DNA from: Euprymna scolopes
Lineage: Eukaryota
Direction: 5' to 3' (one strand)
Assembly: GCA_053919585.1 (NCBI GenBank)
Contig: CM132801.1
Length of the DNA stretch: 64,000 bases
Made by a program: the position numbers and the translations under genes. Numbering within the stretch: the stretch's first letter is position 1; every line of letters begins with the position of its first letter. Positions 1 through 64,000 of the stretch are shown here, in pieces. Under the pieces are notes generated by a model. It made no database searches, had not been told where the DNA came from, and worked only from the letters and a program-made list of their open reading frames with translations.

Positions 1-425
1 TGCAACAGCTAGCATGGCTAGTGGGCAAAATGCCACCAGAATGCTGGATAAAAAGTGCCTTTATTAGTGGGCTACCATACCATGCCAGGGGACTTTTGCG
101 GTCATCAATTAGACCGGATACCATATCATTAAAAGAACTGCTCGAAAGAGCATGCGCCATGTTGGTGGACAACAGGGATGAGGATCTTGCCGCTGCGGTG
201 CAAACTAGACAGCCCCCATACACACACGCCAACACCTGCTTCAGATGTTGGGGCCCAAACCATCTGGCCAGAAACTGCATGCAGCTCAATAGTGGAAGCA
301 ATCAGAGAGATAGATCAACTATGCGCTATTTTTCTTGCAACAAAACAAGGCACCTAGCAAGAGAATGTCCAGGAAATGGGAACAGGGGTGAGACGTCAGC
401 ACCACTCTCTCCCCAGTCAAATTAA
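1..425 (+). pseudogene. gag: gag C-terminus with two CCHC zinc knuckles
   Basis: CFRCWGPNHLARNC and the degenerate YFSCNKTRHLAREC in ORF 21..425. Confidence 0.85.
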
Positions 426-429
426 AATA

Positions 430-2960
430 GGCGCTCCCTGTGATGGAGATCATTGTTAATGACAAGAAGCACATGGTGCTGGTAGATTCTAGATTCTCTC
501 AATCTCTTGTGATGGAATCATTGTGTGGCACCTAAAGTCAGTCAGTATCGGAGGTCCTAACAGTCGATGGTGAAATCCTCGACAGCAAGGGTGTCAGGAC
601 TATCACTTTGGCAATAGAAGATGCAAGCCCTATGAAAGTTGATGTCTGATCATGGATACACCATTATTGGGCTTTGATATGTTAATCAGAATAGATATAA
701 TCAAAATGTTGGGTGGAGTTCACATAACCCGATTCAGTTTTGCTAAAATGGAGCTTTGTGCCTATGCCACGATCAGAATAGAGAAACCAGATCAGTGCTG
801 AGTTCAGTGAGCAAATCAAAGCTTGGACAGTGTCATGGAAATGGTCAAGTAATTAGCCACCCAATGGACTTACCAATAAAGTACCAGAGTATTTGATGTT
901 CAACCAAGTTCGATAGGAGTATCATCATGAATCGGAAACGTAGTGGAGTGATGGATGGCTACTTCCCTATTCTGAGGAAGAGCTTGGTCCCCTGAAAGAC
1001 CTGATTCTATTTATGGCCGTTTTCCAAGGGAATAAGTCCAAGGTGCTCCCAGTGTTGGACTTTCGTGAGCTGAATGAACACATCGAGGCCTACACGGCAC
1101 ATGCCAATGTCTATGCACAAAAGCTAAGAGAATGGAAGAGAAAAGGTTTCAATGTGTCATTATTTGACCTTTGAAGGGCACATCTACAAGTGCGTATGCA
1201 TAAATCCCTGTGGCCATACCAGACTGTGATCTTCAAAGGAAAGAAGTACTGCCTAACGCGCATGGTTTTCGGGCTCAATGTAGCACCATCCGGCATGCGA
1301 CCTATTGTTGAAGCTACACTCTCAAGGAAGAACAATATCTGGCAGGCAGCATCAACGTACATTGACAATGTGTTTATCAACGAGGATGTGGTTTCTGCAA
1401 CTAAAGTGAGACAACATTTGGCTGATTTTGGATTAGCAGAATGGTGCAGGAATGCTTGGCCTATCAGTTTGGGAAAAAGCCAGTAGTCTGGTATGGGAAC
1501 AAGAGAATGAGGTCCCCAGCGTACCTCGTATTCTTACCCAATGAAGTGTGTTCTCATTTTGTGGAAAGTTAGTTGGGCACTTCCCAGTGGTTAAGTGGCT
1601 CAGGGTGGCTGCAGCATTCATTAAAAGGAGAGTAGTGGATGTGACAAAAGGCTTAGATGACAAGGCGACTGACAATCCTTTAACACCGATTGAAGAGATT
1701 GTTGCAAGAGTGCACCAAGAAGACTCTGTATGAGGAAAGTGGTATGTGGATTAATGAGTGAGTTGATGCAAGCTCCTTAACAACTGGAGTATTGCTGGAG
1801 CACAATGGAGCCGCTGTGGAGAACGCAAACTGGTTGCGAAAGGAAAGAGATACGCAGCATATAAATCTGGTGGAGCTCGATGCTGTTCTAAAAGTGATGA
1901 ACATGGCATTCATATGAGAAGCAACTCTGCCTGTGTGCACAAATTGATTACTGTCAACCTCACAGGGAAGGGTAGGGTGTACACTAAAGCAGCGAGTGAA
2001 ATACTGAGTAGACGGCAACTTGATGTGCTCACAAGTTTGGTCAAGGAATATAAACTGTCCATAGATGCAAATGAGATCAGAAGATAACCAAGCTAATGCT
2101 CTAACGAGAATACCACAGCGATGGCTTGATCTCATCAAAAGAGCAGTTGAACCTTTGTACTGTGCAGGAGCCGTGTCACCAAGTAAGTATGACTTTGACT
2201 GGATGAATCTGTCCATCGCCAAAGTGGCCACCCTGGCATAAGATGAACGTTATACTTTGTCAAACATGTGGATCCCACGATACTCAGAGTGTTGGTTAGG
2301 GCTGTGCTTAGATATTGTGAAAAATGCCGGTCGATTGACCCACACTTTGGCAAAAAAGGGAAATTAGACGTTAGCGACACTTGGTTCTGAATGGGAATGG
2401 ATGTAACCTACTACCAAGGCAAACAATATCTGTTGCTCATTGACTGTGGGCCCACGAGGTTCTCTATTTGGCATCATTTTAGACAAAAGGATGCGGCAAG
2501 TATTATCAGCCACCTAGAAGTTTTGTGTTGCAAGTATGGAGCGCAGGCAGAAATACTCCTTGACAATGATACAGTATTCTGCAGCAGGGTTTTTGAGGAC
2601 TTTCTGGATAAATGAAGACTCTGACTGCACTTTCATTGTACATATATCTCCTCCAGCAATGGAGTGTGAAGCAAATTGTGGGAAAGAAACACATAGTGGA
2701 AGTAGTCTGTTGGTAAAATGTTACCCCTAACGATGATGTGTCGCCACTGATTGCCCCAGCTAACCTGATTCATTGCTACTGCATTCAACTGAAGGGGATC
2801 GATGCACTCTCTCCAGACAAGCCCAAACAGCAGCAGAATAGATGTGGGCAATCGTGTCTGGGTGAAGACTCCAAGTGGACGCTGCGTGACCCTTATATGT
2901 GCAGACGCATTACAGGAGTGAAAAGTCCATAAAATGTTCTTGTCGACCGGATGCCTGCCA
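430..2960 (+). pseudogene. pol: pol pseudogene (protease, RT, RNase H, integrase)
   Basis: LVDSRFS at ~479 (decayed DSG); FGLNVAP and YIDN (decayed YxDD) at ~1267-1369; VDASS ~1762 and HINLVELDAV ~1858; HRQSGHPG ~2215, CEKC ~2316, MGMDVT 2391 and LLDNDTVF ~2556. Confidence 0.85.
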
Positions 2961-3286
2961 TGTAAGAGGCTTGCATCCCATCACAGACGAATGTAATTGT
3001 TCTTTTGTGAAGAAGAGAAGAATATGACTGTTGAGGCAAGAGAAGAAGATCAGGTAAAAGTTCTGACCCATTTTTTGTCGTCATAAAATGATATTTAATG
3101 CCCGAGTAGTGTTTAAGGAATGTTAAATTTTGGAAATAACGCCCCAAATACTCATATGTGAAAGTCGATCTCTATTAACACATTATTAGTCAATAAATGA
3201 CAAAGTTCGTTAAAAAATTTTCAGCATTCTCATTAATGCGAGTATTTTTGCTAATTAAAAAAAAATTAATTGTTATTTATAACATA

Positions 3287-4157
3287 CTAGCGAGAATCCC
3301 GGCGTTTCCCGGGTGTTTAGAGGTGTGTGTGTGTGTTGGGGCGGGGTTATGGGGTAAATAAAACCAAAAGAATAAGCGAAGTAATAACCCTGTTTAAATA
3401 TTATATTAAAAAAAAAACGTTAAAACTTCTTTAAAAAAATCGTTGCCCGGGTGTTTGTAGATGTGTGTATTGGAGAGGGATGGTTAAAAAAAGCTTTGGT
3501 AGGTAGGTAGGATCAAACCCAAAGCCTTGAGGCGAAGGTGGAAAATAAAGTGTGAAAAAAACCCTGACATGTTACCCGCTCAGCCAGCAAGAAAGAGTAA
3601 CTGAAACACGTTTGAATTTATTTAAGTATTAAAAACGGAATTGACAGGTGCGCGCGTTTAATGAGGTCAAATAAAAATAGCGCAGTTAACTTTTACTGCG
3701 GGACAGTTTTTTGGGGTTTGTTTTCTCAACTTTGGCTGGTTTTGTTTCCCTAAGATGTTGAGGCAGGAGGAAACCAGCTCACCATAAAAACAGGATTGAA
3801 TAACAATCGTCTGATATAAGGAGTTTCCTCCGCATTGATCAAAAGCTGATTACTTTCTGGACGTTCCCGGTGTGATTGCTGGGAACAATGTCTTAGCTTC
3901 AAATTAGTTTTGCTTTTATACGAAAAAGCCAAACGAACAAAAGAGGGGCCGAAATAGCAAGAATTTTGTAAAGGTCGATGTAAATAAATCTAGATGCAAC
4001 GTGCGTTTGCAAATCATACATATTATGATCTATGGGGTATGTAAACAGTTGTAAGATATAGTAAACCCCCCACCCTTCCGCCGAGAAGCCTGGCAAAAAA
4101 GCCTTTGTTGAACATACAAAAACTCACGTGCCTGTTTTGCCTTTTATATATATATAT
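3287..4157 (-). mobile_element. Non-autonomous Helitron
   Basis: The minus strand ends CCCGGGAAACGCCGGG (hairpin), then ATTCTCG-CTAG|T; the other end runs into (TA)n. The flanks (3080-3286 and 4233 onward) are contiguous in the paralogous intron near 7745, which is the empty site. Confidence 0.75.
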
Positions 4158-4172
4158 AAATAACACTTTCAA

Positions 4173-4232
<60 letters not shown>
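4145..4232. repeat. (TA)n microsatellite with a duplicated ~22-bp host motif (aaataacactttcaaaatttta)
   Basis: Directly visible. Confidence 0.95.
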
Positions 4233-4238
<6 letters not shown>

Positions 4239-4861
4239 CACTTTCAAAATTTTAAACATTAGCCTTGGATTGGCCTATTAAAATGTCCAGTTAAAAACGC
4301 TTAGAATTTAATAAATGAAATATTATTCCTGATCAAGTATTAACAGTTGATGAAATAGTTAAAGACAGATAGAAAAAAATGTATTGTAAAAGACAGTTAC
4401 AATCATAGCCAACATACTTATCACAGCGATGAGAATAGATTAGAATGAATAAGTAGTTGGTCATAAAAATGTAAAATAAAAATTATTAAATATATTCTTT
4501 TTCATTGTTTGCTAAAAATATCATGGAAATCATTTTAAAAATGTATTTACAATGCTTATAAGAAACCATCTAATTACAAATAAATCAATGCTAACTTAAA
4601 TGTAACAACAATAGCTGTAATTGAAAATTGAAATTATCTTGTCATGCATTTTAAATAAAACATGTTTATTAAAATTAATTGATGAAATCTTCATTCGTGT
4701 AGCATATTTCATAATCACATTTAATTACACAAGCATATTCACAAGCAGGCCTGCACACTTATCAATATATATACTGTGTTAATAGCAATATAATATATTA
4801 CACATAAAAACATGTAAATATTATTCAATTTGTTTTTAGCGGTAATAATAGTTATACTCGT

Positions 4862-4891
4862 ATCTATGTGGACAAAACTGCTCAAATACTT
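4862..4891 (-). pseudogene. Remnant 3' end of a deleted VWA exon with a dead donor site
   Basis: tggacaaaactgctcaaatactt matches the end of type A exons; G|GTAGAT is changed to C|ATAGAT. Confidence 0.75.
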
Positions 4892-5549
4892 TAAATTATC
4901 TCATAAATTCCACCATGATTCTTGAGTTGCTTATTACAATTCACACTTGAACACGCTTAGGATTTTGAAAATCAGATATTATTCCTGATAGTGTATGTAC
5001 AATTGAAACAAGTAGTTGAAGAAGGATAGAGACAGAAATCGATTGTAAAAGAATATTATAAGAATAAGAAAACATTTATCATATTGAAAGAATAAATTAA
5101 AAGAGAGAGAATAAATTAAAAGAGAAAGCATAGAATCATTAAAACGTAAACAAAAATATACAAAAAATGTGTATGTATTACTAAAATAGATTAAAGAATT
5201 AAAGAAGTCATTGTTAAAATGTTTTTGTAATGTTTGGTAAATAATATCATCTTAAAAATGACGTAATGTTAGCTGTAATAAAACAGCAACAGTTCATTAA
5301 ACCAAGACAGTAATTGAAAATTGTAATAATCTTTGATATTGTATGCAGTTTTAATAAACATCATTTATAAACATGGTGTGATGATATTATTCAGAAAGCG
5401 TATTTCATTATCACATTTAAATTACACAAGCATATTCACATGCACACCTGCATACACTTCATTATATTTATTACATTGTTTATTATTGTTATTACATAAA
5501 TCCAATTGAATTTGCTTTAGCAAAGAAAAAGCTTCATGCTCATATCTAC

Positions 5550-6119
5550 CTGGACAAAACTGCTCAAATACTTCATCTTTCAAAACAGAAAGTTCTTCGA
5601 AACCGTTCACCACAAACATATTCTCAGAAATTGGTGCTGATACAATCTGGCCCAATTCAGTCGTGTCTTTTAATCCAATTCCAATACCATAGATGAAGAT
5701 GTTGTCAGCTCTAACCTTTTCAGCTTCAGGAATTGTATCAAACGCATTTACATTTGATACACCATCCGTGATAAGAATAGCAATATTTGGTACTGAAGGT
5801 CTGTCTCCATTCTGTTGTGTAAACATTTGAGTGCGCATAACGTTGAGTCCACCAAAAGTATTTGTACTGCCATAAACATATTGGATCTTCTTTACTGCAT
5901 CTATGATATCTTGTTTTCTGTTATACTCATTCAAGTTGAACTGAATTTCCACATCTGTGCTGTATAGTACAGCACCAAATCGCATATTGCCACTGTCTAT
6001 GTCAGCAACAGATACAAAATCAACAATGAAATCTAACATTTTCTCAAAGTTTGTTGCAGTAACACTAGTGGACGAGTCCAAAATGAAGATGATGTCAGAC
6101 TGAGCATTGGTACATCCAC
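5550..6119 (-). CDS. VWA exon, type A (17th in transcript order)
   Basis: TAG|GT GGA TGT ... TGT CCA G|GTAGAT; 570 nt; DSSTS/T/TDG MIDAS. Confidence 0.93.
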
Positions 6120-7015
6120 CTAAATAATATTGACATAACCAATCACTCAAAAAGAACATTGAAAAATATACTTAGAACACAAACACACATTTACAACCAC
6201 TTGAGACATAACATGACATATATAACCACTTAAAAACAAAACAAAACATATACAGTTGCTGTTCTAAATTTCATCTTGCTGTATTTCTCTCATTTGTTTG
6301 TGGAAAATGTTTTATAAAATTTTATACATGAATATAAACTTACGAAACTTTGGTACTATTAATATTAGAATTTTAATCATCATTTTAATAACAATATAAA
6401 TTTCACACTATTTTATTCCGTTTTTTTTTTTATAGAAACAATTGAATGTTAATTTAACTATATTAACATTTTATTCCATACTATAGTAAATATATAGACG
6501 TCAGGGCATCTTAGAACAATGATAACACGAACAGAAAGGTATTGAAGAAAAGAAAGAATGAGACCAAGCCACAACGGCAGTGACAGAAAAAAAATAAACA
6601 AAAACACTATTAAACATTAATTCCAAATCTATAATTAGATTAGTTTAAAATAACATTTTCGATGTAAAACTCTAATGACAACCAATCTGTACATTTAAGA
6701 AATTAACAGAAAATATCATATATATATATTACGATGAATGGTATAATATTTAATAATTCAATTATTTGTAAGCAAATTTGAATACATCATATAATTACAA
6801 TGTTAAACATAATAACTTATTACTTATAATAATTTGCATAAATAAAAATATGGTCAAAAATTTATTTTATTATAATATTAACCATTATTGGTTATAAAAA
6901 CAATATTAATTATATTAAGGTATATTTTTTAAGTATAAATGATGTAATAATAATGTTTAGGTGTTAGTTTTATATTCATATAAGTGTAAAGAAAATATAT
7001 ATGCAATGATCTCAC

Positions 7016-7084
7016 CTCTTTTAGGAGGAACTGCAGTGATTGGAAATCGAATCACTGGTGTCAGAGATGGTTGTATGGCACCTC
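7016..7084 (-). CDS. 69-nt linker exon GGAIQPSLTPVIRFPITAVPPKR(G)
   Basis: TTTTCTATAAAG| ... AGAG|GTGAGA; phase 1-1; conserved in 7 copies. Confidence 0.88.
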
Positions 7085-8369
7085 CTTTATAGAAAATAAA
7101 ACATATCAACATCTATATATCTGTTTATATTTGCAATTATATAAAAGTTAAATGTATCCATACAACCACATGCCCATCTACTCACTTGAAGCAAGACACA
7201 CCAGGAAAAAATAAATGTGCCACTATATTCACTAGTATCTTTGATATGATAATTAGTATCTCTGCTGTTAAAATATTTTAAAGAAAATTATGCATCGTTT
7301 ATTACAAAATATGAAAGTGTGAAATAGTTTCTTAAATTGCACTTTTAATTGAAAACACATAATATAAAAGCTGCTCGGCAAACATTATCTATTTATGTAC
7401 GAGCATAAAGTGTCTATATTATACATCACATACATATAAGAGTCTATGAAGTTTTTAATTCTCTGAAAATGTTTTATACAATGTATCTTTTTTTAAAATG
7501 TGTCACATTTTATCTTGCCACTGTCGATTCATATGTTTCTAAATCTTGTATAAAATAATCTTCAACGCCTAAGACGTGTTTTAAATATGTTTAATTTTAG
7601 AAATTAGACCCCAAATACTCATATATGAAAATTGATCCCTATCAGCACATAATTAGTCAATAAGTGGCAAAGCTCGTTTTAAAAAAATGAAGCAATCTCT
7701 TTAATTCGAGTAATAAAAATAACTTAATTGGTGTTTATAACATATAATACTTTCAGTATTTTAACCATTAGTTATGAATTGCTTATTTCAATTTACATGT
7801 GAAATACGCTTAGAATTTAGCAAATGGAATATTTGCCCAATCAAGTATTTACAATTTAAAGGAGTAGTTAAAAATGATAGAAAAAAAAGGTATTGTAAAA
7901 GACAGTTACAATCAAAGCAAACACATTTATCACAGTGATGAGAATAGATGAGAATAAGAATGCAAATCGTCCTTAAAATCTAAGAAAATTATTAAGTATA
8001 ATTTTATCTATCAACAAGTTTAAAATATCTTGGAAATCATTTTAAAAATGTATTTACAATGTTTATAAGAAATCATCTAATTACAAATAAAGTCAATGTT
8101 AACTTTAATGTAACAATAATAATTGTACTTGAAAATTGAAATTATCTTGTCATGCATTTTAAATAAAACATGTTTATTAAAATTAATTGATGAAATCTTC
8201 ATTCGTGTAGCATATTTCATAATCACATTTAATTACACAAGCATATTCACAAGCAGGCCTGCACACTTATTAACATATATACTGTGTTAATAGCAATATA
8301 ATATATTACACATAAAAAAATGTAAATATTAATCGATTTGTTTTTAGCGGTAATAATAGTTATACTCGT

Positions 8370-8399
8370 ATCTATGTGGACAAAACTGCTCAAATACTT
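8370..8399 (-). pseudogene. Second copy of the deleted-VWA-exon remnant
   Basis: Same sequence as 4862-4891, offset by 3508 bp. Confidence 0.75.
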
Positions 8400-9050
8400 T
8401 AAATTATCTCATAAATTCCACCATGATTCTTGAGTTGCTTATTACAATTCACACTTGAACACGCTTAGGATTTTGAAAATCAGATATTATTCCTGATAGT
8501 GTATGTACAATTGAAACAAGTAGTTGAAGAAGGATAGAGACAGAAATCGATTGTAAAAGAATATTATAATAAGAAAACATTTATCATATTGAAAGAATAA
8601 ATTAAAAGAGAGAGAATAAATTAAATGAGAAAGCATAGAATCATTAAAACGTAAACAAAATATACAAAAAATGTGTATGCATTAATAGATTGAGAATTAA
8701 AGAAGTCATTCTTAAAATGCTTTTACAATGATATCATCTTAAAAATGACGTAATGTTAGCTGTAATAAAACAGCAACAGTTCATTAAACCTATACAGTAA
8801 TTGAAAATTGTAATTATCTCTGACATTTCATGCAGTTTAAATAAATATATAAACATTGTTTGCTGAAATCTTCATTCATGTAGCACATTTCATTATCACA
8901 TTTAAATTACACTAACATATTCACAAGCACACATGCATGCACTTCATTATATATATTATATTGTTTAATATTAAAATGTAAATGAAATTTGATTTGATTT
9001 AGCAAAGTTAAAAAGCATCATCAAGTGATATTATTCATGCTCATATCTAC

Positions 9051-9620
9051 CTGGACAAAACTGCTCAAATACTTCATCTTTCAAAACAGAAAGTTCATCG
9101 AAACCGTTCACTATAAACATATTCTCAGAAATTGGTGCTGATACAATCTGGCCCAATTCAGTAGTATCAGCTAATCCAATTCCAATACCATAGATGAAGA
9201 TGTTGTCAGCTCTAACCTTTTCAGCTTCAGGAATTGTATCAAACGCATTTACATTTGATACACCATCCGTGATAAGAATAGCAATATTTGGTACTGAAGG
9301 TCTGTCTCCATTCTGTTGTGTAAACATTTGAGTGCGCATAACATTGAGTCCACCAAAAGTATTTGTACTGCCATAAACATATTGGATCTTCTTTACTGCA
9401 TCTATGATATCTTGTTTTCTGTTATACTCATTCAAGTTGAACTGAATTTCCACATCTGTGCTGTATAGTACAGCACCAAATCGCATATTGCCACTGTCTA
9501 TGTCAGCAACGGATACAAAATCAACAATGAAATCTAACATTTTCTCAAAGTTTACTGCAGTAACACTAGTGGACGAGTCCAAAATGAAGACGATGTCAGA
9601 CTGAGCATTGGTACATCCAC
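9051..9620 (-). CDS. VWA exon, type A
   Basis: 570 nt, TAG|...|GTAGAT, intact MIDAS. Confidence 0.93.
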
Positions 9621-10031
9621 CTAAAGAACATCGATATAATCAATCAACCAAGAAGAACATTGAGAAATATGGCAACATATATATACCACTTGAAATGCAG
9701 AACACACATTCACAAGTACTTGGAACGCAACATAACATATACAGCCATTGAAAACAAAAGTTAACATGAACGGTCACATGTAGCTACTCTTGTATATTTT
9801 ACATTTTTAGTGTAAATTAAGTATCTCCGTTGTCTTAAAAATATTTTATTTTATTAAAAACCTTATCATGGTAATATCAAAATCCTATTTTTCACTAGAA
9901 ACTCATTAAAAAAAAAATAGTAATTAAATTGTTTCAGCATAGAATGTAAAATTATAAATTTTTTCTTATACCGAAAGTTGACCTCATCAGGCGAGACCAT
10001 TTATTCACATCTCTGTGCCAAGAGTAAAAAT

Positions 10032-10184
10032 NNNNNNNNNNNNNNNNNNNNNNNNNNNNNNNNNNNNNNNNNNNNNNNNNNNNNNNNNNNNNNNNNNNNN
10101 NNNNNNNNNNNNNNNNNNNNNNNNNNNNNNNNNNNNNNNNNNNNNNNNNNNNNNNNNNNNNNNNNNNNNNNNNNNNNNNNNNNN
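10032..10184. other. Assembly gap
   Basis: Run of N. Confidence 1.
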
Positions 10185-10300
10185 TTGCTTTTTTGTTCAC
10201 AATTTGGTTAATATGTACTGAAAATACGATGATTCACGAATAGATTTTAATACTGAAAACCAATTCTTCTATACTTTTATTCTTGCATAATTTCGATATA

Positions 10301-10514
10301 CAGGGTGACCCCCCAAAAAACAAAAGCTAAATGGAGGCCATCTAGAACATATGCCGTAGAACGGAGAAAAAAAGGCCAAAGACCCTGGTGTTTTGATGTG
10401 ATGTGATGTTTTGAATATAATAAACTAGTTATGACCAAAGTTTAATTTCATTCGGACAAAACACTAAGAAACGGGCCCTAATTAGAGTTGGGGCCGTTTT
10501 TTTTGGTCACCCTG
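10301..10514. mobile_element. Tc1/mariner-derived MITE (214 bp)
   Basis: TA|CAGGGTGACC...AAAAAA at the left end and TTTTTTGGTCACCCTG|TA at the right: terminal inverted repeats with a TA target duplication. Confidence 0.85.
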
Positions 10515-10959
10515 TATACAATTTATTCAAAAGTAATCATAATTCAAAACGTTATCTAATTTGCATATTAAATTAAAGAAAATCTGTTTTAACAAGTGGC
10601 TCTAAATTTCTCATAAAAAATAGTAATAGAATTGTTTTAAATATTCTATTTAGAAATATTATATAAAGTTATTTAATTTATTTTTTTATTTAGTTTACAT
10701 TTAAGTTATTTTAATTATTAGTATATAACTCAAATCAGCTGCATTTAAAAAGGGAAGTAAGTTTTCATTTGACCGATAAGTTATTTCCCTTTAACCAGTG
10801 AGATTTTATTTCCCTGTTTGAATTTCATAGATGAAGATGACTTTGTTTAATGCTTCCAAAAATCCAAACTATAATCACATTTTAGAAAAATCGTAACAAC
10901 TTAGGATATTTGGTGTATCTTAAATAGTATTGACTAAACCCTCCGCCTGGAAATATGTT

Positions 10960-10990
10960 TTTCACCTGTAATGCCGAGTATGTAAAGCTA

Positions 10991-11056
<66 letters not shown>
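10960..11056 (+). repeat. Degenerate Helitron-like 3' end (...aatgccgagtatgtaaagCTAG|T) followed by (TA)n
   Basis: CTAG at 10988-10991 abuts (TA)n, and the upstream sequence resembles the other Helitron ends. The hairpin is decayed. Confidence 0.45.
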
Positions 11057-11060
<4 letters not shown>

Positions 11061-11291
11061 AAGTTTAAATGTACTTATAAAATAAACTTAAAACCAATAT
11101 TTCTTTAAAAGTGCCCGATACTAGTAGTAATTAGAGCTTTATGAATATTTTTGTATAGATATTCCATTTTTTATACAATTGCAATTGTGTTTCAGTGATT
11201 ATATTTTGCTTGAGCTAAAAATAATTTAATAATTTATGATTGATTACATTTTCGTAAGTATGTGTATATATGTATTATGTAACTGAATATA

Positions 11292-11339
<48 letters not shown>

Positions 11340-11347
<8 letters not shown>

Positions 11348-12090
11348 AAGTTGAACGTCTGTGTGTGTGTCTGGTCATGAATAGGCTCTTATATGGTTGA
11401 CTATTATAGAAAGCTGATCACATATAATGATAGAAGATGTATCGAGACACAGGAATGGGTATGTTTGATCTGGTATAATGATGATTCATTAAAATTGTGG
11501 GGGCTGCGTACGCGCTTGGTCCACAAAGTATGGAAATAAAAAATAAAAAAAATAAAAAAAAACGTTTACAAGTGTTTTTGATATAGATATACACAATAAT
11601 ACTTTGATAAGTATGTTTTAACTTAAATAGGGATGATATAATAAAATTGTGGGGTGTGCGTTCACGCTTGGCCTCCATAGAATGGAAATATACACAAATT
11701 TTAATAAAGACTTTTCATATCTATCTGCGTAAGTTTTGATAATAATGTTTCAGTTTGAAGAAATATAGCATAATAAAATTATGGGGTGTTCGTTCGCGCA
11801 TGACCTCCATAGAATGGAAATATGTCACAAAGTTTAACAAGGTTTTTTTAATATAGATCCACAGAATATTGTGATAAGTGTTTCGGTGTGAACAGGTATG
11901 GTATAATAAATTATGAGGTTTATCTATTTTATTTTTACTTTCATCATATTTTGCATTGGTTTTGATACCCCCAAATTCAAAGCTATCTCTTTACAACCCT
12001 TTCTTTTCATAACCTATCATACTTTCATAAATCAGAGTCCATTTTCTGTAGGCTGTTTTTGAACCCAGTCAACGACGGGTACTTTTGCTA

Positions 12091-12091
<1 letters not shown>
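11340..12091 (+). mobile_element. Non-autonomous Helitron embedded in (TA)n, with internal ~130-150-bp tandem repeats
   Basis: 3' hairpin ACCCAGTCAACGACGGGT, then CTAG|T at 12088-12092; flanked by (TA)n on both sides; repeat units begin near 11491, 11643 and 11775. Confidence 0.75.
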
Positions 12092-12142
<51 letters not shown>

Positions 12143-12940
12143 TATATAAAACAGAGAAGATAAATTACATTTTTTACATAAGTTTTGTGTTATTTTTATT
12201 TTTTCAACAAATGTTTATCGATACCATTTTTGTGACTCAAAAAAGAGTTCATGAAGGGAAAAAAACAGTTTTTTAACAACATTGTTTAATTATTTCTATT
12301 TGTATCTGAAAATTCATTTGAGCATATCTGACCTTAATTCGTCTTATTTGTGATATGTCACACCTATCTATAAAAGAACAGATATTGACAAATCAATGAT
12401 CATATTAATTTCAGAATATAAGTCAGTGTGAAAATAATACACACTATTTTAAACTATTTTCAGCTAAAAAACTGAATGTAAATATGTTGAGATATTTATT
12501 CATATTATTGTAAAATAAAATAGATGGTAGAACATCTTAAAACTATGACAACACAAACGAAAAGATATTACCTGAATGCAATTAAGACAAAAAGGGACAT
12601 AACAAAGACACAAAACATTCTTAATTACGATACAGCAACAAAATTGAACAGAAAACCATAAAAAATTGGCATTGATACATATAAAAAGTGTAAATAGCAT
12701 TGGCATGAAAAAGAGATTGTTGCATTTAAGAGATGAACAGAGGACAAAATATTCATTTACTACAATGAATTATAGAATCTTTTTTTATTTTTATAATTAC
12801 ACGTTTTGCAGAGTTACCAATTATGCATATATTAATGGAAGTTATTTAATTTTAATATTAATCATTATTCAAGATATCAAACGTAGTGTTCTAAATAACC
12901 AATTATGATAATTATAATCATGTACTTTTTTTTGGTGACA

Positions 12941-13005
12941 TATAATTATTGACGTATCTGCTTATATATTCTTATATAATTATTGACGTATCTGCTTATA
13001 TATTC
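12941..13005. repeat. 34-bp tandem duplication
   Basis: tataattattgacgtatctgcttatatattc occurs twice, about 40 bp into the intron after the linker donor. Confidence 0.9.
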
Positions 13006-13045
13006 ATTTGTAGATATGTAAAGAAGATATATGCAATGATCTCAC

Positions 13046-13114
13046 CTCTTCTGGGAGGGACTGCAGTGATTGGAAATCGAATCACTGGTGTCCGAGATGG
13101 TTGTATGGCACCTC
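13046..13114 (-). CDS. 69-nt linker exon GGAIQPSRTPVIRFPITAVPPRR(G)
   Basis: AAG|...AGAG|GTGAGA; phase 1-1. Confidence 0.88.
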
Positions 13115-13539
13115 CTTTATAGAAAAAAACAAGTAAACACCTTTATGTCTGTTTATATGTACAAGTATATAAAAGTGAAATGTCTGCGCATAAACACATG
13201 CACATCTACTCGCTTGTAGTAGAGAATAATATAAAAGACGAATATACATATATATGTTCAAGTGTCATTACTATGATAGGTATTAGCTCCTGTATATAAA
13301 CTTTTCAAATTGAAAACTACTTAACATTTTATTTACAACTTTAAAACATGTAATAATTTAGCAAATTATCTATTATATTAAATGCTAACAGCATATAGTT
13401 TGCTCAACAAAGAGTATTAAAAATTTCCACTGATTTATATTCTATCCCTGAGTTTATTGTAAACATCTTTTGTCAACTAAATCCAATAGTCATATTTTAA
13501 AGAAGATTGCTGGTTAACACCGAAATTGCTTGTCTTTAA

Positions 13540-13677
13540 NNNNNNNNNNNNNNNNNNNNNNNNNNNNNNNNNNNNNNNNNNNNNNNNNNNNNNNNNNNNN
13601 NNNNNNNNNNNNNNNNNNNNNNNNNNNNNNNNNNNNNNNNNNNNNNNNNNNNNNNNNNNNNNNNNNNNNNNNNNNNN
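13540..13677. other. Assembly gap
   Basis: Run of N. Confidence 1.
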
Positions 13678-15022
13678 TTTCTATTTAATCCGCAAATACT
13701 TATAAAAATATCAATAATGTTTTCTGTAGATATATTTTCAATACCTTTAACTGTTTTAAACATTATTTTTTAGAATCAAACTCTTTGAATATGGCTTTTT
13801 CGATGGTTGGATTGAGGTGTATATTAAATGGCCAAAGATAGTTATTCATTGTGCACAACGTGTGATACATACTAGCAAAATGCTGAAACGTATTTTTAAT
13901 TCCCTAAAGATATTTACGCATATGCATTTTTTCAAAGCTGTATGTCCAGAATATCATTGTGGGATTGTGGTTAAAATCAGTGATTCTTAAGTGTCTATAT
14001 CAACTAAAATTTACCAACAAAAAAAGTCTATGAAATTTATCTATCTTATAATATTTTATACATATTAGTTTGTTTTTTAAACTTTACCCTATCATAAGGT
14101 GTAGGGACCGTGACGATTATGATGGGTCTAATTTGTGTATGAAATCATCTTCAATGTCCAAGAAGTCTTTGAGGGGGATTAAGTTTTGGACACCGCTTCC
14201 TAAATAATCATATATTTTAAATCAAACCATAATTTACGTATTATTAGTGAGTAAGTTAAAAGGGTCATTTGAATTAAAATTCAGTATTCTCGTTCTTTCA
14301 GATATTTTTACGGGTTTAGAAATAATCATTACATAATTACATAATAAAATGTTTTCGAAATTCTCACCATGAGTTTAAATTACTTATCATAATTTTCATT
14401 TCAATCAACTTGACCAGTGATTTCATCATTATAAATAATAGTATTTCTTATTAATAACATGATTTTTAATTAAATGCTTTGCAAACCATATTTGAAAATG
14501 GTGTATTATCAATAAGAGAGTGTTTATAGATAAGAGAAATAGATAAACATAGAATTAAAGGGTGAATTATTTTTAAAGAAAAGAAAACATACATTTATCA
14601 CATGAGAATAAAAAAGAATAAAAACAAGTAAACAATATCAAAATGTATAATGTTCAAGAACATATAATTGTGCACATAAATATGCTGAAAAATGTGAGAA
14701 ACCATTTTAAATGCCTTTTCAGCAACATTAATATTATGAATAAAGACAAAGTTGACTACAGTTGAATATGAATAATGTGTTTCACCCAAGTATTATGACA
14801 TGCAGTTTGAATCAATAAAATTTATAAACATTGTTTGATGAAATCTTAATTCATGTATCATATTTCATAATCACATTTAAATCACACAAACATATTCACA
14901 AGCACACCTGTATATTTTCAATGCATATTATATATGAGTTATTATGAAATGTAAATATAATTCAATTTGTTTTTAGCAAAGAAAACGCATCATAAAGAAA
15001 TATTATTCATGCTCATATCTAC

Positions 15023-15592
15023 CTGGACAAAACTGCTCAAATACTTTATCTTTCAAAACAGAAAGTTCATCGAAGGCCTTGATCACAAACATATTCTCAG
15101 AAATTGGTGCTGATACAATCTGGCCCAATTCAGTAGTATCAGCTAATCCAATTCCAATACCATAGATGAGGATGTTGTCAGCTCTAACTTTTTCAGCTTC
15201 AGGAATTGTATCAAACGCATTTACATTTGATACACCATCCGTGATAAGAATAGCAATATTTGGTACTGAAGGTCTGTCTCCATTCTGTTGTGTAAACATT
15301 TGAGTGCGCATAACATTGAGTCCACCAAAAGTATTGGTACTGCCATAAACATATTGGATCTTCTTTACTGCATCTATGATATCTTGTTTTCTGTTATACT
15401 CATTCAAGTTGAACTGAATTTCCACATCTGTGCTGTATAGTACAGCACCAAATCGCATATTGCCACTGTCTATGTCAGCAACGGATACAAAATCAACAAT
15501 GAAATCTAACATTTTCTCAAAGTTTGCAGCAGTAACACTAGTGGACGAGTCCAAAATGAAGACGATGTCAGACTGAGCATTGGTACATCCAC
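15023..15592 (-). CDS. VWA exon, type A
   Basis: 570 nt, TAG|...|GTAGAT, intact MIDAS. Confidence 0.93.
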
Positions 15593-17974
15593 CTAAAGAA
15601 TATTGACATAACCAATCACTCAAGGAGAACATTGAGAAATATAACAACTTACAAAACCTTTTAGAACACAAAAAACACATTTAAAATTACTTAAAACACA
15701 ACACAACATATAAAACTACTTAACACAGAAGATAACATAATAAACCAGAGTTCTAATTTCATCTTACAGCCATTCTTATGAATGCGAAAATTTTTAGAAC
15801 ATTTTACACGGGTACAAACATTGATAAAACAATGGTTCTATAATTATTGGAAGATAAGTATTTTACTATGGATTACAAACATTTTTACATTATTTGAAAC
15901 TGTTTTCAGCAAAAAAAACGTTGAATGCAAGTCTTCAATTCATATTTTTCAATATTGTTAATTAATGTACGGTACTACAACTTAGTACCATGACAACACA
16001 AACAGAAAATTATTATCTGAAGGCGATTAAGACAATACGAACACAATCACAGCAAAGACACAAGACTTCCTTAATAAGCAAACGACAACAAATATGAACA
16101 GAACACTATTACAAAGAGACATTCTTACTTATAATCCGATGGGTTGAAAATAACATTTGCATGACAGCAAATTATGAATAACAGATCTGTACATTAAATT
16201 GATTAGCAGAAATTAAACATTACTTTTATAATATAAGCTACAATCTTTACTTATGATATCGTTTATAGGCAACTTCGAATCAATCCTAAAGAAACAATAG
16301 TAAACATATCATTGCTAGTAATTACTTATAGAGTAATTAAAAAACATGCAACAAAGACATAAGACGTTCTCAATGACTAGACGGCAACAAATTGAACGGA
16401 ACAAATATGTACATTAAACAGATGAACAGATAGTAACTTATTAATTTTCAATAAAAAATAGAATCTTGAATTATGGTATTGTTTATAACTAACTTTAAAT
16501 AAATACTAAAAACAATCCTTCACATATTAATTATAGTTATTGCTTATCATAATATAATAAAATGTTTGGTCAAAATGTATTAGATTATATATCAAATATC
16601 ACCTTTGTTTGTTTAAAGGGAAATTACTTTCATTGCATAAACGGCGTTAGTTTCTAGTAAAATTGTGTAAAATACTCACATATAAAAGTAAACTTTTGAA
16701 ATATGATTAGTGAATATCTGACAAGGATGGTTTAAATCAAAATTTACTTTGCTCATTGATACATATTTTTACAAATAAAAAATAATTTAATTACTGTATA
16801 TAATATGAAATATTTCCCAAATTACCATCAAGAATCATCTATTGCTTGCCACTTTTTCAATCATTTGAAACGGATATGCAATTAATCGTAATAATTTGGA
16901 ACAAAAAACACATTTAAAACCACTTAAAATACAACACACAGTATAAAACTTCTTTTCAAACAAGATATTATATTAAACCATAGTTTTAATTTCATCTTGC
17001 TGCATTTTTGATTAATCCGCAAAATTTTAGAATATTTTACTCGTGAACAAACATTGATAAAACAATGATTCTATTAATATTGGAAGATAAGATATTGCAA
17101 TATTAATTACAAACATTTTAACACTATATTAATATGTTTTCAGCAAAAAAGCACTGCCGTATGTATGTTTTTAATGTAATGATATTTTTCAATATTTTTA
17201 ATAAATGGACGGTAGTACATCTTATAACCATGACAACACAAACAAAAAATAAAGTGATTAGGACGATAAGACCACAGCAACAGAAAAGGCACAAGACTTC
17301 CTTAATAAGCAGACGACAACAAATATGAACAGAACACTATTACAAATAGGCATTCTTACTTATAATCAGATAAGTTGAAAATACATTTGCATTACAAAAT
17401 ATTATGGATAACAGATCTGTACATTTAATTGATGAGCAGAAATTAACACATTAATTTTATAATATAAGATATAATATTTATATGTGATATCGTTTGTAGG
17501 CAACGTCGAATCCATCCTAAAGAAACAATCGTTAACATATTACTGATGATGTTTACTTATTATAGCGTAATTAAAAAAAAACACGCACTACAAAGACGCA
17601 AGACATTCTCAATGACCAGATGGCAACAAATTGAACAGAACAAATATGCACATTCAAGAGACGAACAGATAGTAACTTATTAATTTTTAATAAAAGATAG
17701 AATCTTGAATTATGGTATTGTTTATAACTAACTTTAAAGAAATACAAAAAAACAATCCTTCACATATTAATTATAGTTATTGCTTATCATAATATAATCA
17801 AAAAGTTGGTTCAAAATGCATTTGATTATATATAATATGTTTCATACATTTGTATGACAATCTTTATTATATAAATGCTTTTTTGTTGAAGTGTGATTAT
17901 TATAATAATGATAGATAATAGTGTCTACATTTTCATTCATATAAATGTAAATAAAATATATACAATGACCTCAC

Positions 17975-18043
17975 CTCTTCTGGGAGGGACCGCAGTGATC
18001 GGAAATCGAATCACTGGTGTCCGAGATGGTTGTATGGCACCTC
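17975..18043 (-). CDS. 69-nt linker exon GGAIQPSRTPVIRFPITAVPPRR(G)
   Basis: AAG|...AGAG|GTGAGG; phase 1-1. Confidence 0.88.
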
Positions 18044-19163
18044 CTTTATAGAAAATAGAACAATGAAACATATGTGTGTTTATAGGCACAATTATAAAAT
18101 TATAAAAGTTAAATGTATTCATACAAGCACATGTTCATACACTCACTTGAAAAAAGATATATTAGAAAAATATAAATACTTCTCTACATTCATTAGTGTC
18201 TTTCTTATCATAATTATTATATGTTGTATATAAAGTATTTTGAAGGAAAAATATTTACAATTTTTTATTCAATCTCAAAGTGCATAATAATCTGGTGAAA
18301 TTCAACCATCGGTTAAAGGTCACATAACATAAAAACTACTCAATAGAAATGCCCATTGATTAATATTTTCAAAGTTTAGAATTGACACATTTTTAAATCA
18401 AACATCATCTTAGTTTCTTTAATGGGAGATTACTGCGATTGCATCAAACAGCGTTAGTTTCTAGTTAAATTATGTAAAATTACTTTACTAACATCTATGA
18501 AATTTTCGGCTGATGAAGTTTAAATCTGTATGTATTTCTAAGACATAATATTTTTTGAATGTCTATCCCAAAAATATATAGTATGTGTAGTTATACAAAC
18601 AGTATAAAACTTGATAATCACTTTTCATTCAATGTTCAAACTTTTAGTTTAAACGTCTAAGCATTTTTTTAGATCAGTCTACCATGGCTCCAACTATTTT
18701 AGAAATGTTAATTCTTAAGATCAAACTCCTTAATATTACCTTTCGGGTGGAGGGGCATAAATAAATTGTCTAAAAGACACTAATGAATATTCATAACATG
18801 TGCTAAATACTTTACTTGTTATTTTTTTATAAAATTCTCTTTGAATTGATCTTTCTTTTTATACAGATTTTATACACGTTGAATGCAGTCTTTAAAATGT
18901 TGGTAGTGGGAAATTAGTCGCATGTTTTACGTACTTGTAAAATGTCTATGCTATTTTTGAATACATATGTTTATTTTCTGAAAATACTTTATGCATTTTA
19001 CGTTATTATAATAACACGTTTTTGTTTATGACCATGATTCATGGGCGTCCAAATTGTGTATAAAATAATCTCAGTGCTCATAGGGTATTTCAGTAATATT
19101 AAAAGAAATCAGTATTAGCAAAAAAAAGCATCATAAAGAAATATTATTCATGCTCATATCTAC

Positions 19164-19733
19164 CTGGACAAAACTGCTCAAATACTTTCTCTTTCAAAAC
19201 AGAAAGTTCATCGAAGGCCTTGATCACAAACATATTCTCAGAAATTGGTGCTGATACAATCTGGCCCAATTCAGTAGTATCAGCTAATCCAATTCCAATA
19301 CCATAGATGAGGATGTTGTCAGCTCTAACCTTTTCAGCTTCAGGAATTGTATCAAACGCATTTACATTTGATACACCATCCGTGATAAGAATAGCAATAT
19401 TTGGTACTGAAGGTCTGTCTCCATTCTGTTGTGTAAACATTTGAGTGCGCATAACGTTGAGTCCACCAAAAGTATTTGTACTGCCATAAACATATTGGAT
19501 CTTCTTTACTGCATCTATGATATCTTGTTTTCTGTTATACTCATTCAAGTTGAACTGAATTTCCACATCTGTGCTGTATAGTACAGCACCAAATCGCATA
19601 TTGCCACTGTCTATGTCAGCAACGGATACAAAATCAACAATGAAATCTAACATTTTCTCAAAGTTTGCTGCAGTAACACTAGTGGACGAGTCCAAAATGA
19701 AGACGATGTCAGACTGAGCATTGGTACATCCAC
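19164..19733 (-). CDS. VWA exon, type A
   Basis: 570 nt, canonical boundaries, intact MIDAS. Confidence 0.93.
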
Positions 19734-20875
19734 CTAAAGAATATTGACATAACCAATCACTCAAAAAGAACATTGAGAAATATAACAACTTACAAAACCA
19801 ATTCGAACACAAAAAATACATTTACAACCACTTAAAACACAATACAACATATCAAACTACTTAACACAGAAGATAACATAATAAACCACAGTTCTAATTT
19901 CATCTTACTGCAATTCTTATGAATGCGCAAAACTTTAGAACATTTTACACGTGAACAAACATTGAAAAACAATGATTCTATAATTATTGGAAGATAAAAT
20001 ATTGTAATATTAATTACAAACATTTTAACACTATTTGAAACTGTTTTCAGTAAAAAAAAAAACTGCCGGATGTAAGTCTTAAATACATTGATATTTTTCA
20101 ATATTTTTAATTAATAGACGGCACTACCACTTAGAACCATGACAACACAAACAGAAGATAATATCTGAAGGCGATTAGCACAAAAGAACACAGTCACAGC
20201 GAAGACACACGACTTCCTTAATAAGCAGACGACAACAAATATAAACAGAATACTATTACAAATAGGCATTCGTACTCATAATTAGATGAGTTGAAAATAA
20301 CATTTTCATGACAACAAATTATGAATAACAGATCCGTACATTTAATTGATTAGCTGAAATTAAGCATTAATTTTATAATATAAGCACAATCTTTACTTAT
20401 GATATCGTTTATAGGCAACTTCGAATCAATCCTAAAGAAACAATAGTAAACATATCATTGCTAGTAATTACTTATAGAGTAATTAAAAAACATGCAACAA
20501 AGACATGAGACACTCTCAATGACCAGACGGCAACAAACTGAACGGAACAAATATGTGCATTTAAAAGATGAACAGATAGCAACGTATTAATTTTCAATAA
20601 AAAATAGAATCTTGAATTATGGTATTGTTTATAACTAACTTTAAATAAATACTAAAAACAATCCTTCACATATTAATTATAGTTATTGCTTATCATCATA
20701 GCATCAAAAAATCGGTCCAAAATATATTTGATTATATATAATGTTTCATACATTTGTATAGCAATATTTATTATATAAATGTTTTTTTGTTACAGTGTAA
20801 TTATTATAATAATAGATAATACTGTCTCTATTTTCACTCATATAAATGTAAATAAAATATATGCAATGACCTCAC

Positions 20876-20944
20876 CTCTTCTGGGAGGCACCACAGTGAT
20901 CGGAAATCGAATCACTGGTGTCCGAGATGGTTGTATGGCACCTC
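20876..20944 (-). CDS. 69-nt linker exon GGAIQPSRTPVIRFPITVVPPRR(G)
   Basis: AAG|...AGAG|GTGAGG; phase 1-1. Confidence 0.88.
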
Positions 20945-22239
20945 CTTTATAGAAAATAGAACAATGAAACATATGTGTGTTTATAGGCGCAATTATAAAA
21001 TTATAAAAGTTAAATGTATTCATACAAGCATATGTTAATACACTCACTTGATAAAAAGACATATTAGAAAAATATAAATACTCTTCCATATTTATTAGTA
21101 TCTTTGCTATTCTAACTATTATATGTTGCACATATACTATTTTAAAGGAAAAGCATTTACCATTTTTTTAATTCAATCTCGAAGTGCATAATAATTCTGT
21201 GAAATTCAACCTTAAATTAAATGCCACATTTCTATTGATTAATCTTCTCTTGAGTTAGAGTTGACACATTTTTAAATATCAAATATCACCTTTGTTTGTT
21301 TAAAGGGAAATTACTGTCATTGTATAAACGGCGTTAGTTTCTAGTAAAATTGTGTAAAATACTCACATATAAAAGTAGACTTTTGAAATATGATTAGTGA
21401 ATATTTTACAAGGATTGTTTAAATCAAAATTTACTTTGCTCATTGATACACATCTTTGTAAATTAAAAATTAATTTAATTACTGTATATGATATGAAATA
21501 TTTCCCAAATTACCATCAAGAATCATCTATTGCTTACCACTTTTTCAATCATTTGAAACGGATATGCAATTAATCGTAATAATTGTATATCTTATTAGTA
21601 GTATTGCTTTGTATCTAATTTTTTACAAAGCATTTTGAAAACAACTAAAGTTTCCGATTCAAGTATTATAGATAGATAAGATTATATACATATAAAAGAA
21701 AGAGAAGAAGACAGAATCAACCGGAAAATGTTTGCATCAGGAAAGAAAAAGATTTACAGTAGACGTATCTCATTTATAGGAACAGATTGAAACAAGAAAG
21801 AATAGATTAATTAAAATGCATGCAACTCAATGAAATACAATTGTTTACATAAATAGGCCGCAAAAGTCAGAGAAGTCATTAATTAAATTGTATTCATCAA
21901 GACTTTTTCAGTAAATCCTATTTTACAAATAAAATTAATGTAAACTTTCATTGGAAACTAATAATTCATTTGATCCAAATAGTATAAGTAATTTTGTAAT
22001 TGTCTCTGGAATGTCATGAAGTTGAATTAATCAAATGTATTAACATTGTTTGATGAAATCTTCATTCATATTTCATATTTTATCATCACATTTAAATTAC
22101 ACAAACATATTCACAAGCACACCTGCATATTCTTGTATATGTATATATTATATAAGTTATTATGCAATGTAAATATAATTCAATTTTTATTAGCAAAGAA
22201 AACGAATCATAAAGAAATATTATTCATGCTCATATCTAC

Positions 22240-22809
22240 CTGGACAAAACTGCTCAAATACTTTCTCTTTCAAAACAGAAAGTTCATCGAAGGCCTTGAT
22301 CACAAACATATTCTCAGAAATTGGTGCTGATACAATCTGGCCCAATTCAGTAGTATCAGCTAATCCAATTCCAATACCATAGATGAGGATGTTGTCAGCT
22401 CTAACCTTTTCAGCTTCAGGAATTGTATCAAACGCATTTACATTTGATACACCATCCGTGATAAGAATAGCAATATTTGGTACTGAAGGTCTGTCTCCAT
22501 TCTGTTGTGTAAACATTTGAGTGCGCATAACGTTGAGTCCACCAAAAGTATTTGTACTGCCATAAACATATTGGATCTTCTTTACTGCATCTATGATATC
22601 TTGTTTTGTGTTATACTCATTCAAGTTGAACTGAATTTCCACATCTGTGCTGTATAGTACAGCACCAAATCGCATATTGCCACTGTCTATGTCAGCAACG
22701 GATACAAAATCAACAATGAAATCTAACATTTTCTCAAAGTTTGCTGCAGTAACACTAGTGGACGAGTCCAAAATGAAGACGATGTCAGACTGAGCATTGG
22801 TACATCCAC
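22240..22809 (-). CDS. VWA exon, type A
   Basis: 570 nt, canonical boundaries, intact MIDAS. Confidence 0.93.
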
Positions 22810-23954
22810 CTAAAGAATATTGACATAACCAATCACTCAAAAAGAACATTGAGAAATATAACAACTTACAAAACCACTTCGAACACAAAAAATACATTTA
22901 CAACCACTTAAAACACAATACAACATATCAAACTACTTAACACAGAAGATAACATATAAAATCACATTTCTAATTTCATCCTGCTGCAATTCTTATGAAT
23001 GCGCAAAACTTTAGAACATTTTACACGTGAACAAACATTGAAAAACAATGATTCTATAATTATTGGAAGATAAAATATTGTAATATTAATTACAAACATT
23101 TTAACACTATTTGAAACTGTTTTCAGTAAAAAAAAAACTGCCGGATGTAAGTCTTAAATACATTGATATTTTTCAATATTTTTAATTAATGGACGGTACT
23201 ACATTTTAGTAAGATGACAACACAAACAGAAAATAATATCTGAAGGCGATTAGCATAATAAGAACACAATCACAGCAAAGACACAAGACTTCCTTTATAA
23301 GTAGACGACAACAAATATGAAGAGAACACTATTACAAATAGGCATTCGTACTTATAATTAGATGAGTTGAAAATAACATTTGCATGACAACAAATTATGA
23401 ATAACAGATCCGTACATTTAATTGATTAGCAGAAATTAACACATTAATTTTATAATATAAGCTACAATCTTTACTTATGGTATCGTTTATAGGCAACTTC
23501 GAATCAATTCTAAAGAAACAATAGTAAACATATCATTGCCAGTAATTGCTTATAGAGTAATTAAAAAACATGCAACAAAGACATAAGACACTCTCAATGA
23601 CTAGACGGCAACAAATTGAACGGAACAAATATGTACATTTAACAGATGAACAGATAGTAACGTATTAATTTTCAATAAAAAATAGAATCTTGAATTATGG
23701 TATTGTTTATAACTAACTTTAAATAAACACTAAAAACAATCCTTCACATATTAATTATAGTTATTGCTTATCATAATATAATCAAAAAGTTGGATCAAAA
23801 TGTATTTGATTATGTATAATATGTTTCATACATTTGTATAACAATCTTTATTATACGAATGTTTTTTGTTGAAGTGTAATTATTAGAATAATAGATAATA
23901 GTGTCTCTATTTTCACTCGTATAAATGTAAATAAAATATATTCAATGACCTCAC

Positions 23955-24023
23955 CTCTTCTGGGAGGCACCGCAGTGATCGGAAATCGAATCACTGGTGT
24001 CCGAGATGGTTGTATGGCACCTC
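23955..24023 (-). CDS. 69-nt linker exon GGAIQPSRTPVIRFPITAVPPRR(G)
   Basis: AAG|...AGAG|GTGAGG; phase 1-1. Confidence 0.88.
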
Positions 24024-25316
24024 CTTTATAGAAAATAGAACAATGAAACATATGTGTGTTTATAGGCGCAATTATAAAATTATAAAAGTTAAATGTATTC
24101 ATACAAGCATATGTTAATACACTCACTTGATAAAAAGACATATTAGAAAAATATAAATACTCTTCCATATTTATTAGTATCTTTGCTATTCTAACTATTA
24201 TATGTTGCACATATACTATTTTAAAGGAAAAGCATTTACCATTTTTTTATTCAATCTCGAAGTGCATAATAATTCTGTGAAATTCAACCTTAAATTAAAT
24301 GCCACATTTCTATTGATTAATCTTCTCTTGAGTTAGAGTTGACACATTTTTAAATATCCAACATCACCTTTGTTTGTTTAAATGGAAATTACTGTCATTG
24401 CATAAACGGCGTTAGTTTCTAGTAAAATTGTGTAAAATACTCACATATAAAAGTAGACTTTTGAAATATGATTAGTGAATATCTGACAAGGATGGTTTAA
24501 ATCAAAATTTACTTTGCTCATTGATACATATTTTTACAAATAAAAAATAATTTAATTACTGTATATAATATGAAATATTTCCCAAATTACCATCAAGAAT
24601 CATCTATTGCTTGCCACTTTTTCAATCATTTGAAACGGATATGCAATTAATCGTAATAATTGTATATCTTATTAGTAGTATTGCTTTATATCTAATTTTT
24701 TACAAAGCATTTTGAAAACAACTAAAGTTTCCGATTCAAGTATTATAGATAGATAAGATTATATACATATAAAAGAAAGAAAAGAAGACAGAATCAACTG
24801 GAAAATGTTTGCATCAGGAAAGAACAAGATTAACATTAGACGTATCTCATTTATAGGAACAGATTGAAACAAGAAAGAATAGATTAATTAAAATGCATGC
24901 AACTCAATGAAATACAATTGTTTACATAAATAGGCTGCAAAAGTCAGAGAAGTCATTAATTAAATTGTATTCATCAAGACTTTTTCAGTAAATCCTATTT
25001 TACAAATAAAATTAATGTAAACTTTCATTGGAAACTAATAATTCATTTGATCCAAATAGTATAAGTAATTTTGTAATTGTCTCTGGAATGTCATGCAGTT
25101 GAATTAATCAAATGTATTAACATTGTTTGATGAAATCTTCATTCATATATCATGTTTCATAATCACATTTAAATTACACAAACATATTCACAAGCCCACC
25201 TGCATATTCTTGTATATGTATATATTATATAAGTTATTATGCAATGTAAATATAATTCAATTTGTATTAGCAAAGAAAACGCATCATAAAGAAATATTAT
25301 TCATGCTCATATCTAC

Positions 25317-25886
25317 CTGGACAAAACTGCTCAAATACTTTATCTTTCAAAACAGAAAGTTCATCGAAGGCCTTGATCACAAACATATTCTCAGAAATTG
25401 GTGCTGATACAATCTGGCCCAATTCAGTAGTATCAGCTAATCCAATTCCAATACCATAGATGAGGATGTTGTCAGCTCTAACCTTTTCAGCTTCAGGAAT
25501 TGTATCAAACGCATTTACATTTGATACACCATCCGTGATAAGAATAGCAATATTTGGTACTGAAGGTCTGTCTCCATTCTGCTGTGTAAACATTTGAGTG
25601 CGCATAACGTTGAGTCCACCAAAAGTATTTGTACTGCCATAAACATATTTGATCTTCTTTACTGCATCTATGATAGCTTGTTTTGTGTTATACTCATTCA
25701 AGTTGAACTGAATTTCCACATCTGTGCTGTATAGTACAGCACCAAATCGCATATTGCCACTGTCTATGTCAGCAACGGATACAAAATCAACAATGAAATC
25801 TAACATTTTCTCAAAGTTTGCTGCAGTAACACTAGTGGACGAGTCCAAAATGAAGACGATGTCAGACTGAGCATTGGTACATCCAC
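25317..25886 (-). CDS. VWA exon, type A
   Basis: 570 nt, canonical boundaries, intact MIDAS. Confidence 0.93.
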
Positions 25887-27032
25887 CTAAAGAACATCGA
25901 TATAAGCAATCAACCAAGAAGAACATTGAGAAATATAACAACTTACAAAACTATTTGGAACAAAAAACACATTTAAAACCACTTAAAATACAACACACAG
26001 TATAAAACTTCTTTTCAAACAAGATATTATATTAAACCATAGTTTTAATTTCATCTTGCTGCATTTTTGATTAATCCGCAAAATTTTAGAATATTTTACT
26101 CGTGAACAAACATTGATAAAACAATGATTCTATTAATATTGGAAGATAAGATATTGCAATATTAATTACAAACATTTTAACACTATATTAATATGTTTTC
26201 AGCAAAAAAGCACTGCCGTATGTATGTTTTTAATGTAATGATATTTTTCAATATTTTTAATAAATGGACGGTAGTACATCTTATAACCATGACAACACAA
26301 ACAAAAAATAAAGTGATTAGGACGATAAGACCACAGCAACAGAAAAGGCACAAGACTTCCTTAATAAGCAGACGACAACAAATATGAACAGAACACTATT
26401 ACAAATAGGATTTCTTACTTATAATCAGATAAGTTGAAAATACATTTGCATTACAAAATATTATGGATAACAGATCTGTACATTTAATTGATGAGCAGAA
26501 ATTAACACATTAATTTTATAATATAAGATATAATATTTATATGTGATATCGTTTGTAGGCAACATCGAATCCATCCTAAAGAAACAATCGTTAACATATT
26601 ACTGATGATGTTTACTTATTATAGCGTAATTAAAAAAAACACGCACAACAAAGACGCAAGACATTCTCAATGACCAGATGGCAACAAATTGAACAGAACA
26701 AATATGTACATTCAAGAGACGAACAGATAGTAACTTATTAATTTTTAATAAAAGATAGAATCTTGAATTATGGTATTGTTTATAACTAACTTTAAAGAAA
26801 TACAAAAAAACAATCCTTCACATATTAATTATAGTTATTGCTTATCATAATATAATCAAAAAGTTGGTTCAAAATGCATTTGATTATATATAATATGTTT
26901 CATACATTTGTATGACAATCTTTATTATATAAATGCTTTTTTGTTGAAGTGTGATTATTATAATAATGATAGATAATAGTGTCTACATTTTCATTCATAT
27001 AAATGTAAATAAAATATATACAATGACCTCAC

Positions 27033-27101
27033 CTCTTCTGGGAGGGACCGCAGTGATTGGAAATCGAATCACTGGTGTCCGAGATGGTTGTATGGCACCT
27101 C
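27033..27101 (-). CDS. 69-nt linker exon GGAIQPSRTPVIRFPITAVPPRR(G)
   Basis: AAG|...AGAG|GTGAGG; phase 1-1. Confidence 0.88.
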
Positions 27102-29048
27102 CTTTATAGAAAATAAAATAATGAAACATATGTGTGTTTATAGGCACAATTATAAAAGTTAAATGTATTCATGCAAGCACATGTTCATACACTCACTTGA
27201 AAAAAGATATATTAGAAAAATATAAATACTTCTCTACATTCATTAGTGTCTTTCTTATCATAATTATTATATGTTGTATATAAAGTATTTTGAAGGAAAA
27301 ATATTTACAATTTTTTATTCAATCTCAAAGTGCATAATAATCTGGTGAAATTCAACCATCGGTTAAAGGTCACATAACATAAAAACTACTCAATAGAAAT
27401 GCCCATTGATTAATATTTTCAAAGTTTAGAATTGACATATTTTTAAATCTAACATCATCTTAGTTTCTTTAATGGGAGATTACTGCGATTGCATCAAACA
27501 GCGTTAGTTTCTAGTTAAATTATGTAAAATTACTTTACTAACATCTATGAAATTTTCGGCTGATGAAGTTTAAATCTGTATGTATTTCTAAGACATAATA
27601 TTTTTTGAATGTCTATCCCAAAAATATATAGTATGTGTAGTTATACAAACAGTATAAAACTTGATAATCACTTTTCATTCAATGTTCAAACTTTTAGTTT
27701 AAACGTCTAAGCATTTTTTAGATCAGTCTACCATGGCTCCAACTATTTTAAAAATGTTAATTCTTAAGATCAAACTCCTTAATATTACCTTTCGGGTGGA
27801 GGGGCATAAATAAATTGTCTAAAAGACACTAATGAATATTCATAACATGTGCTAAATACTTTACTTGTTATTTTTTTATAAAATTCTCTTTGAATTGATC
27901 TTTCTTTCTATACAGATTTTATACACGTTGAATGCAGTCTTTAAAATGTTGGTAGTGGGAAATTAGTCGCATGTTTTACGTACTTGTAAAATGTCTATGC
28001 TATTTTTGAATACATATGTTTATTTTCTGAAAATACTTTATGCATTTTACGTTATTATAATAACACGTTTTTGTTTATGACCATGATTCATGGGCGTCCA
28101 AATTGTGTATAAAATAATCTCAGTGCTCATAGGGTATTTCAGTAATATTAAAAGAAATCAGTAAACGCTCACATGTAAATGTAGACTCCTTCTTAAACAT
28201 TATTAGTAAATAGCTAGCAAGGATTGTTTAAATCAACATTCAGTTTGCTCGTTGATACACATTTTTACCAATAAAAATTGATTTTATTATTATATATGAT
28301 AGGAAATATTATCCAAATTTTCACCAAGAGTCATGTATTGCTTATTACACTTTTCATTTAAATTATTTGAAACATCTATACAATTAGTCGTAATGATTTT
28401 ATATCTTATTAGTAATACTGTTTAATATCAAATGTTTTGGAAACCAATTCAGAACCAAGTAAAATTTTTCGAATAAATATTATATATAGATAAGATCATA
28501 TATATATAAAAGAAGACAGAATCAAAGAGGAAATGTTTGTATCAGGACATAAAAAAAAAATATTAGACATGTATCTCATATTAAGAACTGATGGAAATAG
28601 GGGAAAAAATAGATTAATTAAAATCCATGCAATGAAGTGAAATACAATTGTTCATATAAATAGGCCGAAAATGTCATAGAAGTCATTAATTAGATTGTTG
28701 TATTCAGCAAGACTTTTTCAGTAAATCCGATATTATAAATAAAATTAATGTAAACTTTCATTGGAAACTAATAATTCATTTGATCGAATTAGAATTAGAA
28801 TTTTGTAATTGTCTCTGGAATCTCATGCAGTTTAAATCAACAAATTCATTAACATTGTTTGATGAAATCTTCATTCATATATCATGTTTCATAATCACAT
28901 TTAAATTACACAAACATATTCACAAGCACACCTGCATATTCTTGTATATGTATATATTATATAAGTTATTAGGCAATGTATATATAATTCAATTTGTATT
29001 AGCAAAGAAAACGCATCATAAAGAAATATTATTCATGCTCATATCTAC

Positions 29049-29618
29049 CTGGACAAAACTGCTCAAATACTTTATCTTTCAAAACAGAAAGTTCATCGAA
29101 GGCCTTGATCACAAACATATTCTCAGAAATTGGTGCTGATACAATCTGGCCCAATTCAGTAGTATCAGCTAATCCAATTCCAATACCATAGATGAGGATG
29201 TTGTCAGCTCTAACCTTTTCAGCTTCAGGAATTGTATCAAACGCATTTACATTTGATACACCATCCGTGATAAGAATAGCAATATTTGGTACTGAAGGTC
29301 TGTCTCCATTCTGTTGTGTAAACATTTGAGTGCGCATAACATTGAGTCCACCAAAAGTATTTGTACTGCCATAAACATATTGGATCTTCTTTACTGCATC
29401 TATGATATCTTGTTTTCTGTTATACTCATTCAAGTTGAACTGAATTTCCACATCTGTGCTGTATAGTACAGCACCAAATCGCATATTGCCACTGTCTATG
29501 TCAGCAACGGATACAAAATCAACAATGAAATCTAACATTTTCTCAAAGTTTGCTGCAGTAACACTAGTGGACGAGTCCAAAATGAAGACGATGTCAGACT
29601 GAGCATTGGTACATCCAC
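29049..29618 (-). CDS. VWA exon, type A
   Basis: 570 nt, canonical boundaries, intact MIDAS. Confidence 0.93.
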
Positions 29619-30761
29619 CTAAAGAATATTGACATAACCAATCACTCAAAAAGAACATTGAGAAATATAACAACTTACAAAACCAATTCGAACACAAAAA
29701 ATACATTTACAACCACTTAAAACACAACACAACATATCAAACTACTTAACACAGGAGATAACATATAAATTCACTGTTCTAATTTCACCGTGCTGCAATT
29801 CTTATGAATGCGTAAAATTTTAAAACATTTTACACGCGAACAAACATTGAAAAGCAATGATTCTATAATTATTGGAAGATAAAATATTGCAATATAAATT
29901 ACAAACATTTTAACACTATTTGAAACTGTTTTCAGTAAAAAAATTTTTTTTACCGGATTTAAGTCTTTAATACCTTGATATTTTTCAATATTTTAATTAA
30001 TGGACGGCGCTACCACTTAGAACCATGACAACACAAACAGAAAATAATATCTGAAGGCGATTAGCACAAAAGAATACAGTCACAGCGAAGACACACGACT
30101 TCCTTAATAAGCAGACGACAACAAATATAAACAGAACACTATTACAAATAGGCATTCGTACTCATAATTAGATGAGTTGAAAATAACATTTGCATGACAA
30201 CAAATTATAAATAACAGATCCGTACATTTAATTGATTAGCTGAAATTAAGCATTAATTTTATAATATAAGCACAATCTTTACTTATGATATCGTTTATAG
30301 GCAACTTCGAATCAATTCTAAAGAAACAATAGTAAACATATCATTGCTAGTAATTACTTATAGAGTAATTAAAAAAACATGCAACAAAGACATGAGACAC
30401 TCTCAATGACTAGACAGCAACAAATTGAACGGAACAAATATGTACATTTAACAGATGACCAGATAGTAATGTATTAATTTTCAATAAAAGATAGAGTCTT
30501 GAATTATGGTATTGTTTATAACTAACTTTAATGAAATACTAAAAACAATCCTTCACATATTAATTATAGTTATTGCTTATCATCATAAAATAAAATGTTA
30601 GTTCAAAATGTATTTGATTATGTATAATGTTTCATACATTTATATAACAATCTTTATTAGATAAATACTTTTTTTTTAAAGTGTAATTATTATAATAATC
30701 GATAATAGTGTCTCTATTTTCACTCATATAAATGTAAATAAAATATATGCAATGACCTCAC

Positions 30762-30830
30762 CTCTTCTGGGAGGCACCGCAGTGATCGGAAATCGAATCA
30801 CTGGTGTCCGAGATGGTTGTATGGCACCTC
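30762..30830 (-). CDS. 69-nt linker exon GGAIQPSRTPVIRFPITAVPPRR(G)
   Basis: AAG|...AGAG|GTGAGG; phase 1-1. Confidence 0.88.
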
Positions 30831-32100
30831 CTTTATAGAAAATAGAACAATGAAACATGTGTGTGTTTATAGGCACAATTATAAAATTATAAAAGTTAAA
30901 TGTATTCATACAAGCATATGTTAATACACTCACTTGAAAAAAAGACATATTAGAGAAATATAAATACTCTTCCATATTTATTAGTATCTTTGCTATTCTT
31001 ACTATTATATGTTGCACATATACTATTTTAAAGGAAAAGCATTTACCATTTTTTATTCAATCTCGAAGTGCATAATAATTCTGTGAAATTCAACCTTAAA
31101 TTAAATGCCACATTTCTATTGATTGATCTTCTCTTGAGTTAGAGTTGACACATTTTTAAATATCCAACATCACCTTTGTTTGTTTTAAGCGAAATTACTT
31201 TCATTGCATAAACGGCGTTAGTTTCTAGTAAAATTGTGTAAAATACTCACATATAAAAGTAGACTTTTGAAATATGAGTATTGAATATTTTACAAGGATG
31301 GTTTAAATCAAAATTTACTTTGCTCATTGATACACATTTTTACAAATAAAAAATAATTAAATTACTGTATATGATATGAAATATTTCCCAAATTTACATC
31401 AAGAAACATGTATTGCTTATTAGAGTTTTCATGTCCATGCAATTACTATGCGATTAGTTGTAAAAATTGTATATCTTATAGGCTATATGGTTTTGATTCA
31501 AATGTTTTACAAACCATTTTGAAAACGACTTAAATTTGTCGAATAAAGTATTATAGATGGAAAAGTTAAATACATATACAAGAAATAACAGAAGTCAGAA
31601 TCAAAGAGAAAATGTTTGGATCAGGAAAGAAAAAAGAATTACATTAGATGTGTATCTTATTTTAAAAACTAATTTAAATAAGAAGGAATAGATTCATTAA
31701 AACGCAGACAACTCAATGAAATACATTTGTTTATATAAATAGTCCGAAAAAGTCGGTGGAGTCATGAATTAAATTGTATTCAGCATGGCTTTTTTCAGTA
31801 AATCACATATTATAAATAAAATTAATGTAAACTTCAATTGAAAACAAATAATTCATTTGATCCAAATAGTATAAGAATTTTGTAATTGTCTCTGGAATGT
31901 CATGCAGTTGAATTAAAAAAAATTTAACAATGGTTGATGAAATCTTCATTCATATATCATATTTCATAATCACATTTAAATTACACAAACATATTCACAA
32001 GCACACCTGCATATTCTTGTATATGTATATATTATATAGGTTATTATTAAATATATGTATAATTCGATTTGTATTAGCAAAGAAAAAGCATCATATCTAC

Positions 32101-32670
32101 CTGGACAAAACTGTTCAAATACTTTATCTTTCAAAACAGAAAGTTCATCGAAGGCCTTGATCACAAACATATTCTCAGAAATTGGTGCTGATACAATCTG
32201 GCCCAATTCAGTAGTATCAGCTAATCCAATTCCAATACCATAGATGAGGATGTTGTCAGCTCTAACCTTTTCAGCTTCAGGAATTGTATCAAACGCATTT
32301 ACATTTGATACACCATCCGTGATAAGAATAGCAATATTTGGTACTGAAGGTCTGTCTCCATTCTGTTGTGTAAACATTTGAGTGCGCATAACGTTGAGTC
32401 CACCAAAAGTATTTGTACTGCCATAAACATATTTGATCTTCTTTACTGCATCTATGATATCTTGTTTTCTGTTATACTCATTCAAGTTGAACTGAATTTC
32501 CACATCTGTGCTGTATAGTACAGCACCAAATCGCATATTGCCACTGTCTATGTCAGCAACGGATACAAAATCAACAATGAAATCTAACATTTTCTCAAAG
32601 TTTGCTGCAGTAACACTAGTGGACGAGTCCAAAATGAAGACGATGTCAGACTGAGCATTGGTACATCCAC
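32101..32670 (-). CDS. VWA exon, type A (first of the A block)
   Basis: 570 nt, canonical boundaries, intact MIDAS. Confidence 0.93.
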
Positions 32671-33829
32671 CTAAAGAATATTGATATAACCAATCACTCA
32701 AGGAGAACATTGAGAAATATGACAACATACACAACTACTTGAACAGAAAATAACAAATTCACAACTACTTACAACACAATGTTACATATACAACCAATTA
32801 AAACAAACAATTACAGATAAAGAAAGAACCCATGATGCTTTCTCATTCGTTATTGATGTGTATGGTTCTCATATTTAAGAACACTATGGAGATGGACATT
32901 CATTAATGTAGGAGATAAGGTAACATTATTATAATAATACATATTTTTTCACCATTAACTATTATATTCAGAAAAGCCAATAAAAACTTTAAATTTTTTG
33001 CATTGATTATTTTATATTAATACTAAGCAAATTGTAGTACATTCCAAACAATGACAAGCACAATAAAATACATATTCGAAAAGCAATTGGAATGCAAAGA
33101 ACAAAACAAAAACATAAGACGTTCTTAATAACCACCGACAGCAATAAAAAACAGAAAACCATCAAAAATTTGATTTGATTACATAAGATCTGCTACTACA
33201 GATTAAATTTTCCATTACAAGTAAGTATGTTCTTTCGAACCTATTTACTTGTTAGAAAGGCAGTAATATACAATAAATTATACACTGTCTATTTTTAACA
33301 TGAATTTAATATGATTGATTTAACCAATATTGTATACAATCTAAAATTTTATTGACAAACATTATATTTTACCATTGGTAATTGATGTACATCATGGAAT
33401 TCTGTAGTAAACTGACAATTGTATACAGTGAACACAACTGACCAAAATGAGACAGGTACAAGGACGTTCATCTTTTTATTTCTGACAAAAATTGATTAAA
33501 AAATAAATGTGACACCATAAAGAAATAACAAAGATGGATCATATATATTACACGTATACAACATAAAATCCAGCTACGAATACAGCATACAAACATGAAC
33601 AAAACATGAGCAACGTTTTATGTTATAATAATACAATCCTCCATCTTTTCTTTAAATCTTGAAAATATGCATTTTAAATTACATATAATGCAAAATGTAA
33701 TATTTATCTCCTTATTTTTTTTCGCTATGTATTCAATTTTTTAACATTTTGTTGTTTTTTATCTATTCAAACAAACATTCTACAAAAGCCCTAAAAAAGT
33801 AAAATTCAACACAGAATGTTTCTACAATA

Positions 33830-33910
<81 letters not shown>
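33830..33910. repeat. (CA)n microsatellite
   Basis: Directly visible. Confidence 0.98.
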
Positions 33911-33911
<1 letters not shown>

Positions 33912-36900
33912 TAATGGTTTTTATCATAGATGATTTAAATATTTAACCAAATTATCTTGAAAGAACCATCATTCAACTCTTTCTTTGAATTTTCATTCAT
34001 TAAATTTATATCTGTTTTTTGTTTATTCATAGTATGGATCAAGTTGATCATAATTCCTTTGGCATAATAACAGATATTTTATCATGCGCATCTATATTTA
34101 TTTCATTAACCCTCCTTTTCGACAATGTAGCTGATACTTTATTCTTCCTTAAAATATACTATGTGTTGCATATAACATCCAATTCAATATTTAAAATATA
34201 TTATTCATAATCTTATATTTAAAGAAACGATTTATTATTGTTACAAATTTACTTATAATAATTTCATTTGTACCAGTTATAATAATAATATTAATAATAA
34301 TACATTATATGATTCAACAAACTAGCTCGAAATTTGATTTCTCCTTAACAACATTGAAAACATAACTACTGAAAAAATAATATTTAATTTTCTAATATAT
34401 TTTTGAGCAACTTTAAATGTAATGGTTATTTTTAATGTGCCTTTGCGAATTTTCTTGTTGGAAGTGGGATTGCATTAAAATTTTATTTAATGCAATAATA
34501 ATGCTAACTATTTTAGATTATATAATGACGGTGTAAAGGAGATCACTCTATTTCGCTATCTTATAAAAATAATACGATTAAAACAATTCTGAAAATGTCT
34601 TGCATGTAGATTTTCATCTTGATCGCCACTAATATCGAATCAATTACTATTATCGCCCATCACTTTTTAATAAATTTCGTCAACATCTGTTTATAACATC
34701 TTCCGAACTCTTGTGAAAAATAAAGAACTCTATTCTATAGTGTAAAATATAAATAGTATATATTGATTGTGTTTACTAAAAAGCCTCATTGAAATTCAAA
34801 CAATATATTTTCTTTTTCATGTTTAACTCAATTATACGTTTCTATATTCATTAGATCTGCATATTTGAAAATAATAGGTTCAGCTATTAATTCAAATTTT
34901 CCATGTTTGGGACAAGCTGTTTATTTCTTTATGACTGGGATAACTATATATTAACTTGCATTAAATACTAATGTAACTGCAAACTATGTTTCTATTTAAA
35001 ATTAATCATTAAAACTGATCTTAAAACAACAACAAAAAGCACGCATTTACTTTAGTTATCAATGTGATATTGTGAAAAACCCTTGTAAAAAAAGTAATCC
35101 TTTATAATGAACTTTATTTTTAAATTTAATTTTGATTCATTTATGCATTGAAACAAACTCAATTGCAGAAACGATGAAATAATTTAACTTCGAATTGAAA
35201 GAATTATAGTAAATTTCCATATTTGTAAATATGAATTTCGTCTATACATGCATGAAAAAAGTTAATATATAAATACAGTTCATAGCCCCCTTTTGTTCTG
35301 TTCTTGGTAAAAAAAAGTACTATCAAAATAAAAACTGAGAAATTTCTTTATATAAAAAACAAAAAAACAAAAAAAAACAGAGATCATGAGTAAAACAGAA
35401 AGATGAGATTAATTTGAGAGGTTCGAAATAATGAAATAAACTAAAAAAATATAAAACCGTGAAAAAAAACAAACTCCAAAGGATATATATGCATTTTAAT
35501 AAATACTGTAAGATGTATCAATAAAATCCTCCATATTATATTACTGATATAATTGATTGTAATAGTAGCAGTAAGCAAAGTTGGAGTAGGAGTAGCAGTA
35601 ATAATAATATTTTTATTATGTTTAGTAGTAATAATATAAATATTTATTTTGAAATGTTCATTTTTCCACACCAACAGTTACATCTCTGTAAATTTTGCGC
35701 CGGAAGAGAATTCAGTTGAGTAATCCTCATTTCGCCTTCTGGCCCTAAACACATACTTATCATTTATTTATTCACAATAAGAAAAAACTCCATCAAATTG
35801 GTTTACAGAAGTAATTTGATAAATTGGAAAGAAATAAAAGAAACTAAAAGAAACATTTTAAATAAGATATGAAACATATGGATAGCACCTCCAAGGTATA
35901 ATGCAATGAAAATGGAATCACATATAAAATGTAATGCAAATATTCATAAGTTACAAATCTAACCATTATATTCCATAAACTGCTACTTAATAGAATGCGG
36001 TGATGACATTATATTTCTGAAATTAGATATTACATATAACGTGGAAATAAATAATAAAAAAGCATAATTTACCAAATATGTATTACTTTTATTTTATTTT
36101 AAATACAATAAAAATTAAACCTGTATTCATTTTATATTTACTAATAAATATCATTTACTCATTAAAAAAAGAGGGGAAAAAAAGGAAAAAAATTGTATAT
36201 ATGTATAAATATTTTGAACCTTTATATCTATTTAATTTTCAATAAATAAGAATGTAAATATATAATCATAGTGGGGTGATAAGTAGTCAAATGGATTAAT
36301 CCTAATCTTATAAATACAATATCCATTTTGAATTTGGAAAGAAATGAATCTCACAGGTAAGAAATTCATTTTTATAACATGAATAGGTTAGATAAAGTAA
36401 TTAAGAATAGGAAACTAGATCTAATATTTGTAACATATCTTCTTCCTAAGATTAAGGGAGGTGGCGTTTAATCAACACTGCTAGGGAGCCATGATGTAAT
36501 ATACTGTTTTGTTTTTAAATTTCTGAAACAGTGTTTCATGGTAAACAATTGATGATCCCTTAAAAAATACATTATTATTCGTACTATAGTGAATTCGAGA
36601 GAGCAAGTTGATGCAGTGATTGCAGGTGATTAAATGACTTACTGACTAAATAGTTTTCTAACGAATGATAAAAAATAATTTTTTTATATAGTTTTAAAGG
36701 TTAATAACTTCCAAGACTGTATATATGATTGGAAATTCAATCTCCATAGCATATACCTAGTAGTCAGATATTAATTTGAAGACAATCTAAATTTTAGTTC
36801 ACTGAAAAACAAGAAAAATAAATATAAATTAATAAGGTCTTTTTATTTAAACCAGTTATTAATCATGTATAGCGATAAGAATGAAAAAAAAAAAATCATT

Positions 36901-37520
36901 GTCACAAAATAAAATAAAACGATTGTGAATTCCTTGTAAAATATGTATGAGATTTAACATTACTTCTCAAAAACAGAAGTGAAAAATAGCTGCAGAAATT
37001 CCCTTGACTATTAGCCATAATCTTATGCAACTTCTGCACACTATTTCAGACACATTAGGTCGTTATAATAAAATGCTACATTGCATCCTAGGAGCAACAC
37101 CATCACAATCGCAAACTCTCCAGAGGAAGGAGTTCCAAATTTTCCTCGTAAGTATTTAGTCCTCCCACCAGCATCAGTCAACACTGGACGGAAATCTATC
37201 CTTTCTGTAGTAATTGTAATTTCACCGATCGTAACTGGCCCATAAACACATAGACATAACATATTGTTTCCAATTTCCGATTCATAAATAATAACAGCTT
37301 CCTTGGCATAGTCTGCCCATTCTAATTGGCTGAGACCTGACATTCACATATTCCGGAATTAAAAAATTTCCTGCATAAACGAACATTTCAAAAAGTTTAC
37401 AAAGTGGCGTCGCTTTTAACAGGAGACAATAGTGCTAAAAGAATACAAACATATTAACCGCTCCCAAACATAAAATTAAATACTGGTAACTTTTATTACT
37501 GGAACAAACGTGCAAAAGTA

Positions 37521-37523
<3 letters not shown>

Positions 37524-37582
<59 letters not shown>
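37524..37582. repeat. (TA)n microsatellite
   Basis: Directly visible. Confidence 0.98.
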
Positions 37583-37584
<2 letters not shown>

Positions 37585-38189
37585 CGTCTTTTTCATCTTT
37601 ACTTGCACATCCAGCAATGGTTTGGGAATGTAACCATGCACAAAATACCTACACGCCGTATCCCCCCCCAAACACCAGCCCTAAAAGATAAAATCCATTT
37701 ATGCATAGCAATATTTATTTTTTGATTTTGGAACGATTATCGACCCTTACAGGATGTTATATTTGTTTTGTTTTTCTTTGCTTTTTTTTTGGCCATTTAC
37801 TATTCCTGTGGATGATTTGATTTACTTTTATATTTTTCACCGATTACTTATGCTTGGGGTTGGGTTGGGATGGGGTTAATTTTTACATTAGGTCTACCTC
37901 CAAAAATTTTTTTTTTAAATGATGACATGTATAGGTTTTCGACTTCGTTGATCAAGAAAATCTCATTCAAATTTTGCAGAGACAAGTACTTTTCAAGATA
38001 TAAAGACCTGTATTATGCACTGTAATTCACTGGCTGCCAAGTTTGTATGCATGCATGATAAATAATTCTACTTCTCTCCCACCAACACTGCCACACCCCA
38101 ATTTTTTAATAGCATTTGCAGGTGGGTATGCTGACAATGAATATCACGGTTAAATTTGGAGTAAATTTTTTCACCCCCCCCCCCAAATG

Positions 38190-38348
38190 GAGTGTCTACT
38201 CCAAAAGTCATCCTTAACATAGGGAGGGTGTGGGTGTCTATTCCGAAAGCTGTTCTTAACATGAGGAGGTTGAGAGTGTCTATTTCGAAAGCTGTTCTTA
38301 ACATGGGTCAGTTGAGGGAGTTTATTCCAAAAGCTGTTCTTAACATGA
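38190..38348. repeat. 42-bp minisatellite, about 3.8 copies
   Basis: cttaacat recurs at 38213, 38255, 38297 and 38339. Confidence 0.9.
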
Positions 38349-38764
38349 CATTACTCAAAGAAGTGAAAATAGTCATAATTGTTTTGTTTTACAAGTGAAA
38401 AAAAAAAAAGAAAATATAAAACTGGAATGTAATTTAATACTATTTATTGGAAGATTTGAAAAGAAGAGGAAAACTTAACCACAAGGACTGCTAACACTGA
38501 TTTCGATCACTCGAAACAGTTACTATGCAGTGAGAATCCCTAACTTCAGAAAACTTCTGTTTTAATTCCTATTATTATCCTAACGGACCATTTTTTTGTA
38601 ATTTTATTAATTCATAAAGATTTACGCATTCCCTTAATTGCTCTTCTTAAACAGTACTTGCAGGTTATCATCACAAACCAGCACTAATCGGCAGTAGAAG
38701 ACAGATTATTAAATTTCAGCCAATGCCACCAGTGTCCGCAATTGTCCAAGGACAGAGTGGCTAG

Positions 38765-38795
38765 CAACAACAACAACAACAACAACAACAACAAC
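38765..38795. repeat. (CAA)n microsatellite
   Basis: Directly visible. Confidence 0.95.
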
Positions 38796-38995
38796 CATAG
38801 TTTAATTTTTTACGAGAGGTGGGGATATCAGGCTTCCACCAGGCAACGCCGGTTAATGGGTACTGATAGTTGGTAATATAGGTGAAAATGAAAGAGGAAA
38901 TATATTTGTAAATAGCAGGAAAATAAAATATATTTTAAATGAAATTTAAAGAAAAGAAAATGTAAATAAATATAATGATTGCTGGTTATATCTAC

Positions 38996-39565
38996 CTGGA
39001 CAAAATTGCTCAAGTATGTTCTCTTCCAAAGTTTTGAGTGCTTGGAAGTCATCAACTACAAACATATTGTTAGAGATGGGTCGAGAAACAATCTGGCTCA
39101 GTTCTGTTGTCTCAGCCAAGCCAATACCAACTGCATATATATGAATTTTGTCAGCTCTTGTCCTTTCAGCCTCCGGAATTGTTTCAAATGCGTTGACATT
39201 TGATACACCATCAGTGAGAAGAATTGCGATGTTGGGAACTGAAGGTCTATCTCCATTCTGCTGTGTAAACATTTGAGTGCGCGTAATATGAAGTCCACCA
39301 TAAGTGTTTGTACTGCCATAGACATATGGAATGTTCCTGACTGCATTTATTATATCTTGTTTTGTGTGATATTCATTCAAGTGGAATTGGATTTGAACGT
39401 CCGTGCTATAAAGAACAGCACCAATACGCACGTTGCCACTGTTGATATCAGCAACAGATACAAAATGAGCAATAAAATCTAGCATTTTCTGAAAATTTGG
39501 TGCAGTGACACTAGTTGAAGAATCCAAAATGAAGACGATGTCAGACTCAGCACGGCCACATCCAC
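38996..39565 (-). CDS. VWA exon, type B (last of the B block)
   Basis: TGTAG|GT GGA TGT GGC ... CCA G|GTAGAT; 570 nt; intact MIDAS. Confidence 0.93.
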
Positions 39566-40164
39566 CTACAGAATACGGACAGAATCTTTCACTCAAGATA
39601 AAGATTCGATTCAAAACACAAATAAAGGTTAAGAAACAAAAGATCATGAAAGGATTAATAACAATTTTTTTGTTAATCTGGACTAAATTATTTACCAAGC
39701 AATTACTTGACAAGAGACAATACACGAAAAGGTAGTAATAGGACGTAAGTAAACAAGAAGTTAATATACATGGAACCACAGAATAATAATATTACAGAAT
39801 TGATAATTACTAAGTTCTCATGCCCAGTATATATAAAATGCTATTTTTCATATTTACTGTTTAACAAATACGTTTCAAACATGATTAACAGTGAGACTAT
39901 TAAACTTTGAAACAGAACAACATATGGTAAGAATACTAATTAAAAAATAATTGTAGAAACAGAAAAGACATTAAAACACATAAAATTATAACAAAATAAA
40001 CGGACAAAACTAATCAAACGCCAACTATTACAAATAATTGTGGATGTGACAAATTGTTATAGACATAATTCATGAATCGTTATTACTGCATATAAAATCA
40101 GAGAAATGTGTGTGTGTGTGTGTGTGTGTGTGGTTTGAATTCAAATATAGATGAAATGTCTTAC

Positions 40165-40188
40165 TATTAGATGATATAGAAGCAGGCA
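40165..40188 (-). pseudogene. Decayed type B linker; possible cryptic 24-nt micro-exon (V)PASISSN
   Basis: Aligns to the 36-nt linker, keeps the GTAAGA donor and has a new CTCTCTAATCAG acceptor in phase 1-1. Confidence 0.45.
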
Positions 40189-40858
40189 CTGATTAGAGAG
40201 TTGAATACAGACATAATCTTTCACTTAGGACGAAGATTCGATTCAAAACATACATAATGATGACGAAACAAAGAAATGATAACTAAAGTTTTATTTTTAT
40301 CTAAACAATATTATTTACAAAGAACTTACATAAAAACAAACGCACATTCAATAGAAATGACAGAGCATGAGCAACAAACCAATCTATTATTCTTACGTAC
40401 ACAGAAGAAAACGGTACAGTGAGTCTACAGATAATGATCTATTTATCATGTATGTTTAAAGTAATTTTTATACTTTGTAAATATCACAAATATGTTTTAA
40501 TCTATAATTTATAGCATTCATGATTTTAATATTACATAAAACGATTAATGAGTTAAACATAACAACACAAGATAAGAACTCTGAAGACACATGGAACTTG
40601 GAAATTGTGTATCACAAGGGAAAACAATAACTAAACACAAAGTAAGAATACTTATTAAACGAATGAATTGTGAAAACAGACAAAAAAAGAATGCAACATA
40701 TCAAATTATAACAAAATAAAGAACAAACACTATATCTAATTAAACGCCCATAAGTAAAAATAGTTATGAACGTGACAAATTCCTAGGGACAGGATTCATG
40801 AAATTATTATTTCATGATACAATGTTGTTTGGATTTAGGCATAGAACAGATGTCTTAC

Positions 40859-40894
40859 CCTTAGGTGGTATAGGAACAGGCATAGTTCTGGGTG
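40859..40894 (-). CDS. 36-nt linker exon APRTMPVPIPPK(G)
   Basis: TTCTTCTCCAG|...AAGG|GTAAGA; phase 1-1. Confidence 0.88.
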
Positions 40895-42430
40895 CTGGAG
40901 AAGAAATAAAACAGTGCATATATAAAATATTGGTTAGACCTATAATACTATTTATAATAAATTGAATCTATGCTTTGATCAGATTTTCAGTAGCTACGTG
41001 CAGTAATAAAGAACTTTGCAAAACCTGAATAGCTTTAGATGATAAATAAGATAAAATCTATTTCATTCACTATTTTGTTTGTTAAAAACAAGACATTTTT
41101 GTATTATAAAACATATATGCAAAATATTTCAACATTTTCATAACGTAATTTTCAATTTATTATTAATAAGTTATCGATTGAAAATTGCTACATGAAAATT
41201 AATTGCTAATGTCTTAATTTTGTCAGACAAGATTTATTTAATCCAAATGGATCAAATTTAACTTAAAGAAATATATTAAACAAATGAAACTTATAGAAAT
41301 TTATATTTAATATCATCCTTAACTTACATAAGTCAATCTCAAATATTGTAGGAAATTTGCCAAGCTACACACATCAAATGCAACTTATTTACTTATTTTA
41401 TACGTGTATGTATTTATTCTTAATATCTTAGTTTAAACAATTAATATGCCAATGATCTAAACTATCTTTTTGACTGTATTTAATTAAATTATCTTTTCCT
41501 CGTTACGTATGTATAATTATTGCATGAAAACATCTCTCAATATAAAAGTTCTGTGAATAATAATGATATATTTTCAAGTATTTCCGAGAAATTATATTCT
41601 TGTTAAATTATGTAACTATATCAAACATTGAAACATATAGGAAGTTTTTGATCGTGATCAGAGTTTAATTTTTGTATATTAAAATCTGAATGATAATATT
41701 TAATTATTTTTTAATTTTTTTTATTCAATCAGAAAACATAATACATTGATCCTGCAACATGTACAGGAATACTGGTATATTGTTAAGAAGAAAATGTAAT
41801 TCCATTTGTTGTAATTTTGTATGCGTATATTTTTCTCATGCATATTTATTGCAGTGTTTTTAGTTTTTTACAAACATACAACTTTTAAGCTAAACCTATT
41901 CAAGAAAATTTGTGAAATTATATAAAAATGTAGTCATATTGTTTGCATAAGTAATAATTTAAAGGTGAATTTGTATGATTAGTTAACAGTAATTATTACA
42001 GTTATAATTGAAATCAACTGTAATTGTAAATCAAACATCTTCAATTAGATTTATCTGTGAAATAGCTAACTTGATTAAATCTTAAAATATTTAGTACTGG
42101 AAAATATTTATGTATTATATGTATATTCAAAATAATTATAAATTATTTTACAAAACTTAAATAAATATTACACCTGGTTCTATATTGTATATGTGAGGCC
42201 AGTAAATATATTTCTCAACAAAATTAATTTTACAAAAAATATTAAAAGAAATAAGAAGGAAAGAGAAAGAAATTAGTTAACTAAATGGGATATGATCCAC
42301 GAGTAATTAATAATATAAGAAAATCCAAAATATTGAAAAAGCAAACTAAATAGTTCAGATAATCATGAACGGTGTTAAAAAAATATATGAAAGAAAACTG
42401 AAAATGATTCAAAATCACGTGCATAGCTAC

Positions 42431-43000
42431 CTGAGCAAAACTGATCAAGTATGTTCTCTTCCAAAGTTTTGAGTGCTTGGAAGTCATCAACTACAAACAT
42501 GTTGTCAGAGATGGGTCGAGAAACAATCTGGCTCAGTTCTGTGGTCTCAGCCAAGCCAATACCAACTGCATATATATGAATGTTGTCAGCTCTTGTCCTT
42601 TCAGCCTCCGGAATTGTTTCAAATGCGTTGACATTTGATACACCATCAGTGAGAAGAATTGCAATGTTGGGAACTGAAGGTCTATCTCCATTCTGCTGTG
42701 TAAACATTTGAGTGCGCGTAATATGAAGTCCACCATAAGTGTTTGTACTGCCATAGACATATGGAATGTTCCTGACTGCATTTATTATATCTTGTTTTGT
42801 GTGATATTCATTCAAGTGGAATTGGATTTGAACGTCCGTGCTATAAAGAACAGCACCAATACGCACGTTGCCACTGTTGATATCAGCAACAGATACAAAA
42901 TGAGCAATAAAATCTAGCATTTTCTGAAAATTTGGTGCAGTGACACTAGTTGAAGAATCCAAAATGAAGACGATGTCAGACTCAGCATGGCCACATCCAC
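42431..43000 (-). CDS. VWA exon, type B
   Basis: 570 nt, TAG|...|GTAGCT, intact MIDAS. Confidence 0.93.
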
Positions 43001-44209
43001 CTACAGAATACGGACAGAATCTTTCACTTAAGATAAAGATTCGATTCAAAACACAAATATAGGTTAAGAAACAACGGATCACTAAAGAAACGATGACACT
43101 GTATTATCCAGACCAAATCATTTACTACAGAATTACATGACGAGTGACAACACGTGTAAAAGAATTGGCAGAATATATGTTACAAAGCAGTCGATTATTA
43201 TTACATACACGAATAAGTATATTTTGCATGATATATACAATGAAACAATCATCTATTTTGTAATCTCTACTTTTTAAATAACGAACACGTTTACTTATTG
43301 TTATATTTTTAATAGTCATTTTTCCTAGTATATTCTATAAAAATTTCAAAACATATATTACGAAATTTTGTTTAGAGCAAAGATTTAACGGTCGATTTTA
43401 AAGCCTTTTCCATAATGTGGAGGAAATAACAGGCAACAACAATGAAGCGAATATCGCACAAGTATTAATACAGTGAAAACAGAAGTACCATAGTTACATG
43501 AACAACATGTTATTAGAACTCTTAGACGATATTCAAACTGAGACAAAATATACACGTGATATAATACGAAACACATGATGATGAAAAACAATACAAATGA
43601 CTATTAAATAAATGATTACACAAATATTAGTTTAATCTGGAGTAAATTATTTACTAAGGACTTACATCAGAATTCATAACACATTAAAGAGATCTGATGA
43701 AATATAAGAAACAAAGCAGTTAGTCACTGTAACATACAAAAGAAAAAAGTACAAGATTATAAAATTCACTATAATTATAAATGTTCATAATTTATTGAAT
43801 TATAATTTTGATATTTTCAGTATCACAAATTCATTTTCATCATGATTTTGTATATTCATTGTTTTTAAGAGTAAGTAAAATAATCTATCTATCAAACTTA
43901 AGAATACAAATTAAGGACTATAAAATTATATTAACCTTAGAAATATAATATGCCAAGAAAAAACGATAAATAAACACAGAATAAGATAGAACAAACAAAG
44001 TATACTTTTTAAACAAAGGAATTGCAGAAACGCACAAAAAGAATACAAAATATCAAGCGATAACAAAACGGATAACAAATTTGATGAAACGCCAACTATT
44101 ACAAATAATTATGAACGTGACAAATTTTCATAAATATGATATCATTTCATAGTATAAATACAGAGAATACCCATATTATTTAAATTTAGACATTGAATTG
44201 ATGTCTTAC

Positions 44210-44245
44210 CCTTAGGCGGTATGGGAACAGGAATAGTTCTGGGAG
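44210..44245 (-). CDS. 36-nt linker exon APRTIPVPIPPK(G)
   Basis: CCAG|...|GTAAGA; phase 1-1. Confidence 0.88.
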
Positions 44246-45645
44246 CTGGAGAAGAAATGGGATATTAAAAGTATAAAATATTGATGCGATCTATAATACT
44301 ATTTCTAATAAGTTGAATCTATATTTACAAAATATTTTATTATACATACAGGATACATGTAATATATCATTGATTTTTATATTCGCAATTCAGTATAAAT
44401 AGTTTAACCAGATTTTCAGAAAGCGTCATAATATAAAATATGAAAACAATTGATTCACTTCGATGACAATGTAAATATATAATATCCATTAGTTACTGTT
44501 TTGTTAGTTATAAACAAAATATATTTAATATAAATCTGATCTATGAAAGAATTCTTTATTTTAATTATGCAAATTTTCAACTCAATATCAACTTAGACAT
44601 TGCTATATTTTAATAGATTACTAAACTAACAATCAAAGTCCTGACTGTTCCTGATAAATTTGTTTAAGTCAAGATTAGTCATATTCGAAAAGACAGGAAA
44701 ATATCTAACTAAAAATAAATTTAACAGTGACTTATATATTAAAGTATCTTATGTCACGTTTACTCCAGTTAAAATATATCGTAGTTTGGAATGGTTACTT
44801 ATTTATAATCTTTTGATTGAAATAATTAAAGTATCAATTGTCTCATATATATTTTTTTGAGTGCATTTAATTCAAATATTCTTTGCGTATCTTATGCGTA
44901 TGTAATTAGTTGTGTTGGATAACATATGTGTAACGATAATGCAAATTATATGAGAAGTATAATGATATATTCAAAGAAATTTAAAGAGACCTATTGTTTT
45001 CGAAATAAGTTGTTACATTAAATAAAAAAAAGTTAAATGGGAAGATTTTGTTTGAAATTAGAGTTTAATACTTGTAATATTTAAATATATATGAGGAATG
45101 TTGAAATTAATCATTGGTAAATGTTACATTAATATTTGTTTCTATGGTAGCTATAGGAGTCGTTACATGCTGATTAATATGTGCTTTTGAAAAATATAAT
45201 AAAATTATATTAATTTTATTGTTCCAACTGCAGTGGAAACTTCAATTAAATATATTGCTAAAAATATTTCTGTTGTTTTTTTTTCTCTTCATGTTTTTCT
45301 GATGCAGATTAATTGTTGTGTTTGTCTTTCAGAAAAAGGCATCCTTAAATAAGAATTATTGAGTGAATTTAGACAAAATTATCACTGATATTATTTATAA
45401 CTGGTTTACTTGAGCCTGCCAAGAATTTGCACTTATGAAAAGATGATTCTTTATAACTATTAAAATTTCATTATAAAAAATTATGTATTCGTTTAATTAG
45501 AAATCGAATATCAAAATGAATGAAAAGTTATGTAACTGCATTTAGATTTATCTAATTATATTAAATAGCTTAAAAACGTTATAAAATATTCCAATATTAA
45601 ATAAAAACTAATATAATGTTTGTATATTCGGAACTAAGTAACTAC

Positions 45646-45649
<4 letters not shown>

Positions 45650-45705
<56 letters not shown>
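45650..45705. repeat. (TG)n microsatellite
   Basis: Directly visible. Confidence 0.98.
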
Positions 45706-45711
<6 letters not shown>

Positions 45712-45982
45712 TCATAGTAGAATGAAATCTCATTAAATGTATCAGTAAGGATGCAGAGTATGTTACTAAATAAAATCAAGGTTTCAAAAAATATTAAAAG
45801 AAAACATAAGGGAAAAGGGTAGAAATTAGTTAACAAGATAGAATCCATGACAAATTGATAAATTATAAAAAATTAAAATAATAAAAAGCAGACTAAATAT
45901 TTGAAATAATCATTGACGGTGGTCAAACCAAAAAATATATGAAAGAAAACTGAAAATGATTCAAAATCACGTGCATAGCTAC

Positions 45983-46552
45983 CTGAGCAAAACTGATCAA
46001 GTATGTTCTCTTCCAAAGTTTTGAGTGCTTGGAAGTCATCAACTACAAACATGTTGTCAGAGATGGGTCGAGAAACAATCTGGCTCAGCTCTGTGATCTC
46101 AGCCAAACCAATACCAACTGCATATATATGAATGTTGTCAGCTCTTGTCCTGTCAGCCTCCGGAATTGTTTCAAATGCGTTGACATTTGATACACCATCA
46201 GTGAGAAGAATTGCAATGTTGGGAACTGAAGGTCTATCTCCATTCTGCTGTGTAAACATTTGAGTGCGCGTAATATGAAGTCCACCATAAGTGTTTGTAC
46301 TGCCATAGACATATGGAATGTTCCTGACTGCATTTATTATATCTTGTTTTGTGTGATATTCATTCAAGTGGAATTGGATTTGAACGTCCGTGCTATAAAG
46401 AACAGCACCAATACGCACGTTGCCACTGTTGATATCAGCAACAGATACAAAATGAACAATAAAATCTAGCATTTTCTGAAAATTTGGTGCAGTGACACTA
46501 GTTGAAGAATCCAAAATGAAGACGATGTCAGACTCAGCATGGCCACATCCAC
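45983..46552 (-). CDS. VWA exon, type B
   Basis: 570 nt, TAG|...|GTAGCT, intact MIDAS. Confidence 0.93.
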
Positions 46553-47136
46553 CTACAGAATACGGACAGAATCTTTCACTCAGGATAAAGATTTTATATG
46601 AAACACACATAAAGGCAAAGAAACAAATGATCATTTAATATATTATAACAAGACTGGACCAAAGTATTTATTGACGAATTACATAAGAAAGGACAAAAGA
46701 TGAAACAGAGCTGACGAAACATAATTTACAAAGCATTCCTTTTTCGTTATATACACAGGGAAGCAGATGGTAATACATTGTTTAGATTCATTTTGTTATT
46801 TTCAAATTCTAATGACTATGTGAAAAATACGGACACAACAGATGAAGAAATATCTTCTTTAATTTTTTCTTCGGCCATTTTGACTGATTTTGCAAATTGG
46901 CAAGCAAGTATATAAGGATATTTCATTTCAAAAATAGAATGAACAAATTAAATTTAAAAAAATACACGAGACAAAAACGACACCATTTAACAGAACATTT
47001 CCGAGACAATAATTTTACAATAAATGTCAAGAAAAATTACTGATATGAGCTCGTATCATAATATAATTATTACACAAAATGGAAACAATGATGGAACATG
47101 AAGATCTGATACAAAGACATAGAACAGATGTCTTAC

Positions 47137-47172
47137 CCTTAGGTGGTAAAGAAACGGTTGTAGTTCTGGGAG
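47137..47172 (-). CDS. 36-nt linker exon APRTTTVSLPPK(G)
   Basis: CCAG|...|GTAAGA; phase 1-1. Confidence 0.86.
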
Positions 47173-48056
47173 CTGGAGAAGAAATAAAACATTAAATTCC
47201 AGTAATAGAATAAAATCAACTTTACACCTCTTTCTTATAATTTGTCTCATTTCTTAACAGTATTTAAATCAACATATGATTAATTTTTTTTTATTGATGA
47301 TGACAGAAAAATATTGCTAGACTACATCATCCAAGATGCACCAGTTTGTTTTAGTTCCAGGAGGTATTTATATAGGTTTAGATGAAGAATAAACAAAACA
47401 CATTTTCTTCTACTTGGACATATATACTTTCTTTAATACAGTCAGTGTAAAATAGATATATATTATCTATATTTGTGTTAGATTGGGTTCAATTTATATT
47501 TCTATTAACTGTTTAACTGAGTTTTATGAATGCAAATAAGTGATTATTTAAAAACTAGCTCACTTAATTTAGTTATATACCTTTACAAACAGAACCAATG
47601 CAACACAATATATATAATATATAATATTCTTATTTTCATTTGTCTAACAGAAATAGAGCAACGGTTTTGTATTAAAAAATAAGGACCAATTATAATGAAC
47701 TAATTTCAGTACATTATAAATTTGATGTAAAACTATAGATAAATAATTTGGAGAATCATATTAAAACTATCAAAAAAACATAGTCTTACGTGATCAATGT
47801 TAAAACTGGTTGTGATTGCAATCTCTTTGTTAATGTGTTATGCATCATATGCACATTATGTGCAATAGATTATTAAAGATGATGTAAATCCTTTAATTAT
47901 AGGAACTTTTGAATAATTATAAAAATGTATACGTGAAAATAAATTTCTTGTTAGCATATAAAAACTTTACTTCTTTAGTTATATCAAGACGCACAACCTA
48001 ATTAAACATGATTTCTCATTTAAATCTTCTATACCAGAATTCACGATTTATCTCAC

Positions 48057-48116
48057 CTCTTGTTGTAAGCGCCAGAGTTGTTGGTCTTGGAGCTATGGTT
48101 CTCTCTCTCTTAGCTT
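48057..48116 (-). CDS. Unique 60-nt linker exon EAKRERTIAPRPTTLALTTR(G)
   Basis: TTTTCTCTTTCAACAAAG|...AGAG|GTGAGA; phase 1-1; open frame; GC-richer island. Confidence 0.7.
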
Positions 48117-48849
48117 CTTTGTTGAAAGAGAAAATTTCAATAAATTTGTTTTAGACAAAAAGTAATTGCAAAATATTTATCAACTGTATTAGTGAAAATG
48201 TTATCAGTTGAAGTAAAATAATGTTTAATTCCAAATATTTTTTCATAATATTTTTGTTAGTATATTTACTTCCAGAAGGTATTATAAAGGTTCAGTTTAT
48301 ATTTCTACTACCTATTTCACCGAGTTTTATGAATGCATATCAGTGATTATTTTAGAACTAGCACACATAAAATAATGTTTAATTGCAAATATTTTTTCAT
48401 TATATTTTTGTTAGTATATGTCATTAATGTTTAATAAAAGTACTTCACGCCATATAACATTTAATTTCATATAATTTGCATACATGTGCTTAATAGGATG
48501 AAATAGGTAAATAAACTGATAACTAATATGAGAGTAGAAATATTAAAAATATTTACGAAATTCATTAGTTGAAATTGTGTACAAGCAGTGTGTATATTTA
48601 TTGCTTATCCATTTGAAAGTGAAAGGAAATAACGAGAGAGAATTTAAGGTATACGTTACACATTTGGTTAGGGATAAACAGCTGAGATGAAATCCGACTT
48701 TTGAAGTAAGAACAAAGTTAGAAAGATATTGAGCATGAAAGAATAGATTGCGATAAAAATTAGCAGAAAATTATATTCATCAGATAAGAAAGATGTGGAT
48801 TAAAAGAGAAAAAAGAAATTAGAGAAATCGCTATGATGCATATAGCTAC

Positions 48850-49419
48850 CTGGACAAAATTGATCAAGTATGTTCTCTTCCAATGTTTTGAGTGCTTGGA
48901 AGTCATCAACTACAAACATGTTGTCAGAGATTGGTCGAGAAACAATCTGGCTCAGTTCTGTGGTCTCAGCCAAGCCAATACCAACTGCATATATATGAAT
49001 GTTGTCAGCTCTTGTCCTTTCAGCCTCGGGAATTGTTTCAAATGCGTTGACATTTGATACACCATCAGTGAGAAGAATTGCAATGTTGGGAACTGAAGGT
49101 CTATCTCCATTCTGCTGTGTAAACATTTGAGTGCGCGTAATATGAAGTCCACCATAAGTGTTTGTACTGCCATAGACATATGAAATATTCCTGACTGCAT
49201 TTATTATATCTTGTTTTGTGTGATATTCATTCAAGTGGAATTGGATTTGAACGTCTGTGCTATAAAGAACAGCACCAATACGCACGTTGCCACTGTTGAT
49301 ATCAACAACAGATACAAAATGAACAATAAAATCTAGCATTTTCTGAAAATTTGGTGCAGTGACACTAGTTGAAGAATCCAAAATGAAGACGATGTCAGAC
49401 TCAGCATGGCCACATCCAC
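48850..49419 (-). CDS. VWA exon, type B
   Basis: 570 nt, TAG|...|GTAGCT, intact MIDAS. Confidence 0.93.
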
Positions 49420-50121
49420 CTACAGAATACGGACAGAATCTTTCACTCAAGATAAAGATTTTATATAAAACACACATAATGGTGACGAAACGAATGATCA
49501 TTAAAAGAATCATGAAAAAATATCTTCATTCATTGACTAATGAGTTTAAGGACAAATGACAACACACATAAGAAAACTGACAAAACAAAAGTAACAAAAC
49601 AGTCAGTTATTGTTACATACATAGAACCATAATTCAAATAAGATAAAAAAATGGATAATGAAAGTTTCAAACTATTCCACTAATTAAAGTATGACAATTT
49701 TATTTTTACAGTAGCATATATGTGTATTTAAAATAAATTCGTACACTCATTTATTTTTAACAGTGACTAAATGGGATGCGAGAATATTAAAGGTACAGTG
49801 GGAATATAACAAAGTCAACATTAGATGGACACAAAATAAGACAGGACAAATAAAGAATAACATTATGTAAAAAACAAAGGATTGCATCATGTATAAAAAT
49901 GAATTAACAACAACAACAACAACAACAGAATAAAGACGCTATGACATGTCAAAATATAAGAAAAGACGGAAATTCAAATAACTTCGATTGAACACCAACC
50001 ATTAGAAATGATTCTGAACATGACAACTTGTTAAGGACAAGATTCATGAAATTTTATTTCATGATATAGAAACGGACAATCTACACGAAGTTTTTATTTA
50101 GACACAGAACAGATCTCTTAC

Positions 50122-50157
50122 CCTTAGTTGGTATAGGAACAGGAGTAGTTCTGGGAG
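50122..50157 (-). CDS. 36-nt linker exon APRTTPVPIPTK(G)
   Basis: CCAG|...|GTAAGA; phase 1-1. Confidence 0.88.
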
Positions 50158-50967
50158 CTGGAGAAAAATAGAACAGTACATTCATAAAATATCGATTAGA
50201 TCTATAATAATGTGTATAATTAATATTATCTATACTTACAAGAATGTTTTAAAACACTGATTAGAATTTCTTTGTTATTTATTTGAATATTGTCAGCGCA
50301 TAATAAATGGTTCAATCAGACTTTCAGAAATTATTCTCACGAACTAGAATCTTAAAGCAGCATGAAAAACGTAAGAGATATTTAATTCCTTGTCTAAGGT
50401 CTTGTCTGGTGTACAAGATAAACATAATCTGTAGAAGTCATTTAAATTTTAATCATTTTATTTTTAATTTATTGTGAACAGAAAAAGTGTTTTGTATTAA
50501 TAGACTGATAACTTAATCATTTCGTGACTCTACCACAGACTAAGTGTTTATTTCAAAATGAGCCAGATTCCTTTAAACAAAACACATAATGATTACATTA
50601 GAAAATAAATGTCATATGAATTTATAATGAACGTCCTATTTTTTGTTTTCTAAATATGAATTACATGAAACTAGCATATCAAATAAAAAGCAACATATTT
50701 TAAATCTTAAGGCATATAAATAAAGATTAATTATTTCTTAACTAAAAGTATTTTTAACGGGGTTTCCTTGGCAGAATATAATTTAATTATTTATTACTTA
50801 TCTATTTCTCCTGTGATTATTTCAGCAGATGAGAAAAAAATTTAATATGATAAAACCATGTGAATAATTAAAGTAAAAAACAGAAAAGAAAGTGAAATAA
50901 ATTAGGTGAGAATGATGTAATCCAGAAGCAAATAAGAGTAAAAGTGTTATAACATTTGTATAGCTAC

Positions 50968-51537
50968 CTGAACAAAACTGATCAAGTATGTTCTCTTCCA
51001 AAGTTTTGAGTGCTTGGAAGTCATCAACTACAAACATGTTGTCAGAGATTGGTCGAGAAACAATCTGGCTCAGTTCTGTTGTCTCAGCCAAGCCAATACC
51101 AACTGCATATATATGAATTTTGTCAGCTCTTGTCCTTTCAGCCTCGGGAATTGTTTCAAAAGCGTTGACATTTGATACACCATCAGTGAGAAGAATTGCA
51201 ATGTTGGGAACTGAAGGTCTATCTCCATTCTGCTGTGTAAACATTTGAGTGCGCGTAATATGAAGTCCACCATAAGTGTTTGTACTGCCATAGACATATG
51301 GAATGTTCCTGACTGCATTTATTATATCTTGTTTTGTGTGATATTCATTCAAGTGGAATTGGATTTGAACGTCTGTGCTATAAAGAACAGCACCGATACG
51401 CACGTTGCCACTGTTGATATCAGCAACAGATACAAAATGAACAATAAAATCTAGCATTTTCTGAAAATTTGGTGCAGTGACACTAGTTGAAGAATCCAAA
51501 ATGAAGACGATGTCAGACTCAGCATGGCCACATCCAC
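50968..51537 (-). CDS. VWA exon, type B
   Basis: 570 nt, TAG|...|GTAGCT, intact MIDAS. Confidence 0.93.
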
Positions 51538-52225
51538 CTACAGAATACGGACAGAATCTTTCACTCAAGATAAAGATTTTATATAAAACACACAAAATGA
51601 TGACGAACGAATGATCATTAAAAGAATCATGAAAAAATATCTTCATTCATTGACTAATGCGTTGCAGGACAAATGACAACACACAGAAGAAAACTGACAA
51701 AACAAAAGTAACAAAACAGTCAGTTATTGTTACATACATAGAACCACAATGCAAATAAGGTAAAAAAAATGGATAATGAAAGTTTCAAAATATTCCACTA
51801 ATTAAAGTATGATTCTTTTATTTTTATATCAGAATAAATGTGTATTTAAAATGAATTCGTACACTCATTTATTTTAACAGTGAATAAACAGCATATGAGA
51901 ACATTAATCTGACAGTGAGAATATCACAAGATCAACATTAGATGAACACAAAATAAGACAGGACAAATAATGAATAACATTATGTAAATAAAGAATTGCA
52001 TCATGTATAAAAAATGAATAAACAACAACAAAATAAAGACGCTACGACATGTCAAAGTATTAGAAAAGACAGAAATAACGAATGACTTCGATTGAACACC
52101 AACTATTACAAATAATTCTGGACGTGACGACTTGTTAAGGACAAGATTCATGAAATTATTATTTCATGATATATAAATGAAGAATCTACACATAGTTTTA
52201 TTTAGACATAGAACATATCTCTTAC

Positions 52226-52261
52226 CCTTAGGTGGTATAGGAACAGGAGTAGTTCTGGGAG
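52226..52261 (-). CDS. 36-nt linker exon APRTTPVPIPPK(G)
   Basis: CCAG|...|GTAAGA; phase 1-1. Confidence 0.88.
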
Positions 52262-52574
52262 CTGGAGAAAAATAGAACAGTACATTCATAAAATATCGTT
52301 TAGATCTATGATACTATCAAAAATAAATATAATCTATATTGGCAGAAATGTTTTTAAAGCGCATAATACGATTTCCTTTTTATCCTTAGTTCATAGTAAA
52401 TGATTGAATCAGACTTTCAGAAAGTAATCTTACAAACCTTATTTAAGACAATGCAACATAAATAAGATAACATGCATTTTATTCCTTGTATTCATTAAAG
52501 ATCTTGTCAGATGTAGAATATGAACATAATCTGTACACGACATTTACATTTTAACAAGTCTATTTAAACCAGAC

Positions 52575-53490
52575 TTAACTAACTGGCCACTCGGCTTTGC
52601 TCGGAATCAAACGTCAACTGCTATTATTTACCAAGCGTCACCGATTATCAAAATGTAAACACGCTACTCAAGGAAAATACCGCAGAAAACATTAAAAATA
52701 TTATAAAATCACTCCAAAAATGTATATATAACGATAATATAAAGGAAACAATGACCTACTGTAACAATTTTTGTTTTATTCTCTTAACAAATTCTTGTAA
52801 ATGAAAAAAATAAACAAGTTTTTTTTTTTACGACTAATGATTTTTTGTCAAACAACATTGAATCACCTAATTAGAAAACCAAATTTATTTTGTGGTTTTC
52901 ATATTTTTCAACAAAGGTTTAAAAACAAGAACTTTTTTCCATGTGTTTTTCATGTAATTTTTTTTCTCCATTTTTCTTTATTTTTGTAATGTATGTAAAG
53001 TAAACTTGTTTTTGTTATTTTTTCTCTGCATATTTTTCCCTATCTGGTGGGGTTGAGCAACCGATTTTTTCAAACTAAATTTAATTAAGCCAGTCGAAAT
53101 ACTCCTTTAAGATTAGGTTGACTTTTCTACAGTCGCATCAGAGGATGTCAAAGTGGAGTGAGAAGAGACAGCAGATGTGAAAGAATCTTTGCCCAACCAA
53201 TTGGATAGCTTTCCGATATATGGTTTAAGATGGACACAAAAGGATCATTGCCAAATTTCTGTTTTAATATAAACTCTAAAAGTTAATTGTAGAAGAAACT
53301 CTCGGCTGGTACTATTGATAGTTTTGTCAATACTTTCCCCAATAATCGTCTGCTGCTTTGCTATACATGGATCGGCATCTTACATCAGATTACAGCCAAC
53401 CCCGAGCGCACGACATCATGTTCTGAGCAAAGCCGAGTGGGCGGTTATTCACGTCTTGTTCAAATTCTGCACAAGTACCAATTCTTTATA
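52575..53490 (+). mobile_element. Non-autonomous element with subterminal inverted repeats and a 3' hairpin (Helentron/HINE-like)
   Basis: CCACTCGGCTTTGCTCGGAA (52587-52606) is inverted at 53421-53440 with 19/20 match, followed by the hairpin CTTGTTCA...TGCACAAG. Absent from the paralogous introns at 50.4, 58.3 and 60.5 kb. Confidence 0.65.
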
Positions 53491-53839
53491 CATATACGTA
53501 CAAATTTATTATGTATTATTTTAAAACTATTTAATACTGTTTTTCTTTAACTGTCTATCATTTATTTTTTTTACTAATCTTAGTAATCTAAGATTATGTC
53601 AGGTGTTTGAAAATGGTGAAAATGATAAACTTTATGTAAATAATAAAAGTTAAAATAAGAAAAACAAAAAAAAATTAAGTTTGTTAGAATGGTGTTATCC
53701 ATGAGTAAATAAGAGTAAAAGAAAGAGAAAAAATAATATAAAATATAGATTAGAGAGCCAGATAGGAAACTGTGTAAGTAGGAGATGGAAAATATAAACA
53801 GGAGATATGTTAAAAAAGTTATAACATTTGTATAGCTAC

Positions 53840-54409
53840 CTGAACAAAACTGATCAAGTATGTTCTCTTCCAAAGTTTTGAGTGCTTGGAAGTCATCAAC
53901 TACAAACATGTTGTCAGAGATTGGTCGAGAAACAATCTGGCTCAGTTCTGTTGTCTCAGCCAAGCCAATACCAACTGCATATATATGAATGTTGTCAGCT
54001 CTTGTCCTGTCAGCCTCGGGAATTGTTTCAAAAGCGTTGACATTTGATACACCATCAGTGAGAAGAATTGCAATGTTGGGAACTGAAGGTCTATCTCCAT
54101 TCTGCTGTGTAAACATTTGAGTGCGCGTAATATGAAGTCCACCATAAGTGTTTGTACTGCCATAGACATATGAAATATTCCTGACTGCATTTATTATATC
54201 TTGTTTTGTGTGATATTCATTCAAGTGGAATTGGATTTGAACGTCCGTGCTATAAAGAACAGCACCAATACGCACGTTGCCACTGTTGATATCAGCAACA
54301 GATACAAAATGAACAATAAAATCTAGCATTTTCTGAAAATTTGGTGCAGTGACACTAGTTGAAGAATCCAAAATGAAGACGATGTCAGACTCAGCATGGC
54401 CACATCCAC
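53840..54409 (-). CDS. VWA exon, type B
   Basis: 570 nt, TAG|...|GTAGCT, intact MIDAS. Confidence 0.93.
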
Positions 54410-55098
54410 CTACAGAATACGGACATAATCTTTCACTCAGGATAAAGATTTTATATGAAACACACATAATGGTGACGAAACGAATGATCATTAAAAGAAT
54501 CATGAAAAAATATCTTCATTCATTGACTAATGCGTTTCAGGACAAATGACAACACACAGAAGAAAACTGACAAAACAAAAGTAACAAAACAGTCAGTTAT
54601 TGTTACATACATAGAACCACAATGCAAATAAGGTAAAAAAAATGGATAATGAAAGTTTCAAAATATTCCACTAATTAAAGTATGATTCTTTTATTTTTAT
54701 ATCAGAATAAATGTGTATTTAAAATGAATTCGTACACTCATTTATTTTAACAGTGAATAAACAGCATATGAGAACATTAATCTGACAGTGAGAATATCAC
54801 AAGATCAACATTAGATGAACACAAAATAAGACAGGACAAATAATGAATAACATTATGTAAATAAAGAATTGCATCATGTATAAAAAATGAATAAACAACA
54901 ACAAAATAAAGACGCTACGACATGTCAAAGTATTAGAAAAGACAGAAATAACGAATGACTTCGATTGAACACCAACTATTACAAATAATTCTGGACGTGA
55001 CGACTTGTTAAGGACAAGATTCATGAAATTATTATTTCATGATATATAAATGAAGAATCTACACATAGTTTTATTTAGACATAGAACATATCTCTTAC

Positions 55099-55134
55099 CC
55101 TTAGGTGGTATAGGAACAGGAGTAGTTCTGGGAG
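55099..55134 (-). CDS. 36-nt linker exon APRTTPVPIPPK(G)
   Basis: Identical to 52226-52261. Confidence 0.88.
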
Positions 55135-55447
55135 CTGGAGAAAAATAGAACAGTACATTCATAAAATATCGTTTAGATCTATGATACTATCAAAAATAAA
55201 TATAATCTATATTGGCAGAAATGTTTTTAAAGCGCATAATACGATTTCCTTTTTATCCTTAGTTCATAGTAAATGATTGAATCAGACTTTCAGAAAGTAA
55301 TCTTACAAACCTTATTTAAGACAATGCAACATAAATAAGATAACATGCATTTTATTCCTTGTATTCATTAAAGATCTTGTCAGATGTAGAATATGAACAT
55401 AATCTGTACACGACATTTACATTTTAACAAGTCTATTTAAACCAGAC

Positions 55448-56363
55448 TTAACTAACTGGCCACTCGGCTTTGCTCGGAATCAAACGTCAACTGCTATTAT
55501 TTACCAAGCGTCACCGATTATCAAAATGTAAACACGCTACTCAAGGAAAATACCGCAGAAAACATTAAAAATATTATAAAATCACTCCAAAAATGTATAT
55601 ATAACGATAATATAAAGGAAACAATGACCTACTGTAACAATTTTTGTTTTATTCTCTTAACAAATTCTTGTAAATGAAAAAAATAAACAAGTTTTTTTTT
55701 TTACGACTAATGATTTTTTGTCAAACAACATTGAATCACCTAATTAGAAAACCAAATTTATTTTGTGGTTTTCATATTTTTCAACAAAGGTTTAAAAACA
55801 AGAACTTTTTTCCATGTGTTTTTCATGTAATTTTTTTTCTCCATTTTTCTTTATTTTTGTAATGTATGTAAAGTAAACTTGTTTTTGTTATTTTTTCTCT
55901 GCATATTTTTCCCTATCTGGTGGGGTTGAGCAACCGATTTTTTCAAACTAAATTTAATTAAGCCAGTCGAAATACTCCTTTAAGATTAGGTTGACTTTTC
56001 TACAGTCGCATCAGAGGATGTCAAAGTGGAGTGAGAAGAGACAGCAGATGTGAAAGAATCTTTGCCCAACCAATTGGATAGCTTTCCGATATATGGTTTA
56101 AGATGGACACAAAAGGATCATTGCCAAATTTCTGTTTTAATATAAACTCTAAAAGTTAATTGTAGAAGAAACTCTCGGCTGGTACTATTGATAGTTTTGT
56201 CAATACTTTCCCCAATAATCGTCTGCTGCTTTGCTATACATGGATCGGCATCTTACATCAGATTACAGCCAACCCCGAGCGCACGACATCATGTTCTGAG
56301 CAAAGCCGAGTGGGCGGTTATTCACGTCTTGTTCAAATTCTGCACAAGTACCAATTCTTTATA
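55448..56363 (+). mobile_element. Duplicated copy of the Helentron/HINE-like element
   Basis: Matches 52575-53490 at +2873 bp; inverted repeats at 55460-55479 and 56294-56313. Confidence 0.65.
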
Positions 56364-56712
56364 CATATACGTACAAATTTATTATGTATTATTTTAAAAC
56401 TATTTAATACTGTTTTTCTTTAACTGTCTATCATTTATTTTTTTTACTAATCTTAGTAATCTAAGATTATGTCAGGTGTTTGAAAATGGTGAAAATGATA
56501 AACTTTATGTAAATAATAAAAGTTAAAATAAGAAAAACAAAAAAAAATTAAGTTTGTTAGAATGGTGTTATCCATGAGTAAATAAGAGTAAAAGAAAGAG
56601 AAAAAATAATATAAAATATAGATTAGAGAGCCAGATAGGAAACTGTGTAAGTAGGAGATGGAAAATATAAACAGGAGATATGTTAAAAAAGTTATAACAT
56701 TTGTATAGCTAC

Positions 56713-57282
56713 CTGAACAAAACTGATCAAGTATGTTCTCTTCCAAAGTTTTGAGTGCTTGGAAGTCATCAACTACAAACATGTTGTCAGAGATTGGTCG
56801 AGAAACAATCTGGCTCAGTTCTGTTGTCTCAGCCAAGCCAATACCAACTGCATATATATGAATTTTGTCAGCTCTTGTCCTTTCAGCCTCGGGAATTGTT
56901 TCAAATGCGTTGACATTTGATACACCATCAGTGAGAAGAATTGCAATGTTGGGAACTGAAGGTCTATCTCCATTCTGCTGTGTAAACATTTGAGTGCGCG
57001 TAATATGAAGTCCACCATAAGTGTTTGTACTGCCATAGACATATGGAATGTTCCTGACTGCATTTATTATATCTTGTTTTGTGTGATATTCATTCAAGTG
57101 GAATTGGATTTGAACGTCCGTGCTATAAAGAACAGCACCAATACGCACGTTGCCACTGTTGATATCAGCAACAGATACAAAATGAACAATAAAATCTAGC
57201 ATTTTCTGAAAATTTGGTGCAGTGACACTAGTTGAAGAATCCAAAATGAAGACGATGTCAGACTCAGCATGGCCACATCCAC
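56713..57282 (-). CDS. VWA exon, type B
   Basis: 570 nt, TAG|...|GTAGCT, intact MIDAS. Confidence 0.93.
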
Positions 57283-57973
57283 CTACAGAATACGGACATA
57301 ATCTTTCACTCAGGATAAAGATTTTATATGAAACACACATAATGGTGACGAAACGAATGATCATTAAAAGAATCATGAAAAAATATCTTCATTCATTGAC
57401 TAATGCGTTTCAGGACAAATGACAACACACAGAAGAAAACTGACAAAACAAAAGTAACAAAATAGTCAGTTATTGTTACATACATAGAACCATAATTCAA
57501 ATAAGATAAAAAAATGGATAATGAAAGTTTCAAACTATTCCACTAATTAAAGTATGACAATTTTATTTTTACAGTAGCATATATGTGTATTTAAAATAAA
57601 TTCGTACACTCATTTATTTTAACAGTGAATAAGCGGCATGTAAGAACATTAATCTTAGAGTGGGAATATCACAAGGTCAACATTAGATGAACACAAAATA
57701 AGACAGGACAAATAAAGAATAACATTATGTAAATATAGAATTGCATCATGTATAAAAAATAAATTAACCCCAACAAAATGAAGACGCAACGACATGTCAA
57801 AGTATAAGAAAAGATAGAAATGACAAATGACTTCGATTGAACACCAACTATTACAAATAATTCTGGACGTGACGACTTGTTAAGGACAAGATTCATGCAA
57901 TTAATATTTTTTCATGATATAGAAACGAGGAATCTACACATAGTTTTATTTAGACATAGAACATATATCTTAC

Positions 57974-58009
57974 CCTTAGGTGGTATAGGAACAGGACTAG
58001 TTCTGGGAG
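57974..58009 (-). CDS. 36-nt linker exon APRTSPVPIPPK(G)
   Basis: CCAG|...|GTAAGA; phase 1-1. Confidence 0.88.
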
Positions 58010-58917
58010 CTGGAGAAAAATGGAACAGTACATTCATAAAATATCGATTAGATCTACAATAATGTTTATAATTAATATTATCTATACTGACAAAAATGTT
58101 TGTAAACACAGATTAGAATTTCTTTGTTATTGATTTGAATATTTTCAGTGCATATAAATGGTCCAATCGGACTTTCAGAAATTATTCACACGAACTAGAA
58201 TTTTAAAGCAACATAAAAAAGATAGCATACGAGTGCATTTAATTCCTTGTATTCATTAAAGCCTTGTCTGATCTACAAGATAAACCTGATCTGTCGCAGT
58301 CATTTAAATTTTAATCGGTTTATTTTAAATTCATTGCAATCAGAGAAAGTCTTTTGTATAAATAGATTGCTAACTTAATAATATCCTAACTCTCCCACAG
58401 ACTATTTGTTTATTTAAAAATGAGCCTGTTTCATATAATTAAAACACATAGTGATTGAATATGAAAATAAATATCATATAAATTTATAATAAATGTCCTG
58501 TTGTTTTGTTTCCTTAATATGAATTAAATCAAACTAGCAAATCAAATAAAAGCAACATAATTTAAATCTGTATGCATATAAATAAAAATTAATTATTAAT
58601 TAAAAAGTATTTTAAACGGTTTTTCCTTGAAAATATATAATTATTTTTTTTTTACTTATCTATTTCTCCTGTGATTATTTCAGACGATAAGTAAAAACGT
58701 TAATATGGTAAAAACCATGTGAATAATTAAAATACAAAAAGAAAACAAAGAGAAATAAATGAGGTGAGAATGATGTAATCCAGAAGCAAAAAGGATTTAA
58801 AGGAAGAGAAAAAATAGTAATACATAGAGACGAGAGCCAGATAAGAAAATGTGTAAGCAGAAGATGGAAAATATAAACAGGAGATATGTAAAAGTGTTAT
58901 AACATTTGTATAGCTAC

Positions 58918-59487
58918 CTGAACAAAACTGATCAAGTATGTTCTCTTCCAAAGTTTTGAGTGCTTGGAAGTCATCAACTACAAACATGTTGTCAGAGATG
59001 GGTCGAGAAACAATCTGTCTCAGTTCTGTGGTCTCAGCCAAGCCGATACCAACTGCATATATATGGATGTTGTCAGCTCTTGTCCTTTCAGCCTCGGGAA
59101 TTGTTTCAAATGCGTTGACATTTGATACACCATCAGTGAGAAGAATTGCAATGTTGGGAACTGAAGGTCTATCTCCATTCTGTTGTGTAAACATTTGAGT
59201 ACGCGTAATATGAAGTCCACCATAAGTGTTTGTACTGCCATAGACATATGGAATGTTCCTGACTGCATTTATTATATCTTGTTTTGTGTGATATTCATTC
59301 AAGTGGAATTGGATTTGAACGTCTGTGCTATAAAGAACAGCACCAATACGCACGTTGCCACTGTTGATATCAGCAACAGATACAAAATGAGCAATAAAAT
59401 CTAGCATTTTCTGAAAATTTGGTGCAGTGACACTAGTTGAAGAATCCAAAATGAAGACGATGTCAGACTCAGCATGGCCACATCCAC
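58918..59487 (-). CDS. VWA exon, type B
   Basis: 570 nt, TAG|...|GTAGCT, intact MIDAS. Confidence 0.93.
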
Positions 59488-60199
59488 CTACAGAATACGG
59501 ACATAATCTTTCACTCAAGATAAAGCTTTTATATAAAACACAAATAATGGTGACGAAACGAATGATCATTAAAAGAATCATGAAAAAATATCTTCATTCA
59601 TTGACTAATGAGTTGCAGGACAAATGACAACACGCAGAAAAAAACTAACAGAACAGAAGTAAGAAAACAGTCAGTTATTGTTACATACGTAGAAGCATAA
59701 TGCAAATAAGAAAAAAAATGGATAATGAAGTTTCAAACTATTCCACTAATTAAAGTTGGAAACTATTACGTTAATTAAAGTATGACAATTTTATTTTTAC
59801 AGTAGCATATATGTGTATTTAAAATAAATTCGTACACTCATTTATTTTAACAGTGAATAAGCGGCATGTAAGAACATTAATCTTAGAGTGGGAATATCAC
59901 AAGGTCAACATTAGATGAACACAAAATAAGACAGGACAAATAAAGAATAACATTATGTAAATAAAGAATTGCATCATGTATAAAAAATGAATTAACAACA
60001 ACAAAATAAAGACGCTACGACATGTCAAAGTATAAGAAAACACAGAAATAACAAATGACTTCGATTGAACACCAACTATTACAAATAATTCTGAATGTGA
60101 CACCTTGTTAAGGACAGCATTAATGACATTCTTATTTCATGATATAGAATCGAGGAATCTACACATAGTTTTGATTCAGACATAGAACAGATCTCTTAC

Positions 60200-60235
60200 C
60201 CTTAGGTGGTATAGAAACAGGAGTAGTTCTGGGAG
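60200..60235 (-). CDS. 36-nt linker exon APRTTPVSIPPK(G)
   Basis: CCAG|...|GTAAGA; phase 1-1. Confidence 0.88.
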
Positions 60236-61272
60236 CTGGAGAAAAATAAAACAGTACATTCATAAAATATCGTTTAGATCTATAAGACTGTTAAACATAA
60301 ATATAATTAATATTGACAAAAATGTTTTTAAAGCGTATAATATAATTTTTGTTATTTGTTTTTTGTATGATTAGTACATATTAAATGGTTTAATCGACTT
60401 GAATCTGAAAGAAGCAGGTAGTATGTCTAACAATAGAACAATAGACCACCGTACTAAAGATTATGCAACATAAATATAATAACCTACATAATTCTGGATA
60501 TTCATTAAAAATCTGATGTATACGATAAACATTTTTTGTCGTCTACCTTTACATTTTAACCAGTTTATTAGTCCCAATAACTTTTTACAACAGAGGATGT
60601 GTTTTGTATATTTTAAAGATTGTTATATTAATAACTAACATCGTTACTCTTCCACAGCATATTTGCTTATTCCACAATGAATCTATTCAACATTCAAGAA
60701 AGAGATATCAAGTAAATTAAAAATAAAATTCATGGGAACTATTGCTGAATAATATCTCTTATGTTTGGATGTTTATTTTGTGAAACAAAGCATTCTTAAG
60801 ATAAGAAAATCTTAGGAAAAGTTAAAACATATGTCACATTTTTACCACTAACTTGCATGAGTACGAATTTACAAAAATAAATGATGAGACAGTTTATAGA
60901 CTATTAAACTTTCACAATTTTACGTTTCATCGTCTATTAAAGTCTATTTGAAATTAACTGTAACAAAAAGCTAAGATTAATCAATTAAATCTCTTTGCAA
61001 AGATCAATAGTTGGATAACGCCCATATGAATACAGTCTATAAAGGTGAATCTAAATATAAAGTATAATATAAAATAATGAGAAACAAAAATTATTGCGAG
61101 TAAAAACAGAAAAAGAACAGGAAATTAATCAGGTGATAATGGTGTAATCCATAAGCGAATAAGAGAAAATTAAAAGAATAATAATAGCAAAGAATAGACT
61201 AGACAGACAGATAAGCAGAGGTGTAGACACAAGATGGAAAATGAAAAAAAGTCATAAGATTTGAATAGCTAC

Positions 61273-61842
61273 CTTGACAAAACTGATCAAGTATGTTTTC
61301 TTCCAAAGTTTTGAGTGCTTGGAAGTCATCAACTACAAACATGTTTTCGGAGATGGGTCGAGAAACAATCTGGCTCAGTTCTGTGGTCTCAGCCAAGCCA
61401 ATACCAACTGCATATATATGAATGTTGTCAGCTCTTGTCCTTTCAGCCTCGGGAATTGTTTCAAATGCGTTGACATTTGATACACCATCAGTGAGAAGAA
61501 TTGCAATGTTGGGAACTGAAGGTCTATCTCCATTCTGCTGTGTAAACATTTGAGTGCGCGTAATATGAAGTCCACCATAAGTGTTTGTACTGCCATAGAC
61601 ATATGGAATGTTCCTGACTGCATTTATTATATCTTGTTTTGTGTGATATTCATTCAAGTGGAATTGGATTTGAACGTCCGTGCTATAAAGAACAGCACCA
61701 ATACGCACGTTGCCACTGTTGATATCAGCAACAGATACAAAATGAGCAATAAAATCTAGCATTTTCTGAAAATTTGGTGCAGTGACACTAGTTGAAGAAT
61801 CCAAAATGAAGACGATGTCAGACTCAGCACGGCCACATCCAC
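61273..61842 (-). CDS. VWA exon, type B (first VWA exon in the window in transcript order)
   Basis: 570 nt, TAG|...CAA G|GTAGCT, intact MIDAS. Confidence 0.93.
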
Positions 61843-62697
61843 CTACAGAATACGGACAGAATCTTTCACTCAAGATAAAGATTCGATTCAAAACGCAAAT
61901 AATAATGAAGAAACAAAGAATCACTAAAGAAATGAGAAAAGTTTTATTTTAATTTGAACGAAATTATTCACGTAGGAATTACATTACAAGTGACAATACA
62001 TAATAGGACACGCGTAACAAAGCAGTCGCTTTACTTATATGCACAGAACAACAGTACAATATGATTACAGACTGGCTTATTATCAATTTATCATCCACTT
62101 TCATTGAATGATAATTTTCATATTATCTTAATCTGATGCAAATTATTTTTGAACGAATTACATAAATTACAACACACAGAAGAAAACTGAGAGAACGTAA
62201 GTTACAAAGAAGTCGGTTATTATTACAAATATATTTAGTGTTATTAGTGTACAGAAAAGACAGTAATCGGTTTCTCATTGTCAAATAATAATTTCCACAT
62301 TATTAGTATCACACATATATATTAAGCATCGGCATGTTAACAGTTGCTAACTACATGAATATAGGAAACGGAACAAAACCAGGTATGAACTATGGGAGCA
62401 CGAGACATTAAAAAAATAATATCACATGATCATCAATATATACAACAGAACAAAACAAGAATAACGCTACATAAACAAAAGTCAAACGAGGTAAATCAAT
62501 GAATTACAGAAACAGAACAGGATGCTACTACCTGTCAAACTAAAACAAACGTAAGATAGATGGACAAACATTACCTAAACACCAACTATTACAAATACTT
62601 GTGTAAAATACAATTGTCTAAGAACATGGCTATTTCATAAGAACAATAAACAGAAAATACACGTAGTTAAGATGTAGACGTAGAACAAATGTCTTAC

Positions 62698-62733
62698 CCT
62701 TAGGAGTTATAGGAACAGGAGTAGTTCTGGGTG
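62698..62733 (-). CDS. 36-nt linker exon APRTTPVPITPK(G)
   Basis: CCAG|...|GTAAGA; phase 1-1, which implies further upstream exons outside the window. Confidence 0.88.
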
Positions 62734-63452
62734 CTGGAGAAGAAATAGAACATGACAAAGATAAAATATTGCTTGGATCTATAATACTATTTTCGATATA
62801 TTTAATTTACATTTATAGAGTGTTTTATACTGACATATGATACACTTTACATGCTATTGATTGTAATATTTAGATTTAGATCGGACTTTTAGAAAGTGTG
62901 TATCGTGAAAAGCCAAAACGAGATTTTGACTTGCTTTATATAATGACAGCATATATAATATAGAACCTATTTCATTCACTCTACTGTACTTGAAAGCAAG
63001 ACACATATATGATGTAAGACTGATCTTCAGAAACTGTTTACGTTTGGACACCCAATTTTCAATTCAGTATTACTTTGTTCTCCTTTAAACATCAGTGTAT
63101 TTTAATTTATTGCCAAAATAAGTGCTAACTTTCAGCCTGATGATTAGTTATGTTTAATCGAAAAAGAGTCGTATTAAAAAAGAAATATTTCAAATAATAA
63201 AAAATAAACATCATAGGAATTTATATTCGTTATCTTGTTTCACCTACGTTTCTTATAATGTGTATATATTCTATGAAATATTTGAAGTCTCCATATAATT
63301 CAAATTATGATATTGAATTATTGAATGTATTATGATACTGATGATTCCATAAAATATTGTGCAAGTAGACTTTTCAAAATGTATGAGATTGTTAGATTTA
63401 AAATGAAATAGAATTTATTATTTTCTTTTGTTGAAAGGTAAATAAATATATA

Positions 63453-64000
63453 TTAGGTTGAGAAGAAAGTTCTTGTGGAATTCTTAATTTTGATTTCAAA
63501 TGATGTATTTTCAAATACGTTTTCGTTATAATACCTTTACTTTATATATTATTTTAATGAGCGTTTTTTGCACTATCTAATCGTTTAAATTACAATCGTT
63601 TAATAATTATGCCTTCTGTTCAGAACGTTAAATACAAAATGGACAAAAAAGCAAATTCGTACAATTTTCTTATTTTAATTCAACCTAGGCCAAAAAGCTG
63701 CTGAAATAGCTCGAGATATCAATTTAGCGTTTGGCCCAGGAATTACTACTGAACGCACAGCACAATGATGGTTTAATAAATTTTGTGGCGGTAACAAGTC
63801 TTGAAGATGATGAGCGTAGTGGTCAGCCATCGGATGTTGACAATGATCAATTAAGAGCCTTAATCGAAGTCAATCCACGCACAACTATTCGAGAACTTAC
63901 TTCTTATTTAAACGTAATGTATACGACGATTTCCAACCACTTCAGAGAGATTGGAAAGACAAAATAGCTTGATAAATGGGTGCCTGATGAATTAAATAAC
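63453..64000 (+). mobile_element. Mariner transposon fossil (Hsmar1/cecropia-like): left TIR plus the 5' part of a disrupted transposase
   Basis: TA|TTAGGTTG terminus. From the ATG at 63639: MDKK/QIRTIFLF*FNLGQKAAEIARDINLAFGPG...SLEDDERSGQPSDVDNDQLRALIE...LDKWVPDEL, with stops and frameshifts. Confidence 0.92.

What the first reader, a model, noticed from the sequence alone, without database searches (positions are those of the whole stretch)
5550..62733. Giant beads-on-a-string protein of at least 17 near-identical, MIDAS-intact VWA domains built from a two-exon cassette
Seen: 17 exons of exactly 570 nt alternate with Pro-rich micro-exons, giving about 3,519 aa of open frame with no other domain type and no visible ends. 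Every copy keeps DxSxS/T/TDG and the terminal Cys pair. Known: VWA domains with a MIDAS bind ligands through divalent cations, and the terminal disulfide is as in matrilin and VWF A1/A3 domains. Familiar multi-VWA proteins (collagen VI chains, matrilins, mussel PTMP1, shell BMSP) have fewer or much more divergent repeats. Inference: a lineage-specific multivalent matrix, adhesive, mucus or egg-coat polymer that automated annotation would probably split or mislabel as collagen VI-like.
Basis: partly seen in the sequence, partly recalled or inferred. Interest (0 to 1): 0.85.

Follow-up and report, generated by a model that had tools for sequence, protein, structure and literature searches.

The report
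Tandem VWA-domain matrix gene, cephalopod
The window holds a real, expressed run of 17 almost identical VWA (metal-dependent adhesion) domain exons joined by tiny proline-rich exons in a cuttlefish-like mollusc; it belongs to a widespread but unstudied molluscan family of bead-like matrix or mucus proteins, and it is probably not always made as one giant chain.

Summary
Observation confirmed. On the minus strand lie 17 VWA exons of exactly 570 nt, all phase 1-1 with AG/GT sites. They form two blocks: 8 type A and 9 type B, 95-100% identical within a block and about 75% between blocks. They alternate with 7 micro-exons of 69 nt and 9 of 36 nt. The spliced model is open for 3,498 aa. Every copy keeps the MIDAS residues and the terminal Cys pair. 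Both N gaps are intronic.

The genome adds 3 more A and 1 more B exon. A Pro/Thr mucin-like exon series lies downstream, and about 46 VWA exons sit on one strand over about 460 kb.

Interpretation partly supported. PolyA RNA runs hold both exon types, but one run holds B without A, so the blocks may be separate genes or isoforms. No linker exists at the B/A boundary.

The design is not unusual. Annotated gastropod, bivalve and fish proteins carry 7-12 near-identical VWA domains with Pro/Thr linkers.

The exons are 97-100% identical inside introns that are only 60-80% identical. This points to exon-confined concerted evolution.

The likely product is a secreted, multivalent, cation-dependent matrix or mucus glycoprotein. 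New member of a known kind; moderate interest.

The parts
62698..62733 (-). linker B micro-exon, 36 nt (APRTTPVPITPK)
   Evidence: AG/GTAAGA sites, phase 1-1
61273..61842 (-). VWA exon B9, 570 nt
60200..60235 (-). linker B micro-exon, 36 nt
58918..59487 (-). VWA exon B8, 570 nt
57974..58009 (-). linker B micro-exon, 36 nt
56713..57282 (-). VWA exon B7, 570 nt
   Evidence: its 31-mers are held by polyA RNA runs
55099..55134 (-). linker B micro-exon, 36 nt
53840..54409 (-). VWA exon B6, 570 nt
   Evidence: the introns of the B6 and B7 units are 99.7% identical
52226..52261 (-). linker B micro-exon, 36 nt
50968..51537 (-). VWA exon B5, 570 nt
50122..50157 (-). linker B micro-exon, 36 nt
48850..49419 (-). 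VWA exon B4, 570 nt
47137..47172 (-). linker B micro-exon, 36 nt
45983..46552 (-). VWA exon B3, 570 nt
44210..44245 (-). linker B micro-exon, 36 nt
42431..43000 (-). VWA exon B2, 570 nt
40859..40894 (-). linker B micro-exon, 36 nt
38996..39565 (-). VWA exon B1, the last of the B block; its 3' end and donor flank look like type A
32671..38995 (-). B/A boundary interval, 6,325 nt. It holds no linker exon. A dispersed repeat lies at about 37000-38880. Only its last 150 nt resemble A introns. It is either a plain intron or a gene boundary.
32101..32670 (-). VWA exon A8, the first of the A block
30762..30830 (-). linker A micro-exon, 69 nt
29049..29618 (-). VWA exon A7, 570 nt
27033..27101 (-). linker A micro-exon, 69 nt
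25317..25886 (-). VWA exon A6, 570 nt
23955..24023 (-). linker A micro-exon, 69 nt
22240..22809 (-). VWA exon A5, 570 nt
20876..20944 (-). linker A micro-exon, 69 nt
19164..19733 (-). VWA exon A4, 570 nt
   Evidence: its 31-mers are held by RNA runs
17975..18043 (-). linker A micro-exon, 69 nt
15023..15592 (-). VWA exon A3, 570 nt
13046..13114 (-). linker A micro-exon, 69 nt, lying between the two N gaps
9051..9620 (-). VWA exon A2, 570 nt
7016..7084 (-). linker A micro-exon, 69 nt (the PPKR variant)
5550..6119 (-). VWA exon A1, the last one in the window; three more A exons follow outside it

Best explanation
The window is an internal part of a cephalopod cluster of tandem VWA exons. It encodes secreted, non-collagenous 'beads-on-a-string' glycoprotein(s) of the molluscan family that annotators call 'collagen alpha-3(VI)-like' or 'COL6A'.

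Shown:
- Each bead is one 570-nt phase 1-1 exon. It encodes a complete VWA domain with all five MIDAS residues and a Cys near each end.
- The beads are joined by Pro-rich micro-exons of 12 or 23 residues.
- There are two blocks in the genome, 10 type B upstream and 11 type A downstream. Nine B and eight A lie in the window.
- Both exon types are present in polyA RNA data and evolve under purifying selection.
- The exons are kept 97-100% identical while their introns have drifted to 60-80% identity.

Inferred:
- The exons are spliced in series.
- The A block continues into a Pro/Thr-rich, presumably O-glycosylated mucin-like stalk.
- The product is secreted. Its many cation-loaded MIDAS sites bind acidic groups on partners such as collagen, other matrix fibres or surfaces, so the chain acts as a high-avidity cross-linker in a matrix, mucus, adhesive or egg-coat material.
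- The B and A blocks are not always co-expressed, so they are either two adjacent genes or alternative isoforms rather than one obligatory chain of 17 or more domains.
- The near-identity of the exons is maintained by gene conversion largely confined to exons.
For: - Exon anatomy and open frame.
- VWA identity: Pfam E 6e-43 and 1e-44. The best solved relatives are collagen VI alpha-3 and mussel PTMP1.
- MIDAS: D14, S16, S18, T85 and D118 align with integrin alpha-M D140, S142, S144, T209 and D242.
- Selection: dN/dS is 0.18 between A and B, 0.19 within B and 0.47 within A.
- Linkers behave as exons. They are conserved islands, 95% and 90% identical against 71-78% in their flanks, and their changes are mostly synonymous.
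- Expression: the B7 exon is held at 0.73-0.89 of sampled words, and the A4 exon at 0.74-0.87, by runs recorded as polyA or oligo-dT RNA from several studies.
- Block-wise expression: X2 holds B at 0.85 and A at 0.00.
- Real copies, not assembly echoes: most introns differ in length and are only 70-93% identical.
- Family: Haliotis XP_048237149 has a signal peptide, 7 identical VWA domains with 'ATTPLPPK' linkers, then EGF repeats. Sinanodonta KAL3854705 has 8 VWA domains with Pro/Thr linkers. Pomacea, Biomphalaria, Elysia and Argopecten have relatives at 45-58% identity.
- Mucin-like continuation: phase 1-1 Pro/Thr micro-exons and a 420-nt (PPPPPPTTTTV)x12 exon lie downstream of the last A exon.
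- Same B-then-A order in a related cephalopod assembly.
- In the tree the A and B clades predate the species split, yet the copies cluster by species.
Against: - No read-level evidence of any splice junction. A scan of JGI contigs for a spliced junction found nothing.
- Neither a signal-peptide exon nor a stop exon was found for these blocks. Secretion is inferred only from relatives.
- The tissue and the binding partner are unknown, and no paper on this protein was found.
- The B-without-A evidence rests on one run measured for both exon types. Its RNA label is the tool's guess, and a share of 0.00 is 'no proof of absence'.
- The B1-to-A8 junction would be the only one without a linker.
Confidence: 0.7

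Rival explanations
1. One obligatory giant polypeptide contains all 17 domains in the window (21 or more in the genome), with B1 spliced directly to A8.
For: All exons are phase 1-1 and lie on one strand, and the direct B1-to-A8 join is in frame. The last 150 nt of the boundary interval are a normal A-type intron end, and the B1 donor flank is A-like. No convincing signal-peptide or terminal exon lies in the boundary. Runs X12, X13, X16 and X7 hold both exon types. The B-then-A order is conserved in a relative.
Against: X2 holds 0.85 of the B words and 0.00 of the A words. 3' bias cannot explain this, because A lies 3' of B. The boundary is the only junction without a linker, and it is a unique 6.3-kb interval carrying a transposon.
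Confidence: 0.25
2. The A block is a polyprotein. The dibasic PPRR/PPKR at the end of every A linker would be cut by a proprotein convertase, releasing VWA monomers of about 21 kDa.
For: All 10 A linkers end in RR or KR directly before the next domain. The same idea appears in an earlier first-reader note, s1-241479.
Against: The B linkers end in a single Lys (PPK). The linkers near the C-type exon (VVPLTRTQPPRT, VPVRPRTTPVV) and the linkers of relatives lack dibasic ends. There is no Arg at P4 as furin prefers. Pro-rich linkers are the family norm for intact multi-domain proteins. No proteomic data were available.
Confidence: 0.07
3. Most copies are assembly artefacts, from over-expansion of a collapsed repeat or from duplicated haplotypes.
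For: The B6 and B7 units are nearly the same length and their introns are 99.7% identical. Two N gaps lie in one A intron.
Against: The other units have introns of different length (1.5-5.4 kb) that are only 70-93% identical over the parts that align. Each exon also has its own substitutions. A related species' assembly shows the same kind of array.
Confidence: 0.04
4. The array is a decaying, untranslated set of exon duplicates.
For: No gene ends were found, and there is no read-level splice evidence.
Against: There are no stops or frameshifts in 33 exons, and every splice site is intact. dN/dS is 0.18-0.47. RNA runs hold the exons.
Confidence: 0.02

Closest known systems
Molluscan multi-VWA proteins annotated 'collagen alpha-3/4(VI) chain-like', 'COL6A' or uncharacterised. 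Examples: Haliotis rufescens XP_048237149.1, Sinanodonta woodiana KAL3854705.1, Argopecten irradians XP_069108493.1, and relatives in Pomacea, Biomphalaria and Elysia.
   Same: They are tandem VWA domains, 45-58% identical to these. Each domain is bracketed by Cys and joined by short Pro/Thr-rich linkers. Within one protein the copies are often near-identical (7-12 copies at 95% or more). Pro/Thr-rich stretches follow the array.
   Different: This locus has two blocks of 10 and 11 copies. No EGF or SRCR exons were found within the 164 kb examined. The function of these relatives is also untested.
Octopus bimaculoides VWFA domain-containing protein A0A0L8FLC0 (1,580 aa)
   Same: It comes from the same gene cluster. 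It maps collinearly, at 54-74% identity, to VWA exons on the same strand 110-200 kb downstream of the window, and its stop lies at C19:145004331-145004918. It also has Pro/Thr linkers.
   Different: Its domains are divergent from one another (median 48%). The A and B blocks match it at only about 50% and have no one-to-one counterpart in it.
Proximal thread matrix protein 1 (PTMP1) of the mussel byssus, PDB 4cn8
   Same: It is the second-best solved relative (E 2e-36). It has VWA domains with DxSxS, and its C-terminal Cys aligns with Cys188 here. It is a secreted, load-bearing matrix protein (background in PMC4754843).
   Different: It has two domains, not 17 or more. Identity is about 30%. 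It has no Pro-rich micro-exon linkers and no mucin-like part.
Collagen VI alpha-3 N-terminal VWA array, PDB 9han
   Same: It is the best solved match (E 3e-116 summed over ten domains). It is a long string of VWA domains in an extracellular protein.
   Different: No Gly-X-Y triple-helix exon occurs in any frame of the 164 kb examined. The collagen VI domains diverge from one another, and many lack the full DxSxS motif in the alignments.
Gel-forming and tethered mucins (Pro/Thr/Ser tandem-repeat domains)
   Same: Downstream of the A block lies a 420-nt exon of twelve PPPPPPTTTTV repeats, together with Pro/Thr micro-exons.
   Different: No Cys-rich VWD-, C8-, TIL- or CTCK-like exons were seen. 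Whether the Pro/Thr exons join the A block in mRNA is inferred.

Membership tests
VWA domain (Pfam PF00092) | Profile match above the curated cut-off over the whole domain | tested here: met
   147.5 and 153.2 bits against a cut-off of 23.8, covering profile positions 1-171/173 of 174.
MIDAS-bearing VWA / integrin I-domain type | The five metal-coordinating residues: DxSxS, Thr and Asp | tested here: met
   D14, S16, S18, T85 and D118 are invariant in all 17 copies. They align with alpha-M D140, S142, S144, T209 and D242. Actual metal binding was not tested.
VWF-A1/A3 or matrilin type 'stapled' VWA | A disulfide joining the N- and C-terminal ends of the domain | not testable with these tools
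   Cys2 and Cys188 are present in every copy and are the only Cys residues. Cys188 aligns with the C-terminal Cys of both PTMP1 domains. That they form a bond is inferred.
Collagen VI chains | A Gly-X-Y triple-helical region | tested here: not met
   No run of six or more Gly-X-Y triplets occurs in any frame of the 164 kb around the window. The 'COL6A' names of the relatives are annotation by similarity.
Molluscan tandem-VWA / Pro-Thr-linker proteins ('collagen alpha-3(VI)-like') | Serial VWA domains joined by short Pro/Thr linkers, with closest sequence similarity to family members | tested here: met
   The best long hits are all of this kind, at 45-58% identity. The linker style matches, for example Haliotis 'ATTPLPPK' against 'APRTTPVPIPPK' here.
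Molluscan tandem-VWA / Pro-Thr-linker proteins | An N-terminal signal peptide (secretion) | tested here: inconclusive
   The Haliotis relative has one. None was found for these blocks: the gene's start lies outside the window, and ab initio scans of the boundary were uninformative.
Matrilins | EGF domains and a C-terminal coiled coil after one or two VWA domains | tested here: not met
   No EGF-like or Cys-rich exon was found in the 47 kb downstream of the A block that was scanned. tblastn over the whole 164 kb found nothing beyond VWA.
Gel-forming mucins | VWD-C8-TIL assemblies and a CTCK domain flanking the Pro/Thr/Ser repeats | tested here: not met
   Pro/Thr repeat exons are present, but no Cys-rich exons were found.
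BMSP / Pif shell-matrix proteins | VWA domains together with chitin-binding domain(s) | tested here: inconclusive
   tblastn with 196 relatives found only VWA exons in the 164 kb. No chitin-binding query was run.

The most novel reading that the evidence does not exclude
The locus may be a modular system for setting valency. Gene conversion confined to exons would keep three sets of VWA beads (A, B and a flanking E type) nearly identical inside old, diverged introns. All cassettes are phase 1-1, and the blocks are expressed separately (B without A in some samples). The animal could therefore make secreted VWA-mucin chains with different numbers and kinds of beads in different tissues. A further option is that the A block is cut at its PPRR/PPKR sites into monomers.
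Probability: 0.2. Interest if true: 0.6.

Novelty: new member of a known kind. Interest (0 to 1): 0.4.

Why it matters
- It documents a very large, intact and expressed array of identical MIDAS-bearing VWA modules plus a mucin-like stalk in a cephalopod. Such a protein is a candidate structural component of mucus, adhesive, egg-coat or connective matrix, and is of interest for biomaterials.
- It shows how such genes defeat annotation. The relatives in a cuttlefish genome are filed as 200-290 aa fragments called COL6A.
- It gives a clean case of exon-confined concerted evolution, with a step from about 99% identity in the exons to about 70% in the introns within 100 nt.
- The architecture itself recurs widely in molluscs and even fishes, so this is not a new kind of protein.

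Tried and rejected
No junction, depth or transcript-end data exist.
- A degenerate pattern spanning VWA end, linker B and VWA start has no match in the genomic window (the control) and none in JGI metagenome contigs.
- The look-up of encoding contigs for the related-species ORFs P0001 and P0006 gave gene layouts but no DNA. Cross-species conservation of the micro-exons could therefore not be checked.
- The protein database holds no own-species sequence. Its short hits are ORF calls on genomic DNA that run into introns, not transcripts.
- A search for a degenerate linker in the B/A boundary scored no better than shuffles. Phase 1-1 candidates there are unconvincing.
- Ab initio scans for a signal-peptide first exon gave nothing with strict rules and only microsatellite artefacts with loose rules.
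- A search for EGF-like or other Cys-rich exons, a search for Gly-X-Y exons and tblastn with 196 relatives found nothing beyond VWA exons.
100 kb was then obtained in pieces, so the cluster's outer 300 kb was seen only through genome-search hits.
- Literature searches found no description of this protein. They found only generic mentions of VWA or 'collagen alpha' proteins in octopus and snail mucus proteomes.
It is inferred to be a decapodiform cephalopod from best hits to Acanthosepion pharaonis (70-87%) and from the run labels.

Full report
**What is in the sequence**

The window is AT-rich (29% G+C) and has two N runs. All long ORFs but one lie on the minus strand and are VWA-like. tblastn with one copy of each kind finds exactly 17 full-length matches, each 190 codons, and no partial copies. 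The flanks show a conserved acceptor (..tag|GTGGATGT) and donor (..CAG|gtag). The true exons are therefore 570 nt and phase 1-1, shifted 2 nt from the in-frame coordinates.

The exons form two blocks: eight type A (5550-32670) and nine type B (38996-61842). Identity is 95-100% within a block and about 75% (protein) or 79-80% (DNA) between blocks.

Each interval inside a block holds one micro-exon with AG/GT sites in the same phase:
- Type A: 69 nt, encoding (G)GAIQPSRTPVIRFPITAVPPRR.
- Type B: 36 nt, encoding APRTTPVPIPPK.

Joining the 33 exons gives 10,497 nt, or 3,498 aa without a stop. His total is about 20 aa higher than I can account for.

Every copy has DSSTS at 14-18, Thr85, TDG at 117-119, and Cys only at 2 and 188. 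Pfam VWA scores E 6e-43 and 1e-44. The five MIDAS residues align with those of integrin alpha-M.

**The assembly gaps**

Both N runs lie in the 5.4-kb intron between exons 15023-15592 and 9051-9620, one on each side of linker 13046-13114. The readable parts of that intron are collinear with the other A introns: 5' end, linker region, distal part and 3' end follow in order, and nothing is duplicated. No reading frame depends on the gaps, and nothing suggests a hidden cassette. What the gaps contain is unknown.

**Are the copies real?**

Most introns differ in length (1.5-5.4 kb). They align only in part, at 70-93% identity. Only the B6 and B7 units have 99.7% identical introns. That pair is a very recent duplication or, less likely, an assembly doubling.

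Identity drops sharply at the exon edges. It is 97-100% inside exons, about 92% in the first 50 nt of flank, and 60-80% beyond 100 nt. The micro-exons are also islands, at 95% and 90% identity against 71-78% in their flanks, and their changes are mostly synonymous.

Synonymous divergence within a block is only 0.03-0.05, far below intron divergence. dN/dS is 0.18 between blocks, 0.19 within B and 0.47 within A. So the exons are coding and constrained. Their near-identity is best explained by gene conversion largely confined to exons, not by recent duplication of whole units.

A tree supports concerted evolution. The A copies of this genome form one clade (100/100), sister to A-like exons of other cephalopods. 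The B copies form one clade (100/99) among B-like exons of other cephalopods.

In a related cephalopod assembly one B-like ORF recurs with identical translation at least five times, at a spacing of 2.5-2.8 kb. A-like ORFs follow on the same strand. The B-then-A order therefore predates the split between the two species.

**Beyond the window**

The window is C19:145204001-145268000 of a 5.9-Gb genome. On the same strand about 46 VWA exons lie between 144.89 and 145.35 Mb. Fetched flanks show the following:
- Three more A exons and their linkers lie downstream, and one more B exon with its linker lies upstream. This makes 11 A and 10 B.
- More divergent VWA exons lie upstream (64% and 53% identity), with linker-like micro-exons between them.
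- Downstream of the last A exon lies a variant linker, then four Pro/Thr-rich phase 1-1 micro-exons with GTAAGA/GTAAGG donors.
- Next comes a 420-nt exon of twelve PPPPPPTTTTV repeats (L036:7349-7768, minus strand).

No further domain exon was found in the next 47 kb. No Gly-X-Y exon occurs anywhere in the 164 kb.

The Octopus bimaculoides protein A0A0L8FLC0 maps collinearly (54-74%) to the VWA exons at 145.096-145.004 Mb, and its stop lies at 145004331-145004918. The A and B blocks match it at only about 50%. The cluster therefore holds more than one gene, or one gene much larger than the octopus model. The ends of the unit(s) that contain A and B were not found.

**Expression, and one chain or two**

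The B7 exon's 31-mers are held at 0.73-0.89 by 19 runs from 10 studies. Six of those runs are recorded as polyA or oligo-dT RNA. The A4 exon is held likewise. Runs X12, X13, X16 and X7 hold both.

Run X2 holds 0.85 of the B words and 0.00 of the A words. 3' bias cannot explain this, because A lies 3' of B. Transcripts with B but without A therefore exist.

The 6,325-nt interval between B1 and A8 is unlike all the others:
- It has no linker, not even a remnant.
- A dispersed repeat with about 13,000 candidate copies in the genome lies at about 37000-38880.
- Only its last 150 nt resemble A introns, and the B1 donor flank is A-like.
- I found no convincing terminal or first exon there.

I conclude that the blocks are two transcription units or alternative isoforms (about 65%) rather than one obligatory chain (about 25%). 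The decisive test was laying reads. A scan of JGI contigs for a spliced junction pattern found nothing.

**What it is like**

A search of 1.8 billion representatives gives multi-VWA proteins as the best hits:
- Sinanodonta woodiana 'COL6A' (2,044 aa, 8 domains, 53%).
- Haliotis rufescens LOC124110407 (3,005 aa).
- Proteins with 19-22 VWA domains in amphioxus, fishes, shark and lamprey.

The Haliotis protein has a signal peptide, then seven identical VWA domains joined by 'ATTPLPPK', then about 35 identical EGF repeats. The Sinanodonta protein has near-identical VWA domains with Pro/Thr linkers of about 45 aa, then a Pro/Thr stretch and an SRCR domain.

Counting domains at 95% identity or more to one seed gives: Biomphalaria pfeifferi 12, Elysia crispata 11, a pipefish 11, a prickleback 10, B. 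glabrata 9, Haliotis 7, and this window 9 per block. The design is therefore common in predicted proteomes, and this is a large member of it.

The nearest solved structures are collagen VI alpha-3 and the byssal PTMP1. The lack of any triple-helix exon rules out membership of collagen VI.

**How it most likely works**

Shown: intact domains, intact MIDAS, paired terminal Cys, short Pro-rich spacers, and presence in RNA data.

Inferred from the families involved:
- The chain is secreted, as the Haliotis relative's signal peptide suggests.
- Each domain is closed by a disulfide between its ends, so the beads hang from stiff Pro-rich spacers.
- In sea water or haemolymph every MIDAS is loaded with Mg2+ or Ca2+ and can bind an acidic side chain of a partner.
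- Many identical sites give high avidity and cross-linking.
- The Pro/Thr exons add an O-glycosylated, hydrated stalk.

This fits a matrix, mucus, adhesive or egg-coat material. The tissue is unknown. Octopus skin-mucus and snail-mucus proteomes list VWA and 'collagen alpha-4(VI)-like' proteins, but only generically.

An earlier first-reader note proposed that the PPRR/PPKR ends of the A linkers are cleavage sites. The motif is present in all ten A linkers. It is absent from the B linkers and from relatives. I rate that reading low.

**Verdict**

It overstates both novelty and unity. Similar arrays are widespread, other sequence types follow outside the window, and the two blocks are probably not always in one chain. 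The most interesting aspect is the exon-confined homogenisation. I class it as a new member of a known, functionally unstudied kind, with interest 0.4.

Noticed in passing
L036:7349-7768 (minus strand) = G000:C19:145171349-145171768, 32 kb downstream of the window: A 420-nt phase 1-1 exon encodes twelve PPPPPPTTTTV repeats. Four Pro/Thr-rich micro-exons and a variant A-type linker precede it. Together they form a mucin-like continuation of the A block.
   Followed up: partly
G000:C19:145108830-145109396, 145123224-145123790, 145295742-145296308, 145300830-145301396 (loci L023-L026): A third set of near-identical VWA exons ('E type', 98.4-99.6% identical to each other, 63% to type A) lies on both sides of the A/B blocks, up to 190 kb apart. 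L024 against L025 and L026 is 95.5% identical over 3 kb including introns, which looks like a segmental duplication. L023 shares only about 970 nt with the others.
   Followed up: partly
window 1-4151, + strand: A G+C-rich stretch (up to 55%) carries a gag-like ORF with two CCHC knuckles (21-425) and an RT-like ORF (1190-1486). It is a degenerate LTR-retroelement remnant inside the 8-kb intron after exon A1. The 183-aa minus-strand ORF at 1680-2231 has no Pfam match.
   Followed up: partly
window about 37000-38880: A dispersed repeat with about 13,000 candidate copies in the genome (72-83% identity) begins about 110 nt after the B1 donor. It contains a 42-nt tandem repeat (38192-38347) and an (AT)30 run.
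   Followed up: yes
window 53840-59487: The B6 and B7 cassette units (period 2,872-2,873 nt) have introns 99.7% identical, while their exons differ at 5 of 570 positions. This is the one pair that could be a very recent duplication or an assembly doubling.
   Followed up: partly
window 48057-48092, minus strand: A second linker-like candidate (APRPTTLALTTR, with a poor polypyrimidine tract) lies in the intron between B4 and B3, upstream of the regular linker at 47137-47172. It may be a decayed or alternative micro-exon.
   Followed up: no
The first 15-18 nt of each intron after the A exons, for example window 19146-19163: Read-through after the donor gives ...QFCPGRYEHE-stop in most A copies here. 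Near-identical tails (RYEHD, RYEHV) appear in A-like ORFs of other cephalopods. This may be a conserved splice-site context, or an alternative short C-terminus made by intron retention.
   Followed up: no
L036:238-2814, minus strand: ORFs resembling the endonuclease and reverse transcriptase of a non-LTR retrotransposon (372, 116 and 321 aa) lie in the region after the mucin-like exon.
   Followed up: no
G000: C19:22.06-22.40 Mb, C19:23.41-23.52 Mb, C35, C33, C23, C43, C18, C12: Many further clusters of single-exon VWA modules (27-39% identical to type A) occur elsewhere in the genome, often a dozen or more on one strand. VWA-cassette arrays are a general feature of this genome.
   Followed up: no
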